From: Nitrospirota bacterium
GTDB lineage: Bacteria; Nitrospirota; UBA9217
Direction of reading: 5' to 3'
Assembly: GCA_963737155.1 (NCBI GenBank)
Contig: CAVTRN010000002.1
Coordinates: forward strand, 64,001-128,000
Length of the DNA stretch: 64,000 nt
The notes beneath the pieces are model-generated. The model ran no database searches. It was not told where the DNA came from and saw only the letters and a list, made by a program, of their open reading frames with translations. Each line of letters begins with the position of its first letter. The stretch's first letter is position 1. The position numbers were made by a program, and so were the translations under genes. Shown piece by piece: positions 1-64,000 of this stretch.

Positions 1-50
1 GGAAATGTGCGCCGTCTGAGTTAATGGACATCTGGTAGAAAATTGCGTCT

Positions 51-308
51 CTAGTGAGCAGGACCCGTCACTGTAGCCACATTGTTCCGCACGAGGGAGT
101 ACAGATATGCCTTGCCGGCTCTCCGCTGCTGCACCGCGCCGAGATCGACTAGGGAGCCTAGAGCCTGAATTGCCCCCCGGTGACTGAGTCGCGCAAGCTC
201 TCCTACCTGCCTGCCGTTCAGGGGTTGCGGAGAGGTAAAAAGAACACGAAGGATGCGGATTTTCGCAGGACTGCCGAAGACGGATTCTAGTGTGTTGCGG
301 AACATCAT
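51..308 (-). pseudogene. Winged-HTH N-terminal fragment, probably of an HTH-nucleotidyltransferase antitoxin-like protein; appears 3'-truncated
   Basis: LESVFGSPAKIRILRVLF...LNGRQVGELARLSHRGAIQALGSLVDLGAV is wHTH-like; ORF stops right after the HTH. Confidence 0.5.
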
Positions 309-394
309 GCATGGATACTATACTATCCATAAGAATATGCCAAGTATCCATTGTCAATTTTCTACTACTGGATATATTCCCTGGCCCTTGCCTC

Positions 395-423
395 TTGACG
401 GAAGGGCGTGAACGGCATATAGT
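395..423 (+). promoter_or_regulatory. Sigma70-type promoter of the AbrB-PIN operon
   Basis: TTGACG-17 nt-TATAGT, followed by TCAGAATATCAGAAAATCA direct repeats (possible operator) and a GGAGG RBS. Confidence 0.55.
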
Positions 424-452
424 CAGAATATCAGAAAATCATATTTTCGGAG

Positions 453-731
453 GTGCCTATGCCCACAGTCCGCATTCGTGAGCGCGGCCAGGTAACCATA
501 CCTTCTTCCTATCGGAAGGACCTTGGCCTCGAAGAGAACGATTCCCTGAACGTGGTCAAGATCGATGAGATGCTCATCCTTACGCCGCGGAAACCCTTTG
601 GCGACGCCGTGGCCAGGAAAGTCGAAGCCGGCATGAAGCGCAAGGGGCTGACCATGGACGATCTTCTGGACAATCTGAAAGAGCAGCGCAAAAGGTATGC
701 TCGTGAGGCCTATGGCAAGGTCAAAGCCTAA
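453..731 (+). CDS. AbrB/MazE/SpoVT-family antitoxin
   Basis: VRIRERGQVTIPSSYRKDLGL swapped-hairpin motif; overlaps the PIN gene. Confidence 0.85.
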   Translation: MPMPTVRIRERGQVTIPSSYRKDLGLEENDSLNVVKIDEMLILTPRKPFGDAVARKVEAGMKRKGLTMDDLLDNLKEQRKRYAREAYGKVKA

Positions 732-1164
732 AGTCTTTCTGGATTCAAGCGCGCTCATCGCGGGGGTCGCCTCCTCAAAAGGCGCAGCCCGCGAGGTCCT
801 GCGTCTGGCGGAAATAAGGCTCATTGAAGCGATCGTGTCGCGCCAGGTGGTAGTAGAGGCCGACCGGAACATCACGGCGAAGCTCCCTGAATGGCTCGAT
901 GATTTCCGTGCCTATGTGGAAACGCTTGCTCCGGTACTTATCGAAGACCCTTCTGCCAGAGACGTCAAACGGTATTCTTTGCTTATCGATCCCGGCGATG
1001 CCCCGATCCTGGCTGCAGCGTCGGCGGCAGAGGCGGACTATCTTATCACCTGGGACAGAAAGCATTTTATGACGAAGGGGCCGCAGGCTCTCTCCCGTCC
1101 GAAAGTCATGACGCCGGGCGAGTTTCTGCAGGAACTCAGAACGTCGCTGAATGAGGGAGCATAA
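712..1164 (+). CDS. PIN-domain (VapC-like) toxin
   Basis: VFLDSSALIA, DPGDAPILAAA, ADYLITWDRKHF PIN acidic motifs; ATG at 712. Confidence 0.85.
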   Translation: MARSKPKVFLDSSALIAGVASSKGAAREVLRLAEIRLIEAIVSRQVVVEADRNITAKLPEWLDDFRAYVETLAPVLIEDPSARDVKRYSLLIDPGDAPILAAASAAEADYLITWDRKHFMTKGPQALSRPKVMTPGEFLQELRTSLNEGA

Positions 1165-1326
1165 CATTGCTTCAGCTTTTATAGCTACGCTGCTACTGTT
1201 GGTTCGTCCAAATGCTGGAACATCATAGAGATGTAATTTCTTTTTGTGACTTGCCCGGTGTTCCGGGAGACTTCATCGCGTATCCGGACCGGGAAAGCAA
1301 CAACCATATTCATATCATGATCTTCT

Positions 1327-1725
1327 TTGGGAGTAGAATATGTAAAATCGCTTATGTTTTTAACCATGTCGTTGAGATTGCTTCTGAAAAAAGCACCACT
1401 CACGACGGCATTCATACAAACAAGAGGATATCCGGTGATACAGGCAGAGATTCACAACAGGCTGAATGTCATCGACTTATCCGAGGAGGCCTCGTACCCT
1501 GACCTCGCTCGGAAAGAGGATGTACTAACAAGCAACGTCTTTGGTATCCTCAAGAATTTCGACGTCAAGATTCTCAACAAGCTCCTGGAGGTCGCCAAGG
1601 TTCCTGTCAAGCTTAGCTACAACGACTTCTGCCTTGAATTTTGTCCCACTTTGTCGATGGTACTTAGCTTTGTGAGCGAAAACGAATTTGAGTACGATTT
1701 CGATCATATTGTTCTCGGCCTGTAA
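1327..1725 (+). CDS. Hypothetical protein, possibly a degraded fragment
   Basis: ORF with RKEDVLTSNVFGILK; no clear family. Confidence 0.3.
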   Translation: MGVEYVKSLMFLTMSLRLLLKKAPLTTAFIQTRGYPVIQAEIHNRLNVIDLSEEASYPDLARKEDVLTSNVFGILKNFDVKILNKLLEVAKVPVKLSYNDFCLEFCPTLSMVLSFVSENEFEYDFDHIVLGL

Positions 1726-2067
1726 CTTCAATTTTTTTATTCTGCTTTTTTATTTCCCTATAAGAATTGGCCGATTCCGTTTAATCCACGAACTTAATCC
1801 GACAAATCGACATTCATTCCGACGAATCTTCTGGGTCGCGTCGCTTCTATCGATGATCACATAATACAGCATGTATTTCTCATTTTATGATATAGTTTTA
1901 TGTCATTTGGCCCCGATTGCCCACGGCGTATATACGGAAGCGTTCGTACTTCATGAAGGCGTTAAGCGCTGGACCTTTCAACATTGAAAGTTTCATATCG
2001 AATCTTTGTTCTAAACGACGTTGAATGTTTCTGACCTTGTTACTCGGAGTTCTGTGGCTGAATACCA

Positions 2068-2820
2068 ATGAGTATGATTAAATTTCCTCTTCTTTTCGTA
2101 GCAGGTCTTGTTGCTGGGCTTATTGACGCCATGGCAGGAGGCGGTGGGATCATTACCATTCCCGTGCTGTTAGGCATAGGTATGCAGCCCCAGATAGCAC
2201 TCGGAACGAACAAGCTCCAGAGCACTTTCGGCTCGGGAAGCGCCATGCTGCATTTTACCAAAGCCGGCGCTGTGGACATCCGGGATTGCGTGGCAGGAAT
2301 CGTCTGGACCGCGTCTGGCGCTGCGGTCGGTACTATGGCTGTGCAGATGCTCGACCCGTCCTTTCTCCGCCGGGCAATTCCTGTCTCGCTCATCGCCATT
2401 GCCCTGTTCATGCTTTTCTCGCCCCATCTTGGCATTGCGGATGTCCGCGAACGGATGCGAAAGAATTCATTCTTCGCCCTATTCGGCTTGCTAATCGGGT
2501 TCTACGACGGCTTTTTTGGGCCTGCGTCTGGCACCTTCTGGGCCATGGTGTTCGTACTCTTTCTTGGGTTCAATTTGACACGCGCCACTGCTTACACCAA
2601 GGTAATGAACTTTACGAGCAACCTGGTCTCGCTAGTCTTCTTCCTGGGAGGTGGATTCGTATCTCTTCCTGTGGGGATCGTCATGGGACTAGGGCAGTTC
2701 GCAGGCGCGCGCATCGGATCGCGCTTGGTCATGAGCAAAGGCAGCCGCTTCATCCGGCCGGTTTTCATCGCCATGGTTCTTGCTGTCAGCGTAAAGCTCC
2801 TGTGGCAGAATTTTCGGTAA
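2068..2820 (+). CDS. TSUP/TauE-SafE (YfcA-like) membrane transporter
   Basis: GLIDAMAGGGGIITIP, ALGTNKLQ, IGFYDGFFGP motifs; hydrophobic 250 aa. Confidence 0.9.
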   Translation: MSMIKFPLLFVAGLVAGLIDAMAGGGGIITIPVLLGIGMQPQIALGTNKLQSTFGSGSAMLHFTKAGAVDIRDCVAGIVWTASGAAVGTMAVQMLDPSFLRRAIPVSLIAIALFMLFSPHLGIADVRERMRKNSFFALFGLLIGFYDGFFGPASGTFWAMVFVLFLGFNLTRATAYTKVMNFTSNLVSLVFFLGGGFVSLPVGIVMGLGQFAGARIGSRLVMSKGSRFIRPVFIAMVLAVSVKLLWQNFR

Positions 2821-2948
2821 GGGATGCGTAAACTCACTGAAGGGCGTTCAGAAAGTTGATGCGGTCTTGATTGCTCTTGGAGACGGTTATTTTTATTGCT
2901 GCGAGAGTCGATGAGGTTCTGCCTGAGCTGCACCCCTGAGTTTGGGCG

Positions 2949-2992
2949 GTCAGGTCTACAACCCGAATGTCATCGGTTCAAATCGGGCCCCC
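2949..2992 (+). pseudogene. Degenerate 3' half of an initiator tRNA-Met (possible old att remnant)
   Basis: GTCAGGTCTACAACCCGAATGTCATCGGTTCAAATCGGGCCCCC matches the E. coli tRNA-fMet 3' half (recalled sequence) at about 36/44; anticodon destroyed, no 5' half. Confidence 0.55.
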
Positions 2993-3027
2993 TTTATGCA
3001 CTGAACAATGAGGCCAGTGAGCTTTTA

Positions 3028-3273
3028 TTATCGACTGTCGCAAACAACTTGCCAAGCACTCTTTTGATGGCGAGAAGAGTACCAGTCAACAAGCTGACGT
3101 ATCATTTTTTGATACGATGTGTGATGCCTCTTGGCCTCTTTATTAAAGAATTCAACACTCGACTTTTTTAGAGCAAGCGTTACCTTGACATTGTCTTCTT
3201 TAAGTACCAACTGATCCGGTGGTGGCAGAAAATCGTTTATTACTTTCAATTTACCCATCGGTTCATCGGTGTA
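3028..3273 (-). pseudogene. CopG/RHH-like antitoxin, 5'-truncated
   Basis: YTDEPMGKLKVINDFLPPPDQLVLKEDNVKVTLAL...YQKMIRQLVD; in-frame TGA directly before YTDEP, at a site junction. Confidence 0.6.
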
Positions 3274-3345
3274 TCACCTAACCCATTTATCAGTTTGACA
3301 GACTGGTTGGGCAGTCTCGCCATTTCTCTCTATTTTCTGAATTAC

Positions 3346-4713
3346 TCAAAAAATAGCCCGTCCCTGTTTCTTGCCTTCTTTTAAATTGGCACTATCATTT
3401 AGTCCAGTCATCAGTCGCAGCGGCCGAACATTTGGCTGCGACGTCTTTTGCCATTTATAATGGAATGCCAAGTTTAGCGGCAACGTCCACCATAAATGGG
3501 CTGGTGACCGCGATAAGCGTTTTGCTATGCTTGTAAGTGAATAAAAACGCGCATTCGCATACCGAAAGCCAGCTAATAGTTCTGCTACGTTCATCCGCTT
3601 TGGTTGATAAACCACATCTCCACGACTATTATATTTGCTCCAGTCTCGCGTTAATATGCGTCCCTCGGCTTCCATATTTTGAAAAAGCGGGGTACCGGGA
3701 AATGGCGTTAGGATGTTGAAGGTTGCGTTCTCGACCCCCATTTTTTCCAAAAAATCGAGGGTATCCTCGAAAATCTCCGGTGAATCATGATCAAATCCAA
3801 AAACAGTTCCTGCTTGCACAGCAATTCCGTGCGCATGGATTCGTTCAATAATCTGGCTATACTCCTCCACCCGATTAAACCCCTTATTAACATCAGTCAT
3901 GCTTTTTTGGGAGATTGATTCCAACCCCAGAAACAATTGCTTGCATCCGCTCTGCGCTGCAGCCTCCAAAAAGTCATCATCTCGACCGGCATGAACACTC
4001 GCTTGACTACTCCACCACTTACGATATGGAGCTATGGCGCGAAACAATTTTTTTGCGTACTCCGTATCACCGGCAATGTTATCATCCCAAAAAATAATTA
4101 TTTTCCCCTTGAAAGAAGCATATTCTGCCGCGACCTCCTCTATCGGGCGCTTGCGCAGCTTATGTCGATACATGACAGCAATGGTACAGAAGTCACATTG
4201 GCCAGGACATCCCCGGGTCGCGAATAAGACTCCATTGGTATAGTCATGTCTGTGAAATAGATCCTTGCGGGCCATGGGAATGTTTTCAAGAGACAACACG
4301 CCGGTTTGTTGATACAGGCAAAGATACGATCCCGCTTCAAAGCCTTTTAAGAAATCTTCCCATAAACCCTCTGCTTCCCCGATAAATATCACATCTGCGT
4401 ATTGACTGGCCTCTTCTGGCAGCAGCGTTACATGCGGACCGCCCATCACTACACATATTCCCCGTGACCTAAAACGTTTGGCGATATTATAGGCATGAAA
4501 TGCACTTGGAGTATGAAATGTAATTCCAACCACATCTATGTTGATGTTCCAATCAAATTTATCCGCTTCTTCATCGACGTGAATCACCTCCCAGCCCGGT
4601 GGAACTCTAGCGGCCAGATAGGGCATGGTAATCTGTTGAAAGTTGAGGACTCGTGATCGCCTCACTCTCCGTATTTCCGGCGCAGAAGCCGTTATCAACA
4701 GCAGCTTTGGCAT
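3346..4713 (-). CDS. B12-binding-domain radical SAM protein
   Basis: CxxxCxxC (RGCPGQCDFC), VVMGGPHVTL, GEAE; likely ATG at 4713. Confidence 0.9.
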   Translation of the reverse strand: MPKLLLITASAPEIRRVRRSRVLNFQQITMPYLAARVPPGWEVIHVDEEADKFDWNINIDVVGITFHTPSAFHAYNIAKRFRSRGICVVMGGPHVTLLPEEASQYADVIFIGEAEGLWEDFLKGFEAGSYLCLYQQTGVLSLENIPMARKDLFHRHDYTNGVLFATRGCPGQCDFCTIAVMYRHKLRKRPIEEVAAEYASFKGKIIIFWDDNIAGDTEYAKKLFRAIAPYRKWWSSQASVHAGRDDDFLEAAAQSGCKQLFLGLESISQKSMTDVNKGFNRVEEYSQIIERIHAHGIAVQAGTVFGFDHDSPEIFEDTLDFLEKMGVENATFNILTPFPGTPLFQNMEAEGRILTRDWSKYNSRGDVVYQPKRMNVAELLAGFRYANARFYSLTSIAKRLSRSPAHLWWTLPLNLAFHYKWQKTSQPNVRPLRLMTGLNDSANLKEGKKQGRAIF

Positions 4714-4999
4714 GTTTACTATAGAGTTGTCCAACCAGTTATTATCGAAACGGATACCATCACAATCAGAACGATTATCCGGCGTTAACGTGTTTAGCAA
4801 TGAATATGCTAAAGAGATCAAGAAATTACGCAGAAGTATAAGCCTGATCTAAAATGATGTCAACGAGAGAGGCGAGATTGTCGATACTTACAAGTATCGA
4901 ATGCAGGTTGACTTATAGCCTGATGAGTCTGTTAACTACATCGGGTAACGATGTCCTGATATTGACAATTACAGGTTGATACTTGATGTGTTTTAACGA

Positions 5000-5170
5000 A
5001 TGGAAGCCACAACAGCTCAGGAAGTTTTTGTTGCCAGTAAAACCATCATCGTCATAATATCCAAAATTAAAAAAAGATTTTTTCACCTTCCTCGCAATTC
5101 TGGCCATCCGGCCTTCACCTACAATCTTGCAGCCATGTTGACAATAAATCTATGAAGAATACGGGTTCAA
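5000..5170 (+). repeat. Boundary repeat copy A (arm 5000-5113 plus 57-bp core 5114-5170)
   Basis: TGGAAG...CAGGAAG arm; core TTCACCTACAATCTTGCAGCCATGTTGACAATAAATCTATGAAGAATACGGGTTCAA. Confidence 0.85.
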
Positions 5171-5217
5171 ACTTTATACGAAAAAAAATAACCAGCGTGG
5201 CGCGATGGGTTAGATCC

Positions 5218-5464
5218 TTATACTCGCTTGATGAAGCGTAAGGCGAAAATGATCACAATCGCGCCGATGGTTGCAACGATAATTGCGCCGAGTAGACCCC
5301 CACCCAAGGAAACACCAAATGAGCGAAACAGAAAGTCCCCCAAGCAATGCGCCTACCACGCTCACGACGATGTCGCCGATGACACCGAAGCCGCCACCCT
5401 TTATGAGCTGTCCCGCTAGCAACTCAGCCACCAAACCAATCAAGATGAACCAAATAAATTCCAT
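5218..5464 (-). pseudogene. GlsB/YeaQ/YmgE (transglycosylase-associated) membrane protein, frameshifted copy
   Basis: MEFIWFILIGLVAELLAGQLIKGGGFGVIGDIVV then frameshift; paralog of 13967-14212. Confidence 0.8.
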
Positions 5465-5778
5465 AATTATTCCGCTTCTACGATATTCGCTTCTTGCTTT
5501 AAGTATGTTGCCTCTTAGCGCTGTGAGGAGGGAGTTTCGATGAATTATTTGCACCGCGTATTTGAATGCTTTGCTCTATCTTGACCATCTGAGGTTGTTC
5601 ACCCTGAGGGGCAAGTCAGATATATTAATCGATGCGCACCGAGTATGATCCGCTTTACGTCGTCTCTTTCATGGATACAGTTCGAAGTTAAAGTGTTACA
5701 AAGAATGGATATTTCGCGAGAGGAAGTAATGCATATGGAACGTTTCGAAAAGCAATTTATTATCCTTCCTTAATTCCC

Positions 5779-6336
5779 TCACTTTACCAACGCATAGTTC
5801 AAAAGAACATTCCCGTTTCCAAAAACACGCGTCTTTGTTAGCTTAAGAGAGAATCGGTCTTTCACTCCTTCGAACATAGTCTTTCCCTTTCCAATAACGA
5901 TTGGATTCAGCAGGATTTGGTATTCATCGATTAATCGATCCTGCGCCAATTGCGACACAATGCTGCCACTTCCGAGCACGGTTAGGTCCTTTCCCGACTC
6001 CTGCTTCAGCTTTCGGATTTCCGTCAACATATTATCCTTCACCAGTCTCGTATTATTCCAATCAGCCTTGGTCAGAGTCCGAGAAAAGACGATTTTTTCA
6101 GCCTTGTTCATTCCTTGGGCCACGATTGGATCATTCTTGATAGCTTCTGATGTAGGCCAATAGCTCACCATGAGCTCGTACGTGACGCGGCCGAATAAGA
6201 GCGTATTACCAGAATTCGAGGCCATTTCTGCCAGTTCCTGGAACTCCTCATCCACATTATGCCAAGAGATGTCGCCTCCTTGGCCAGCAAAATAGCCGTC
6301 CAGTGTGACCAGATTGAATACAATTAATTTTCGCAT
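5779..6336 (-). CDS. Dihydrofolate reductase-like (RibD C-terminal) protein
   Basis: MRKLIVFNLVTLDGYF, LLFGRVTYE, GSGSIVSQL, LIDEY, PIVIGKGK. Confidence 0.9.
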   Translation of the reverse strand: MRKLIVFNLVTLDGYFAGQGGDISWHNVDEEFQELAEMASNSGNTLLFGRVTYELMVSYWPTSEAIKNDPIVAQGMNKAEKIVFSRTLTKADWNNTRLVKDNMLTEIRKLKQESGKDLTVLGSGSIVSQLAQDRLIDEYQILLNPIVIGKGKTMFEGVKDRFSLKLTKTRVFGNGNVLLNYALVK

Positions 6337-8093
6337 GAATATCACCTCTAAAAAAAATGTTGGGCACACGATTATTCCGAGCACCAGGGACGCGAGTAGC
6401 TTTAGGCATTAATGCGGACAATCTACGGTTGCAGCTCTATATTGATTCTATTTCGCAAATTGACAAGTATAAAATAAAGATACAGTCAATAATAAAAAAA
6501 CTGCTATGCTGACACCAGTGACCCCTGCTCCTTGTATCTCACTTTACACAGTTCTTATCCTCTTTCCCAGCGTGAAATAAATCGTTGCCCCTTTTCCAAC
6601 CTCTCCCTCCGCCCAGACCCTTCCTTCGTGGCGGCGAACAATCCGTTCAACGATGGTGAGGCCAATTCCCGTTCCTTGAAACTCTTTTTCGGAATGAAAT
6701 CGCTCGAAGGGTCGAAACATCCTCTCGGCATAGGCAGGAACGAACCCGGCGCCGTTATCTTTGACAAAATAAATATTCTGTCCGTCGTTTACCGTAGCAC
6801 CGAACTCGATGAGAACATTCTCGGTCTTCGAGGTAAATTTCCAGGCGTTATCAAACAGATTGGTAAGCGCTATCTTCATTAGGCTGGGATCAACAAGGGC
6901 GCGCAGGCCTTCAGCGATTATCGTATCGACGTTTCTCGCAGGATTGGTATCGCGGAGGGTGGCTACAACGTCGGATGCGAGACTGCTCAGATCACAATCC
7001 ATACGATCAATATCCTTACGTGATATACGAGACAGCCGAAGGAGATCCTCGATGAGCTGGCTCATCCGGTCCGAACCGTTCATGATGCGGGTAAGATAAT
7101 CTCTGCCCTCCGTATCGAGCTTGTCCGCATAGCCTTCAAACACAATTTCAGAGAAGCGCGATACTGCTCGAAGGGGAGCTCTCAAGTCATGGGAGACGGA
7201 GTAGGTGAAGGCTTCGAGCTCTCTGTTGGCAGCGTCCAGTTCAGCAATCTGGCTCTTCAATTGCTCGTTAAGCACCCTTATCTGTTCCTCCGCCTTCTTT
7301 CGTTCGGTAATGTCCCTGACAAGCTCAATGCCCGCGATGATTTTACCGCTGGCATCACGTATGGGTGACGCAGTATTTTCATAATATAGAACACCCTTAT
7401 CGGAGGACACCTTTCTTTCTGCCGTATGAATTTGTCCATCTTTGAAAGATAACTCAACGGGGCATCCCCTGCATACATGATCAATTCCCTGGAATGCCTT
7501 ATAGCAAATTTCTCCGACATGATTTCCTACGATATTTGTCACGATTTCATTTTGATACATTAACCTGTAGTTCGTATCACGAATTGTGATGCCTTCACCA
7601 ATCGCTTTAATAATTGCCTCGGATTTCAACCTCTCCTCTTCCGTTATTTTCATCGATTCTTGCAGACTTATTTCACAAAGCTTGCGTTTGGTAATATCAC
7701 GCCATATTGAATGCAAAACTACGCGGTCGGAGAAAGACAACGCTTGAGTAATGACATGAATATCTCTGATTTCCCCCGTCTTAGTTTTGAGTTTGACCTC
7801 AAGCTCAGCGCTCCCGATGCCTATGATTTTCTTGATACTATTCAGCACCTCTTCTGGGCTTTCAACAGATTCGATGTCGGCTATACGGAGATTTTTAAAT
7901 TCCACTCGTGAGTAGCCGAGCTGTCGGTGGGCAGCATCATTGAATGCAATAAACTGCCCCTTCGTATCAATGATTAAAATACCGTCAGGGGATTGGTTGA
8001 ATACGGTTTGATATAGTAGTTCTGCCCCGGGGAGCTTTTCTTCTGGTCTTTGCTTTTCGTTTTTTATCCGTTTTACTCCTTCACCGTTGATCT

Positions 8094-9617
8094 CAGGTTA
8101 TACTGTTTTTAGTTGAAATTGAAAAGAGTGGCTCCCCCGTGGCATAATCCACGGTAGAGAGAGAAAAAAGAAAGGAGCCACTCAATGAAGGATACCACAA
8201 GGAAGAGAAAAAAGGCAATACGAGGAATTGAAGAGGCATACGGAAGGCGGGAGATCATCGAACAGATGTATTGTGTCTTCGCAAAAGGGAAACAGGGTTT
8301 TGATGAATGCATGAAGGAAATGGGCAGAATGATGGCAGAGACGATCATGTACATCGAGCGGGAGGAGATTGCCGGCCCCGACTACCAGCCTAACAGTCCC
8401 GATCTGCGGAAGTGGGCTAGCCAGGGCGGTTCCGTCTATATCGGCGATCAGAAGATCCCGGTGACCCACCCTCGGCTTCGAGGTCCGGCGGGTGAGATTG
8501 TACTGCAGAGCTATCAGAAGATGAAAAAACCGGAAGTCTTCGCAGAAGAATTGCTTGGAAAGGTGCTTCGGGGCATATCATGCCGGAAGTATGCGGAGAC
8601 AGTTGTAGATACGGCACGAGCATTTGGAGTGTCCGCCAGCACGGTATCGAGCCATATCGTCGCGGCAACAGCAAAACAGCTTCAGGAGTTTAAGGAACGG
8701 TCACTCACGTCATTCGTTCCCTTTGCGGTCTTTTTAGACACTGTTCACCGCGGCGGAGAGGCATTCATCGTGGCGCTGGGGCTTGATATTGCCGGAAAGA
8801 AGCAGACATTGGGGTTCTGGCAGGGGGCGACGGAGAACCATGAACTGTGTGAAGAGCTGTTTTCTGATATAGAGCGGCGGGGTCTGATACTTTCACGACG
8901 AATCATCTGGGTTACCGATGGCGGCAAGGGCGTAATCAAGGCACTCCGGGATCGCTTCGGTAAGAAACTCATCCATCAGCGGTGCACGATCCACAAGGAC
9001 CGGAATATACAGCATCATTTGCCGAAGAAATACCGGAAAGGCGCACACTGGAGGTTCCGGACAGCCCTGGAGCAGAATAATTACGCGGACGCTCGTCAGA
9101 TGCTTCTGGACATGGAGAAATGGCTTCGGGGCATTAATGAGTCGGCGGCTGATTCGCTCATGGAAGCGATAGAAGACATTCTCACCCTTCATCGATTGAA
9201 GGTCCCCGCTCTCTTGAGGAAGACGTTGCATTCTACCAATCCTATCGAGAGCATGTTTTCCACGGTGAGAAAAGCAGAAGGCAATATAAAGCGCTACCGC
9301 GACAGCAAGATGATGCAGCGCTGGCTCGCTTCTGTCCTCTTATATGCTGAACAAGGATTCAGAAAGATCAAGGGCCACGCCTTCATCGCGGACGTGATGA
9401 AACGGATCGAAGCGGAAGAATTAAATGACCTAACAGTCAAAGAGGCTGCGTAAAGGGGGATGGTTAGGTATGGCTCGGCCTCAGAAAACTCACATATGGC
9501 GATCCTACGAATCCGATTTTATAAACAGCGATGATTTACACCGTTGAACCGATAAAAATACTTTAGCCGAAGGGAACGGGCCACTCAGATAATTTCAACT
9601 AAAAGCTTGACCTCGTC
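8094..9617 (+). mobile_element. IS256-family insertion sequence, copy 1 (1524 bp)
   Basis: Imperfect IRs sharing TTTTAGTTGAAATT; flanking DR GTTGATCT (8086-8093 and 9618-9625); near-identical copy at 55450. Confidence 0.95.
8185..9453 (+). CDS. IS256-family (Mutator-like) DDE transposase
   Basis: VFLD, VTDGGKG, QRCTIHK, STNPIES motifs. Confidence 0.95.
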   Translation: MKDTTRKRKKAIRGIEEAYGRREIIEQMYCVFAKGKQGFDECMKEMGRMMAETIMYIEREEIAGPDYQPNSPDLRKWASQGGSVYIGDQKIPVTHPRLRGPAGEIVLQSYQKMKKPEVFAEELLGKVLRGISCRKYAETVVDTARAFGVSASTVSSHIVAATAKQLQEFKERSLTSFVPFAVFLDTVHRGGEAFIVALGLDIAGKKQTLGFWQGATENHELCEELFSDIERRGLILSRRIIWVTDGGKGVIKALRDRFGKKLIHQRCTIHKDRNIQHHLPKKYRKGAHWRFRTALEQNNYADARQMLLDMEKWLRGINESAADSLMEAIEDILTLHRLKVPALLRKTLHSTNPIESMFSTVRKAEGNIKRYRDSKMMQRWLASVLLYAEQGFRKIKGHAFIADVMKRIEAEELNDLTVKEAA

Positions 9618-10095
9618 GTTGATCTTCACCATAAACTTCCTCCCGTTCGATGCTGAATAATAAATCATACGGCTGAACTTGAAGCAACCGAAAAGGAAAA
9701 CGAATACCGTTCGAAACATGGTATTGAAGAATCTCAATCTGCGACGTTAATTTCACAAGTACATTCGCGCCACAACTTCCCCAAAGTTTCACGTGAGGTA
9801 CGGCAAGCCCTGCAAGCTGCTGACGTAATCCATCACATTAAATGGAGGACGATAGTAATCTGTGGGCGCCCTAATGCTGAACAGATCAAAATCGCCGGGA
9901 TCTGGAGGTTCTTGAGGTTCCATAGTGTGATTTGATATCTAGCCTCGCGGAAGCCTGTATTTATGCTTGAGAAAAACAAGCAATCGACACTTTTTTTACA
10001 TTTCCGACTGAGGCAAAACAAATCAATTCGCTGCGTCTCCCAACAACACCTGAAGAGCTACCCGCAATAAGTTGTAGTATTGACATTATTGACTA

Positions 10096-10146
10096 AAATA
10101 AAAAAGCCGAGCAGATCGAAAGAATTTATCCTTCGGCAGCTCGGCT
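10096..10146 (-). terminator. Intrinsic terminator forming the riboswitch expression platform
   Basis: Minus strand GCCGAGC...GCTCGGC followed by TTTTTTATTTT; overlaps the aptamer 3' strand. Confidence 0.7.
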
Positions 10147-10212
10147 GTCTTGGTCTTATAAGACCCGTGGCTTTCCGTCCCCCTCTCGCGAAGGGTTTGG
10201 CTTTTATCGGGG
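10128..10212 (-). ncRNA. c-di-GMP-I (GEMM-I) riboswitch aptamer
   Basis: Minus strand AAAGCCAAACCCTTCGCGAGAGGGGGACGGAAAGCCACGGGTCT...AGACAGCCGAGCTGCCGAA fits the GEMM-I consensus. Confidence 0.9.
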
Positions 10213-10523
10213 TTTATCTATTAACGGACAGTGGGGGATAAGTAATTACAATATAGCAGAGATCAAGTGTGAGCGCAGATAATAAATGGGGTATTTTGAG
10301 GGCATCTCATGAAATGATTAAAAAAGTGGCAGGCGTAAATGACATGATTACGAGATGAAGATTTGATGTTTCAACTGATTGCAACTTCAACAAGTGCAGG
10401 AAGGAACCCGCGATATTCTATATGAACCAAAATTCTTTTCTTCATCCGGAACATATTAAGCCTCAACGATAAAGACAACTCAGCTGATTCCACTCGTAGA
10501 GTTATTATTTGTTAGTATGGTAA

Positions 10524-10790
10524 TTACGACATTCTAGCATCAAAAACAAAAGGCAAGGGGTCACTGATACAGATTTTCTTAAAATCGCGGTGAGCAGGGT
10601 TAAGCACATAGTTCCAGCTTCTTGGAACGAGAACAGAAGGGACCTTTAAAACAGCAGTGCCAGCCTTTACCCAGTTAGAACGGATATCTTTTGTCGAATC
10701 TTGCGGCGGCTCTCTGGTCCAGTCATCGGGGAGATCAGATGCTTTCAGCTTTTTAAAATTGATATTCCCGAGAGCGTCCCCATGAGCAAA
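10524..10790 (-). pseudogene. RES-domain toxin C-terminal fragment
   Basis: LPDDW...AVLKVPSVLVPRSWNYVLNPAHRDF; N-terminus missing. Confidence 0.75.
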
Positions 10791-10941
10791 CGTTAACAAA
10801 TTCCAGTATGAAGTGTTGACTGTTGCATAGTATAGAAACACTAAAGATTCAGACGAAGCTATCAATAATCACGGATTGTAAAATGCACATGAGTGAACGG
10901 GCGAGGGACAAGGCGGCTTAGACAAAGAAAAGATCACGACG

Positions 10942-11382
10942 CTACGTCGGAGATCCCGGATCACGATCAATATGCGCTGCCCGATGTACGAGTCGCCATC
11001 CCTCTGGCATCTTGCGCCACTGGTCGCGATATATCCCGGAAACCGTTGGTAGCGGTCCAGCCTCGGCGACACACTGATGAGTAATAAGAACCATCGTTCG
11101 TGTGACCGCTGAATCCGATGTCAGCTTGTCAAACAGAATGCCGGATTGGTAGTGTCTGCTGGTGAATCGTCCACTGCGATCTTGCAGTCGCTGCGTAGCC
11201 CATTCGCGAATCTCACTTCTCGATTGCAGTCGGACCGAGGGTCTGGCCTTTCCAGGGACGAAGATCTCGAACACACCGTTCTCGACGAACAGATGGGCAA
11301 AGCCATCGACGTCCTGGCTGTCGTACGTATACGAGTACTGAGCGATCATCTCGTGTATGGAGAGCTTGTCCTCGATGCTCAT
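10942..11382 (-). CDS. SnoaL-like/NTF2-family protein
   Basis: IEDKLSIHEMIAQYSYTYD...GIYRDQWRKMPEGWRL. Confidence 0.85.
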   Translation of the reverse strand: MSIEDKLSIHEMIAQYSYTYDSQDVDGFAHLFVENGVFEIFVPGKARPSVRLQSRSEIREWATQRLQDRSGRFTSRHYQSGILFDKLTSDSAVTRTMVLITHQCVAEAGPLPTVSGIYRDQWRKMPEGWRLVHRAAHIDRDPGSPT

Positions 11383-11694
11383 CGTTGTTCTCTCATGAAG
11401 ACACTTGCGGCTGAGGCGTTATGATTCTGCCAGACTTTATTAGGGACGGAATGGACCCCGAAAATGAAACATGGGGGCCTGAAAATACCTTACGAATATT
11501 TTATGATTTTAGGCTCACGGGAGCGCTCTGTCAAATAATATCTTCAAAGTCACGGCCCTCCACCAATCCTCAGGAAAGATTATGGAGGAGCGTATCCCGT
11601 GTCGTAGTCTTTGACTCTCCATGATGGACTCGAACAAACAAACCTTATGTGATTAATTCCCGATGTATCCATTAAGTCTAGAGTATGTGCATGA

Positions 11695-11820
11695 TTCAGG
11701 CAGTAAGGTTGAATTAATAATTCAAATGGAATTATTCACTCGCTTTGCGATTCCGGTTCCCTGAGGTCCTACAAGCTTACTGTGCTGTTGACAAAATTAC
11801 TATACCTACTAGTGGTTGAC
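11695..11820 (+). repeat. Boundary repeat copy B (core ~11765-11820, 3-bp deletion in CACC)
   Basis: Arm homologous to copy L (TTCAAAYGGAAWTATTCACTCG...GCGATTCYGGTTCYCTGAGGTCC); TACAAGCTT...TTGAC-N21-GGTTGAC. Confidence 0.8.
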
Positions 11821-11949
11821 AGTCGCATATTGCCGGCTGCGGTTTCCGTATGAAGTATGGCTGAAATGAAGACAGCCTGACAGAAGAAGGAAAGACACAG
11901 GAACGACCGCCCCGGTGGTGGTAGCTCGAATTGATTGTGAAGCAGCAAA

Positions 11950-12600
11950 TCATTTTACCCGAATACCTTCGATCAGCAAGTAGACATCATGCTTTAGATA
12001 ACGCATCCCCGTCACTTTCAGGTTGGGATTGCTCTGGACATGCGTGAGTGTCTGCCGGTCGAATCGCGCGCCGTACACCTTTTCAACGAAGGGTGTGAAT
12101 AGATTTTGCCGTCTCCTCAATTTGGGTCTCTCTGAATATTTCATCTCCAGCAGTCGAAAACCACCGCCTGGCTTCAGCACGCGGCCGAACTCCGCAATCG
12201 CTTGGTTCTGCAATTCCTCGGGCAGGACGCAGCAGAGAAAGAACGCCACCACCCAGTCATATCCGTTCGACGAAATGGACTCCATCCTGCAGGCGTCTTC
12301 ATGGACGAATCGGACCGTACAGGATGCTTCTCCACACCGTTTCGACGCTTTCTTTAGCATAGCGGGACTGAAGTCCACGGCGGTCAGGTTCACTCCGGGC
12401 CGGTAATATTTGAGGTTTCGACCGGTCCCGATTCCTGCTTCCAGGACCTCGCCGTTCAGGTCGCCCAAAATCCCCGGCCTCCATCTGCGGTATTGGAACT
12501 CCCAGGGGAAATCCAGTATGTCGTAGAACCAAGCTGTGACGGCGTACCGCTTCTGATTCAGCAGGTTCAGTTCGTGCATATTGAGTTCTTTCAGATTCAT
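11950..12600 (-). CDS. Class I SAM-dependent methyltransferase
   Basis: VLEAGIGTGRN, AVDFSPAML, RVLKPGG. Confidence 0.9.
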   Translation of the reverse strand: MNLKELNMHELNLLNQKRYAVTAWFYDILDFPWEFQYRRWRPGILGDLNGEVLEAGIGTGRNLKYYRPGVNLTAVDFSPAMLKKASKRCGEASCTVRFVHEDACRMESISSNGYDWVVAFFLCCVLPEELQNQAIAEFGRVLKPGGGFRLLEMKYSERPKLRRRQNLFTPFVEKVYGARFDRQTLTHVQSNPNLKVTGMRYLKHDVYLLIEGIRVK

Positions 12601-12628
12601 CAGTACACTCTTTGATCTCTAACAGATC

Positions 12629-13462
12629 CTACTTTGCTGTACCCTTGAGAATGCTGCCGATATCTTTATCATCGTATTGTTCTCTTCTCCAACGGTAAGG
12701 CATATCGATTATCATACCCGGTTCTTGTATCGTGTACAGAGCCCGCAATGCTTCTGCCAACACCACGCGCTGCTGTGACATATTAAATGGCTCGCCGAAG
12801 GGATGACCGAACGGCCATCTGAGAAATATGGTCCTCGGCGGCTTTACCTTTTCTGAATATTCCCGTACGATCGATACGCCGATCGTGGGGATTCCCGCCT
12901 TCTCTATTTCCCGCTGTATCAATCCCACGGATTGGTTGCAGATGCCTCATCCCGGTGTCAACAGAACGATATCGACATTGTCGTTTTTGAGACTCCTGGC
13001 GACTTCAGGTGCGTTTTTACTGATGAGCGTAGGGATGTGCCTGCCTATTATGTGCCCCATGAAACTGTAATGAAAGTCCGCAACACGACCGATGTGTCCT
13101 TCCTTTTCTAATTCCTTGAGCCTTTCTACGGGGAAAACGATGTTGATGTCTCTATCGGCATCAGCATGATCATAGTAGTCGTGGGTGATCATCAGACTCG
13201 AAAGTGGCCTTCTGAGATCGATAATCCTGTATGACGGGTCGCCCTCGCGGTCTTCCATATTGAAGGGTTCCTGATCTATGTGATGAACACCTGCCGTTGT
13301 CACGATTGCTATCGAGGATTTATCGAGGGCCTTTGCCACCGGGGCCCAGGGGATATCAAGAGATTTGCACGGGTCGTAGGAGGCGATAAATCTCTTTGCG
13401 AGCGACGGGAAAAGAGTAATTATCTTCGCAATTAATTTATTTTTTAATCTGCCAATGTTCAT
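12629..13462 (-). CDS. Glycine/sarcosine/betaine/proline reductase selenoprotein B-like protein (Sec at UGA 12947-12949)
   Basis: Two in-frame ORFs joined by TPG-UGA-GIC-NQSVGLIQREIEKAGIPT (UxxC); IVTTAGVH, GDPSYR, DRDINIVFP motifs; SECIS-like hairpin follows. Confidence 0.85.
12914..12946 (-). promoter_or_regulatory. Putative bacterial SECIS element
   Basis: CTG..CAATCC-GTG-GGATTG..CAG hairpin; apical G 19 nt after the UGA. Confidence 0.7.
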
Positions 13463-13966
13463 CAGACATTCGTAATCTTACGAGTTAGTTGATGATTGAT
13501 TTTCCTGACGATAGTTATATCACGTGATCGGAGCTTCTATCTGGATGTGCAGCCGGTGGATAGGGTAAGCACTTGTCTGCCTTTAACCTGCGTATTTCTC
13601 CGATGATGAAGCACTCCCTGCTTGGAATATCATCAACGTGATAAAAGAAAAAGCCGAGATGTTCCCGATTTTTCATCGGGAATACCCTTATGAGCGTTGC
13701 TTCACTACTGATTCCTGATCGCTTCCTCGAGTTGGTCCCGTGACACATCACAACCCCGGAGCACGACTCTTCCGTCGATCTCTCTGGATGGAAACGTCGG
13801 CATTGACACCATATCAAGAAGACCGAAGCTGGTCTTCTTCAGGATTTCCACTTCAAAAGAAGGTCTTCTTTAGTTCCGCGGCCGCGGCGCTGATCTGTTT
13901 CCACCTTCCCCCCCTTGGGGGCCGTTAAAATAGAGACGAATTCGCATTGGGCGTCGGGCTAGATCC

Positions 13967-14212
13967 TTATGCTCGCTTGATGAGGCGCAAGATGAAAATG
14001 AGCACTATCGCGCCGATGGTTGCTACGATAATGGCGCCGAGTAGGCCCCCACCCAAGGATACACCAAAGGCGCGAAACAGAAAACCTCCAAGCAATGCGC
14101 CTACTACGCCCACGACGATGTCGCCGATGACGCCGAAGCCGCCGCCCTTCATAAGCTGTCCTGCTAGCCACCCAGCCACCAAGCCAACCAAGATGAACCA
14201 GAAAAATTCCAT
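13967..14212 (-). CDS. GlsB/YeaQ/YmgE stress-response membrane protein
   Basis: WFILVGLVAGWLAGQLMKGGGFGVIGDIVVGVVGALLGG. Confidence 0.9.
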   Translation of the reverse strand: MEFFWFILVGLVAGWLAGQLMKGGGFGVIGDIVVGVVGALLGGFLFRAFGVSLGGGLLGAIIVATIGAIVLIFILRLIKRA

Positions 14213-14484
14213 GATTTTACCCCTCCTACAAAAGACCCATTTATACGGACCGCTTCACGGAAATGAGGTTCAACCAGTTATTAAATACTTACGGGGCTAT
14301 GATATAACTTTGCTTCCCGTTCGGTGCTACCCAAGGCGAATATTTACATGTCTATCGAAAATCCTTGCCCTTCGTATTATTACTAGCATACGGTTTCCGA
14401 TATTAGCAATCCCCTGTCAATATTCCGCCGGAAGTACCACGTATATTAATCAAATTATATCATACCTGGCCTGTCAAAACAGAC

Positions 14485-15936
14485 TCAGGGTTGTCGTACA
14501 GCACCGTTATAAAAGACCTCGCATTTGCCGCCTCGAAAGAAACGTATTGCCTTTCTGTAAAGATGGGTGAATTGGCCTGCAAGGGACTCTGTTGCGCTAA
14601 CTGCGCTGACCGTGGGGCTTCCGAGGGGACCGCTGATGCTTTGTTCCATATTTGCGCATCCCTTGTCATCGAGAAGCGCCACGGTTACATTATCATATCG
14701 TTCGGTGACAAGGTTGAGCTTGCCTTTAAGTGCGACCCGATTATGGCTCGTCGCAAGGGCGCAGTCCGTAGCGTCCGCAATACCGTCCTTAATCTTCCAA
14801 TGCGAGATGAACTGCGTAATCGTGCCTTGCCCTCCCCGGGTCTGGTAGTAAACGTCTCCGAACCGGTACGTCTTGAGCGCAGCAGTATTGATGATCGGGC
14901 CAAGCGGGCCAACGATGAAGAAAGCGCCGAGGTCGACCAGGTGGAACTCCTGGCTCGATTTATACGATAAGAGGACCTTGTCGAGATCCATAGTATAAAT
15001 GACGAGATTGTCACCCCGTAAAGAAATAGTACCGTTTATACCGTTGATCAGAACGCGACTTCCCTTCTGGCTCATCGTCAAGGAGGCAGAAAGATCACTC
15101 TTTCCGCCGATCACCTTTTTTATTCCGAAAGACTCCTCAAGTTTTGCAAAGTCCAGTGTCAACACTTTCAAATTGAGTTTATACACAGTATCGACTCCTG
15201 ACAAATCTATCGTGGCATCTCCTTCACCCTTCCCGCCGAAGATATCCATGGTAAGGTGCATGAGGCGGATTACTCCATTCTCCGCTTTTAGAGAACTCTT
15301 GACGTTATTGATTTTGAGGTCCTTTTTCCACACCTCCTTGCAGCCCAGGTTTCCCGTAAATAAGACCTTCGTTGTAATATTGTCTTTTGCGGAAATGTCT
15401 ATCGAGAGGTCCTTAATAGCCAGACTGATTTCTTTCAACTCGGTCTTTTCACCCGTTTTCTTGTCAAGATAGACCAGTGTCCCCTGGGACAGCCTGAGTT
15501 CCTTCAAACTGAAAGCTCCCGTCACCCCTCCTTCTGCTGATTTATTTTCAGCACTTTCGAAATTATATTTCCCCTCGTTGTCTTTCACGATGGAGATAGT
15601 CGGCTTGACAAGCTCGCAACTGGTGACCTTGAGTTTCTTCGCAAATAGGGGGATTATCTCAACCCCCATCTTGAGTTTTTTGATGGTAAGAATCGCGCCT
15701 TCATTGTTGGCGACACGGATATCATCAGCCGACACACTAAAGGGAAAGAAAGAGAGCCCCATCTTCCCATTGATCTTAACATTGAGGCCGGTCGCCTGTG
15801 ACGCAGCAGTTTCGATGCGGTGCTTGTAAGAGTTAATGTTGAATAATAAGACGGCGGCAATTGCAGCGATTACAATCAGGACGACGACGCCCGCGATCAA
15901 CAGAATTTTATTCCTTTCCGCTACCATGGCTTTCAC
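14485..15936 (-). CDS. AsmA-family protein
   Basis: N-terminal TM anchor, NINSYKHRIETAASQATG...INGKMGLSFFP; beta-rich. Confidence 0.8.
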   Translation of the reverse strand: MKAMVAERNKILLIAGVVVLIVIAAIAAVLLFNINSYKHRIETAASQATGLNVKINGKMGLSFFPFSVSADDIRVANNEGAILTIKKLKMGVEIIPLFAKKLKVTSCELVKPTISIVKDNEGKYNFESAENKSAEGGVTGAFSLKELRLSQGTLVYLDKKTGEKTELKEISLAIKDLSIDISAKDNITTKVLFTGNLGCKEVWKKDLKINNVKSSLKAENGVIRLMHLTMDIFGGKGEGDATIDLSGVDTVYKLNLKVLTLDFAKLEESFGIKKVIGGKSDLSASLTMSQKGSRVLINGINGTISLRGDNLVIYTMDLDKVLLSYKSSQEFHLVDLGAFFIVGPLGPIINTAALKTYRFGDVYYQTRGGQGTITQFISHWKIKDGIADATDCALATSHNRVALKGKLNLVTERYDNVTVALLDDKGCANMEQSISGPLGSPTVSAVSATESLAGQFTHLYRKAIRFFRGGKCEVFYNGAVRQP

Positions 15937-16449
15937 TCCGTGATAAACTCGTAATTACTTTAATTATACTAATATTTTTTTGCTGTGTAAATTCATGCTC
16001 AAAGAATGAGCTTCGGGATGTTTGAAGCGGTACTGAACAAGGCGAATAACAATTTCCGTCAGGAGTTTTATTCAACATTATTTGACTACACTTGATGAGT
16101 ATTAAACATATGGAAACTTCAACAGATACTGAATGAAATGTTTGTTGTTACGAAGAATAGGAACAACACAACTTCAGGATGCAGGTGTGTTGTTGTCTTG
16201 ATATAGGAAAAACAGGATTACAGTCTGAAATTAACGTCAAGGAAATAGGCAAAAAATGTGCATAGTGTCGCCAAACGATCTTCGGGTCTGCAACTCGAAG
16301 GTCATTATTTATTCCAACGAAGAAATAAGAGCTCATAATCATGTGATTTGCGGGGATGGCGAGGCGCAATTTCGGTTGGAACCGATACTATCGTTGGCCG
16401 ACTACAAGAACGGGAAATTAAATTGAATATAGTTTATATTGATGATAAA

Positions 16450-17217
16450 ATGCAAAATATGAACAATTTATATCTATGGCTAACGCTGATTTTCGGACAC
16501 TGGCAAAATTGGCTCATCGGTGCAGGAGTCGGCGGTGCTGTTGTTTTTATCCTTTATAAATTAGAACTTTTGCAGGGTGAGTATATACCTAAGTTTTGGT
16601 ACGTCATGATGTTTATTTTTTTATTTCTGCTTGCTTCATCTTTTTGGGTATGGAAATATGAACATAACGCGTATATGCATGCAAAACAGGATTTAGCCAT
16701 TGCACAAGATAAGAATACAGTCAAGTTGACGGGGAAAATTACCAACGTAATCATCTCCCCTTTAGATATAAGAGGGTATTGGTATGTTTTATTCTTCGTG
16801 TCAATGAGGAATGAGGGAGCGGATACCGTGGTAAAAGATTATCGGGCGGAAGTTTCTACTGACGGACAACTTATTGATCTTCAATTCGTGCCTATTCCTG
16901 ATATCTCTGCTAAGGGCTTGGTTATTGGCGGTAGAGCATATTACCCCATGCATTCAATTTATATAGCTACGCAAAATACTTTAAAAAAAGGCGATGAAAA
17001 GAATGGTGTTATTTTATTTGGGTTTAAAGGCAAGACTGAATTTCAGGGTCTTAACCCAAAGTGGATTATATCTTTCAGTGACTATTTAGGGAAACGCTAT
17101 GAAATCACCTATACTGATAAAGCAGCCCAATCCCCATTCATATTTAAAAAGGACCCATTTCCTGATGTATTAAGCCCAAATACCAACATCACAGGCTCAA
17201 CTCTTAAAGAAAGATAA
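16450..17217 (+). CDS. Hypothetical membrane-anchored protein (low GC)
   Basis: Long ORF with two N-terminal TM segments. Confidence 0.6.
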   Translation: MQNMNNLYLWLTLIFGHWQNWLIGAGVGGAVVFILYKLELLQGEYIPKFWYVMMFIFLFLLASSFWVWKYEHNAYMHAKQDLAIAQDKNTVKLTGKITNVIISPLDIRGYWYVLFFVSMRNEGADTVVKDYRAEVSTDGQLIDLQFVPIPDISAKGLVIGGRAYYPMHSIYIATQNTLKKGDEKNGVILFGFKGKTEFQGLNPKWIISFSDYLGKRYEITYTDKAAQSPFIFKKDPFPDVLSPNTNITGSTLKER

Positions 17218-17514
17218 ATACAAAAACTTGACTGGTCCATTAAATTCAAGGTTTACTCAATCGTCCAGGATGAAATAGTGATGTTTAGAAGATACGCAAC
17301 AACAAATGTTACAGTATGCCCGATACTTTGGGGATTTAGGTTCTCAGAGTGCATTGATACCGATAGGATGGTTTGTATATTCCAACCAGCGGCTACCCTC
17401 TAGCATCAAACCGCCCCGCGTGTCAGCCTAATGTCCCTAAGTCACAACCGGTAATCCACAAAATTTTCGACCAGCCGCCCATCTCCTTCCTGCGATACAG
17501 CGACCCGCTAAGAC

Positions 17515-18285
17515 TCAATTGCTAAGGAGAATATACTGATTCAGCAGCTCGACTTTTCCAAGATCATAGTTGAAAGGTCGAATGCGGGTAATTTGATATA
17601 CTGGGTTAATCCTCTTTTGAAGTTCAGCGAGTACGGGCATTGGCACGAGAAAATGGTTCAAGATCACCTTGGCTGGAGATACAGATATCTTGTTGTCGTG
17701 GACCTCTAAGCGAAGCGCAGCATAACCTTTGAGCCGGTTATCTATTATGAACTTTTCAACGAGTTTTCTATCCTTAATGGGAATCGTATTGACCGGAATG
17801 TCAAACTCTAATTCAATGAAGGGGGGTGTGAATTTTATCAAAAATTTGTCGTAATGAAAGTTTAGTCTCTTCGCTGTCTTTTCAAATTCGTTCTTTATCG
17901 TTTGTTCCGAGACCAACATCCCGATCTTAAAATCCGAGTAGGAATTAATTGCAAAAATGTTCGATTTTTTTAAAGTTACGAAATCGATTTGAGGATTGGT
18001 ATATTGCACGGTCACGTAGTCGGCCGGTAAAATGTTTTTTGGCATTGACACGAATTTGATGAGCAAAGACTCCAACTTCCCGCCTTTATCTGTTTCCCTT
18101 TTCGTTTTAATCTCCACTCTTTCACATGTTACGGTCTTTCTTAATGCTTTCTCAATTTCACTATCAAGAGGTTCACGGGAATACAACAGATTGGGTGTAG
18201 CCAATAAAAGGCCGATTACAGACAATAAGACCATAATCAAATGAGTAAAGGCATGCTTGGTTTTATCTTTGAACGAGTTTGCCAT
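17515..18285 (-). CDS. Hypothetical exported protein
   Basis: Long ORF with signal/TM segment; overlaps the upstream gene end. Confidence 0.6.
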   Translation of the reverse strand: MANSFKDKTKHAFTHLIMVLLSVIGLLLATPNLLYSREPLDSEIEKALRKTVTCERVEIKTKRETDKGGKLESLLIKFVSMPKNILPADYVTVQYTNPQIDFVTLKKSNIFAINSYSDFKIGMLVSEQTIKNEFEKTAKRLNFHYDKFLIKFTPPFIELEFDIPVNTIPIKDRKLVEKFIIDNRLKGYAALRLEVHDNKISVSPAKVILNHFLVPMPVLAELQKRINPVYQITRIRPFNYDLGKVELLNQYILLSN

Positions 18286-18667
18286 TCTCAATGTATAATT
18301 CCTTTGCATTATAGAGCTCAGGGTTCGGGACGCTGATGCGGTAGCAACTGGCACTTCCACTATCGTACAGGGTGTACAGGTAAGCTTTTCCGCTCACCGG
18401 ATCGTTGCCAACATGATCAAGGAACGCAGGCTGGAGAAGTTCTAATTTCCGAGGATACTCCATGTTTATGACGAAATAAGCCTCTACGGCCTTTGAAAGG
18501 TTCTGCAAATCCGACAGAACTCTTTCTCGTGAGGTAGCGTAAATCTGTTTCGGCGGTTCATAATTACTTACGCCTCCTCTCCAGTAAAGGACAGCGACAT
18601 AACCAATGAGTGCCACAGTGATCACAATAAGTATATAAGTGAGCAAGCGGAATTTGTTCTTTCGCAT
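18263..18667 (-). CDS. Hypothetical pseudopilin/GspG-like protein
   Basis: TM helix then SDLQNLSKAVEAYF...YPRKLELL...DPVSGKAYLY. Confidence 0.55.
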   Translation of the reverse strand: MRKNKFRLLTYILIVITVALIGYVAVLYWRGGVSNYEPPKQIYATSRERVLSDLQNLSKAVEAYFVINMEYPRKLELLQPAFLDHVGNDPVSGKAYLYTLYDSGSASCYRISVPNPELYNAKELYIENGKLVQR

Positions 18668-19029
18668 AGTCAGGTTTCTTTTCCGTTAGTTTTTAACCTG
18701 TAGCCGAATCAAGGCCGAGGGGTTATATTTGTTGCTATCAATGTGAGGCGATACAATCTTCTTTGCGGGATCAGAGGACATTCTTCCTTCAAACTTCAGC
18801 GTTCTTCTGTTCAAAGTGGTTGATAAGTTTTTGTATTATACCAAAATAAGCTTTCAGTTTCCACGTAATTAATAGGCACTCTTCTGGAAAACTGATTGTA
18901 CAGCGGGTTGTAATTCGCTCAACCTGCAAAAATTCATGCTTGAGGAATTTCGGTCACTTCCAACGGGAATTATCCTCCGTGATGTTTAACATGAGGTATT
19001 GATCAACACATGAAGGTCGGGAGTGTGAC

Positions 19030-19158
19030 TTTCAGGAAGGAAAACTCGACCTATGTTTCAAGAAAAAACTGTTAATATTCATATTGAAAATCGGTATCGG
19101 ATTCACCTACAATCATGCAGTAGTGTTGACTAAATTTCAATGCATAATACTACATGGA
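19030..19158 (+). repeat. Boundary repeat copy C (core 19102-19158)
   Basis: CAGGAAGG at 19033; TTCACCTACAATCATGCAGTAGTGTTGACTAAATTTCAATGCATAATACTACATGGA. Confidence 0.85.
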
Positions 19159-19165
19159 AATTGTA

Positions 19166-19225
19166 AATGAACTGCTCGGCTGAGAGGGGCAGTTTTATCG
19201 ACCCTCTCAAACCGAACAGTTAGAA
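19166..19225 (-). repeat. attC-like hairpin (60 bp) downstream of the GNAT gene
   Basis: Minus: TTCTAAC-TGTTC-GGTTTGAG...CTCAGCC-GAGCA-GTTCATT; extra base in the 5' L arm. Confidence 0.5.
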
Positions 19226-19268
19226 TCGTCATCGGGTTTCACTCGTTCTCCCCGACCTGCCCGCTGAA

Positions 19269-19714
19269 TCATCTTAAACATAACTCCATATACTTTGTTG
19301 TTAGCCCTGGGCTAAACCGGGATGGTTCGATATGTTTGAACCCCAAACGTTTGTAGCGTCCTATGGCAGACTTTATGCGTCTAGAGTATCCGGCCTTTTT
19401 TTCATATCCCGAATTTCTTGCTTCTTGAATCAGTGCGATGCACAATTTTCGGCCTATATCCTTATTCTTGAATTGGTCATAGACATATAGACGCTTCATC
19501 TCACAAACAGTGGGATCAAGCATTCTCAGACCTACGCCACCCGCAAGCTCGTCTTCGTGCCATGCGAGAAACAAAAGACCGTTCGGAGGGTCATACATTG
19601 AAATATATGATAATTCCTTCTCGATACATACTGAAACGATAGATCAACGTTGAGCCGGCGAACGTAGTCTTTCACTAGCTTGCTTGGCAAGAAGAAAATC
19701 AGAATCTTTTTCAT
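19269..19714 (-). pseudogene. GNAT acetyltransferase, frameshifted
   Basis: YVRRLNVDLSFQ / YDPPNGLLFLAW...GVGLRMLDPTVCEMKRLYV split over frames. Confidence 0.75.
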
Positions 19715-19936
19715 AAGGTATTATTACACGCATTTTTTTAATCCATTAAAAAGCTGTCAGAAAAACAGGACTATAGCACAGGAGTAGCGAGTTATCAATA
19801 CGTGGACGAAAAGTAGTACTGACAAAATCGCAGACATTATCTCCAACTGAATCATACTTTTATCCCATTGACATTAACAAATATTTGCGCTTTCTTTAAA
19901 TTATAAGAAGTTTTATTTCAAATAGGGAGAATTGCT

Positions 19937-20488
19937 ATGGCAAAACAAGAAGGCAAAAGAGATTTTCAAGCGATCATGGAAATATACAGGAAAGTGGGTA
20001 CTCCGAGCGAGCCTCATAAACGGCTGGCGAAACTGGAGGGAAGTTGGATAACTAGGACCAGGGGCTGGATGGAGCCTGACAAGCCGTCGATAGACTCGAC
20101 CGGCACGTGCGATCAGAAGCTGGTCCTTGATGGGCATTACCTGCAGCAGGTCTATACGGGTGATATGATGGGACTCCCATTCTCCGGCATCAACCTCTTG
20201 GGATATAATAACCATACCGGGAAGTATGAGTCGGTTTGGCTCGATTCAATGAGCACGGCCATATACTATTTCGAGGGGACCGCAAGCGCGGATGGAAAGA
20301 CCATTACGCAGGAATGCAGATATGACGACCCGGTAAGGGGCCCTTCCGTCTGGCGCAGTGTGACCAGGATCAAAGACGACAATACCCTGGAGTTCGAGAT
20401 GTTCATTGCCCCTAAGAGAGGCAAGGAAGAAAAGATGATGGAAATGACGGTTTCACGAAAGGAAGCCGTCGCACGGAAGGCAGCATAA
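19937..20488 (+). CDS. DUF1579-like protein
   Basis: GTPSEPHKRLAKLEGSW, PFSGINLLGYNNHTGKYESVWLDSMST. Confidence 0.8.
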   Translation: MAKQEGKRDFQAIMEIYRKVGTPSEPHKRLAKLEGSWITRTRGWMEPDKPSIDSTGTCDQKLVLDGHYLQQVYTGDMMGLPFSGINLLGYNNHTGKYESVWLDSMSTAIYYFEGTASADGKTITQECRYDDPVRGPSVWRSVTRIKDDNTLEFEMFIAPKRGKEEKMMEMTVSRKEAVARKAA

Positions 20489-20502
20489 GTCTAGCTACTT
20501 TG

Positions 20503-20588
20503 GGGGACGTTATTTCTAATCTTCTTTGTTGCTTTCCATTATCAACACTGGGAGTTAACAGATAAGCAACGAGTGAAACAACGTCCCC
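20503..20588. repeat. Long imperfect inverted repeat (GGGGACGTT...AACGTCCCC)
   Basis: GGGGACGTTATTTC..GTTGCTT pairs with AAGCAAC..GAAACAACGTCCCC. Confidence 0.55.
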
Positions 20589-21147
20589 GGTGAATATAAG
20601 TTTCTAAAGTAACAATAATAAATCCTTGCGCCATGGGCAGAATGATTTTGTGATTGTGTGCTTATTATTCAACATACTTTTTCAAAAGTTTTCTTTCAGT
20701 CTCCTCATCGACTGGAGAACGCCGTCCTTTTCATATCATAACATTCATAATTCTCGAGGATGTCAGCAACCGAAAAAATTGGCATTTGAGGGTGGTATTC
20801 GATGAGGAATTCTGGATGAGGCAACGATAAGAACTTCAGGAAGTTGTTGTTGCCTTAAAACTATATCATAAAATGCGTGAAACACACTGTATTATGTGAT
20901 CATTAACAGAAGATACTGTCCTTGGTTATTCCTTTCATCCTGACACATCTATATAAATATTCTACCTGACTTTGGTGTCCACTTTATCCATCCTACCTCA
21001 GGGTCTGAGGGCTCTCCTTTTTGCAGTCCTCTACTTGTAAGTTTATTCCTTTCTTCTTCCACTAAACAAGAGCGATGCCTCGGGCCTGATAACCAGCATA
21101 CTCTACCGACCCTGGTGCAAACATTCGAGATGTCTTATCCTTGCTCA

Positions 21148-21699
21148 TTAGGCTTTTGTTGGCCCAGATCGTTGTTTTGTAGCCGATTTTCTCCGTAAGG
21201 CGCTAGTAGCTATTTTTGCAGGTTTGTTTACTTCCGGAGATAAAATCAGCCGGGGAGGCATGTGTTGCGCCCCCAAGAGGATCGCCATCTGGTTCAGTGC
21301 CTGCGAAATGCTTTTTAATCTATTGGAACTCAGTTTTTCAAGCCCTGCCACCAGGAGGCCTTGGGCCACTTCAGGTGCTTTCTTAACCAAGGACTTGCCC
21401 TGTCCTGTTAATTCCACTCTCACCACGCGTCGGTCTTCAGTTGAGCGTATCCGTATGACCAGTTCCTGTTTTTCAAGACGATCCAGAATGCCGACCACCG
21501 TGGCAGGGTGAAGGTACATGCGCCGCGCGATCTCTGAAACCATAATTGGCGCCTCCTGAGCGATTGTCTTAATCGCCCAGAGCTGGGGGCCTGTCAGGCC
21601 TGTCTCATGCTCGGCCTTTTTCGATTGTTCGTTGACAGCCTGAAATACTCTGCGCAGATTATCGATGATTTCCGCCACTGTTTCCGATCTCTTGCTCAT
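21148..21699 (-). CDS. MarR-family transcriptional regulator
   Basis: GLTGPQLWAI, LHPATVVGILDRLEKQELV, EDRRVVRVELT. Confidence 0.9.
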   Translation of the reverse strand: MSKRSETVAEIIDNLRRVFQAVNEQSKKAEHETGLTGPQLWAIKTIAQEAPIMVSEIARRMYLHPATVVGILDRLEKQELVIRIRSTEDRRVVRVELTGQGKSLVKKAPEVAQGLLVAGLEKLSSNRLKSISQALNQMAILLGAQHMPPRLILSPEVNKPAKIATSALRRKSATKQRSGPTKA

Positions 21700-21751
21700 G
21701 GAGTACTCCCCTCATAAATAGACTTGACAACGCCGTAACAACGTGGTAGTT

Positions 21752-21783
21752 GTTTGTATACAAACTATTGTAACACATACAAT
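21752..21783. promoter_or_regulatory. Palindromic operator(s) between divergent marR and pal
   Basis: Perfect GTTTGTATACAAAC plus ATTGTA-N5-TACAAT just downstream of TTGACA (21724). Confidence 0.6.
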
Positions 21784-22057
21784 ACGGAATGCAATTAAAA
21801 TGAATTACTCCCTTAAAACATATGGAGGGCCGGGGTTCAAAAAATAACGTCTTTCAATTAATATAAATAACCGTTAGAAAGGAGTATGGAAAGATTATGC
21901 CAGGTTGAAGACTATTCAAAGAAATTTAGCAGTGGATGCCCATGGATTTTTAATTATGCTTGTAGGCACAAAGACAGATCAACATTGAAAGGTGATTTAT
22001 AACTACGGCACTTGAACAGCAGAAAACGACACCAGTAATGCAAGGAGGAACAACGAT

Positions 22058-22609
22058 ATGAGTCGCAAAAGCTTGTTGTATCTAATATTTGTCTTATTAG
22101 TCGGTATGGTGACTTTGTGGGGTTGTCCGAAAAAAGCAGAAGTGACAACGACGCCTGAAGCACAACCACAGGCAGAAAAGGTGATGCCCCCGGCCACACC
22201 GGTTCCATCGACTGAAGCTGCACCAGCCGAAATGCAACCCGAAGCAGCGAATGAAAAGGCCGGAACGATGGCGGAAGGACTCAAGCCAATTTATTTTGAA
22301 TTCGACAAGTCATTTATCCGTGACGATGCACAGGCCATTATGAGGGCTAATGCTGAATGGCTTAAAGCGAACCCCAAGACAACAATTAAGATCGAAGGGA
22401 ATTGTGATGAACGGGGGACAAAAGAGTACAACCAGGCGCTTGGTCAACGTCGTGCAGAGAGTGCAAAAAAGTATCTGACCGAATTGGGCATTGCAGGGCA
22501 CCGCATCTCACTCCTCAGTTATGGTAAGGAAAAACCGGTCTGCAGCGAACATGATGAAACCTGCTTGCAGAAGAACCGGCGTGATGATTTCGTCGTTACC
22601 GGTAACTAA
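22058..22609 (+). CDS. pal: Peptidoglycan-associated lipoprotein (OmpA C-terminal domain)
   Basis: Lipobox LWGC; IYFEFDKS, IEGNCDERGTKEYNQALGQRRA, SYGKEKP, NRR. Confidence 0.9.
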   Translation: MSRKSLLYLIFVLLVGMVTLWGCPKKAEVTTTPEAQPQAEKVMPPATPVPSTEAAPAEMQPEAANEKAGTMAEGLKPIYFEFDKSFIRDDAQAIMRANAEWLKANPKTTIKIEGNCDERGTKEYNQALGQRRAESAKKYLTELGIAGHRISLLSYGKEKPVCSEHDETCLQKNRRDDFVVTGN

Positions 22610-22967
22610 GTATGCTGGAACCGGGAAGTGCATGTACCTACCCAGCTGGAGTTTCGATAGTCGAGTTGCCGCCGTCGGGAAAGTTGCTCGAGGGATGATC
22701 GGGAAATGGCAATGGGCATTTTTACCCCGGAATATGTCTTTCTCGCCGTCGTTCTGCTTGTTGTCGCATATCGCATGATGATAACGTCGAATACGTATGA
22801 AGAATCCGGCGAATCGTCGATGAATAACGACAAGAGAAAACGGCTTCATTGATGTCGATGTGCACGGTATTCTCCAGCAGGACATGCAAGGATTTAAAAA
22901 AAACTGTTGGCGGACAGAACCACATAGGTTGCCGTGCGAAATAACCAATTGAACAGAAGGTAACGTA

Positions 22968-23329
22968 ATGAGCAATTTGGACAAGCTTAAGTGGGCAGAA
23001 TTAAAGGCTGATTTGGAAAAGGGTTTAGGGAAAGAATCGTGGCTCTCAAGAAAGGCGCCATGGTCGTCAGAAAGAGAGCAGGCGAATTGACGGAAGAAGA
23101 AGATTACCAATATAAACTTTTCGCGCTGAAGGCAAAAGTGCACAATAGTATTTCCGACCTTGGTGCAAGGGTGTATACACTGGTGGCGACTCAAGGCGGA
23201 ATAAATCCTGCTCTCGATGCCACGGTAAGGGACATTATTGCGCAGGTTAAACGCTACGAAGCTGAGATCAGCATTCTCGAAAATAACCCACGAAAACCAT
23301 TAAAACGGAGAATCGAAAAAGCCGCGTGA
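22968..23329 (+). pseudogene. Hypothetical coiled-coil protein, start apparently frameshifted
   Basis: MSNLDKLKWAELKADLEKG (22968) out of frame with ALKKGAMVVRKRAGELTEE. Confidence 0.4.
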
Positions 23330-23452
23330 TTCCTACCGGCTGTCACAGATGCGCACTGATTCACTTTGAGGCGCCGGAGCTTTAGAGCACTTCGGCGTCC
23401 GTTTTTTATCATACCTTGCAAGTTAGCATAGCTAGGAAGGATGGCATATTGA

Positions 23453-25228
23453 GTGTTTGACTTTCTCAAAGCGAAATCTCTCCAGGCCTACCGCATGGCT
23501 GCGGGCCTTGGTACAGACGAGAACACGTTTCTTATTATTTCCTCAGTGATTGTAGGTGTTCTCGGGGGCGCTGCCAACATCCTGTTCCGCTCAACCTTGC
23601 AGTTCGTCCACAATGTCATTTTCGTGCACGGTTCTCAGCTGCTGGGTATCACCCGGGGCGGATGGTACCGCGCGCTGGTCCCTTTGCTGCCGATGACAGG
23701 AGCGCTTTTGCTGATACCGCTTTCCCTTCTTTTCCCGGGCGAGGTCAACGGATACGGCTTTGCCAAGTTTCTGGAAGTGGTAAACATCAAAGGTGGTTTC
23801 CTGAAATTCAGGAATATCATTCTCAAGACTGTTGGGCCGGCCTTGACGATTGGCTCGGGTGGATCGGCAGGCGTTGAGGGCCCGATCGCCATCATCGGCG
23901 GTACGGTGGGATCCGCGGTGGGACGCCTGTTCAAAACGTCGGGGAACCGCACCAAGCTCCTGATCGCGGCAGGTTCGGCCGCCGGGATCGCGGCAACCTT
24001 CAATGCTCCGATCGCGGGCGTCATGTTTTCCACCGAGATCGTGCTGCTGGGCGATTACGAGATCGCGTCATTTGCCGCCATCGTGATCGCCTCGGGGATC
24101 GCCACGGTCGTTTCCCGCGGTTATTATGGGGCCACCCCCGCCTTCATTGTGCCGCAGTACGAACTGGTGAGTATCTTCGAACTTCCCCTTTACCTTGTGC
24201 TCGGCCTGGTCATCGGTTTTACATCCGTTTTCTATGTCCGCACATTCTACCGCTTGAAAGACGAGTTCGAAACCTTAAAAATGCATCCCCAGATGAGGCC
24301 CGTGCTGGGTGCCCTTCTGGTGGGATGTCTAGGCATATTCCTGCCGGAGATCATGGGCAACGGTTACGAGTTCATCGAAAAAGCGCTGCATGAAAACATG
24401 CTCTTCCCGATTCTCATTTGTCTTGTTTTTTTCAAAGTCGTGGCCACATCGATCACACTCGGGTCCGGCGGAGCGGGCGGTGTTTTTGCGCCGGCGCTTT
24501 TCATCGGAGCAATGACGGGCGGTAGTTTCGGGTACGTGGTGCATAGGTTGTTTCCTCATTTAACGGCGACGCCCGGTGCCTATGCGACCGTCGGCATCGG
24601 CTCATTCCTCGCCGCAGCAACTCACGCGCCGCTCACCGGCATTTTTCTCCTGTTCGAAATGACGGGGAACTACAAGATTATCGTGCCGCTCATGTTCAGC
24701 TCCATCATAGGGACCCTGATCGCAAAGCGGCTGTATCATGACTCCATTGACACAGCAGAGCTCACCAGGAAAGGCATCAAGCTCCATGCCGGCAAAGAAC
24801 AATCCATCATGGGTCGCATAAAGGTCGGTGATGTTTTGGTCACCGACGTCGTGACCGTCACCCCCGAGACGCCCCTCCATCGGCTGATCGAAATCATGAT
24901 AGAAAAGGAGCGATTCTATATCCCTGTTGTCGATTTCGCCGGGGAAATGGCGGGAATCGTGTCCATTCACGATGTCCGTCCCGTCCTTCTAGAGGAACGG
25001 GTGACTCATATTGTGAATGCCGGAGACATCGCGACGGTAAAAGTAATCGTGCTTGCGCCTGAGGACGATCTAAACACGGCCATGGAGAAGTTTTCCAAGA
25101 AGGACATTGAGGAAATCCCCGTAGTGGAACGGAAGGGCTCGAAAAAAATCATAGGCATGGTGAAGCGTAAAGACATAATCGGCGTTTATAACAGGGAAGT
25201 CCTGAAAAGGGAGAGCGGACTGGAGTAG
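23453..25228 (+). CDS. ClC chloride channel/antiporter with CBS pair
   Basis: GSGGSAGVEGP, AATFNAPIAG, GGVFAPALFIG, C-terminal CBS domains. Confidence 0.92.
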   Translation: MFDFLKAKSLQAYRMAAGLGTDENTFLIISSVIVGVLGGAANILFRSTLQFVHNVIFVHGSQLLGITRGGWYRALVPLLPMTGALLLIPLSLLFPGEVNGYGFAKFLEVVNIKGGFLKFRNIILKTVGPALTIGSGGSAGVEGPIAIIGGTVGSAVGRLFKTSGNRTKLLIAAGSAAGIAATFNAPIAGVMFSTEIVLLGDYEIASFAAIVIASGIATVVSRGYYGATPAFIVPQYELVSIFELPLYLVLGLVIGFTSVFYVRTFYRLKDEFETLKMHPQMRPVLGALLVGCLGIFLPEIMGNGYEFIEKALHENMLFPILICLVFFKVVATSITLGSGGAGGVFAPALFIGAMTGGSFGYVVHRLFPHLTATPGAYATVGIGSFLAAATHAPLTGIFLLFEMTGNYKIIVPLMFSSIIGTLIAKRLYHDSIDTAELTRKGIKLHAGKEQSIMGRIKVGDVLVTDVVTVTPETPLHRLIEIMIEKERFYIPVVDFAGEMAGIVSIHDVRPVLLEERVTHIVNAGDIATVKVIVLAPEDDLNTAMEKFSKKDIEEIPVVERKGSKKIIGMVKRKDIIGVYNREVLKRESGLE

Positions 25229-25325
25229 CTGGCTGACGTCCCTATAATCCGTTCGCAAAGGGTAACAGGTGTTCCTATACGCGACAGCGTGAGTCTGCGT
25301 AAAGCGATAAGTTAGTTCTCACTGC

Positions 25326-25895
25326 TCAATGGAGTCTGCCACCTCCGTCAACGTCCAAGATGGCTCCAGTAGTAAATCCGTTGGAGAGCAGGTAAAGCGC
25401 GGCTTGTGTGAGCTCGTCCGGTTTACCCGCCCGACCCACAGGAAGGTTGCCGCTCATCTGCTTGAAGAAGGCCTTCTTCTCTTCACCTGATATCCAGTTG
25501 TAAGCCGGCGTGTCCACCAAACCAGGCGAGAGAATATTCACACGAATTGGAGCAAGCTCCTTTGCCAAAGTCATGGCCATACACATGATCGCTCCATTTA
25601 CAGACGCAACACCTGCCGTTCCTGGAATTGCCGAGCGGGCAGCTCCGCCGATCGTGAAGAGGATTTACCCTCCCTAGCGGATGAGCGGAGCACCATATTT
25701 GGCATACAGAAAACATCCCCAGAACTTCGTCTTAAATGCGCTCTCGAGGGCGGGCGATTGAATTTCAGACCGCTTGCCCCATGCGGGTAGTCCCGCACCC
25801 ATCAGCATGAGGTGGTCGAAAGCACCAAGCGTGCTGAAAAACTCCCGCACCGCATCTTCTTTTGAGAAATCCAGAGTCCGGCATAGCTCCTTCTC
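25326..25895 (-). pseudogene. Short-chain dehydrogenase, 5'-truncated and frameshifted
   Basis: FDHLML, TKFWG, LAKELAPIRVNILSPGLVDTP, FTTGAILDVDGG over several frames. Confidence 0.8.
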
Positions 25896-25976
25896 CTCTA
25901 CATAATACAATCAAGAATTTTCACAAGTACAGATTTCCGAATTACAATCGTTCCACCGATGATGAAGGAGCCATGT

Positions 25977-27860
25977 CTATTCCCGTGATTCTGAATAAAG
26001 TTCAACGATCTCCTCCAGCAGTTCTGCAACACGCTCCCAAGTAATAATACCCACGACATTAACGGAGGACGAAGTCGATCCTGGCTGCCTGAGCACGATT
26101 GCGATTGCAGCGTGCGATCGGTGCAGGTGGGCCAAAATGCTGTCCATCGTCTCGTTCTCGCGGGCATAGATGAAGTCACGCCGCATCACGTCGGCCACGG
26201 AATGCCAGCCCTTGCGTTCGGTCTCTTGGGCGGACAGCGCATAGTCCCTCGGAGCGACGCCAATGATATGGCCATCGTCCATGACGAGGAACCACCGCAC
26301 GTCCGGGTGCTCTATTGAGCGACGGGCGAGAACCTCCAGACTATCCGAGGACGATACCATCACGACTGTTATTTGCATGATATCTCGCGCCCGCCGGACA
26401 TGGAACAGATTCGTCTGGAGGGCAGCCGGAATATAGTGATCCCGGCGAGCGAGTTTCATTGTGTAAATGCTTTCGCGGGTGAGCAACGTGCGCGTGCCGT
26501 AGCTCAGCGCTACAGTAATTGTCATAGGAAGAATGACGCTATAATCCAGGGTCATCTCAAAAATCATGACGATCGCCGTCATTGCAGCACCTGTAGCTCC
26601 ACCGACCATGCCCGCCATGCCGGCGACGGCGAACGCAGCCGGACTTACCGGTACGTGCGGAAGAACATGTTGGAGAGCAATCCCAAATGCGCCTCCGGCT
26701 GTTGCGCCCAGAAACAGGGACGGCGAGAATATTCCGCCCGAGCCTCCCGACCCCAGGGTCAGAGATGTTGCTAGGAGTTTCAAAAAAAACAGCAGTACGA
26801 GAAGATGGACGGCGTGAATGTCTCCAGTCAGGATGTCCTGGACCGTCGAGTAGCCGACGCCCTCGACATAATAATGACCCGTCGTGGACATGAGGCCGTA
26901 AATTAACCCTCCCACCGCCAGCATGCCAAAAGCATGGCGCAGATAGGGATTGTTTACCGTGCGTTTCTCGAAAAAATCTTCAGCCAGGTAGAGCGAATGA
27001 ATATATACGGCGGAAGCCAGGCCCATCATTATTCCCAGCGCGGCATAGGGGATGAGGAGCCAGGGACTGAGCGGATGGAAATAGGGCTGCTGGAGTGCAG
27101 GGATGACGAAAGACGGATGAACCCCGAAGAACAGCCGGCCCACGTACGTAGCCGTGACCGTAGTTACTGCGACGGGTACCAGCGTGGCAACACTCACTTC
27201 TTGCAGCAACAGTTCTACAGCAAACAAGATGCCGCCGATGGGCGTATTGAAGGTCGCAGCGATTCCAGCTCCCGCTCCAGCGGCAACCAGGGTGATGCGC
27301 TGCTTCGTCGTCATGGAAAAAAGCTGGCCCATGGTGGATCCAAATGCCGATCCGATCTGGGCGATCGGTCCCTCCCTTCCCACGGACCCGCCGCTGCCAA
27401 TGGATAGTGCCGAGGCAAGGGACTTGAACAAGGCGACTACGGGACGGATTGCGCCCTTGCTGTAGTACACGGCGTCCATGACCTCAGGCACGCCGTGGCC
27501 CTTCGCTTCCGGAGCAAAATGGGTGACGAGGAAGGTTACTCCCATCGAGCCGATCACCGGTACGAGGACGACCAAGGAGCCCCAGGGGCTGGCTGCAGCG
27601 TGGACGTTCGCGTCATAGGCGGCCGATAGTCTGCCGTAAAAGAGTGCGTTGTGCACCAGCGCGATGAGTGCGCGGAAAACGACGGCTCCCAAGCCGGCGA
27701 TCCCGCCGGTCAAAACGGCAAGGAGCATAAAGCGCGCCCTTCTCATGGGCCTCATCAACATGTCGAAAGGTGTATTAGTCATGGCTATCAGATCGATAAT
27801 TCGGACTCCCCATTCCATCCGCCTCACTTGTACCTGTATAAGAATATCTCTTCCTGACAC
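25977..27860 (-). CDS. ClC chloride channel/antiporter with CBS pair
   Basis: GHGVPE, GSGGSVGREGP, GGIFSPSLF, SIYT; CBS domains. Confidence 0.92.
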   Translation of the reverse strand: MSGRDILIQVQVRRMEWGVRIIDLIAMTNTPFDMLMRPMRRARFMLLAVLTGGIAGLGAVVFRALIALVHNALFYGRLSAAYDANVHAAASPWGSLVVLVPVIGSMGVTFLVTHFAPEAKGHGVPEVMDAVYYSKGAIRPVVALFKSLASALSIGSGGSVGREGPIAQIGSAFGSTMGQLFSMTTKQRITLVAAGAGAGIAATFNTPIGGILFAVELLLQEVSVATLVPVAVTTVTATYVGRLFFGVHPSFVIPALQQPYFHPLSPWLLIPYAALGIMMGLASAVYIHSLYLAEDFFEKRTVNNPYLRHAFGMLAVGGLIYGLMSTTGHYYVEGVGYSTVQDILTGDIHAVHLLVLLFFLKLLATSLTLGSGGSGGIFSPSLFLGATAGGAFGIALQHVLPHVPVSPAAFAVAGMAGMVGGATGAAMTAIVMIFEMTLDYSVILPMTITVALSYGTRTLLTRESIYTMKLARRDHYIPAALQTNLFHVRRARDIMQITVVMVSSSDSLEVLARRSIEHPDVRWFLVMDDGHIIGVAPRDYALSAQETERKGWHSVADVMRRDFIYARENETMDSILAHLHRSHAAIAIVLRQPGSTSSSVNVVGIITWERVAELLEEIVELYSESRE

Positions 27861-28182
27861 GGGCCTCTTTCACTGGATATATATGAGTATATCAGGAACC
27901 ATTTATGAAGGACAAAGCTTCTTATTCATAAGCGTGAATTACTCCACTCCAACGCGCAGTTCATTTTGGCGCAGTTTGAAAATGCTAAGCAGCGAGGATA
28001 TTTGATATAGAGCGAGGTCAATCATGTTGATTAGGCATTTTCGGGTAGCACTATCGGATGGACAGTGACATGATGATGAACTAGGGCGATACGATGATGA
28101 AGAGTGGCCAGATGATGATGGATGAAGGCAAGAAGTTGAGCAAGGGCAAAAATACAACTTGTAAATTACACGGTTGCGATAA

Positions 28183-28300
28183 ATGGAAACTCGTCTACAG
28201 GAAGCACATCATATTTTATTATGTGATTGAATCAGTGCATACTCCAATCTGAATTATTGCCCAAGATGCAATGCTAACTGTACCATGGTATCGAATCCAC
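28183..28300 (+). repeat. Arm-only half copy of the boundary repeat
   Basis: ATGGAAAC..CAGGAAG at 28183-28204, then GGTATCGAATCCAC (cf. GGTATCGGATTCAC of copy C); similarity ends after CAC. Confidence 0.55.
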
Positions 28301-28743
28301 TGATATTCCTCTCCTTTTATCTGGATCTCATAGCTAAGTCTTTTTCTATGTCTTTTATTTTTTATTAACACCCGATTTCTGTTTTCCATGATCTCTCCCT
28401 GGCAATACTTCCATGCCGTGCCAAAGGTCCTTCACAAAATCCAGATGTATATCACGAATCAGCAATGAGTAGAAAGCTTACTTCATCCTCCCTCACAGAG
28501 GCAAGAAAATTATGAACGGAACTCATCATAAATTTTTCTGGCCCGCCTGCCCAGACATTAATCTCGATTTCAGGTGAAGCTTCTTAAGGTCTCTACTACT
28601 TTCGACGCTAGCGACTTGCCGCTTGCAGGTAGGTCTGTAATGAAAAAAAGTGTAAATAATTATATTCAATAATATAATTTAATGCTTATATATCAATATG
28701 TTAATCTGACTTTCCACAAGATTTAGAAAGCACTTGCACCCTC

Positions 28744-28804
28744 TTGACAACTTTTATATTTTTTGGTAAAAATCGAATTGGCACTCTACCAGTGAGAGTG
28801 CCAA
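28744..28804 (+). promoter_or_regulatory. Sigma70 promoter plus CIRCE (HrcA operator, 28778-28804)
   Basis: TTGACA-17 nt-TAAAAA; TTGGCACTC-N9-GAGTGCCAA upstream of chaperone genes. Confidence 0.9.
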
Positions 28805-28860
28805 TAAACGGACTGAGATCTACGCAGTAAAATAAATCAGCTAAAGAAGGAGGGAATATC

Positions 28861-29289
28861 ATGTTATGGACGGATTTGGACAGATTCGGATTTCAGGACC
28901 CTTGGCGCATATTCGATCGTTTGAATCGCGCGACCTCAGGATTACCTGCTCCATCAACGAGCGAATTTCCCATGGTCAATGTCTGGATGGATGGCGACCG
29001 AGCGATCATCACTTCAGAGCTGCCCGGCGTCCTGCCAACTGATGTAGACATCTCGGTGGCAGGCAAGTCGGTGACGCTGCGGGGGGCTCGGGCATCGGAG
29101 GACACGTGCGAGGGCGAATGCCGACACCGGCGCGAGCGTTGGAGCGGGTCATTTACACGGTCCATCGAGCTGCCCTATCTCGTGGACCAGGACAAGGTCG
29201 AAGCCAGATTCAGCAAGGGCGTACTGGAACTCACCCTGCCTCGGGCCGAGGCAGACAAGCCGAGAAAGATCGCCATTAAGTCTGAATAG
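28861..29289 (+). CDS. Hsp20/alpha-crystallin small heat-shock protein
   Basis: FPMVNVW, ELPGV, RRERWSGSFTRSIELP, GVLELTLP. Confidence 0.92.
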   Translation: MLWTDLDRFGFQDPWRIFDRLNRATSGLPAPSTSEFPMVNVWMDGDRAIITSELPGVLPTDVDISVAGKSVTLRGARASEDTCEGECRHRRERWSGSFTRSIELPYLVDQDKVEARFSKGVLELTLPRAEADKPRKIAIKSE

Positions 29290-29306
29290 AAAGGAGGAGG
29301 CAGACA

Positions 29307-29711
29307 ATGACAGAGGTAAATCGGGAAATGACCAAGAAGGAAGCAAGCGTGCCAGAAGGGGTGGAACGCACGAAGCCGCGAAGGGTCTTCAAGCCTGACG
29401 TGGACATTATAGAATTGAAGGACGAAACAGTTTTGACCGCCGACCTGCCGGGCGTAGACGAGCATTCGCTTGATATCACTCTTGACAAGAACGTTCTTAC
29501 CATCAAGGGGGCTGTGGAGCAGAAAATCCCAGCGGGATACCGGCTCGCCTACGGAGAATACGAGGTTGGGGACTACGAGCGGGCCTTCACACTTTCGGAC
29601 GAGGTGGACAAGGACCGCATTCAGGCATCTGTTAAGAACGGCGTTTTGAGGCTGGTTTTGCCAAAGTCGCCGGTTGCTAAGACAAGAAAGATCGCGGTCA
29701 CGGCCGCTTAG
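29307..29711 (+). CDS. Hsp20/alpha-crystallin small heat-shock protein
   Basis: PDVDIIE, ADLPGV, YERAFTLS, NGVLRLVLPK. Confidence 0.92.
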   Translation: MTEVNREMTKKEASVPEGVERTKPRRVFKPDVDIIELKDETVLTADLPGVDEHSLDITLDKNVLTIKGAVEQKIPAGYRLAYGEYEVGDYERAFTLSDEVDKDRIQASVKNGVLRLVLPKSPVAKTRKIAVTAA

Positions 29712-29732
29712 GAACGTAATCAAACGAAGGAG

Positions 29733-30236
29733 GTGGACATTATGGACATCAAGAATCTCATCCCTTTCGGTAAGAAGAACATCGAGGTTCGACGAGAAGA
29801 AAATCCTTTTGCCATGATGCAGCGTGAAATGAATCGTATTTTTGATTCCGTCAACCGGAACTGGGGACTCGGGGCATTCCCTGAGTTTACAGGATCGTTT
29901 ATGCCACGCCTAGACGTAACTGAGGACTCCAAGGCATTCACCATTACTGCTGAACTGCCAGGCATGAGCGATAAGGACATTGACCTTTCTCTATCCGGCG
30001 ATACGTTAACGATCAGGGGCGAGAAAAAGGAGGAGAAGGAGGAAGAGGATAAAAACAAGAACTATTACTACTCTGAACGCTCCTACGGTACCTTCTTAAG
30101 ATCAATTCCGCTTCCCAGTCAGGTCGAGACGGATAAGGTGGCCGCGAGTTTCAAAAAGGGCGTTCTAACTATAACACTGCCAAAAACTGCCGCGGCTTTA
30201 GATTCAACAAAAAAAATATCCGTGAAGGGTGAGTAA
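29733..30236 (+). CDS. Hsp20/alpha-crystallin small heat-shock protein
   Basis: PRLDVTE, AELPGM, ERSYGTFLRSIPLP, GVLTITLPK. Confidence 0.92.
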   Translation: MDIMDIKNLIPFGKKNIEVRREENPFAMMQREMNRIFDSVNRNWGLGAFPEFTGSFMPRLDVTEDSKAFTITAELPGMSDKDIDLSLSGDTLTIRGEKKEEKEEEDKNKNYYYSERSYGTFLRSIPLPSQVETDKVAASFKKGVLTITLPKTAAALDSTKKISVKGE

Positions 30237-30326
30237 ATATGCATGAAAGAATTCTATTATAAACATGTTTACCCAGACTGGCTATCGGATAAGCGAATGA
30301 CGATGTTGTGAAGGTTGAAGCGTGTT

Positions 30327-31175
30327 ATGAACACAGTGAACACAATTGGTTTGATGGTTTTTATGACACTCCTTCTTATCTTTGTGTGGGCAGCCATTGG
30401 AGGAAAGAGTGGGGGGTGATGGCATTCGCCCTTGCCACGATCATGAACGCCGGCTCCTACTGGTTTAGCGATAAGATCGTGCTCAGGATATACAATGCGC
30501 AGCCGGTGACTGAGTCCCAGGCCCCTGAGCTTTATAGTATGGTGCGAACGCTGGTTCAGAAAGCTGAAATGCCCAGCCAAAAGTTTATATTATCCCCGAT
30601 GAGACACCGAATGCCTTTGCTACAGGTCGGAACCCCGAGCATGCGGTTGTTGCTGTTACGCAGGGAATCATGAGGATTCTCTCCCGGGACGAGTTGGCCG
30701 GCGTTATTGCTCATGAACTGGCCCACATCAAACACCGGGATGTGCTGACAGGCATGATTGTTGCGACCATTACTGGTTCCATCAGCATGCTGTCACAGAT
30801 GGCCCAGTGGGCAATGATCTTCGGCGGAGGCTGCCACAGAGACGACGAGGGCAGCAGCCCTGTCGCTGCTCTGGTTATGATGGTCGTTGCACCAATCGCG
30901 GCTATGATGGTGCAGATGCCATCTCACGGACACGCGAGTTCGAGGCGAACAAGGGAGGTGCACAAATATCCGGAAATCCTTCCGGCCTTGCCAATGCACT
31001 ATTGAAGTTGGAGAAAAGATCACAATTGATCCCTATGCATGATTCACAACCGGCAACGGTGCAGATGTTCATTGTGAATCCATTAACAGGCGAGAGTCTG
31101 TTGAAGCTCTTCAGCACCCACCCGCCTATCTCGGAAAGAGTCCGGCGTTTGAACGAAATAGCACGAGTAAGATAG
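30327..31175 (+). pseudogene. htpX: Zinc metalloprotease HtpX with several frameshifts
   Basis: [27 protein letters not shown] (HExxH), ISRTREF, LFSTHPP in different frames. Confidence 0.85.
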
Positions 31176-31254
31176 ATCGTGCCTTAAATGGGACGAAAGG
31201 CTCGGGTGTCATTCGAGGCTTGATAATCGAAATGCCTGTGACCCGAAGAGAAAC

Positions 31255-31887
31255 ATGCACAGAAAAATCATTGCTTCATTAAAAGATATCTGCAATGAAC
31301 AACGGCGTGTCAATTCGCGGACACTCGAAGCAGTCATTGTGCTCGCGATAGAGATTGCACGCGAGGGCCGTGAAGGAAGAAAGATCGGAACTCTATTTGT
31401 TGTTTCTGATGCTGAAAAAACGTTGAGTTATTCGCGCTGCCTGATGCTCGATCCTCTCCTGCATCATCCCGATGAGGCGAAGCATATTGAGAATCCGGAC
31501 CTGCGCGAAACTGTAAAAGAGCTGGCCCAATTGGATGGAGCGTTCATCGTGTCCGATCCCGGCATCGTGCTCTCCGCCTGTCGTTATGTCAACGCTTCAT
31601 CCGATCACATCAATTTGCCGCTCGGTCTGGGCAGTCGTCATATGGCGGCCGCATCCATTACCAGGCTGACCGACGCTGTGGCAGTTGTCGTGTCGGAAAG
31701 CTCTATTGTCAGGGTATTTGACGACGGAGAGATCATAGCAGAGATACTGCCCGAACTGTGGCTGCTTCACAATTTCAGTCTCCACCTGGCACAGCCCTAT
31801 TCACGACATAGTGACCACGAGATGAGCATATTCGCCAGGAGCGGTATTCTCGCAAAGAGGGAGGATAAGGTACAAGAGATGCAATAG
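31255..31887 (+). CDS. Diadenylate cyclase (DisA_N/DAC) domain protein
   Basis: EGREGRKIGTLFVV, KELAQLDGAF, GLGSRHMAAA, VVVSES. Confidence 0.85.
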   Translation: MHRKIIASLKDICNEQRRVNSRTLEAVIVLAIEIAREGREGRKIGTLFVVSDAEKTLSYSRCLMLDPLLHHPDEAKHIENPDLRETVKELAQLDGAFIVSDPGIVLSACRYVNASSDHINLPLGLGSRHMAAASITRLTDAVAVVVSESSIVRVFDDGEIIAEILPELWLLHNFSLHLAQPYSRHSDHEMSIFARSGILAKREDKVQEMQ

Positions 31888-31942
31888 AACAAGAATTAAT
31901 GAGAGCCTATATTATTTCATATATTAGGGGGGTTCAAACAAA

Positions 31943-33397
<1,455 letters not shown>

Positions 33398-33600
33398 GCA
33401 CTGCAGCTTTCAGCTCATAAGGCACAAAGGAGGTGATATCCCTTCGGATAAGCATTTAACAACATGATTTTCTATCACTATCTTAAACGCCATGCATAGT
33501 CATAGCATGACGTACCGGAAGATCATTAGCTCCGGTCCATAAGCCATTACGAGTACCCGATTTGATTATCCCGGGGACCGAACAGAAAGGAGTGGAGAAG

Positions 33601-33867
33601 ATGAGCACTACGATCAAACCGTTGAAAGAGAGAGTGTTTGTAAGCTACACGGAAGAGCTGGAAAAGACAGCGGGAGGCCTGTATATTCCCGATACAGCCA
33701 AAGAAAAGCCGCAAAGCGGCAAGGTTGAGGCTATCGGTGAAGAGGTAAAGTCTCTGAAGGTTGGAGACAAGATCCTGTTCGACAAGTATTCCGGGTCAAA
33801 GATCAAACTCGACAATGTTGATTACCTTATAGTAAAAGAAGAGGACGTGTTGGGTGTCCTGAGCTGA
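33601..33867 (+). CDS. groES: Co-chaperonin GroES
   Basis: IKPLKERV, TAGGLYIPDTAKEKPQ, LKVGDKILFDKYSG. Confidence 0.95.
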   Translation: MSTTIKPLKERVFVSYTEELEKTAGGLYIPDTAKEKPQSGKVEAIGEEVKSLKVGDKILFDKYSGSKIKLDNVDYLIVKEEDVLGVLS

Positions 33868-33906
33868 ACGCGGCTACCCTGGCGCTCGCAATATAGTATT
33901 TGTTAA

Positions 33907-34897
<991 letters not shown>

Positions 34898-34901
<4 letters not shown>

Positions 34902-35257
34902 AATCCACCTCCTGACGAAAAACGCTGTATCCAGTCTTCCATACGTCTCTCCGACAATTTTATGTCCTTCTCTTTAATTTGCTGCGATTTTTTTGAAAAG
35001 GCGTGGAGCAAAACAATCTGATCGTGCATGTGAAAGAAATAAAGAACTCGGTATTGATTAGAGCTGTAATGAATCCTCAGCTCTCTGATTTTCCCTCGAA
35101 CGACATCCGCATAGGGCCGCTTAAGATTCGGCCCTTCTTCCTCCAAGAGCGACAGATATGCAGCTACCTTAGCACGCGACTTCTTGTCCAGTTCATTAAG
35201 GAATTCATCGATGGGCGAATCGCCTCTCTCTGTTGTATACAAAACAAGACTATACAA
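34898..35257 (-). CDS. RelE/HigB (Gp49-like) toxin
   Basis: SPIDEFL, GKIRELR, YRVLYF, IVLLHAFSKKSQ; toxin-first order with 4-bp overlap. Confidence 0.88.
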
Positions 35258-35304
35258 GTATGCCCCCGTATCTCACTTCTTTATACATCATATTTGATGT
35301 ATTG

Positions 35305-37629
35305 TCAAACAGCCTTATTCTCCATCGACTCCAGGTATTTATCTATGTCTGCTGCGCCAGATAAAAGAAATTGGAAAAAACTAACATTCTTTAGCCGCAA
35401 AGTTTCACAGATACTCAACAGGACAAGATATTCCTGGATACCTTTTACAATTGCATGACCGCCGGTCACGCGCCTCAGAAATACGAAGCGTTTAACGGCA
35501 TGTTCCGCGTTGTTGTTCCATGGAACGTTATCATAGTCAAGAAAAGTGAACAACTTATCTTTATATTTCATGAATCTTTTTTGAAATCCCATTGCAAATT
35601 CGGATGAGTAGGCTATTGGCTCTATTTTGTCAAAGAACCGTTGAACTTCCACCTTATGTTTATTAAGGTGCCGTTTTTTAAGCCAAATTTATCAATCGTA
35701 TCAATTATCGGTACTAATAACATTGTAAATTCTCTGCCCAAACATTTCATCTCGACATCAAAAGGATTTCTCGATATATCTTCATTCCAAGCAGTTAGCG
35801 TTTGACCATATCTCTCAGGTGGCAATTTAATATAGGCTCTTGATGACGACACCCTTCCACACCATTTTAAAAACAAATCTTGTTGATGTATATTTTATAA
35901 CCCACCTTTTGATACCTCCAGAAATAATTTTCAAATCGTATAGCAATTTTGACGTTTGGCCATAACGGGATAGCTGCGTCGCATGACAGTGTGGACACGT
36001 TCTTAGCGGTCGAAATTTAATATCTTTGTTTACTTTGTATGAGATGTGTTGACGTCGTCGTAATTTATTTAATCTCTTTTTTGCAACAGTATTTTCGCGC
36101 AGGTATACCTTCTCTCCTTGATAATCAAAGTATGCGCAACGATTAATTTTTTCAAGTTCTGGAAAGCAGAAGTCATTACGACTGAAAAATCCATAGGGTT
36201 TTTCTCTCTTAGGCTGATAAGTATGCATTGTATGGTACTTAGTTGCGTTGCTATCTTTGGAGATAATCGACAAAGAGTGCACAACTGCTTGTAAAGCCAT
36301 GCAATCTTCGCTGTTGTAAACTATAAGTTTTTGTTTAAAGCTAGCATTTCCTGTTGCTTCCCACTGTTTTCGCCGTAGAACGCTCGTGATACCTGCTGCA
36401 TCTGGCTCTGACCATTTGAATTCCAAGAAAGATGCAATACTTTTCAGATCATTAGAATACGTCGGGAAATAGATGCGGCCATATAATGCGGACAACACAT
36501 TGAAGGAGCGCGATCTTATCTTTTCAAGCAACTCCGTATTGCCACCGTTTTTCGATCCCATCTGCTTTATAAAATTAGTCTCATAACTCTCATAATGAAA
36601 CAATGCATAGTCAGGGATATCTTTCATTACTTCAAGAAAAGACTTCCATATCTTCGTTTCTTCGGACTTATCGTTTGCCCAAAATGAATGTTTAGTAACA
36701 CTAGTCCCATCATCGATAATGAGACCGATGAGATAATAGATGTTCTCATCAGGGATACCTTCAACGTCAAGATATACGCGTGTTAGTTCAGAAGGCAACT
36801 CTGGTTTACCAGCGATATAAACTGTCTGCGTTCGAATTGCCAGGGCATTAAGTGAATGATGATGCTTGACTATCTTTTGTGCAATCAGTTTTTTAGCTCG
36901 TCTCGGACGGAACGTATACGAGTACTGTGTAACAGTAAATATTCCTCCTTTATTCAAAGCATCTATATCTTTCCAACTTAGCCCTTTGAGAAGACTGAGA
37001 TCGTCCTTTTGTTTCGCTGTTGCCATGCAGCCAGCTAAAAATTCGCAAATTTTACAATGAGCATTCAGCCTCAATGGTGATACCGATTGTGTTTCCATCA
37101 TCCTGAGTAATTCTTTTTCTATCTTGCCTGCGGCAATGATCAACTTTGGGTGTTGGACTCTTGATAACCTGAATTTATATCCAAAAATGAACTTACCGAT
37201 AGTCGGCTCAACCTTCTGTTCGCAACTTAAGGCCAAGCCGCAGAATGCCAATAAAAGTTTGTGTTGTTATCTTTTGATGAGGTAAATAGATGATCGGATA
37301 ATAGGCTGGTTTTAGGGAAGAGGACGGGGATGCTAATTCGATTGCACCTAGAATGAGCTTATACCTATTATTGATTATCGCAACATCAGTAGCAACGGCT
37401 GGCCTTTGTCTCTGGATGTCTTTGAATGTGGTTGTTGCTTCGTGAAGTGGAATGAATTGATTGCTTTGTCGGAAATAATCCCAAGCATGTCGCCGATAAG
37501 ATGCCTTCTGGTCATCCAGAAGCTTTTCGTAATCGCTCTTAATTCCAGTTTTGCCGGAAAGCTTCAGATATGTTTGTATTTGCACTGAAGATAATTCAGG
37601 AATAGTTTGTCAGATATTGGATGTACCAA
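35305..37629 (-). pseudogene. TM0106-family nuclease/RNase H-like/IS66-transposase fusion, frameshifted and internally deleted
   Basis: HCKICEF, VYLDVEGIP, YFPTYSNDLK, YNSEDC, CPHC, WNNNAEHAVK; paralog of 61649-64000. Confidence 0.8.
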
Positions 37630-38046
37630 TGCTGCCTCCTTTGCTCCATCGGGTCTAAAAAATTATCATGAGCCAAGGATAACATTCATCCCCGCAGTTG
37701 TAGAGCGGAAGGCATTCTTTGATGGTTCATGGCTTGAAAAAGTCTACGATTCATATTATATCAATAAATATGAGCATTAATTATGTCATGATAATCGCCT
37801 TGCAGATTCAAGATCATGCTGATGTAATCGAAGTGAGATTTATTGGATGATGTTAACAAAATCGGACTGTAACTTTATGAGTTTAGAGAGATGGAAACTA
37901 TAACAACTTCAGGAAGCATTAAGCTATAAATATTATATCTTTCGTCATGCGATTTTCATGCCGTATTTAGCAAGAGTCCAGAGTGAACGGCTGATTTGAT
38001 ACAGCGTACCGTACTTTCTGTAAAGCACTGCGACGGACTGCGTACA

Positions 38047-38613
38047 TTATTTCATTACAAACAGGGTAAAGGTCTGGTCAGGCAGAAAGTCGAAGGATGC
38101 TTCTGTGATGTAGCTAGCCTTTTCCATCTCCCGTATGATAACTTCAGGGATCGTATGATGGCCAAGGAGGGAGACAAAACCAAAGCCCTTTTTCTTATGT
38201 TCGATGATCGCAACTTTGCCACCCGGCTTGAGATGTCTTTTGAGCTTGGCGAAAAAGTCAGCCGGCTCTAGCAGATGGTGAAACACGTTCCTAGCGAAGA
38301 CTAGGTCGAGGCCTGCTTCAGGCAAGTCTATTTTACCGTCGGCAGCGAGTATGAACGTGATGTTGCCAAGACCCGTATGCTCAGCTTGACGCCTGATGAA
38401 ATCCAGGTACTTCTTTTTGATGTCAACAGCGTAGACCTGTCCGGTCTTTGCTGCTCGAGTTGCAAAGGCAAGCGTGAAATATCCTCCCCCTGACCCGATG
38501 TCTGCAATCGCCTGCCCGTTCCGGATATGAAGTTGTTCGAGAATTTCCTCTGGTCTGCTTCTGGGAGAGGATGCCTCCCGGTTCAGCATTTTCAAAAAGA
38601 ACGACGTAAACAT
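38047..38613 (-). CDS. Class I SAM-dependent methyltransferase
   Basis: IADIGSGGGYF, VYAVDI, LKPGGKVAIIE; GAGGAG RBS before ATG 38613. Confidence 0.9.
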   Translation of the reverse strand: MFTSFFLKMLNREASSPRSRPEEILEQLHIRNGQAIADIGSGGGYFTLAFATRAAKTGQVYAVDIKKKYLDFIRRQAEHTGLGNITFILAADGKIDLPEAGLDLVFARNVFHHLLEPADFFAKLKRHLKPGGKVAIIEHKKKGFGFVSLLGHHTIPEVIIREMEKASYITEASFDFLPDQTFTLFVMK

Positions 38614-38749
38614 TGCACAGCTCCTCACGATGCGGCTTAACTTATGATGCCGTCTGCCCTGGCTCATGACTTGCAGATTCTAGAGTGAAATAAGCGCTAA
38701 ATGTTTCGACTAATAATTCTTACTACCACAATATCTGGCGTTCATCGTC

Positions 38750-38806
38750 TTCACCTACAATCATGTATCAGCATTGACAATATTTCAATGAAGGATACTG
38801 GCTGAA
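38750..38806 (+). repeat. Boundary repeat copy D core
   Basis: TTCACCTACAATCATGTATCAGCATTGACAATATTTCAATGAAGGATACTGGCTGAA. Confidence 0.85.
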
Positions 38807-38937
38807 AAATACATAAGTAAAAGAATTGGCCGTAGTAATTATTTATCTAGGGTTTGTTGAGCACTTTGGGCTGCGGCGTCAGCGTATCGGGAAACAGCCC
38901 GAGGATGTCCAAAGAGAACAACGGGTCGTCTCTGCGC

Positions 38938-39684
38938 TTATGCAAGCCGCTCCAGAAGCCAGTTGGAGACCCGCCGGTAATCATGGGCCCCGTTCGAGCT
39001 CGACCAATACATCACCGCCGGCAGTCCGCTGCTTGGTGCTTCGGCGAGCGCCACGTTCTCGCGAACCGCAGGTCCGATGATGCCGCCTGGCACAAGGTTT
39101 CCCATCATTGCAAGAAACTCTTCGTGGATCCGCCGCCGTGCCTGGGCCCTGCATGGAATAATACCGAGGATGGCGAGAGCCGGATTCTGCGCTCTGAATG
39201 CATTCACGGTTTGGATCATCTGGTTCAATCCCTGATATGAGAGAAAGTTGGCCTCCACGGGGATGACGACATGGGAACTGACCTGTAAGGCATTCATAGT
39301 GAGCACACTAACACTGGGAGGACAGTCGATAATGATGAAGTCCCAGTCTCCGTTCGTGCACGCAAGGCACTGCATCAGAAGCTTGCTTCCGATGGATCCG
39401 GAAAATCTCTGCGTCGCTTCTGCAAGCACATGTCCTGACGGAACGAGATCCACACCCGGTGTCTTGGTTGGTAGAATGGGCAGGGCGCTCGTGGTCTGTA
39501 AGGCCTGGAGAAGAGCGCTGCCGTCGTCAGCTATTCCCAGGGATATGCTCGCGTTACCCTGGGGGTCGAAATCAATGATGAGCACTTTCTTTCCTATCTC
39601 CCCCCAGCATGCCGCAATGTTCACTGCCGAGGTGGTTTTCCCAACGCCGCCTTTGTGATTCATAATTGAGACAACTTGCTTCAT
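38938..39684 (-). CDS. ParA/Soj-family ATPase (no parB nearby)
   Basis: KGGVGKTT, IDFDPQGNAS, IIIDCPPS, VRENVALAEAP. Confidence 0.92.
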   Translation of the reverse strand: MKQVVSIMNHKGGVGKTTSAVNIAACWGEIGKKVLIIDFDPQGNASISLGIADDGSALLQALQTTSALPILPTKTPGVDLVPSGHVLAEATQRFSGSIGSKLLMQCLACTNGDWDFIIIDCPPSVSVLTMNALQVSSHVVIPVEANFLSYQGLNQMIQTVNAFRAQNPALAILGIIPCRAQARRRIHEEFLAMMGNLVPGGIIGPAVRENVALAEAPSSGLPAVMYWSSSNGAHDYRRVSNWLLERLA

Positions 39685-40063
39685 ACACCCTCCGTAATAA
39701 AAGTCACCGAATGAACTAAAGATCCATCTTGCGGGCTGAATGCTCTTCCTATGTTCGCTTTTTCCAGCCTCCTAACTGAACGTCAAAATTTTCTCTAGAT
39801 ATACCGTTAACCATCATTGTGATCAATCCTTGTGAACATGAGAGAACGGCAAAAACATCGTTCTGAGAGGGTCGAGTTCCACCGTTAAAAGTGTGAAGTC
39901 CGCCATTTAGAATAATACTTGTCGTATTTAGAACGACTATATGCCTGATATAAAGAGATGTCAACTATATGGGTGTGCGATCCCCGCGAAGGGGTATTTT
40001 CGGGGTGGCCGCTAAGAGTTTCCCGTAATTCTTCATCTATTCTATAGAACATGAAGTGCTAGA

Positions 40064-40119
40064 TACACCTATAGCTTGCACCGGCGTTGACTAAAAATAA
40101 ATGCAGATTACCACATGTA
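40064..40119 (+). repeat. Boundary repeat copy E core
   Basis: TACACCTATAGCTTGCACCGGCGTTGACTAAAAATAAATGCAGATTACCACATGTA. Confidence 0.75.
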
Positions 40120-40411
40120 ACTTACACCATAGCAAGATCGACGAAACTGCTCGATCTTCACCGTGGGATGACGAGATAATCGGTGTGGATCATCCCGTCC
40201 AACGACTCCGGCGCAGAAGAAAACAACCTGTACTCATGCGGTTTTCTGAACAGTAAAAAATAGCATAATAAAAGTGATAACAAGACTCCAAATTGAAAGT
40301 ATTTTTAGGGTATTCGGATTTTGCGGTTGATTTTGTCTAAAGCTCGCCCTGTTCTTCGGGTTTAGTAGCTATCCAAAATGTCAGGCGCTCCTTTGATTGT
40401 TTATGAAATTA

Positions 40412-40801
40412 TTATGGCTCTTTTACATTGCATTTACTGAGCCCTTTGGCTTTACGAACGAATTTGTGGTCAAAGGTTAAAAAGGATTTACATGGTTGGC
40501 TGGAAGCCAGATGAAGGGCATCGGCGAAGTCCAGTCCGTTAGAGTACCACATGAGCGCCTCTTGGATACGGTGAGGATTCGAAAGGATAACATTAGGTAG
40601 GCCGCATAAATTAGAAAGAGCAGCATGTATCTCAACGACTCCGAAACCGTAAGCATATCGTAGGACCCATTCAGATTCCAAAATAACCGTTTCGGGAATA
40701 AACACTTCGAACTTTTTGAATACTGCGCTGGCCTTCTCGGCTTGGCTAAAATCATCCCCGGTCAATAACCGGACAATGATGTTGGTATCAACGCTGATCA
40801 T
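40412..40801 (-). CDS. VapC PIN-domain toxin
   Basis: MISVDTNIIVRLL, VILESEWVL, DFADALH, FLTFD. Confidence 0.9.
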   Translation of the reverse strand: MISVDTNIIVRLLTGDDFSQAEKASAVFKKFEVFIPETVILESEWVLRYAYGFGVVEIHAALSNLCGLPNVILSNPHRIQEALMWYSNGLDFADALHLASSQPCKSFLTFDHKFVRKAKGLSKCNVKEP

Positions 40802-41052
40802 GATTTACGCTCCCGAGCCCCTTTCTGGATAGATTCTTCCATTTCCTCAATGGTTTTAGCCTTACCAGAATAAGAAAGGCACGAAGCTACATCTTTTAAC
40901 ACGGTCTTCGTGAAAGGGGATATGGGCCTAAGGAGGATGCCATCCTCCGTTTCAATGGCCAGCAAATCCTGTCCAGTCTCCCAGTGATGGCGACTCCGGA
41001 TTTCCTTCGGTATGATAACTTGGCCCTTGCTTGAAAGTTTTGTCGTCAGCAT
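40798..41052 (-). CDS. AbrB/MazE-family antitoxin
   Basis: TKLSSKGQVIIPKEIR; 4-bp overlap with the PIN gene. Confidence 0.9.
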   Translation of the reverse strand: MLTTKLSSKGQVIIPKEIRSRHHWETGQDLLAIETEDGILLRPISPFTKTVLKDVASCLSYSGKAKTIEEMEESIQKGARERKS

Positions 41053-41552
41053 AATATGTCTCCAGATTAAGTAAGATAATTGTAAGACAATGCTACTTCT
41101 TTACCGGTAATTTGTCAAGACATCATGATTAAAAATAAACCGCAGAATCCGGATACCTTATTTTATTATATAAATTAGGAGGATTATCCTGTTTGTTGGG
41201 CAATTATTGGGGGAAAATTTCAACACCTTAAGCTACCGGCTTGGAGGAAGGCCCGGTTATTGAGGCCACTTAGAAATCAACCGGAGTAAGAAAAAAATGT
41301 ACAGAGCTACAAAATCCGAAAATCAACCGGCAGTTCAAATATCTACGGTATTCGGATTATCGTGTTATCAACTGCAAAATCCGGATACCCTATTTTTATA
41401 CTGTGTGCTCTTTATTGTATCGGGCCTCTTTTAAATCGCGCCGACGTTGGCGTTCTGCTAGATGAGCTTGCCGGCTAGGCCCAGCAAAGCCGCCTGCACC
41501 TTGTAAAATCAAATCGTCTAACACTTCGTCTGATATATTATTATAATTAATT

Positions 41553-41864
41553 TCAGGCATTTCTCTCTTCCTCAACATCGTAGCATTCCGCTATCTCTGG
41601 CTCTTCCCAGGTCTCTACCGGATCCACGGCCTGGAACGCGTCAGAATCATTTCCAACCTTCCAGCGGGTGATCTCAACCCGCGGCCCTTTTGATTTTATC
41701 CTCTTGCTCATTTTATCTGGATTCTCTACTACAGCCTGGCCGCTGTCAACTTCATGGTGAATATTCTTTTCGGTCACACGCAACAACGTCTTCTTTAATG
41801 TCATGCCCTGTTTCCGAGGTGTTTTTATTTTCTTGAGAGGTAGAGTGCGGCTGGACTTTTTCAT
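41553..41864 (-). pseudogene. Possible MazE-like antitoxin remnant fused to unrelated sequence
   Basis: TLKKTLLRVTEKNIHHEVDSG resembles a MazE C-terminus. Confidence 0.3.
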
Positions 41865-42072
41865 AAGTTAATGATAGCACGGGGGTCTATAACGGGCAAG
41901 GGAAAGGCAAAGGGGTTGATGTGACCCTTGCATATTCCAATGGGATTGAACACTCATTCTGATCGTGTTCTGACGGCAATTCCGATCTACTTCGGACATT
42001 CAATACGAATTGCGGTAGTACATACTTCAATCCGAATATTTGCATAGTTCCGCAGTGGTTTAAAAGCTTGGC

Positions 42073-42130
42073 TTCACCTACAATCATTGAATGTCAACAT
42101 TGTGACAAGGGTGAAGATTGTCAGATTGTA
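42073..42130 (+). repeat. Boundary repeat copy F core (subtype with central TGTCA-N6-TGACA)
   Basis: TTCACCTACAATCATTGAATGTCAACATTGTGACAAGGGTGAAGATTG; near-identical to copy H over ~50 bp. Confidence 0.85.
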
Positions 42131-42224
42131 ACTCACATTAGCAAGGGGACTTAACTTGTAACTTTTACGGCTTTCAGCATACTTCCAAAACGCGGATAAT
42201 ACTGCAAAGGCAAATATCGTCTGT

Positions 42225-42806
42225 CTACTGAACAGTAAAGGTTGCAGATTTCATAAGATTGCCTTTGTCGTCCAAGACATAAACCCTCCACTCGCCCTTC
42301 ATACCGTTGATCTTCTTGCTGACCCATGTCCGGAACCTCGGATAAGGCTTGATGGCAAGAGGTATTTTGTCCATCTCGTTTTGGCCGAGCATCCACACTA
42401 CGTAAACGGTGGTTTCCGTTTTTACATATTTAAACTCAAGATAGCAATACACCTTCTCCTGATTAGCTGGATACATCGTTCCTATGTCTAGCGGTGTCCG
42501 ATCCATCACGCCAGCGCCGATTTCCATCCGCAAAATTGTGAGGTTCCGAGCAGGAGCCGGGGCATGGGCGGTCCCTGTAGTCGTCCTGATCGGCACTACC
42601 GTCGACCGCGGAGCAGGAGCCGGGGCATGGGCAGTCCCTGTAGTCGTCGTGATCGGCACTACCGTCGACCGCAGAGCAGAAGCCGGGGCACTGGCAGTCC
42701 CTGTAGTCGTCGTGGTCGGCACTACCGTCGCACGACGTACTGGTGAGACCGTTACACATGCTGAAAAAAGCATTAGAACAATGCCAAGGACTATGGGTTT
42801 TCCCAT
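42225..42806 (-). CDS. DUF2914-like lipoprotein with a T/P/A-rich repeat linker
   Basis: Lipobox FSAC; KVYCY...W...RTWVSK...GEWRVYVLD. Confidence 0.75.
   Translation of the reverse strand: MGKPIVLGIVLMLFSACVTVSPVRRATVVPTTTTTGTASAPASALRSTVVPITTTTGTAHAPAPAPRSTVVPIRTTTGTAHAPAPARNLTILRMEIGAGVMDRTPLDIGTMYPANQEKVYCYLEFKYVKTETTVYVVWMLGQNEMDKIPLAIKPYPRFRTWVSKKINGMKGEWRVYVLDDKGNLMKSATFTVQ
42545..42731. repeat. Three tandem ~63-bp repeats (21-aa STVVPITTTTGTAHAPAPAPR)
   Basis: GTCCCTGTAGTCGTC...GGCACTACCGTCG recurs with a 63-bp period. Confidence 0.9.
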
Positions 42807-42994
42807 AATATCACCTCATCTAAATCTACTCTGAATTGGTTGTATTCAAATTAAGCCACATGAGCACTTACATTTCCCTAAAACCAAGCCGTAGACATGC
42901 CATCTCCAATAATTTAGTGCTGTATAACGAGGACTGCTAGAGGGTAACGAAGACATTGACATAATGCCTTCCGGTTATTCACTCAGTCCTTGCA

Positions 42995-45900
42995 TTAGAC
43001 TCCCAGAGTGAAATACACTGTCGCCCCTTTTCCGACTTCCCCCTCCGCCCAGACCGCACCACCATGACGGCGGATGATGCGTTCGACGATGGCAAGACCG
43101 ATTCCTGTACCCTCAAACTCCTTCTCCGTATGAAGTCGCTGGAACGGGAGGAACACTTTGTTCGCGTACGTCATATCAAACCCGGCGCCATTGTCCCTGA
43201 TGTAATAGACTGTATTCCCATCCTTTTCAAAGGCACTGAATTCAATGCGGGCATTCGTTGTTTTTGAAGTGAACTTCCAGGCGTTTTCAAGCAGGTTCGC
43301 AAGCGCAATTTTGAACAGGTTCGGGTCCACATAGGCGCGCAAGCCTTCAGTGAGCGCTACTTCTACACTTCTTTTGGAATCTGCCTCGCGAAGGCCGATC
43401 TCAATCGAGGCAACCAACTTGCTGAGGTCATAGTCCATCCGGTCGATATTCTGCTTTGATATACTCGAAAGGCGCAGCATGTCATCGATGAGGCCGGTCA
43501 TTTTCTCTGCGGCGTTTGTTATGCGCGTCAAATAATCTTTCGGCTGGTCTTCCAGCTTGCTGCCGTAATCTTCGATAAGGATTTTGGAGAAACCGGCCAT
43601 GATGCGGAGGGGGGCCCGCAGATCATGAGAAACCGAATAGATGAAGGCCTCCATCTCTTTGTTCGCGGCTTCCAGCTCCAGGTTTCTTGTCGCCATGTCT
43701 TCGGAGAGTTTCAGCACGGCCACCTCCGCCTTCTTGCGCTCGGTTACATCTTCAAAGATCGCAGCGAAGTATCCATTTATCGGGCTGTAGGCCGATACGG
43801 AATACCATTTACCTAGGGGCTCCGCAAATTGCTGGAATCTAACCTCCTGCCCGCTGAGCGCCACCCTCCCATAGGTTCCGATCCAGTCTGCCGGGTCGTT
43901 CTCAATGCCGGGAAGCGCATCTCGCACGCCTTTGCCAATGATGTCGGTTCTCTTAAGACCAGTCTGTTTCTCAAAAGCTTCGTTTACCTCAAGGAAAACG
44001 TAATCCACGGGTTTGCCGTTTTTATCGGCAACGATTCTATGATAGGCAAAACCATTGATCATGTTTTCAAAGAGGGAGTGGTATTTGGCCTCGTTTGCTC
44101 TAAGCGCCTCCTCGGCCCGTTTGCGCTCGGTGATGTCCGTATTCGTGCCGAACCACCGGAGGATTTTCCCTGCAGAATCCTGCAACGGCATCACGCGCGT
44201 CAGGAAGGGGCGAAATACCCCGTCGGTTCCACGCAGCGGGAATTCCATGTCAAACGGCTCGCCGGTGGCGATGGATGCCTTCCATCGCTCAAGAACTTTC
44301 GGCAGCACCTCGGGATCGTGGACTGATTGCCAGCCCCAGCCCTCCATCTGTGCGGGCGTCTTTCCCGTGTATTCATACCAGCGCCGGTTATACCACGTGA
44401 TATAACCGTCCGCGTTTGCCCACCACGCAAGGTTAGGGATGGAATTGGCCAGGGTGCGGAACTGTTCCTCGTTCTCTCGCAACGCCTCGTCAGCCTTGAA
44501 CTTCGCAAGGGCCACGGCCAAATAGTCGGAAAGCCGCTCCCATTGGTTTATCGAGTTTTCAGTGAAGCGCCCCTTTCTACGGTCGTTCAACTGGAGGAGT
44601 CCAAGTCGCTCCCGGCCGAGCATCAAGCTGATCAGGGCCACCGACTCGTAGCCTTCTCCGTTACAGCGGTTTCGCGTGCGGGCCTGTCGGTCAACATCAG
44701 TTGTTGCCGCGAGGAGGTCCGTCGTGCAGTTGGACCAGAAACTGCCTCTCCGCGTGAAAAAAGGTTTTGACGGGTCGAACCTTCCGCAGATCACGTTGCC
44801 GCACATGCAGGCGAGCACGGGATTGCCGACGCTGTCTAGGATAGGTTTTCCTTCCTTGTCGCAGTTGCACAAGCTGCTTTCCAGTTGAACGAACTCCTTT
44901 GAAAATCCGCGTGTCTCGAAATAGGGGTAATCGTGCCCTTCATGAAGCCGTATCCCAACTGCTTCGCAGCCCGAGCGCTCCTGGAAGAAGTCCGTAACTA
45001 AATGGATCAATGTTTTGGTGTCCTTGCTTTCGTTCACGAGCCTCAGGAATTTGACTGTCATTTCCCGCTCTTCATCCGCCTTCTTGCGTTCGGTGATGTC
45101 TACTAGGACGTGGACCGCGCCGCGCGGGCGACCCAGATCATCGAGCAGGGGCGTGCCGTAACCCAACACGTGGCGGGTTGCGCCGTCGTCGAAGACAAGG
45201 CTGAACTCAAAATCCCGCACGTGTTCGCCACGGGCGGCACGCTGCGCGGGGAGTTCGTCAAGCCTCAGCTCACGCCCATCCTTGACCGCCTTGAAATGTC
45301 GTGGCTTGACCGCAGGGGGCGCCGATAACGAGATCTCGACGCCGTGTGGATGCTGCAGCAGTTCATTCGCCGCGGGGTTGCCCGTCATGTGAGTGGAGTC
45401 AGGGTCATGGACGATGATAACAGGGACTGGCGCGGCTTCGAGCGTGGCGGCCAACTCCTCCGCCCGATTCCGTTCGCGGCGCTCGCTATCCCGCAGTGCT
45501 TCCTCCGCCTGCGAATGCTCGATCAGGTCTGCGGCCTGCCGTGCCAGCAGGTCGATTCCCCAAAGATCGAGCTTATCGGGGGAATAGGGAACGCCGCATT
45601 GAGTGGTCAGAATACCCAGCAGCGCGCCTGAGCGGCTTATCAGGGGCGTGGATTGCACCGCTCGCACACCGGCGTCGCGCAGCACAACAAGCGAAGGCGT
45701 CCCGGCAAACAGGTCATCCGTCTCTACATCCGGGACGATGACGCGCTTCGCGCACTTCATCGCCGCTCCGCAGACAGACGCTTTATTTTCTGCATGTGCG
45801 AAGTAATCCAGAAAGGGTTGTCGATGGCCATGATGCGCAACGATCCGCAACGAATCGCCTTCAACTAATTGCAGCGTGCCGCGGTCGGCCCTCATAATGG

Positions 45901-47197
45901 CGACCGCGGCGTCCATTACTTCCTGGAGCAGCGGCTGAATTCCGGCTGCTTCAAGGACCCGCCCGCTCAGGGCATGTATCCTGGTGAGGGCGGTCAGGTC
46001 GTTCTTCAGGCGGTCCTCCGCCCGTTTGCGTTCGGTGATGTCGTATGCGTAAATGCGCGCGACTTTGAATTGAGGCATCAGATGAATGGCCTCGCTGAAG
46101 ATTCTGTCCTTGACCGTGAGCTCGCGAGAGACGGAGGATTCGCTGTTCTTCGCCATATCTTTTAAAATGATGTTCAGGTCCTTCGGGAGGAATACCTCTG
46201 ACTCCCCCTTGTTCAGACCCAGATGTTCCAATATTTTTTCTACACCCGGATTGGCGAAGATGATGCTGCCGGAGGCATTTACCTCGATAACCGGATTCGG
46301 GTTGAGCTGCGGGAACGAGGCGAGATGCCAAGCGCGTTCCTCGGCTCGTTTGAGTTCTTCGATCTTGCCCTGGAGCTGCGAGTTTACCGTCTTCAGCTCT
46401 TCGTTCAATGATTGGAGCTCTTCGCGGGAAGTATCCAGCTCCTCGTTTGCCATCTTCAATTCCTCGTTCGAGGCCTGGAACTCTTCGTTGATGCACTTTA
46501 ACTGCTCGATGTGGTTCTGAAGGTCGGTGCGCGTCGCCGCAAACTCGTATTCGAGCCGGTGAATCGCAGTCTCCTTGGAGCTCTTCGTGGCTGTTCCGAT
46601 TCCCGGGATATTGAGGAGTTCCGCTGCAATGCCCTCGGGAGAGAACACGGCATTCGCCTCGCCCGCTGCGATGGCCGCAAACGGTATGCTGTCAAATTTC
46701 GCGGACTTTGGATCCTGAACGAATACCCTGCCGCCCGCGCTCCGGACAGCCTGGCAGCCGCAGGCCCCGTCGGTCCCCGCTCCGGAGAAGATCACGGCGA
46801 TGGAACGATCGCCCGCATCCTTTGCCAGTGAAGAGAGAAATCCATCAATCGGCTGGTGGATGCGCCCTCCGGCAGGTACATTCGTTTGAAAGAAACTTTT
46901 CCAGAGGTGGACATTTCTGCCCGGAGGGGACACGTACAGTCTTCCAGGCTGCGCCTTGAGGCCGTCGGATATCTCCTGAATAATGAGGGAAGGCAGTCTT
47001 GCGGAAAGGAGGTTGGAGAGAAGGCCCTTGTGCTTCGGGGAGACATGCTGGATTAGAACTAAAGCAAAGCCGAAATCAACCGGAAGAACGGATAGGAATC
47101 GCTTGAGTGCGTCGAGTCCGCCCGCCGAGGCGCCGATGCCCACGAACGGGAAAGAAGAAGGGCCCGGATTCATTTTTGTCGGGGTATCCGAATTCAT
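42995..47197 (-). CDS. CheB-methylesterase / coiled-coil / PAS / GAF sensor histidine kinase
   Basis: VGIGASAGG, IQHVSP, SGAGTDG (CheB); EELQSLNEEL coil; GAF and PAS; SVSHDLRAPLR H-box. Confidence 0.88.
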   Translation of the reverse strand: MNSDTPTKMNPGPSSFPFVGIGASAGGLDALKRFLSVLPVDFGFALVLIQHVSPKHKGLLSNLLSARLPSLIIQEISDGLKAQPGRLYVSPPGRNVHLWKSFFQTNVPAGGRIHQPIDGFLSSLAKDAGDRSIAVIFSGAGTDGACGCQAVRSAGGRVFVQDPKSAKFDSIPFAAIAAGEANAVFSPEGIAAELLNIPGIGTATKSSKETAIHRLEYEFAATRTDLQNHIEQLKCINEEFQASNEELKMANEELDTSREELQSLNEELKTVNSQLQGKIEELKRAEERAWHLASFPQLNPNPVIEVNASGSIIFANPGVEKILEHLGLNKGESEVFLPKDLNIILKDMAKNSESSVSRELTVKDRIFSEAIHLMPQFKVARIYAYDITERKRAEDRLKNDLTALTRIHALSGRVLEAAGIQPLLQEVMDAAVAIMRADRGTLQLVEGDSLRIVAHHGHRQPFLDYFAHAENKASVCGAAMKCAKRVIVPDVETDDLFAGTPSLVVLRDAGVRAVQSTPLISRSGALLGILTTQCGVPYSPDKLDLWGIDLLARQAADLIEHSQAEEALRDSERRERNRAEELAATLEAAPVPVIIVHDPDSTHMTGNPAANELLQHPHGVEISLSAPPAVKPRHFKAVKDGRELRLDELPAQRAARGEHVRDFEFSLVFDDGATRHVLGYGTPLLDDLGRPRGAVHVLVDITERKKADEEREMTVKFLRLVNESKDTKTLIHLVTDFFQERSGCEAVGIRLHEGHDYPYFETRGFSKEFVQLESSLCNCDKEGKPILDSVGNPVLACMCGNVICGRFDPSKPFFTRRGSFWSNCTTDLLAATTDVDRQARTRNRCNGEGYESVALISLMLGRERLGLLQLNDRRKGRFTENSINQWERLSDYLAVALAKFKADEALRENEEQFRTLANSIPNLAWWANADGYITWYNRRWYEYTGKTPAQMEGWGWQSVHDPEVLPKVLERWKASIATGEPFDMEFPLRGTDGVFRPFLTRVMPLQDSAGKILRWFGTNTDITERKRAEEALRANEAKYHSLFENMINGFAYHRIVADKNGKPVDYVFLEVNEAFEKQTGLKRTDIIGKGVRDALPGIENDPADWIGTYGRVALSGQEVRFQQFAEPLGKWYSVSAYSPINGYFAAIFEDVTERKKAEVAVLKLSEDMATRNLELEAANKEMEAFIYSVSHDLRAPLRIMAGFSKILIEDYGSKLEDQPKDYLTRITNAAEKMTGLIDDMLRLSSISKQNIDRMDYDLSKLVASIEIGLREADSKRSVEVALTEGLRAYVDPNLFKIALANLLENAWKFTSKTTNARIEFSAFEKDGNTVYYIRDNGAGFDMTYANKVFLPFQRLHTEKEFEGTGIGLAIVERIIRRHGGAVWAEGEVGKGATVYFTLGV

Positions 47198-47743
47198 AAG
47201 GCCTCCGGAAATGTTGGCTTTAAGTCGAAAAGACAAAAAATAACTATGTAGAACATTAACACAGTGAATGAGGGATGTAAACAGTATTTGGGGGTCGGGC
47301 AATAGCTATTGATGGATGTAATTGCGTGTTATTCAAGATGTATTCTACAATTTCAAAGAGATGCAATCGTCGCGGATTTCAGGAAGATTTTTTGCCGGAA
47401 GGACCGTATCATAACATCCATAATCCAAACGGAATGTTTCACCATCCTCTTAACAGGCCTTGCGGCTTACATCTACAAGCATGCACTGCCAATATCTTGA
47501 CGATGCAAAGAATACTAAGTAGTATCTTGCATTGAAAGGGTGTGAAAATGTTACAGCGTTTTAAAATGCTAAAGGCGAATTATTTCTTGTCGAGAATTGT
47601 ATCTTTTGTGGGCAGCCGGCGCGGAGTCTTGCGGCACAAATAACTCACTCCGTAATAGCATAATATAAAGAGCTGATTTCCACCTTTTTCATCTCCAACT
47701 ACCCGCGTTCGACATGGCCAAGTGTACCATGCCTCTAAGTCAT

Positions 47744-49147
47744 TTAGAAAGACCCGATTTTCGCAGGCTTGACGTTCTGATTCAGCCGGAAGAAGTTTGT
47801 CGGGTCGTATTTGTTCTTGAGCGCAATGAGTCTGCCATACTTTGCCAGGCCGTATGCCGCCCTGACCCTATCTTCCCCCTCTTCGCCGAGGAAATTCACG
47901 TAAACGCCTCCCGTCGAAAAGGGTCTCATCGCTACTTCAAAATCCCGTGTCCATTGTATATGCCTATCCGCTTCCAGAGGATTCTCCCATTTGGTGACGA
48001 TGTTGAGTGCGCATGAGGAGTCTCGGTGGCTGAAGGCCATATCGTCTTCATTGACTCTGCGCACTGCCCCCTCGAGGTGTTGAAGGTGCACTTGTGACAG
48101 TGGTGATGTTATGGCCTCAGAATAGCTCGCAAGAACCTCAATCGCCTCATCGCTGAAACTCTTCAGATAGGACGATTTCCAGAAGTTCTGAAGACCCGGC
48201 GGCGCGCCGGAATCGAGCATTGACTGGAGTTCTACATAGGGCATTATCCTTACGGCATCCTTGAGCGGAGGCCCGAAATCACGAAGCGGCTTCAAGACCT
48301 TTTCCCCCGCCTTAAGGGGGCCTATGTAACATACATGGATGGCTGCCACAGGCCTCTCGCGAAGGATTCTGTTGAGAGAGGGATTATGCGGGGCTGCCAT
48401 ATATACGAACATCGTAGTGAGTTCGTCAGGGATGACATTGATATAGTCGCGATAGAATCGCAGGATCTCACGGGTCATCGCCGCAGGATAATATATAGTG
48501 CCAGCAAGCACCGGACCTACCTGATAGAGCCGGTATTCGAATTCTGTCACAATGCCAAAGTTGCCTCCTCCACCCCTTATACCCCAAAAGAGGTCTGGAT
48601 TCTCAACTGCACTGGCGGTCAGGAGTTGTCCATCTACTGTGATAACCTTAGCAGAAAGGAGGTTGTCACAAGTTACTCCGAACCTCCGCATCAGCCAGCC
48701 TATGCCGCCGCCCAGGGTCAGTCCGGCAATACCCGTTCTTGAGACAATCCCGCCCGTCACTGCCAGTCCAAAGGTCTGGGTCGTGCGGTCGAATTCTCCC
48801 CAGTTCAAACCGGCTTGGGCACGGGCAATCCGGGATGCAGCATTCACCTCGATCCGCTTCATCCTCGAAAGGTCTATCACTATCCCGCCATCACAGACGC
48901 CGTTCCCCGAAACGTTGTGCCCGCCGCTCCGCACGGCGGTGAGCATCCCCTGGGAATGCGCATAATTTATCGACTTAAGCACGTCATCAACATTATCGCA
49001 ATAGGCGATCATCGCGGGATATCTGTCTATCATGCCGTTCCATACCCTGCGGCCCATGTCGTAACCATCTTCACCGAGCATGATTAGCTTTCCGTGCAGG
49101 GACTCTTTAAATTTTCGTATGATCTCATTCTTAAGGATTGTACTCAT
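47744..49147 (-). CDS. FAD-linked oxidase (berberine-bridge/VAO family)
   Basis: RSGGHN, GLTLGGGIGWL, DLFWGIRGGGGNFG, YVNF, KYDPTNFFRLNQN. Confidence 0.92.
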   Translation of the reverse strand: MSTILKNEIIRKFKESLHGKLIMLGEDGYDMGRRVWNGMIDRYPAMIAYCDNVDDVLKSINYAHSQGMLTAVRSGGHNVSGNGVCDGGIVIDLSRMKRIEVNAASRIARAQAGLNWGEFDRTTQTFGLAVTGGIVSRTGIAGLTLGGGIGWLMRRFGVTCDNLLSAKVITVDGQLLTASAVENPDLFWGIRGGGGNFGIVTEFEYRLYQVGPVLAGTIYYPAAMTREILRFYRDYINVIPDELTTMFVYMAAPHNPSLNRILRERPVAAIHVCYIGPLKAGEKVLKPLRDFGPPLKDAVRIMPYVELQSMLDSGAPPGLQNFWKSSYLKSFSDEAIEVLASYSEAITSPLSQVHLQHLEGAVRRVNEDDMAFSHRDSSCALNIVTKWENPLEADRHIQWTRDFEVAMRPFSTGGVYVNFLGEEGEDRVRAAYGLAKYGRLIALKNKYDPTNFFRLNQNVKPAKIGSF

Positions 49148-49259
49148 GAATTTTAAAACCCGCCGGCATTGCTATAATGTGCGCCTACGTATCAAATATA
49201 CTCTATTAATTATGAGTTGCAACTTGCAGCAGGGCAAGAGAATGTTCAAGTGAAGATTT

Positions 49260-49350
49260 GAGGAAGGTTTATTAACCGAATGATTCAACCGATATCTTCC
49301 AAATTCTTATAAGTCACCGTTCCTACTGTGTACACCTACATGATTACAAG
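49260..49350 (+). repeat. Partial boundary repeat copy G (arm plus left half of core)
   Basis: GAGGAAGG ~70 bp before TACACCTACATGATTACA (49331); right half not recognisable. Confidence 0.5.
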
Positions 49351-49388
49351 AACACAATCGGAACAAGACACTATTCTAACAATGGTCT

Positions 49389-50357
49389 TTACGTATCTGT
49401 TATGCGAATATCAGCACAGCGATCATTTGATGTGTCCGGACATTCCACGACAGGTGATTGCCGGCCCCGTTCAATTAGAAGACGAACTACATCCGGACGT
49501 GCGTAATGTCCTGCACAGTCGGTTATAATTTTTCTGTCCGTGATGCGGTCAAAGTCCAGTTCGGACGTTAATAGGACCTCTTCTTCTGGAGCCGGGCCTG
49601 CCAGAAGTTCCCCGAACGGGGCAACGATACACGAGTGCCCTCCGCCGATGCTGAACTTGCCGGTCCCACCATGTTGCGAAAGCCAATCGAGAATGTCTTG
49701 GGTCATGACGGATGAAGCCGAAGCGACAAACGCTTGGGATTGAAATGCGTAGTTACGCGCTGCTGCTTCGACGACATTACTGATCCAATGCATTCCACCA
49801 GGCCACAAGGCAAAGTGAATTTCCTCGCGCTGAGATTGCATTGCATAACAAAATAACGCATTTGAATGCTCGTAGCAGATGAGACCACCCACGCGACCCG
49901 CAGACGTATCGAAGGCGTAAAGATCCGAGCCGTCCCCACGGCCCCAGACCATGCGCTCGTGAAATGTCGGCATAAGTTTGCGCCTCCTGCCGACCAATGC
50001 ACCTTCTGGAGAAAAGAACAATTGCGAGTTGTACATAGTTCCGCCACCCCGCTCGCTAACGCCAATCACAACGCCGCATCGGGCGTCGCGAGCAGCGGCG
50101 GCTAGGCCTTCGGTTTCAGCGCCCGGGACTATAATAGAATTTTCGAAATATTCCCGGTTAATCGCACCGGTGGCCATACTGGGCATGGTCATTAGCCAAT
50201 AGGGATAGCCCGGTATAACTGTTTCTGGAAACACTACCCATTGAGCACCTTCACTGCCAGCACGTGCTATCCAAGCACAAGCTTTCTTTACAGTTGCCTC
50301 TCGGTTAAGAAAGATGGGTGCCACCTGCGCCACCGCAACTTTGATTCTTGTTCCCAT
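49389..50357 (-). CDS. Nitrilase (carbon-nitrogen hydrolase)
   Basis: VFPE, RRKLMPT, GGLICYEH catalytic triad; GHYARPD. Confidence 0.92.
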   Translation of the reverse strand: MGTRIKVAVAQVAPIFLNREATVKKACAWIARAGSEGAQWVVFPETVIPGYPYWLMTMPSMATGAINREYFENSIIVPGAETEGLAAAARDARCGVVIGVSERGGGTMYNSQLFFSPEGALVGRRRKLMPTFHERMVWGRGDGSDLYAFDTSAGRVGGLICYEHSNALFCYAMQSQREEIHFALWPGGMHWISNVVEAAARNYAFQSQAFVASASSVMTQDILDWLSQHGGTGKFSIGGGHSCIVAPFGELLAGPAPEEEVLLTSELDFDRITDRKIITDCAGHYARPDVVRLLIERGRQSPVVECPDTSNDRCADIRITDT

Positions 50358-50606
50358 TTTCGTCTCCCTTGCTCGCCGGGCTCCATTTCGGCTGGCTTCA
50401 CAACTGTCTGAGCGATGCGCGACCACGTCAGCCTGAAATCACGATGCACTCAATCTTATGCTAAATTATAGCACTCTCGTAGAAGTGATGCCGGGAGGAA
50501 AAGTCACACCCAGCATCACTGAGCATGGAGTGCTGATATTATCAGATACCGACTGGATATTTTTGGGGTTATCGAATTCAGGTTGTAACTTTATATGTGT
50601 AGAAAA

Positions 50607-50771
50607 ATGGAAACTTCACCTGGTAGGAAGGAGTTGCTGACAGAGAACTTTATCACAAAATGCAATGATATAAAATGAATTCTGCACCTTCGACAATATT
50701 ATATGAAACTTGGCTTCACCTACTATCATTGAATGTCAATATTGTGACAATGGTGAAGAATGCGGGTTGAA
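50607..50771 (+). repeat. Boundary repeat copy H (core 50715-50771, 3 bp from the kinase stop codon)
   Basis: ATGGAAAC..TAGGAAGG arm; TTCACCTACTATCATTGAATGTCAATATTGTGACAATGGTGAAGAATGCGGGTTGAA. Confidence 0.85.
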
Positions 50772-50774
50772 ATA

Positions 50775-53700
50775 TTAATTGCTAAGCGTCTTATTTAAGA
50801 CTTCTGTGAGAGCGTTAACATCATAGGGTTTCTTCAAAAACGCCCTAAATCCCTGCGTAATATAATTCGCAGTTGCCGCATCATCGGAGTATCCGCTCGA
50901 TACGATAGCTTTAACTTGAGGATCCATTTTGAGTAACTGCTGGATCGTTTCTAGCCCACCCATGCCTTCCCGAATTGTGAGGTCGAGGATAACGATGTCA
51001 AAGTGGCTCCCGGCATCCATCGCATTTTTATATTTTCCCAATGCTTCTTCGCCGCGATTTGCAACGTCAACGTCATGTCCCAGCAAGACAAGCAGTTCTC
51101 TGTTCAGATTCCTGATTACTTCTTCATCGTCCATAACGAGGATCTTTGCTTTTCTCGATTGGGTAGGCTCGTGTTGTTTTTCCGCGGATCCCGTCCGGAC
51201 CTCTCCTGCGATCGCAGGAAGATATATTGTGATCGTCGTTCCGATACCTGGTTTCGTCTTAACATCAATCATGCCGCCGTGATTTCTGACAATTGAGTAG
51301 GAAGTTGCCAACCCCAGCCCGCTTCCTTTCTCTTTGGTCGTGAAATAGGGGTCGAAGATTTTATTCAGATACTGTTCTGGAATACCAACGCCGGTGTCAC
51401 GGATAGCTATCATGACATAGTCAGCCTGTGTAAGCCCGAGGGGGAGCGATGCATCGCCCTTTGCTATGTTCGCAGCCGTGACCTTGACTGTGCCGCCGAC
51501 TGGCATGGCTTGATCCGCATTCAGCACGATGTTCTGGATTACCTGCCCCAACTGACCTCCATCCGCCTCTGCCTGCCACAGGTCTTCCGGGAGGTTCATA
51601 CGGAGACCGGAGCGGGAGCCGCTTAACGTAAACTTTGCGGAGTTTTCAATGATTGGTCGGAGATCGACCTGTTTCTTGACTGGTGTGCCACCCTTGGAGA
51701 AGGTCAGAAGCTGGGTCGTGAGATTAACCGACTGATGAAGTGCTTGCTCGGCTTGTTCCAAGGCTGCTGTGCTTTTCACCGGATTCTTTGCAGTCATCTT
51801 TGCCAGAGAAATGTAGCCGAATACTCCTTGAAGCAAATTGTTAAAGTCATGGGCAATGCCGCCGGCCAGTGTGCCGATAGACTCGAGTTTTTGCGTTTTG
51901 AGTCGTTCTTCCTCGAGCAGATATCTCTCTGTGATGTTATTGATCGTCTCGATGACAGATATTACGGCACCAGACGAATCTTTAATAGGGAACGCTCTAG
52001 TCTCTACGAAGAGGATATTGCCATTGGAGTCTTTGTGGCGGTGAACTGTCGAATAAGGCGTGCCCGTTTCGAAAGCTTGGTGTGGCGCGCAATCTTCACC
52101 TTCTTCATAACAAGGCCGGTTAGAGCGGTGAGATACCTTGTAACAGTGCTGTCCGATAATTTCTCCATCACTGCCGCCAACTTGTTTGCAGTATGTCTTG
52201 TTTGCAGTCTGGATGCGGTAGTCCTGGTCTACGACGATGAATCCCTCATCCACAGTATCGAGGATGCTCCTGATGAACTTTTCGCTCTGCAGGATTTTCT
52301 CCTCAGCCTGTTTGCGTTCAGTGATGTCTTGACAGGTTCCGCTTAAAATAGTTTGCGTACCAGTATCGTCGTGAATAAGTTCTCCTTGAGAATGGAGAAT
52401 CCTGGTTGTGCCATCCCTTAAAATAAATCGATAGTCAATAATGAATGGCTTGCGCAGCACCGCCTCCTCAATGGCTTTTTTAAGTGCACTCCGGTCAACC
52501 GGGTGGATCATATTGAGGAACATGGTGAAGTTCGCAGTGTCTTTCTTTGGATCAAGCCCGAACAACCGGAACAGCTCATCAGACCAGATCACCTGACCAT
52601 TCGTCTGATTGTGCTGCCAGCTCCCGATATGCGCAATTCGTTGTGACTCGGCAAGCTGTTTTTCCCGTTCCTTCAGCGCTTCCTCCATCCGTTTGCTTTC
52701 GGAGATGTCTGTGTGCATGCCGACAAGGCCAACAACGTTGTCTTCTTTATTCTTAATAGAATATGCACGGAGATAAATATCCCTTTCTGTTTTATCTTTA
52801 TCTAACATTTTTACTTCGCCTGCAAAAGAACCACCCTTCATGATTATGTCAAATACTTTTCGTCCAACTTTTTCATCAGCGTATACAGTTGCAGGCGGTC
52901 CTGAAACACCATCGACTTCCCTAATAGATAATCCGAACAATTTAGTATAAGCCTCATTTTGATAATAATGCCTTCCAGCAGGTGTAGCCATACCAATTGC
53001 ATCTGTTGCGCTATCCACTGCCATCTGAAAATAAAGAAGCGCTTCCTCAGCCCTCTTGCGATCGGTGATGTCGCGCATTAAACAAAAAAACATTGGCTGT
53101 TTATCAAGCAAATAATTAACACTCGCTTCAATATTAATAACTTTCCCATCTTTGCGTCTATGCTTTGTCTCGAAGCGGGCATAACCAGTCCCTATGATTT
53201 GTTGGAGTCGCTTTTCAATTACTTCTTGCGTATCCAGTACTTCAACATCTTTTACACTCATCTTAAGCAGTTCCTCATTGCTATAACCTATCATCGAGCT
53301 ATAAGAATCATTAGTTTCTAAAATTTGACCTTCCATATCGACAAGATAAAAGCCATCCATCGCCATGCGAAGAATTGTCTTAATGCGTTCTTCCGCTCGC
53401 TTGCGCTCGGTGATATCGCGAATAACGCTGCAGCAGTATTTGATACCTTCAATCTCAATTAATTTAACCTGTGCCTCCGTTAAGAAAACCGAAACATCTT
53501 TTCGCATATGAGTTGATTCAAAACGCAGTTCCCCCGTTCTTAGCAACTCACTTATTCTTTGAGAGAAAAACTTGTTCTGCTCTGAAATTATAATTTTCGA
53601 CAACTTCATCCCAATCATTTCTTCTCTCAGGTAGCCTCGGGATTCATAAGCTGACTTGTTGGCGAAGACTATATTGCCATCTAGGTCGTGGATGAGGATC

Positions 53701-53786
53701 GAATCAGCGGACAAGTCTAAAATAAAAGATTGTTGTTGCAAAGAGTCTAATGTTAAGGTTGCTGGCAGCATGGAAAATGTCCTCAA
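50775..53786 (-). CDS. Multi-PAS hybrid histidine kinase with receiver domain
   Basis: Repeated DITERK PAC motifs; AGGIAHDFNNLL; DPYFTTK; ILVMDDE...VILDLT...SSGYS...KKPY. Confidence 0.92.
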   Translation of the reverse strand: MRTFSMLPATLTLDSLQQQSFILDLSADSILIHDLDGNIVFANKSAYESRGYLREEMIGMKLSKIIISEQNKFFSQRISELLRTGELRFESTHMRKDVSVFLTEAQVKLIEIEGIKYCCSVIRDITERKRAEERIKTILRMAMDGFYLVDMEGQILETNDSYSSMIGYSNEELLKMSVKDVEVLDTQEVIEKRLQQIIGTGYARFETKHRRKDGKVINIEASVNYLLDKQPMFFCLMRDITDRKRAEEALLYFQMAVDSATDAIGMATPAGRHYYQNEAYTKLFGLSIREVDGVSGPPATVYADEKVGRKVFDIIMKGGSFAGEVKMLDKDKTERDIYLRAYSIKNKEDNVVGLVGMHTDISESKRMEEALKEREKQLAESQRIAHIGSWQHNQTNGQVIWSDELFRLFGLDPKKDTANFTMFLNMIHPVDRSALKKAIEEAVLRKPFIIDYRFILRDGTTRILHSQGELIHDDTGTQTILSGTCQDITERKQAEEKILQSEKFIRSILDTVDEGFIVVDQDYRIQTANKTYCKQVGGSDGEIIGQHCYKVSHRSNRPCYEEGEDCAPHQAFETGTPYSTVHRHKDSNGNILFVETRAFPIKDSSGAVISVIETINNITERYLLEEERLKTQKLESIGTLAGGIAHDFNNLLQGVFGYISLAKMTAKNPVKSTAALEQAEQALHQSVNLTTQLLTFSKGGTPVKKQVDLRPIIENSAKFTLSGSRSGLRMNLPEDLWQAEADGGQLGQVIQNIVLNADQAMPVGGTVKVTAANIAKGDASLPLGLTQADYVMIAIRDTGVGIPEQYLNKIFDPYFTTKEKGSGLGLATSYSIVRNHGGMIDVKTKPGIGTTITIYLPAIAGEVRTGSAEKQHEPTQSRKAKILVMDDEEVIRNLNRELLVLLGHDVDVANRGEEALGKYKNAMDAGSHFDIVILDLTIREGMGGLETIQQLLKMDPQVKAIVSSGYSDDAATANYITQGFRAFLKKPYDVNALTEVLNKTLSN

Positions 53787-54061
53787 ACAGTCAAAAAAAT
53801 CGAGTATAAGAATAGCGTCATATTATTGAAAATGTATCGGAAAGTAACATATTTCATAGGCTTGCTATCTGTATTTCGAGTTGTATTCTGTCATTTCCAA
53901 TAGATGATACGTATGCCTCCTTAATAAGCATTGCTATTAAACTTATCGTCACAATCTTGATTAACTTAAGTGAGCAATATGATTTGTTAAGGGAATTTTA
54001 AGGGTAAGTTAACGAACACGGCCTGATAATGGAAGTTGCTAAGAATAGAAGCAGCACAGAT

Positions 54062-54186
54062 AAAGGAAGGGGGGGCATTGTATGCTTCAATGTCAATTGC
54101 GCACCTCTACTAATATTATACGAAATTCGACTTCACCTACAATTTTGTACTGGTGTTGACGTTCTATATGCATTTTTGCTGAATCT
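54062..54186 (+). repeat. Boundary repeat copy I (core from 54132)
   Basis: AAGGAAGG arm; TTCACCTACAATTTTGTACTGGTGTTGACGTTCTATATGCA. Confidence 0.8.
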
Positions 54187-54561
54187 TTTGATATCGCATT
54201 CATGATTTTCATGCATTATTGAGGTTTAATGAATGCTCTACCATCTATTGATTTGCTTGAAAGCTTAGCTACTCTATTGAATCTATCATTGTTTCTAAAA
54301 GCTCTAAGAAAATACTCATACACCCAATCATCCTTGATGAATGCCCTAATTAGCGTCCCTCTTGATATTTCGCATGTATCCCATCCTGTTGTATATTCTT
54401 GTTCTCATATATGCACTACAGGGCAAATAGTCGTAAATAACATATTTATAAAATATTAATTCTTTTGCGATTCTTATTTGCAGCATCTTTATGCCAATCG
54501 TACTAATATTCTAAGTATGGAGAGCACATTCTAAGCCAACAAAAAAGCAAGGAGGAGTTAC

Positions 54562-54879
54562 ATGAAACTGGTAAAAGCCATAATTAGACCGTTAAGTTGG
54601 GAAAAGGTAAACACTGCCCTTCAAGAAATGGGAATCGATGATATGTGGGTTGATGAAAGAACGGTTGGCCAAGTTGTAAGTAACGGCTTCAAGAAAGGGG
54701 AAGCATTGCTTTACCGTGGGGCAGAATATGTAGTAGACTTTATGACAAAAACGGAGGTTGAGATCATCGTTGCGGATGGTTTTGTGGACAAAGTTGTCGA
54801 TACAATCCGCAAGATTGCTGGTACGAGTAGGAAGGAAGATTGCCGAATATGTATTCTGCCACTCATTGAAGCAATTTAG
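54562..54879 (+). CDS. P-II-like nitrogen regulatory protein (divergent)
   Basis: MKLVKAIIRP, YRGAEYVVDF, VEIIV, IRKIA; short C-terminus. Confidence 0.8.
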   Translation: MKLVKAIIRPLSWEKVNTALQEMGIDDMWVDERTVGQVVSNGFKKGEALLYRGAEYVVDFMTKTEVEIIVADGFVDKVVDTIRKIAGTSRKEDCRICILPLIEAI

Positions 54880-55083
54880 GCCTACACTTTTTCAACCACA
54901 GAGTCGGTAGAAAGGCGCTGGTACCGGCAGTTATCCTAAAATGTGACCCGTTAGAATCTGTGGACGTTTTCCGGTCCGTCAAATTACCAAGTGAATGAGA
55001 TCATGCCTTTTGCTTTTTTTATGTTTCGCGAAAACTCTAGGCTTTTCTCGTAACGAGTTTCGACTTAAAACATCGTAAGGAGA

Positions 55084-55350
55084 TTGAAATGTAAAAAGAT
55101 GGGTTCTATTCTAGGTTTGAAGATTGGCTTGATGATATACTGCGCCATGGTGGCACTGGCAGCGCCAGTATTCGGAGACGCTGCGAAGCCGGCAGCACCA
55201 GTAGTGGGCGCCGATAACATCAAGAAAGCACTCGGTATCAGCTTCTATGTTCAGGGCGGCTATACGTACAATGGGAGCGCCAGCAACGGCGCCACCCGGG
55301 ACTCGGTAAACTAGTTGCGGGTGTTCGACCACGATGCTAACAACTTCAGG
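55084..55350 (+). pseudogene. Outer-membrane porin N-terminal fragment
   Basis: Signal peptide, GISFYVQGGYTYN, premature TAG then LRVFDHDANNF; breaks off at a boundary-repeat arm. Confidence 0.55.
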
Positions 55351-55449
55351 TTCATACTTCTTGCGTTGCAAAGAATGGCACACAATTGACACAGGAAGCT
55401 CTTTTTACCTGAAAAACCATATCATAATATCCATGATTCAAACAGAAGA

Positions 55450-56973
55450 CAGGTTATACTGTTTTTAGTTGAAATTGAAAAGAGTGGCTCCCCCGTGGCA
55501 TAATCCACGGTAGAGAGAGAAAAAAGAAAGGAGCCACTCAATGAAGGATACCACAAGGAAGAGAAAAAAGGCAATACGAGGAATTGAAGAGGCATACGGA
55601 AGGCGGGAGATCATCGAACAGATGTATTGTGTCTTCGCAAAAGGGAAACAGGGTTTTGATGAATGCATGAAGGAAATGGGCAGAATGATGGCAGAGACGA
55701 TCATGTACATCGAGCGGGAGGAGATTGCCGGCCCCGACTACCAGCCTAACAGTCCCGATCTGCGGAAGTGGGCTAGCCAGGGCGGTTCCGTCTATATCGG
55801 AGATCAGAAGATCCCGGTGACCCACCCTCGGCTTCGAGGTCCGGCGGGTGAGATTGTACTGCAGAGCTATCAGAAGATGAAAAAACCGGAAGTCTTCGCA
55901 GAAGAATTGCTTGGAAAGGTGCTTCGGGGCATATCATGCCGGAAGTATGCGGAGACAGTTGTAGATACGGCACGAGCATTTGGAGTGTCCGCCAGCACGG
56001 TATCGAGCCATATCGTCGCGGCAACAGCAAAACAGCTTCAGGAGTTTAAGGAACGGTCACTCACGTCATTCGTTCCCTTTTCGGTCTTTTTAGACACTGT
56101 TCACCGCGGCGGAGAGGCATTCATCGTGGCGCTGGGGCTTGATATTGCCGGAAAGAAGCAGACATTGGGGTTCTGGCAGGGGGCGACGGAGAACCATGAA
56201 CTGTGTGAAGAGCTGTTTTCTGATATAGAGCGGCGGGGTCTGATACTTTCACGACGAATCATCTGGGTTACCGATGGCGGCAAGGGCGTAATCAAGGCAC
56301 TCCGGGATCGCTTCGGTAAGAAACTCATCCATCAGCGGTGCACGATCCACAAGGACCGGAATATACAGCATCATTTGCCGAAGAAATACCGGAAAGGCGC
56401 ACACTGGAGGTTCCGGACAGCCCTGGAGCAGAATAATTACGCGGACGCTCGTCAGATGCTTCTGGACATGGAGAAATGGCTTCGGGGCATTAATGAGTCG
56501 GCGGCTGATTCGCTCATGGAAGCGATAGAAGACATTCTCACCCTTCATCGATTGAAGGTCCCCGCTCTCTTGAGGAAGACGTTGCATTCTACCAATCCTA
56601 TCGAGAGCATGTTTTCCACGGTGAGAAAAGCAGAAGGCAATATAAAGCGCTACCGCGACAGCAAGATGATGCAGCGCTGGCTCGCTTCTGTCCTCTTATA
56701 TGCTGAACAAGGATTCAGAAAGATCAAGGGCCACGCCTTCATCGCGAACGTGATGAAACGGATCGAAACGGAAGAATTAAATGACCTAACAGTCAAAGAG
56801 GCTGCGTAAAGGGGGATGGTTAGGTATGGCTCGGCCTCAGAAAACTCACATATGGCGATCCTACGAATCCGATTTTATAAACAGCGATGATTTACACCGT
56901 TGAACCGATAAAAATACTTTAGCCGAAGGGAACGGGCCACTCAGATAATTTCAACTAAAAGCTTGACCTCGTC
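55450..56973 (+). mobile_element. IS256-family insertion sequence, copy 2 (1524 bp)
   Basis: Same ends as copy 1; DR AACAGAAGA at 55441-55449 and 56974-56982. Confidence 0.95.
55541..56809 (+). CDS. IS256-family DDE transposase
   Basis: 422 aa; 3 visible amino-acid differences from copy 1. Confidence 0.95.
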   Translation: MKDTTRKRKKAIRGIEEAYGRREIIEQMYCVFAKGKQGFDECMKEMGRMMAETIMYIEREEIAGPDYQPNSPDLRKWASQGGSVYIGDQKIPVTHPRLRGPAGEIVLQSYQKMKKPEVFAEELLGKVLRGISCRKYAETVVDTARAFGVSASTVSSHIVAATAKQLQEFKERSLTSFVPFSVFLDTVHRGGEAFIVALGLDIAGKKQTLGFWQGATENHELCEELFSDIERRGLILSRRIIWVTDGGKGVIKALRDRFGKKLIHQRCTIHKDRNIQHHLPKKYRKGAHWRFRTALEQNNYADARQMLLDMEKWLRGINESAADSLMEAIEDILTLHRLKVPALLRKTLHSTNPIESMFSTVRKAEGNIKRYRDSKMMQRWLASVLLYAEQGFRKIKGHAFIANVMKRIETEELNDLTVKEAA

Positions 56974-57015
56974 AACAGAAGATTTTACTTCCCCAATAAT
57001 TCTTAACCTCCCACC

Positions 57016-57072
57016 TCCACCTACTAGCTTGTAGTCCTGTTGACATAAAATCTATCCAGACTACTGGTTGAT
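57016..57072 (+). repeat. Boundary repeat copy J core (arm split by IS256: 55375-55449 and 56983-57015)
   Basis: TCCACCTACTAGCTTGTAGTCCTGTTGACATAAAATCTATCCAGACTACTGGTTGAT. Confidence 0.85.
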
Positions 57073-57079
57073 AATTGCA

Positions 57080-57137
57080 CATCAACGAACGGGTTCAGCA
57101 GCTGGCGTAGACAGTTGCCTGAAACGATGGGTTCGTC
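57080..57137 (-). repeat. Integron attC-like site (58 bp) downstream of the GyrI-like gene
   Basis: Minus: GACGAAC-CCATC-GTTTCAGG-CAACTG-loop-CAGCT-GCTGAAC-CCGTTC-GTTGATG; 5/6-bp unpaired spacers and two extrahelical bases. Confidence 0.65.
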
Positions 57138-57163
57138 GCGCATCCGCTATGTCGCACTATATT

Positions 57164-57628
57164 TCATTTCAAGGGCAAATAGACGTCGGTAATCATTTCT
57201 CCCTCGAGAACATTCGTCCCGAAGTTTACATAATGGAAGATGATCGGGAAATCGCCGAGAGATTCGCCACTTTGGAGTAGCCACTCGTCATAGAGATAGA
57301 CTGCGGCTTTATTGTTGGAGCGGGAACCAACATCCCGGGCACAGGCACAACGTATGCATGGAATTACCTTATTGATGATACCATATGAATTTGTATCAAC
57401 GTCCTCTTCTATGGAAAGACAGAAGTCGACGCGGTGTTTGGAAGGCGGCGTAGTGCGTGGATCTGTGTAGTGAAGGCCATAGCTCCTGTATTTCAGAGTA
57501 TCCAGAAATTGCTTCTCAAGTTTCCAGGTGATCAACTTTTTCGCAGTGTTGTGTTCGAGCGACGGCGACCCGCGGTGCTCAACGGCAGCAACCTTTGTCT
57601 CTGGGAATATAACAATCTGGACGTTTAT
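57164..57628 (-). CDS. GyrI-like effector-binding protein; start codon appears mutated to ATA
   Basis: VQIVIFPETKVAAVEHRG...YGLHYTDP...YLYDEWL...ITDVYLPLK; GGAG RBS before ATA 57628. Confidence 0.8.
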   Translation of the reverse strand: MNVQIVIFPETKVAAVEHRGSPSLEHNTAKKLITWKLEKQFLDTLKYRSYGLHYTDPRTTPPSKHRVDFCLSIEEDVDTNSYGIINKVIPCIRCACARDVGSRSNNKAAVYLYDEWLLQSGESLGDFPIIFHYVNFGTNVLEGEMITDVYLPLK

Positions 57629-57723
57629 AAAGTGACAACTCCGTTTTCGTATTTTAAAAGAAACACATCAGGGTAAGCTGCAACCGATATTTTCCACGTC
57701 TCCTAAAACTTACCAATGCGCAG

Positions 57724-57779
57724 ATCACCCGAGTCTGCGCTGCCAATATTGTGACTACGGCAAAAAATACCACATGTAA
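57724..57779 (+). repeat. Boundary repeat copy K core (divergent)
   Basis: ATCACC..CAATATTGTGAC (as in H) then TACCACATGTAACTTACACC (as in E). Confidence 0.65.
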
Positions 57780-57950
57780 CTTACACCGTACCAATATATT
57801 CTCTTGTGAGTTGTTTAGTTCTCAATTTCACCTCATCGAACAGTAATGCAATTTCTTCAACTTATAAAATCAAAATTTAAACAATCTAGTCGTCCTTTGA
57901 ATATAAAGATTCCCGCGGACCAAATCTCTTGAATGGACCTTTCCCACATG

Positions 57951-60857
57951 TTAAGAGTTAAGCGTCTTGTTCAATACTTCTTGTAGCTCATCCACGTTGT
58001 AGGGTTTCTTAAGGAATGCCTTGAAACCCTGATTACGGTGGTTTTGTACGTTATCATCATCAGAGTATCCGCTCGACGCAATAGCATTCACCCCTGGATC
58101 GATTTCCATGAGTCTCCTTATTGTCTCGGCACCGCCAATCCCTCCCCGGATTGTCAGGTCCAGAATAACCAGATCAAAAGGCTTCCCCGCTTGATTCGCA
58201 TTCCGATATTTGTTGATTGCCTCCTCACCATGGGCTGAGCATTCCACCTCATGTCCCAGCGCCTGGATCAAATCCCTGGCAACATCGCGGATAACCGGTT
58301 CATCGTCCATGACGAGCACTTTGCCAGTTCGTAGCGGTAAAACTACATCTGTTGGCTGAAAAGGCTCCACTTTTTCTACTGCTGCAAATGCAGGAAGATA
58401 AATGGAAAATGTTGTTCCCTTGCCAACCTCGGATTTTACCTCTATCAGACCACCATGATTCTTAATGATGGAATAGGACGTCGCAAGACCCAAACCGCTC
58501 CCTTTTTCCTTGGTCGTGAAATAGGGATCGAATATTTTGGTAATGTATTGTTCCAGTATCCCGATGCCGCTGTCTTTAATACTAATTTGAACATATCTTC
58601 CTGTATGTAATCCCTGCAGTGAGTCATTATGGGGAACATGGACATTTCGCGCTGTAATCTCAACACGACCGCCTTCCTTCATGGCCTGATCGGCGTTCAG
58701 GACAATATTCTGTATCACCTGACTGATCTGGCCTTCGTCCGCTTCTACCTGCCAGAGACCACCATCAGCAGCAAAACGGTAATCTGAACGTGACCCGCTC
58801 AAGGCGAACTGGGCGGTATTGTCGATCATCGGGTAAAGATCGATTATTTTCTTCACAGGTTTACCGCCCTTTGAAAATGTCAAAAGCTGGTTTGTCAGCT
58901 TAACCGACATGTGCAGAGCTTTCTCGGCCTGGTCAAGTGCGGCCAAGCTTTTCTGACGTCCGTAGGCGGTCAGTTTGGCCAGTGAGATATAGCCAAACAC
59001 ACCCTGCAACAAGTTATTGAAATCATGGGCAATCCCCCCAGCCAACGTCCCGACCGCCTCTAGCTTCTGCATTTTGAGGCGTTCCTGCTCTAGGAGTTTT
59101 TTATCCGTGATGTTGCTGATCGACTCGATTACTGACGTGATGTACCCTGACGCATCCTTAAGCGGGAACGCCTTTGTTTCCACATGGAACATACTGCCAT
59201 CTGCATCAGGATGGTTATGATACACTACGGAAGGTTCGCCAGTGTTAAAGACGTTCCTGACGGCGCATTCCTTGCCTACTTCATAGCACGGCCTGTCGAC
59301 TTTGTGAGATATCTTGAAACAAATTTTTCCCACCACCTCGTTGTGAGGAAGGCGGACCTGATTGCAGTACGCCCGGTTCGCGGTCAGGATGCGATAGTCC
59401 CGGTCGACCACAATAAACCCCTCGTCCACGCTGTTAAGTATGTTCCTGACCATTTCCTCGCTACGACGGAGAGTGTCCTCCGCCTGTTTATGCTCAGTAA
59501 TATCACGTGTTATACCAAGCAGCGCAACTATTTCATCTTTTTCATTTCGAAAAGGCACGGCATGCGTTTCAAGCCACAAATGTCTGCCCTTAACTCCAGT
59601 CATTTCGAAAGCCAAGGTGCCGGAGTCGCCGTTGAAAACCCGTTTCGTTAGATCCATAAACGCGTCCCGATGCTCGGATGCGATCAAGGGGCAGACACAC
59701 TGCCCTTTGACTTGCTCTAACGAATCTGCCTGGATCATGGATAAGCCTGCCCGGTTCATCATTATCAATTTCGCATCCGCATCAATGAGCTTTACACATT
59801 CGGGCTCCGCGTTGATGATTGCCTGCAGCATGTTTTCGCTCTTTTTAAGCGCCTCTTCTGCATGCTTTCGGTTAGTGATGTCCTCTACCAACTCTATCGC
59901 CGCTAATATTGACCCATCCGCTGCCAATAGAGGTGTCGATACAACCTCGTAGTGCCGGAATCCTTTTTCCGTCGGCGTTCCTGTGACGGCCGTGTGGATC
60001 TGCCCGTCCTGCAGGGTCTGCACGGTTGGGCAATAGCTGCAAACACTATCCCGAGGCGGCGTATTAAAGCTCTTGTAACAGATGTGATGCTGATTGCAGT
60101 CTATGTGCGGAAACCATTTCTGCATCTGGGGATTAATCGAAATGATCTCCATATCCTTCCCGATTAATGAAATGCCTATGCCGATGTTATTGTAGATCGA
60201 ACGGAACCGTTCCTCGCTCTCCTTCAGTTTGTATTCATTTTTCAGGAGGTCGTTTTTCACCTTTTCGAAGTATATCAGTATCATACCGATTGCCCCGGTG
60301 AGTCCGAGTGACTCGCCAAGCGAATACCCCCAAGGCGCAAACCACGTATTCCTCAAAAAGGGATAATCTCCCTTATGTATACCCCACACAATAAAGGTCC
60401 ATCCAATAAGGTACTTACCGATGCCCTTAAGGTCATGAGAACGAATAAAAGCAAAACCTGTCCATATGTATATGGCCGCCAAAAAAGTAAAGGTGGGAAC
60501 GGTCAACGCGGAAAAACTGAAATCAGACAAGATCGCTACAATAATCCACAATGCAAGCATGACTGTGGTGAAAAGCCAAAACTTCGACTTGCCGCGACCG
60601 AGAAACATTGAAACGCCCCAAACGAGAAACAGCCCGCTGACAAGGGCGAATTCATGATATCCGATAGCCAATACCTTATTGTTTCCGAAAAGGAGTTCGA
60701 GTACAAGGAAGCAGAACCTGAGGGAGTATAGAGCGAAGCTTATGGACCATATGGCAAGATAGCGATGGCGGTCCTGTGTGTATAGATACAAGTAAACCAA
60801 GGACAGCAGAAAACTACCTGTTAGTGAAGCAATTGTTGCCGGCAACAACCAGCTCAT
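57951..60857 (-). CDS. Membrane-anchored PAS hybrid histidine kinase with receiver domain
   Basis: About 7 N-terminal TM helices, three PAS, AGGIAHDFNNLL, receiver; C-terminal half paralogous to 50775-53786. Confidence 0.92.
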   Translation of the reverse strand: MSWLLPATIASLTGSFLLSLVYLYLYTQDRHRYLAIWSISFALYSLRFCFLVLELLFGNNKVLAIGYHEFALVSGLFLVWGVSMFLGRGKSKFWLFTTVMLALWIIVAILSDFSFSALTVPTFTFLAAIYIWTGFAFIRSHDLKGIGKYLIGWTFIVWGIHKGDYPFLRNTWFAPWGYSLGESLGLTGAIGMILIYFEKVKNDLLKNEYKLKESEERFRSIYNNIGIGISLIGKDMEIISINPQMQKWFPHIDCNQHHICYKSFNTPPRDSVCSYCPTVQTLQDGQIHTAVTGTPTEKGFRHYEVVSTPLLAADGSILAAIELVEDITNRKHAEEALKKSENMLQAIINAEPECVKLIDADAKLIMMNRAGLSMIQADSLEQVKGQCVCPLIASEHRDAFMDLTKRVFNGDSGTLAFEMTGVKGRHLWLETHAVPFRNEKDEIVALLGITRDITEHKQAEDTLRRSEEMVRNILNSVDEGFIVVDRDYRILTANRAYCNQVRLPHNEVVGKICFKISHKVDRPCYEVGKECAVRNVFNTGEPSVVYHNHPDADGSMFHVETKAFPLKDASGYITSVIESISNITDKKLLEQERLKMQKLEAVGTLAGGIAHDFNNLLQGVFGYISLAKLTAYGRQKSLAALDQAEKALHMSVKLTNQLLTFSKGGKPVKKIIDLYPMIDNTAQFALSGSRSDYRFAADGGLWQVEADEGQISQVIQNIVLNADQAMKEGGRVEITARNVHVPHNDSLQGLHTGRYVQISIKDSGIGILEQYITKIFDPYFTTKEKGSGLGLATSYSIIKNHGGLIEVKSEVGKGTTFSIYLPAFAAVEKVEPFQPTDVVLPLRTGKVLVMDDEPVIRDVARDLIQALGHEVECSAHGEEAINKYRNANQAGKPFDLVILDLTIRGGIGGAETIRRLMEIDPGVNAIASSGYSDDDNVQNHRNQGFKAFLKKPYNVDELQEVLNKTLNS

Positions 60858-61079
60858 GGCCTTATCCTTTTGTCATTGTTTTCTTGATAAATATCGAGAG
60901 CTCTTATAATAACCGAAAGGCTGCCATTTATAAACAATTATTTGATTGTCTTGAGAGCAGTCAACATAGTCACCTCAAGATAAATGGTTCTTAGACCCTA
61001 AACCAGGCGGCATCCTCCCTGAGAGTCAATGCAAGTTTGGCTAAGCTGATAAAAATCTTGACGCGGTCATCGTTCCGGT

Positions 61080-61340
61080 TCAGAACCTCACCAACGACCT
61101 CCCTTGTGCGTCAACGCTTCGCTCAATGGCACGCTTATCAGCGGCTCTCTCAAAGCGATTGGCTGAACGTAGTCTTGAAAAGTGTTCAATCCATACGGGG
61201 CAAATCCAATCTCCGCTTGGATCGTCTTTAATCTTCGTCGGTTGACCGACTATAAGTCGTGACGACATTAATCGTCCGTCTTGAAGCTTATAATGCCATA
61301 TATCCTCTGCAATCGGATGGTCAATTCGGTCAATAACCAT
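61080..61340 (-). CDS. Hypothetical protein, possibly degraded
   Basis: Short ORF, LIVGQP...GDWICPVWIE. Confidence 0.4.
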   Translation of the reverse strand: MVIDRIDHPIAEDIWHYKLQDGRLMSSRLIVGQPTKIKDDPSGDWICPVWIEHFSRLRSANRFERAADKRAIERSVDAQGRSLVRF

Positions 61341-61399
61341 GAGAACGCATCACCTTTTCATATTTTCATAATGGTTTTTGTATTTATCACGTTACGAAG

Positions 61400-61528
61400 A
61401 TCAGGAAGAACAGTTTACTAAAAACTTCAAACGGAAATATTCACTCGAGTGGCGATTCTGGTTCTCTGAGGTCCACCTACTAGCTTGCACAGAAGATTGA
61501 GAAAAGCGGTTGCAATCTTCTGGTTGAA
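61400..61528 (+). repeat. Boundary repeat copy L (core 61472-61528)
   Basis: CAGGAAG at 61402; TCCACCTACTAGCTTGCACAGAAGATTGAGAAAAGCGGTTGCAATCTTCTGGTTGAA. Confidence 0.8.
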
Positions 61529-61648
61529 GTTTGCGTCAAGGTTCACAGACTATTTGCATGGGCTAATACATCAACATAAGGGATATAAAGAGAACAATTT
61601 GTTTATCGTTACGGATACATTTTAAATAGTTGGATTGGTCCGATCCCA

Positions 61649-64000
61649 TTAACTCACGGAAGTCTTGGGGCCCTTCGTTATCTCCACTAAATTTTTTAAG
61701 CCGACAGGGGATGATATTCTTATACTTTTTGCAGCTTTGAACTTGTCGATGTCGATCTCTTCAGATAAAAAGAACTTGAGAAGCGATTTGTCTTGGAACC
61801 TACAAGTTTGTGCGATTCCAAGCAATAGCAGGTAATGTAGGGCAACTGTTTTGAAAAACGTTCCGGAAATCTTTCTTTGAACAGCAAGGTGCCTGAGGGC
61901 ATTTTCTGCCGTGTTGTTGTGCCAAGGAATACCATCTAACTCGAGAAAGGTGAAAAGGCTCTCTCTATAGCGGTGAAAACGCTTTTGATATTTAGCAACT
62001 AGTTCACAATTAATGGGTGCATTATCGATGTTTTTCCGATAGAATCGGTCGACAGACTTGCTAAATTTGCAAAGATGCCGTCTCTTTAGCCCGTATTTCT
62101 CCTCTGCCTTAAAGATAGGGACTAGCAGATCCTTAACCTCGCTGACAAATGCCTCATATACTTGGTTATATGGATTACTCCAAAGATCATCATTGAGATC
62201 TCGTATGAGGTGAACTAAACATTTTTGTTGTGCGCAAGTGACAGCATCGTAGCCTCCATAGAAATCGGAAATCAACACACCCTTATAGTTAGACAAAAAC
62301 TCATGGACAATGGTCGACTCTCGCGTCTCAGTCATTCTGAAGACAACATGCTTTCCATCGGTAAACACCCAGGCATAATGATCAGTTCCCTGAATATTGA
62401 TTCGCGTCTCGTCAGCGTGAACAAAAGGACTTTCCATGATGCGCTGAATCGTCAACTTCTCAGTCGTAGTATAGTATTGGGCAAAGTCATTGATGAAGCT
62501 GACCAAACTCCCTTCACTTGCGCTCTCATGAAATATCTCCTCCATTTCTTGGATGATAATGCGATAAGGAAGGCGCAGAACTATTCTGGCATGGATTACC
62601 CAAGCCTTGAAAGCATGCCCAAAAAGTTGCGTCCCGAGTGATGAAATCTTCGGTGGCGGATAATGTTTGCCACACTTCAGACAGTAACCTTGGGTGCCAA
62701 TATATTTCGTCGCAGTTCTTCTACAACCGGCTTTCGTGAAGCGCAGGCTGATAATGAATTTCTCTGCAATTCTCTCCGATTTCTCAAGGGATTGCCCCTT
62801 GTGTTTTGGACAGGTTCTCTTCGGTGCCACCCGAATGACAGTATCGGCCCTTGAAGTAACTTTTCTCCGATATCCCTGATGACCTTTCTGTCCGCCCCTT
62901 TTTTTCCCCTCAGTCTCTGTGGTGTTATATCCTGGACGAATGCTTACTCTATTTTTATTGTAGTCGGCATGGGCATATACAATGATATTATGCAATCCCC
63001 TGTGAATCTGATGGCCGAGTTCAGTAGTGTGCCGTTTTGGCTGATCGGCAAAATCAATATCACTGTATGTATCTGCACTTGCGCTGATCCTTGAGAGTTC
63101 CTCTAGCAAGAACCAGAGTGCCTCGCAGTCCTCTTTATTGTAAGTTACCAATATCTCCTTATGTTGGCTTTCCCCGGCCTCCCAGAGATGTCGCCATACT
63201 AGACTTTGGAGTCCAGACGCATTAGGCATGGTCCAAGATGCGCCGACGAGTTTCCCTATATCCTTTAGATTATTTGACCTGGTTGGGAAATACACTTTGC
63301 CGTAGATACTGGCATTCAGGTTGACAAATCGTTTTTTGAGCGCCTCACAATCAGTCTGATATATTTGCGCCATTGCATCAATCGATCGTGGTTCATAACT
63401 CCCATAGTGATATATCGGCGCTTCAGGATATCTGTTGATCTTTTCAAGAGCTTCAGCCCAGATCCGCCGCTCGTCTTCAGGCGAATTAGCCCAAAAGGAA
63501 TGATAGGAGCGGTTCCCCTGCTCATTGATCAGGAGACCGATTAAGTAGTGGAAGTTTTGGTCTGGGATCCCTTCGATATCGAGAAACAGCTCTACCTCGC
63601 GCCTGAGTATTGTAGGGCGTTCTTGAATATATGTTATCCCCGTTCTGAGTGCTAATGCTTGCAACTCAACTTTGAAAGGTACCGGGGCTCTGGCTCGTCG
63701 CTTCCGGCTACGCCTTGGCTTGAAGGCATAGGAGAGTTGCGTAACTGTAAAGATGCCTTTCTTGTGATACTTCAGAATTGCTTTTGGCGTGACTCGATCC
63801 AGTAAACTGAGGTCGTCAGCCTTTTCTGCTTGCACTAAACAGCTTTTCCTAAATTGGCAAGTCGAGCAATGTTTGTTTAATATCACTGGAGGTGATATTG
63901 CTGGTGAACTGCCTGTCCATTGCCTCAATGCATTGATCATCGGCATCAATGTTCGGCTCGCGGATGCCATTCCTACTTTATGAGCCTGACCATCCGCGCA
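61649..64000 (-). CDS. TM0106-family nuclease/RNase H-like domain fused to an IS66-type DDE transposase (5' end outside the window)
   Basis: HCSTCQFRKSC, LFLDIEGIP, YNKEDC; CPKH...CLKC zinc finger; HADET, LISDFYGGY, QKCLVHLIRD, NNTAENALR. Confidence 0.85.
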   Translation of the reverse strand, partial: CADGQAHKVGMASASRTLMPMINALRQWTGSSPAISPPVILNKHCSTCQFRKSCLVQAEKADDLSLLDRVTPKAILKYHKKGIFTVTQLSYAFKPRRSRKRRARAPVPFKVELQALALRTGITYIQERPTILRREVELFLDIEGIPDQNFHYLIGLLINEQGNRSYHSFWANSPEDERRIWAEALEKINRYPEAPIYHYGSYEPRSIDAMAQIYQTDCEALKKRFVNLNASIYGKVYFPTRSNNLKDIGKLVGASWTMPNASGLQSLVWRHLWEAGESQHKEILVTYNKEDCEALWFLLEELSRISASADTYSDIDFADQPKRHTTELGHQIHRGLHNIIVYAHADYNKNRVSIRPGYNTTETEGKKRGGQKGHQGYRRKVTSRADTVIRVAPKRTCPKHKGQSLEKSERIAEKFIISLRFTKAGCRRTATKYIGTQGYCLKCGKHYPPPKISSLGTQLFGHAFKAWVIHARIVLRLPYRIIIQEMEEIFHESASEGSLVSFINDFAQYYTTTEKLTIQRIMESPFVHADETRINIQGTDHYAWVFTDGKHVVFRMTETRESTIVHEFLSNYKGVLISDFYGGYDAVTCAQQKCLVHLIRDLNDDLWSNPYNQVYEAFVSEVKDLLVPIFKAEEKYGLKRRHLCKFSKSVDRFYRKNIDNAPINCELVAKYQKRFHRYRESLFTFLELDGIPWHNNTAENALRHLAVQRKISGTFFKTVALHYLLLLGIAQTCRFQDKSLLKFFLSEEIDIDKFKAAKSIRISSPVGLKNLVEITKGPKTSVS

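Follow-up and report, generated by a model that had tools for sequence, protein, structure and literature searches.

A dispersed intergenic unit of about 200 bp coincides with exchange points of gene modules and adjoins integron attC hairpins in a family of Nitrospirota

What kind of sequence recurs between unrelated genes of a soil Nitrospirota? The question is raised by a 64,000-nt stretch of DNA (hereafter the window) from a genome in two contigs (G000), for which a preliminary description had proposed 11 intergenic copies of a 57-bp dyad site, forming a local array of gene modules with the recombinase encoded elsewhere. Here the copies are followed through the window, through G000 and through 64 related genomes of the same family.

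The unit in the window and across the family

A covariance model of the core built on sequence alone (R1) retrieved eight strong matches in the window, all of them on the plus strand (E-values 1e-21 to 9e-10; Table 1). The common orientation originally described is therefore confirmed, the variant copies being on this strand too, and the list of 11 cores holds in its greater part; F and H are recognised by their left half only, K is degenerate and went undetected by R1 in the window at E<=1, and a further partial copy at 49331 received no support from either the R1 scan of the window or sequence comparison. The variant right arm of copy H has six fuller relatives in G000. As had been noted, 10 of the 11 listed copies lie from a few to about 300 bp past the stop of a minus-strand ORF. 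With regard to the modules in between, a Pfam scan of 40 window ORFs disclosed a single PIN/MazE pair besides a RES fragment, so that the alleged richness in toxin-antitoxin pairs is weak. Truncated genes are common in the window.

Table 1. Positions of the unit and of adjoining features in the 64,000-nt window (R1, covariance model of the core; R2, model of integron attC sites).
Feature	Position	Strand	Basis or remark
Left arm of copy A, semi-conserved, in sub-families	4962..5106	+	BLAST matches of other species span 4962-5180; left arms aligned for 31 copies
Core A	5107..5175	+	R1 62 bits, E 2e-18
Core B	11768..11832	+	R1 44.9 bits; match starts at model position 13
Core C	19095..19172	+	R1 72.3 bits
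Crossover zone of core C (+6 to +24 from anchor)	19104-19122		Homology breaks at related loci
Integron-type attC hairpin fused to core C	19164..19225	-	R2 28.6 bits, E 6e-6
GNAT gene preceding the attC hairpin of core C	19269-19598	-	Pfam
Core D	38745..38819	+	R1 55.7 bits
Core E	40060..40130	+	R1 51 bits
Copy F, variant right arm attached to left arm and first box	42068..42130	+	R1 7.2 bits, positions 4-22 only
Left-half remnant, absent from the preliminary list	47464..47502	+	R1 13.3 bits, positions 5-38
Copy H, with the right-arm variant of F	50711..50775	+	R1 8.3 bits
Core I	54127..54192	+	R1 34.4 bits
Core J	57009..57086	+	R1 68.9 bits
Copy K, degenerate mosaic remnant	57724..57800	+	Right end in common with E, centre in common with F/H
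Core L	61465..61536	+	R1 35.2 bits

Searches of the complete genome revealed 31 copies in G000 with nhmmer at E<1e-3 and 38 with R1 at E<=0.01, on both contigs and both strands, and 38 of the 64 family genomes carry between 1 and 50 cores each. The picture of one array with a recombinase at its end gives way to that of a genome- and family-wide unit, whose core sequence is conserved over 10 of 19 genera, including genomes with a single copy. The most core-rich genomes are G000, G001, G011, G010 and G036, many copies being present also in G009. Core copies are concentrated in a zone of low GC skew rich in insertion sequences and pseudogenes; their orientation tracks that of the flanking genes (27 of 31 copies in G000 and 45 of 59 in relatives) and is independent of replication arm and GC skew. 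A conserved neighbour could not be made out either, since the ORFs flanking the 31 G000 copies share no gene family apart from one paralogous pair downstream, and collections of plasmids and phages contain no match to the repeat.

Architecture and sequence properties of the unit

Comparison of the copies delimits a conserved unit of about 200 bp, extending from about -125/-80 to +75 around the core start, instead of the 57 bp formerly assigned to the site. It is composed of a left arm of 60-125 bp that splits into sub-families, a short crossover zone of no more than 20 bp reaching from the first to the third conserved box (+6 to +24 from the anchor), and a right arm of about 50 bp with conserved blocks some 8-12 nt, i.e. 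roughly one helical turn, apart. The spacing between boxes 1 and 2 is the same in 25 of 28 aligned copies, and between unrelated copies the identity per column is about 60%, with identical runs that are short. The dyad that gave the site its first definition exists at the level of the consensus only and is not a selected hairpin: 70.0% of its cells pair versus 70.5% in shuffles (16-42% in slid controls), the dyad of the core displays no covariation, RNAalifold returned no pairs on either strand with 28 or with 51 copies, and hairpin stability has no strand bias (32 vs 27, p=0.36).

Several common classes of intergenic sequence were discarded on these and similar grounds. A small RNA gene or structured leader is ruled out by the lack of any Rfam match at the core copies and of a consensus structure on either strand, the only match in the window to Rfam 15 at gathering score being a c-di-GMP-I-GGC riboswitch at 10131-10211. 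A small ORF across the core is ruled out by the absence of 3-nt periodicity and by stops out of register, and REP/RAYT, MITE or other selfish small repeats by the lack of a fold, by the orientation independent of replication arm and by the fact that none of the 10 groups of homologous loci described below has both flanks conserved. A scan for sigma-70 promoters gave one 9/12 match, in copy D, and for the whole region no more matches than shuffled sequence, which speaks against this candidate in either orientation of the unit without settling it.

Another possibility is that the unit is purely regulatory, consisting of the terminator of the gene upstream and of a promoter or operator that serves the gene downstream and is shared by a regulon, and that homology breaks there because genes must stay intact. 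The fixed orientation relative to the flanking genes, a block spacing typical of a protein lying on one DNA face, the real-looking gene start found 46-300 nt past the left arm in most G000 copies and the conservation over 10 of 19 genera would all fit such a role, but the downstream genes are unrelated, orthologous ones rarely keep the site (three left-sided groups at most versus seven right-sided ones), no -10-like element stands at a constant distance from the unit, and neither the constant attC fusion nor the duplicated module between two copies reported below would be explained. We thus regard a purely regulatory unit as very unlikely; a regulatory role is compatible, as a second function, with the recombination-site explanation developed below.

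Integron attC hairpins and homology breaks at the cores

The relation of the unit to integrons was approached with a narrow attC model (R2) derived from 11 sites of the true array located beside the integron integrase gene (intI) of G064, a member of another genus. R2 has 12 matches in G000, eight of which abut a core in a constant register with an overlap of 8-13 nt in seven of the eight, and core-abutting matches in the same register amount to 4 of 6 in one test on relatives and 8 of 13 in another. Therefore, the hairpin beside many cores is a genuine integron attC, placed on the strand of the gene that it follows. In the window, R2 recognises no core at E<=1 with filters off, its two matches being the hairpin beside copy C and an unrelated weak one at 4288-4315; this narrow model leaves a single attC in the window at E<=0.1 and detects five within 9 kb at positions 1,683,101-1,692,010 of contig C2 of G000, a grouping like that of a CALIN, a cluster of attC sites without an integrase. 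The site had been set apart from integron attC at the outset, a distinction that stands for the core itself, which R2 misses, and has to be qualified for its surroundings, given the many cores fused to true attC and the occurrence of intI above the curated cut-off in 28 of the 64 related genomes. The attC meets the right arm at the outer edge of the latter, and the seam falls precisely on the R-prime cutting point of attC, as would follow from an earlier insertion of modules there by an integron integrase. G000 has no such integrase (best match 88.7 bits versus a TIGR02249 cut-off of 265), nor is intI present in the other core-richest genomes, G001, G011, G010 and G036. The 134 kb around intI in 10 relatives contain no core-like sequence even at E<=10, which also rejects the core as attI of the integrons of the family; a short resemblance noticed by eye upstream of the G064 intI did not score.

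Comparison of 120 oriented copies from G000 and relatives yielded 10 groups of homologous loci, some from different species and others duplicated inside one genome; with six related genomes as their source, the groups are not wholly independent of one another. Homology is one-sided and breaks inside the core in all 10 groups, seven right-sided and three left-sided. Right-sided homology starts at +6/+7 in five of the seven groups, at -18 in one and at +81 in one, and beyond the crossover zone the right arms of these pairs match about as well as the adjoining gene does (92-99%); left-sided homology ends at +20, +49 and +58 according to BLAST and at +11 to +16 when judged by eye. The breaks cluster in a zone of 20 nt at most, at the less conserved left edge rather than where the right arm is identical over its longest stretches. 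The left side of core E in the window, together with a ParA module that begins at 38903, is 97% identical to a locus of G011 up to +20 of the core. G001 carries a 1.1-kb module twice, with 99% identity between the two loci. It occupies the interval between one core and the next, from +6 of the former to just beyond the first box of the latter, a point past which unrelated DNA follows at the second locus. Half-sites are also encountered as left-only and right-only partial matches to R1, and 11 of the 24 matches of copy H in G000 end in the first box or within 4 nt past it.

Cores therefore coincide with exchange points of gene modules between related genomes. Breaks of synteny fall inside the sites, and the central proposal of the preliminary description, namely that a site-specific system, its recombinase encoded elsewhere, joins unrelated modules at these junctions, is borne out by the one-sided breaks in all groups and by the G001 module lying between two cores. 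None of the 10 groups shows exchange at the canonical attC junction, in a comparison biased in its ascertainment by the requirement for a core in both genomes, under which such exchanges would be missed. The genomes are available at species level only, so that the events are undated except for two 99% duplicates (G001 and G011), and no excised circle, empty site or insertion with both flanks conserved was seen among them. At the katG locus, the purA/tRNA side is on a separate contig in G001, which precludes the demonstration of an insertion between conserved flanks there.

These observations can be confronted with a reading in which the core is an atypical, sequence-conserved attC- or attI-like site used by the IntI of the family alone, all junctions, those between attC and right arm as well as those in the zone inside the core, are IntI products and G000 is a fossil that lost intI. 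The presence of this gene in 28 relatives and the abutment of attC exactly at its R-prime end agree with it, as do the imperfect consensus dyad, of attC-like length and pairing well above the slid controls, and the location of the break zone at one end of this dyad. Integron integrases have moreover been described to insert cassettes at centrally cleaved double-stranded genomic attG sites in a preprint (bioRxiv 10.1101/2022.09.11.507474). Nonetheless, the genomes richest in cores are those devoid of intI, the 99% duplicate is a recent event in the intI-less G001, the surroundings of intI are free of core-like sequences, cores go unrecognised by the attC model, the dyad does not covary and exchange at the canonical attC junction was not observed in any group. 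Sole action of IntI is, in our opinion, rather unlikely.

Alternatively, the copies could be a dispersed intergenic repeat without an enzyme of its own, the breaks arising by homologous or microhomology recombination combined with selection for intact genes. The variable copy number (1-50 per genome), the concentration of copies in the zone rich in insertion sequences and pseudogenes and the failure to find a cognate recombinase speak for this view. Homologous recombination in bacteria generally needs longer identical runs than those that the cores share, and it would not be expected to leave breaks at the less conserved left edge of copies about 60% identical per column, with a joining register exact in 25 of 28 copies and, in G001, a half-site junction facing unrelated DNA. 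We consider this alternative unlikely.

A proposed recombination-site explanation and its relation to known systems

Three recombinase families were profiled against the cores across the 64 genomes, and no recombinase could be tied to the sites in G000 or its relatives. G000 has two Xer-like genes, at C2:2,368,7xx and C2:1,050,7xx. Tandem arm-binding integrases (C1:23,760-26,392) adjoin one array of G000 and occur in only 5 of the 64 genomes, and a tyrosine-recombinase-like gene lies within 2.4 kb of only 7 of the 120 copies; integrases adjoining cores are therefore too rare to be the enzyme. An integrase fragment beside the katG copy was identified as part of a tRNA-Glu island remnant.

Transposases were considered under the assumption that a gene-carrying transposon, either IS91/ISCR-like and rolling-circle or of the single-strand IS200/IS605 type, has its end at the unit or inserts there by preference. 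The core-rich genomes G001 and G011 carry 23 and 15 matches to Y2 transposases, one IS91-like element begins 92 nt from a core and G000 has 22 matches to Y1 transposases, all of which favours such a reading. Against it, Y2 transposases (PF04986) have no match in G000 and are missing from G010, G036 and G009 despite their many cores, the ends of the multi-copy IS91-like element of G001 contain no core, none is found at the Y1-transposase loci of G000, and core orientation ignores the replication arm, unlike that of single-strand transposons. This leaves a transposon as a highly improbable origin of the unit.

The explanation that we favour on balance, with restrained confidence, is that each copy constitutes a double-stranded, att-like site for site-specific recombination spanning about 200 bp, at which modules would move as circles, many of these modules having once been integron cassettes. 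Read in the orientation of its genes, a module would comprise the left arm, the gene or genes, a terminator or attC hairpin and the right arm. Recombination between two direct copies would cut the module out as a circle, which could return through a single crossover with a full copy elsewhere or with a half-site, and repeated re-insertion would stack modules in tandem. Many of them may have begun as ordinary integron cassettes. The ParA module of G011 is a misfit, for it lacks the right arm expected under this model. The enzyme would probably be a tyrosine recombinase, perhaps an integron integrase provided in trans or at an earlier time, perhaps another recombinase of the host. More tentatively, and as a possibility that we would not yet call probable, it is tempting to speculate on a second layer of cassette recombination atop integrons, in which a family-wide double-stranded landing pad captures cassettes at its outer edge and an enzyme other than a resident IntI cuts out, shuffles and piles up modules of one or many genes through the internal crossover, so that genomes without intI could still maintain a functioning traffic in cassettes.

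Despite its link to integrons, the system is not a canonical one. Its nearest relatives are integron cassettes with the CALIN and SALIN arrays (Cury et al. 2016, PMC4889954), and attG insertion (the preprint cited above). With the arrays it has in common small, unrelated and mostly promoterless-looking genes, each followed by an attC hairpin on its own strand, probable arrays devoid of a neighbouring integrase and direct-repeat sites at the borders of modules, and with attG insertion the landing of cassettes at double-stranded genomic sites away from attI. The Campbell-type gain of circles that we infer here would be a further likeness to integrons. Unlike in integrons, the breaks occur within a conserved double-stranded core about 65 nt past attC and not at the R-prime end, the core, which has no selected hairpin, is a long conserved sequence flanked by two arms, modules can be as large as 19 kb, and cores abound in genomes without intI and are absent from intI-proximal arrays.

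The att site of lambda type is composite, with a short central crossover zone between protein-binding arms, and integrative elements accrete in tandem in the ICE/CIME accretion of Streptococcus thermophilus. The unit resembles both in its composite build, its length of about 200 bp and its place immediately beyond the 3-prime end of a gene, with direct copies flanking modules that lack an integrase of their own and half-sites at the outer borders. It differs in the small size of some modules (down to 0.7-1.3 kb), in the presence of dozens of sites, spread over many loci of a genome, instead of one attB and in the lack of a cognate arm-binding integrase co-distributed with the sites. The pdif sites on which Xer acts in Acinetobacter plasmids measure 28 bp, have an 11-6-11 layout and alternate in orientation from one site to the next. 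Their recombination sites also bound unrelated modules, which in pdif often contain toxin-antitoxin or resistance genes, with the recombinase encoded elsewhere; in contrast, our unit of about 200 bp, with eight strong window copies and the variants all in direct orientation, departs from the pdif pattern, as had been anticipated.

What is new here is the attC identity of the hairpin that adjoins the cores and the one-sided breaks of homology inside them. Integron cassettes far from an integrase (CALINs, SALINs) are common and the way in which they move is an open question, for which a conserved partner site, fused in register to such cassettes and coincident with exchange points, offers a concrete sequence for binding and recombination assays. 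If IntI acts on the core, this would represent a naturally evolved attG/attI-like hotspot. No hotspot of this sort is known to us from nature, and a narrow literature search retrieved none for Nitrospirota. If instead an enzyme other than IntI acts, cassettes would be mobile by a new route and the sites would constitute a new att class for environmental Nitrospirota.

Break points of homology at the core

To locate where homology is interrupted at the repeated non-coding site (the core; positions are given in nt from its start), 120 oriented copies with 2.4-kb flanks were compared all against all among species-level genomes, with two twice-sampled loci set aside and only loci with a core in both genomes considered. 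The homologous loci formed ten groups, and homology was one-sided in all ten. Right-sided homology comprised gene, hairpin and right arm and started at +6/+7 in five groups (C1_236951 of the genome under study, G000, with its relative G001; the katG locus of G000, G001 and the relative G011; G001 with G011; a 99% duplicate inside G001; and G011 with a further relative, G036), two other right-sided groups starting at -18 and at +81, the latter with a diverged core. Left-sided homology comprised the left arm and the downstream gene and ended at +20 (window copy E against G011, 97% along 1.18 kb), at +49 and at +58; when junctions are judged by eye inside conserved sequence, as they were throughout, identity in these groups falls to background at +11 to +16. 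In right-sided pairs, similarity in the right arm equals that of the neighbouring gene, unrelated copies showing about 60% column identity.

A duplicated 1.1-kb module of G001 begins at +6 of one core and reaches three bases beyond the first box of the next, and at its second location this point is followed by unrelated DNA, only model positions 3-29 of the core being left. A BLAST search of G000 with copy H returned 24 matches, 11 of them ending in the first box or at most 4 nt after it, and 25 of 28 copies share exactly the same spacing between first and second box. Together with the one-sided breaks, these observations indicate an exchange zone of 20 nt or less with exact rejoining, which bears out the preliminary description in its view of the sites as site-specific junctions. 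This pattern is characteristic of site-specific recombination, also in the form of a circle integrating at a half-site. Homologous recombination mediated by the repeat copies, one of the main rival explanations, is to be weighed against this exact rejoining.

The adjacent hairpin and the nature of the core

Beyond many core copies lies a G+C-rich hairpin, 45-60 nt long and variable in sequence from one copy to another. A covariance model (R2) was built only from 11 sites of a relative (G064) carrying a classic array of repeated hairpins beside intI; it is narrow and misses other hairpin types. R2 gave 12 matches in G000, eight of which lie on the gene strand immediately next to a core (seven overlapping the last core block by 8-13 nt and one leaving a 12-nt gap), the remaining four belonging to a cluster with few cores (C2:1.683-1.687 Mb) or lying at C2:134.6 kb. 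Four more genomes, three from other genera, show this register (4/6 R2 matches), as do G001, G011 and G036 (8/13 matches, paired with core anchors by hand). Judged from its sequence, the hairpin beside many cores is an integron attC, and the constant register puts the attC R-prime end, the cutting point of the integron integrase, immediately against the right arm's outer edge. A main rival reading is the integron integrase IntI acting on an atypical site; intI exceeded the curated cut-off in 28 of 64 relatives, no integron integrase was found in G000, and a sequence-only covariance model of the core (R1, from 28 copies) detected no core in 134 kb around intI from 10 relatives, even at E<=10.

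The core itself was rejected as an attC because R2 does not recognise it, and membership of attC, complete integron, pdif, REP/MITE and IS91 classes failed on the features tested. Rfam returned nothing in the window besides a c-di-GMP riboswitch, hence no match to the core, and RNAalifold found no consensus pairing in the core (28 copies) or over -75 to +82 on either strand (51 copies, several genomes). The ~57-bp dyad proposed earlier does not hold as maintained pairing: 70.0% of cells pair against 70.5 +/- 1.1 in column shuffles, 351 of 500 of which reach that level, and slid controls are lower (16-42%), so that the symmetry is a property of the consensus without upkeep by compensation. The unit is also longer than then described, since the similarity shared by extended copies in all-against-all BLAST spans about -80 (some -140) to +75, past which similarity is of structure only, to about +130. 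Core column information has no 3-nt periodicity and falls in blocks ~8-12 nt apart.

With respect to genes, the right-hand ORF (in motif orientation) is encoded on the strand opposite the core in 27 of 31 G000 copies, with its stop ~80-200 nt from the core start, and the left-hand ORF likewise in 26 of 31, at a more variable distance; a right ORF is present in 59 of the 60 copies examined in G001, G011 and G036, and in 45 of these it again lies on the strand opposite the core. Both orientations occur within one replication arm (C2 69-125 kb, plus; C2 1.51-1.69 Mb, minus), and core orientation therefore tracks transcription and not replication. These relations bear on the third main rival, a purely regulatory module; no ORF common to the copies was found on either side.

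Copies, spread and genomic setting

The sites listed in the preliminary description are visible in the sequence, and R1 matched A, B, C, D, E, I, J and L strongly, all on the plus strand; F and H were matched through their left end only, K and the partial site at 49331 went undetected by R1, and the model added a left-half remnant (see table). Across G000, an nhmmer profile of eight window copies gave 49 matches at E<10 (31 at E<1e-3) on both contigs and strands, and R1 gave 38 copies at E<=0.01. Of the order's 64 genomes examined, which all belong to one family, 38 have R1 matches, in 10 of 19 genera, with 1-50 copies per matching genome (G001 50, G011 23, G010 13, G036 13). In a sample drawn across the phylum, R1 matched 14 of 27 genomes of the same family and, outside it, 1 of 12 from one other family and none of the remaining 111; the single copy in the other-family carrier, G090, may reflect horizontal transfer. 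Plasmid and phage collections contained no R1 match to the core.

The G000 assembly (1.76 + 3.08 Mb, G+C 49%) consists of two contigs, which GC skew suggests close into one chromosome. Skew is nearly flat over C1 1.64-1.76 Mb and C2 0-0.5 Mb, and most core copies lie in this weak-skew zone at the end of C1 and in the first 0.5 Mb of C2. The window, which is C2:64001-128000 of G000, belongs to it: most of its ORFs are on the expected lagging strand, and it is enriched in cores, IS elements and gene fragments. The region showed synteny with none of 30 relatives, and no tRNAs were found in it. Pfam assignments for 40 ORFs include cassette-like small genes (GNAT with attC, GyrI-like, SnoaL, methyltransferases, ParA, PIN/MazE), large PAS histidine kinases, two CLC channels and two IS256-type transposases, several genes being truncated.

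Coordinates of features in the window and at other loci (window positions unless a contig or extracted locus, L, is named)
Feature	Position	Strand	Remark
Small ORF, 114 aa	5207-5481		No Pfam family; G001 homolog (85%) again has a weak core alongside
Mutator/IS256-family transposase ORF, 422 aa	8185-9453	+	
c-di-GMP-I-GGC riboswitch aptamer	10131-10211	-	Rfam 70.5 bits, gathering score 59; within A-B module, close to RES-domain fragment
RES-domain C-terminus	10524-10865		Truncated gene between sites
Glycine reductase selenoprotein B, C-terminal part only	12947-13462		Truncated gene between sites
Partial paralog of 114-aa ORF	13956-14229		87% identical, 8.7 kb away, without core
AsmA N-terminus	14485-15936		Truncated gene between sites
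Cpn60 chaperonin, N-terminal 200 residues only	33922-34755		Truncated gene between sites
474-aa ORF, RNase_H_2 domain alone	35827-37251	-	
Left-half core remnant	47464-47502		Absent from preliminary list
Mutator/IS256-family transposase ORF, 422 aa	55541-56809	+	Equal in length to the other; 200 nt left of core J
773-aa ORF, RNase_H_2 (PF13482) and IS66-family DDE transposase domain	61649-63970	-	
Tandem arm-binding-domain integrases with truncated third copy	G000:C1:22473-26392 (L119 2470-6392)		Tandem pair of 398 and 426 aa, 69% identical
Further arm-binding integrase fragment	C2:13285-13767		
katG-side core locus	G000:C2:2,985,248-2,985,691 (L132 6249-6691)		
IS91-family element of G001, example	L135 1871-4305		
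Core of other-family carrier	G090:C2:41171-41241		55.5 bits

Candidate enzymes and interpretation

No recombinase could be assigned to the sites: a tyrosine-recombinase-like gene lies within 2.4 kb of only 7 of 120 copies. Two tandem paralogous arm-binding-domain integrases adjoin the C1 core array, with a third, truncated copy whose homology ends 93 nt from core C1_22541; the family was rejected as the enzyme, since only five genomes of the 64 carry it, neither G001 nor G011 among them. A 291-aa tyrosine recombinase found at no fewer than 11 loci of G001 is part of an IS91-like element, directly upstream of its Y2 transposase; this source was also discarded, since 12 of the 64 genomes have Y2 transposases and G000 has none, and the IS ends carry no core. 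A second type of IS91-family element in G001 starts 92 nt from a core (locus L113). Just past the hairpin of the catalase-peroxidase gene katG a core is found in four species of the genus; in G000 only ~290 nt (left arm and integrase fragment) separate it from the tRNA-Glu/purA-serA backbone, and in G001 the katG and tRNA-Glu/purA-serA sides are on different contigs. The integrase fragment there adjoins tRNA-Glu and was dismissed as an island remnant.

The best reading is that the core would be an att-like double-stranded recombination site bounding mobile modules, many of which would have started out as integron cassettes, in a system that would work in a way similar to integron and island accretion.

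Follow-up and report, generated by a model that had tools for sequence, protein, structure and literature searches.

Integron attC sites are bounded by terminal boxes with the consensus RYYYAAC / GTTRRRY, and two or more of them lying close together without intI, under a distance rule, are termed a CALIN. The attC crossover points are where IS1111-attC elements insert, and the known attC-targeting elements do occur in arrays. Homologous upstream regions lying co-oriented before unrelated genes have reportedly been described by Matus-Garcia et al. in "Promoter propagation in prokaryotes", and we know of no link to attC in the literature on such putative mobile promoters. IntI can also insert cassettes at double-stranded genomic attG sites, whose core is GWT and which need a motif on the right-hand side of the cut (Loot et al., bioRxiv 10.1101/2022.09.11.507474). 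Group IIC-attC introns are docked in attC and provide an outward promoter for the next cassette (PMC3001079).

Here we analyzed a 64,000-nt stretch from a Nitrospirota bacterium (GCA_963737155.1 CAVTRN010000002.1:64001-128000; "the window"), in which a cassette encoding a GNAT acetyltransferase meets a copy of a dispersed ~220-bp repeat ("the element"). The locus resembles the isolated SALIN and CALIN cassettes that IntI inserts at attG (bioRxiv 10.1101/2022.09.11.507474): a cassette with an attC is found outside any integron while the genome lacks intI, the junction has a G|TT (GWT) core, the attG partner is double-stranded and its right-hand side matters, and the GNAT cassette has its own promoter. 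It differs in that attG sites in that work are scattered and weakly defined, whereas here the edge of one conserved element is reused, and in that there is no integrase now and the recombination is presumed. The classical attI shares with the element a specific double-stranded DNA beside accumulating cassettes, G|TT joining and associated promoter activity; in contrast to the single attI, more than 100 element copies are dispersed, none of them beside intI, and the conserved DNA is upstream in attI but downstream (distal) of the cassettes here. Docking at a fixed attC position is common to the element and to group IIC-attC introns and IS1111-attC elements. Unlike these, the element lacks any transposase, reverse transcriptase or ribozyme, has no Rfam match and no conserved fold, was not found in intI-linked arrays, and exists in highly divergent copies. 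Like the putative mobile promoters, it lies before unrelated genes and co-oriented with them, but its boundary is precise and coincides with the integron crossover point.

The hairpin that follows the GNAT gene (hairpin 1) is a genuine integron attC, now decaying. It was scored with R1, a lineage-specific covariance model with rough E-values and the sole attC model applied, which was trained on 13 attC sites from the intI-adjacent arrays of three relatives (G014, G031, and G026) and, in five intI-linked arrays, gave 49 matches in the expected orientation, mostly outside the training set. With filters off and the whole window searched (128 kb), hairpin 1 aligned along the entire model (1-59) and reached 24.8 bits (E 5.6e-5), at the low end compared with true attC sites (29-75 bits). 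The attC scores of this genome as a whole (about 21-51 bits, against mostly about 45-75 bits in IntI-bearing arrays) fit decay. As single-stranded DNA, 19164-19229 has a fold energy of -14.4 kcal/mol for the minus strand and -15.4 kcal/mol for the plus strand (z = -4.4 and -5.5), and 0/200 shuffles folded as well. The 5' AAC pairs with the 3' GTT in both the MFE fold and the R1 alignment; the stem consists of 10 bp, an asymmetric internal loop (2 nt in the 5' arm, 1 nt in the 3' arm) and 8 bp, and in the reference attC sites that arm (5', R''-L'') likewise carries invariant extra bases (alignment A3). The 3' 7-mer is GTTCATT, its fourth base being off the consensus. Homology with attC sites in the intI-linked arrays of G031 and G005 stops at 19170, the last T of the GTT.

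The GNAT ORF is cassette-sized, and its stop lies 44 nt from hairpin 1 on the same strand. A promoter-like site of the gene is found at 19798-19770 (TTGATA-17-TATAGT, 10/12 matches). Gene and attC form a single block shared with the sister genome G011 at 82% identity (19816-19157 of the window). The first-pass annotation had allowed that such hairpins could be terminators; a scan of 18600-19900 detected 0 terminator-like sites, and hairpin 1 is therefore rejected as an intrinsic terminator (GC-rich stem plus T run). The window holds only two R1 matches. They lie on opposite strands with 17.8 kb between them, which makes hairpin 1 a lone site of the SALIN type and not part of a CALIN; a cluster of five attC matches was found elsewhere in the genome (C2:1683099-1692007). 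The best explanation is that hairpin 1 is the decaying attC of a cassette, consisting of a GNAT gene and its promoter, which became stranded in this now integrase-free genome.

No intI was detected in this 100%-complete genome: the best TIGR02249 match scored 88.7 bits against a cut-off of 265 and corresponds to an Xer-like 325-aa frame. A complete integron is thus absent genome-wide, and the integrase implied by the integron link in the first-pass annotation is missing. Among 61 genomes (this one and 60 relatives), 18 have intI above the cut-off; the sister genomes G001 and G011 gave no TIGR02249 match over it. Element-rich genomes are without IntI, and four/five same-genus IntI-bearing genomes show no element; this anticorrelation may reflect a single event, since the three element-rich genomes are maybe one subclade. 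In about 110 kb of intI-adjacent arrays (G014, G009, G031, G026, G005, and G002) 0 element copies were found. The cassettes examined in intI-linked arrays have short 5' regions and no element, and the intI-proximal regions of five relatives share no motif with it except for one 8-mer in G014 only.

The cassette meets the element at G|TT, the canonical attC crossover, and this junction is exact and recurrent. In 5/5 alignments of attC sites with the element after them, the model GUU aligns to (G/C)UU followed by CAU, the first letters of the element, which begins at the TT of the attC GTT. The junction core is mostly GTT (CTT once, GTC once), and the 5' edge of the element accordingly has the G-W-T core at the crossover that attG and attI sites have. 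A conserved GTAGGTG block of the element lies, in most of the positives, 50-56 nt past the end of the attC model. In its general form, the observation of the first-pass annotation holds well above chance. The block occurs 40-100 nt past attC in 7/16 cases in this genome and 15/20 in G001 and G011 together, compared with 1/49 in intI-linked arrays and 211/5000 (4%) at random positions; the junction is thus found at about 10-18x the random rate. A paralogous cassette pair in G001 (82% identity in the gene, 86% in the attC) is followed by the element in one case (L061) and by unrelated sequence in the other (L064), homology ending at the last T of the GTT. The cassettes 5' of the junctions carry unrelated genes and diverse attC subtypes, and runs of 2-4 attC sites end at the element (C2:1683099-1687727 in this genome, C1:105056/104386 in G001). 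There are also units in which the element is followed by 1.3-3.6 kb of genes and then attC in the same orientation (C2:1514169 to attC 1516556; C2:137055 to attC 134596). We concluded that repeated formation of the same junction with unrelated cassettes is the best explanation. The coordinates of the window features are given in Table 1.

Table 1. Features in the window (positions counted from its first nucleotide).
Feature	Coordinates	Strand	Remarks
Second attC-type site	1358..1416	+	R1 23.4 bits, E 1.6e-4; TTCATA after core, element absent
Element copy, best in window	4920..5183	-	141.2 bits
Element copy (partial)	11691..11837	-	40.0 bits
Element copy at GNAT locus	18949..19171	-	nhmmer 72.2 bits, E 5.5e-20; boundary 19171
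Hairpin 1, decayed integron-type attC	19166..19225	-	Ends GNAT cassette; own GTT at 19172-19170
GNAT acetyltransferase ORF, cassette gene	19269..19598	-	Pfam PF00583 (Acetyltransf_1), E 4.4e-11
Element copy	38671..38823	-	64.5 bits
Element copy (partial)	40024..40128	-	31.9 bits
Element copy, variant first module	41997..42145	-	45.3 bits
Element copy (degenerate)	47358..47541	-	42.8 bits
Element copy, variant first module	50558..50792	-	126.4 bits
Element copy	53961..54188	-	82.6 bits
Element copy 2, distal part beyond IS	55323..55448	-	nhmmer model positions 122-240, 36.8 bits
IS, Mutator/IS256-family transposase	55450..56973	+	Pfam PF00872; inside element copy 2
Element copy 2, proximal part	56974..57085	-	nhmmer 76.6 bits; IS-interrupted
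Hairpin 2, weak imperfect inverted repeat	57080..57137	-	Unsupported as attC
GyrI-like ORF	57164..57535	-	Pfam PF06445, E 6.6e-16; upstream of element copy 2
Element copy	61300..61540	-	71.6 bits

The element is non-coding and intergenic, with 118 nhmmer matches genome-wide, 13 of them in the window; 78 copies have an intact 5' end. All 13 window copies are on the minus strand between minus-strand ORFs, co-oriented with the flanking genes, and the element-rich regions are long, co-oriented and flexible (45 matches in C2:1-600 kb, minus; 28 in C1:1-240 kb, plus). The 3' end is defined, as coverage falls off there and many copies stop near a second GTT-type motif. Near-full-length copies (40 copies, 780 pairs) have a median identity of 48% and a maximum of 78%, and nothing therefore suggests recent transposition. 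Promoter-like hexamers are present in many copies, as read from the consensus and the copy sequences. A strict hairpin filter was passed at 5/78 copies and R1 detected attC at 9/78, which means that a recognizable cassette is absent at most copies; at copies without attC there is no conserved sequence left of the start and the G before the TT is often missing.

An Rfam search of the element returned no family at gathering score or at E <= 1, and RNAalifold on 23-60 copies predicted next to no structure for either strand; the fold z of the first module averaged -0.69 (below -1.5 in 15/76 copies), and the 3' part did not fold into an attC-like hairpin. The element was rejected as a structured non-coding RNA, for which conserved secondary structure or covariation was not seen, and as a group IIC-attC intron, given no Rfam match, no consensus fold and no ORF. 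The low copy identity does not fit a MITE, which would have near-identical copies, a target duplication and terminal inverted repeats (the last judged only by eye in the alignments), and neither this nor a length of ~220 bp between ORFs fits an IS1111-attC or IS110-family element, which has a DEDD transposase and near-identical copies; IS110-type transposase genes are present only as separate insertions into element copies. The element is thus not a repeat that moved recently, and it is no folded RNA/DNA site either. Its conserved blocks, fixed spacing and promoter-like hexamers point to old, functionally constrained double-stranded DNA, and it is genus-restricted and placed before genes or operons, in their orientation, at more than 100 places.

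The second locus gave a different result. The first-pass annotation had described attC-like hairpins behind both the GNAT and the GyrI-like gene; both gene identities held (Table 1), as did hairpin 1, but hairpin 2 fails as an attC. It scored 1.5 bits with R1 (filters off, 141 nt; lineage model only), and the two strands of 57078-57141 had fold energies of -7.8 kcal/mol (z = -0.14) and -10.6 kcal/mol (z = -1.15), with 81/200 and 28/200 shuffles folding at least as well. A filter for AAC..GTT hairpins, which recovers the attC sites of the relatives' arrays, found none at hairpin 2, and the sole base-paired AAC/GTT lies 4 nt farther from the core than the G assigned in the annotation. No DNA homologue of the GyrI-like ORF was found among the 40 other genomes of the family searched; in a query with this locus the element part alone matched, in G001. 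Element copy 2 is interrupted by an IS with a 9-bp target duplication (flanking 9-mer read off the sequence), and its likeness to other copies ends at the IS end; a second IS copy lies at 8094-9617, the two being 99.7% identical over 1524 bp. At this locus the element merely comes after a gene, and hairpin 2 is outside the attC-element pattern.

The annotation had further placed both hairpins exactly 14 bp from the end of a "core". The arithmetic is correct (19158 to 19172, 57072 to 57086), but the "linker" and "core" at the GNAT locus (19102-19158) belong to the initial ~70 nt of element copy 18949..19171. Because they are consecutive parts of one repeat that starts at the TT after the G, the 14 bp lie within the repeat and do not separate two sites, nor are they an independent coincidence, and the "core end" is an arbitrary point within the repeat. 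The link between repeat and integron sites itself stands for hairpin 1 and in the counts from this and the two sister genomes, but not for hairpin 2. In sum, the earlier observation was partly confirmed and its interpretation partly supported.

What formed the junctions? We tentatively favor, with a probability of about 0.4, that IntI-type recombination uses the 5' end of the element as a preferred partner in the genome. IntI, ancestral or supplied in trans, would recombine the attC of a free cassette with the 5' edge of the element, which would act as a double-stranded partner of the attG/attI kind whose key sequence follows the cut on the right; single cassettes, and short runs of them, would therefore pile up 5' of element copies. 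The enzyme has to be assumed for the past or in trans, because none of the three element-rich genomes has intI over the cut-off, and only the right half would define such a site, since copies without attC have no conserved sequence to the left. We infer that the junctions are the work of IntI, and that it was the cassette that moved to the element, not the reverse. Also against this proposal, the junction geometry is the mirror image of classical attI, with conserved DNA downstream of the cassettes, most element copies have no recognizable cassette, and the units of element, genes and attC also fit a reading in which the element belongs to the cassettes.

In that reading, which we consider quite improbable, the element would serve a cassette family as its conserved 5' leader (TT-element-gene(s)-attC-G), attC plus element represents two cassettes in tandem, and most units lost their attC after IntI was lost. 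The element does open with TT right after G, as cassettes do, several units have the order element, 1.3-3.6 kb of genes and attC in one orientation, and the low attC scores of this genome are consistent with decay. However, the examined cassettes of intI-linked arrays have no element and short 5' regions, the 95% homology with G001 begins inside the element copy, at 19039, and not at its start, and some modules, histidine kinases of 3-4 kb for instance, are nowhere near cassette size. The elements are also so dense in these regions that one within 4 kb upstream of an attC is expected anyway. An unlikely alternative is that the element, or the element plus the genes behind it, was mobile, inserted at the attC crossover point and broke up an ancestral chromosomal array. 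The exact GTT junction, the high share of attC matches carrying the element in the sister genomes (15/20), copy ends near a second GTT-type motif where coverage falls, and the long co-oriented flexible regions are all in keeping with this, and group IIC-attC introns offer an attC-docked precedent with an outward promoter (PMC3001079). Yet a ~220-bp element has no ORF and no mobilizing enzyme was identified, the copies are too dissimilar for a targeted element that is still active, the 49 attC sites of intI-linked arrays yielded no copy, attC is missing from at least 50 copies, and the 3' part folds into no attC-like hairpin. The first-pass annotation had offered both a built-in IntI target that captures cassettes and insertion at attC crossover points; the data do not decisively separate the two, and the lack of copies in about 110 kb of arrays together with the old, divergent copies makes us lean towards the former.

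It is very improbable that there is no recombinational link at all, with hairpins as terminators, the element as a promoter or spacer, and shared ancestry or ordinary operon boundaries behind the adjacency. The promoter-like hexamers seen in many copies, the constant position between co-oriented ORFs and the unremarkable hairpin 2 agree with such a view, and for hairpin 2, which fails the attC model, it holds. For hairpin 1 it is largely refuted by the empty terminator scan, the resemblance to true-array attC sites in sequence and structure, a base-exact junction with unrelated cassettes well above the random rate, and one cassette found both with and without the element.

The partner-site proposal can be carried further, to the doubtful idea that the element is a dispersed, promoter-bearing landing pad for cassettes, a "distributed integron". 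If so, these genomes would have more than 100 attI-like docking sites served by an integrase in trans or intermittently present, and flexible regions of several hundred kb would consist of co-oriented modules parted by pads.

Two hairpins, one behind a GNAT gene and one behind a GyrI-like gene, had been read in the first-pass annotation as integron-type attC sites. We scored both with R1, a covariance model trained on 13 attC sites from the arrays of three relatives that carry the integron integrase IntI (G014, G031, and G026); for hairpin 2 this lineage model was the only attC model applied. Next to intI, the three training genomes have regular arrays in which small ORFs alternate with 50-55-nt AAC...GTT hairpins, in the orientation that cassettes should have. 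On the intI-linked arrays of five relatives R1 gave 49 matches of 29-75 bits on the expected strand, among them 16 in G005 and 11 in G002, which lie outside the training set, and the model thus generalises beyond its training genomes. With filters off, R1 matched hairpin 1 in the window at 24.8 bits (E 5.6e-5). This 60-nt imperfect hairpin begins 44 nt past the GNAT ORF, its coordinates are exactly those first assigned to it, its single-stranded DNA folds reached -14.4 and -15.4 kcal/mol (z -4.4 and -5.5; equalled by 0 of 200 shuffles), and attC sites in the G031 and G005 arrays are 77-83% identical to it. Hairpin 2 scored 1.5 bits, gave folds within the range of shuffled sequence (z -0.14 and -1.15), and was negative in a simple hairpin filter that recovers array attC sites; the GyrI-like locus had no DNA homologue among 40 genomes of the family. 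From the R1 scores, folds, and array homology we concluded that hairpin 1 is a weak attC, probably in decay, and that hairpin 2 lacks support as an attC, so that a real feature had been caught at the GNAT locus and the GyrI-like locus over-read. Single attC sites lacking an integrase are a known kind, to which hairpin 1 and its GNAT gene belong.

Features located in the window (window positions)
Feature	Position	Strand	Remark
Second attC-type site, missed in the first-pass annotation	1358-1416	+	R1 23.4 bits, E 1.6e-4
IS with Mutator/IS256-family transposase	8094-9617		99.7% identical to the other copy
c-di-GMP-I-GGC riboswitch	10131-10211	-	70.5 bits
Weak attC-like site	17380-17428	+	R1 9.4 bits
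Hairpin 1	19166-19225	-	after GNAT ORF
GNAT ORF	19269-19598	-	Pfam E 4.4e-11
Three tandem 63-bp repeats	42548-42736		84-95% identity; inside DUF2914 ORF 42225-42806
IS with Mutator/IS256-family transposase	55450-56973		99.7% identical to the other copy
Hairpin 2	57080-57137	-	after GyrI-like ORF
GyrI-like ORF	57164-57535	-	E 6.6e-16

The conserved core noted next to both hairpins proved by repeat finding and motif searches to be a member of a multi-copy family whose copies share the minus-strand orientation of the flanking genes. A profile from an alignment of 22 copies gave 118 matches (E ≤ 0.01) in the genome under study (G000; 4.84 Mb in two contigs, C1 and C2), of which 78 keep the 5' end; 73 of the 118 are co-oriented in C2:1-600 kb (-) and C1:1-240 kb (+). 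The window covers C2:64001-128000. The family consensus is ∼217 nt long in gene orientation, starts TTCAT... and ends just past a GTTAAC-like motif, after which the number of aligned copies drops from 44 to 15. The 13 matches in the window represent 12 copies, all of them minus-strand and intergenic, with minus-strand ORFs to either side. The split one, copy 2, is interrupted by the IS at 55450-56973 and resumes at 55448-55323, with a 9-bp duplication. The repeat was considered as the end (or guide RNA) of this IS with its 422-aa transposase, which was ruled out since the IS duplicate stops at 56973, short of the repeat; at least nine further copies of the IS occur at 92-93% identity in the sister genome G001. 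An IS110-family transposase gene lies inside another element copy (C2:218790-219100), where element similarity ends at a fixed internal point, and at C2:1687773-1687990 a fragment of a frameshifted IS110-type transposase directly adjoins a truncated element beside an attC; IS110-type IS may target the element.

Among 40 near-full-length copies the pairwise identity has a median of 48% and a maximum of 78%, therefore the element is no recently active MITE-like repeat. It is instead an old family, whose copies are held together by conserved blocks with fixed spacing. In many copies the most conserved block contains a TTG-type hexamer that, in gene orientation, is followed at ∼16-17 nt by a TATAAT-like one, a promoter-like arrangement. 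The element had no Rfam match, either at gathering score or at E ≤ 1, and no consensus secondary structure was found for the whole element or three sub-regions on either strand. Two further identities were rejected, that of the first module as another attC-like hairpin (mean z -0.69) and that of the element as an ORF-less cassette with an attC at its 3' end, where folds gave no consistent hairpin and R1 was negative.

The 14-bp linker between hairpin and core, to which the first-pass annotation had attached importance, is the opening part of the element consensus. The equal offsets and alike linkers arise because both loci hold a copy of one element; the offset is therefore trivial, internal element sequence, and what survives of that claim is the association of attC with the repeat. 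We aligned to the model five G000 attC sites that precede the element; in every one the GUU of the model falls on the triplet immediately 5' of the element's CAT..., therefore the element opens with the TT of the crossover triplet. The similarity between hairpin 1 and array attC sites ends at 19170, the last T of GTT. A pair of paralogous cassettes in G001 (82% identity in the gene and 86% in the attC) is alike through the last T of GTT and then parts, one member (L061) continuing into the element and the other (L064) into unrelated sequence. Both homology breaks confirm the position of the junction. No clean filled/empty pairs emerged when the window and a further two 20-kb regions were compared with G001, G011 (a second sister genome), and G002, the regions being too mosaic. 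Short contigs from four metagenome runs end loosely within the element (19104, 19113) and at 17488/17489, and gave no informative bridge over the attC-element junction. In the second attC-type site the core is followed by the element's six starting letters, but then by a small ORF region in place of the element.

R1 found 17 matches in G000, of which C1:503507, a perfect 35-nt palindrome and probable false positive, was left out. Reading the sequences, we found the element after the attC in 9 of the remaining 16. For a count across genomes we used the element's most conserved 7-mer, with one mismatch allowed, 40-100 nt past the attC match. By this proxy, which misses truncated element copies and includes one G000 positive at +98 that is probably chance, the element followed 7/16 sites in G000, 15/20 in G001 and G011 together, 1/49 in intI-linked arrays, and 211/5000 random genome positions; the positives were mostly at +50 to +56. 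A strict hairpin filter (AAC..GTT, dG ≤ -10), not used as the main count as it misses known decayed sites, was positive at 5 of 78 element copies and 0 of 1500 random positions. The genes in the cassettes upstream of the element are unrelated to one another and the attC subtypes are varied, therefore the junction was made repeatedly and not inherited once. We concluded that the attC-element association is strong and recurrent.

A search of G000 for intI, as had been proposed, returned no IntI over the TIGR02249 cut-off (best match 88.7 bits against 265). IntI over the cut-off was present in 18 of 61 genomes searched, five of them of the same genus, and the same-genus IntI has its nearest named relatives in MAGs labelled Desulfobacteraceae and delta proteobacterium. 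In G001, eleven near-identical ∼295-aa ORFs (e.g., C1:620010-620537) align to the N-terminal half of the IntI profile with scores of ∼108 bits, with one more in G011 and none in G000; they look like a multi-copy tyrosine-recombinase element. A tyrosine recombinase fragment at C2:2985341 was considered as the partner enzyme and rejected, being what is left of a tRNA-side island integrase, joined to a truncated element. The region (C2:2985200-2985700) runs from an attC through the truncated element into the C-terminal part of a phage-type integrase, a frame-less fusion beside a tRNA gene, and is a rearrangement scar. BLAST with one representative element copy gave 13, 10, and 11 matches in G000, G001, and G011, three in G009, one each in G010 and G003, and none in G002, G005, G006, G014, or five further MAGs; IntI over the cut-off occurs in G009, G002, G005, G006, and G014 and in none of the others. 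A 130-nt part of the element had no match in genomes of 18 other genera of the family. The anticorrelation of element and IntI is a hint only, because fragmented MAGs may lose repeats in assembly and the three element-rich genomes may be one subclade.

The reading we prefer, with a probability of roughly 0.4, is that cassettes dock at the element. Recombination by IntI between the cassette attC and the 5' edge of the element would be the simplest account of the junction; to our knowledge IntI is the sole enzyme that cuts attC at that position. The opposite course, in which the element targets and invades attC sites, is unlikely: the element was not found in ∼110 kb adjoining intI in six relatives, its copies are very old, and runs of two to four cassettes end at it, all of which favour docking. 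It is very improbable that attC and element are unlinked.

Docking is opposed by the lack of an integrase in G000 now and by attC-less copies that have nothing conserved left of the element start, many without the G. Units of the form element - genes - attC also exist; they fit the rather doubtful reading of the element as a cassette leader, to which we give somewhat less credence than to invasion of attC. The homology between G000 and G001 at the GNAT locus breaks inside the element, at 19039, and a metagenome contig breaks at 19113, which also speak against docking; recombination within elements therefore also shuffles these regions.

The surroundings are mosaic as well. G001, the closest relative searched, matched the window only in scattered pieces, each at a different place there. 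In G001 a 110-bp piece (17320-17429) has the opposite orientation to the block that adjoins it, 17489-19039, and one metagenome contig has the same opposite-strand joint (17400/17489). The ∼110 nt around the c-di-GMP riboswitch occur at 76-95% identity in at least seven places in G001, so the riboswitch leader is itself multi-copy in the genus. Broken genes or gene fragments lie at 12947-13817, 14485-15936, 30670-31172, and 33922-34752, among them an AsmA N-terminal fragment and an M48 peptidase in two frames. A chaperonin-60 ORF spans only the first 206 of 490 profile positions, and a GRDB-like piece is cut off from the 100-aa ORF upstream of it, perhaps by a TGA codon for selenocysteine.

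The element is neither a MITE nor a known RNA, nor is it of the kind of the IS1111-attC elements or the group IIC-attC introns (PMC3001079). In working it would most resemble a partner site of the attG/attI type; it differs in being dispersed, conserved, and downstream of cassettes. IntI can use attG sites, which are double-stranded genomic sites that have a GWT core and require a motif on the right side of the cut (bioRxiv 10.1101/2022.09.11.507474). A motif common to the element and attI regions was sought; one 8-mer occurred twice in G014 and none in G031, G026, G005, or G002, and it was taken as chance. A keyword search of open-access main text gave no account of a conserved repeat fused to attC sites, and as far as that text shows the association is undescribed.

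The lineage-specific model R1 recovers the cassette arrays of a poorly known group. Integron cassettes are known to escape to genomic sites, which have been portrayed as scattered and only weakly defined; here, about half to three quarters of the attC sites lying outside integrons in three genomes have a single conserved element as their partner, with a base-exact join. If an integrase truly prefers the element, the element would serve as a secondary attachment site that is natural and defined by its sequence. This would show how cassettes get stockpiled and expressed off the integron platform, and would account for some of the extreme mosaicism seen in these genomes.
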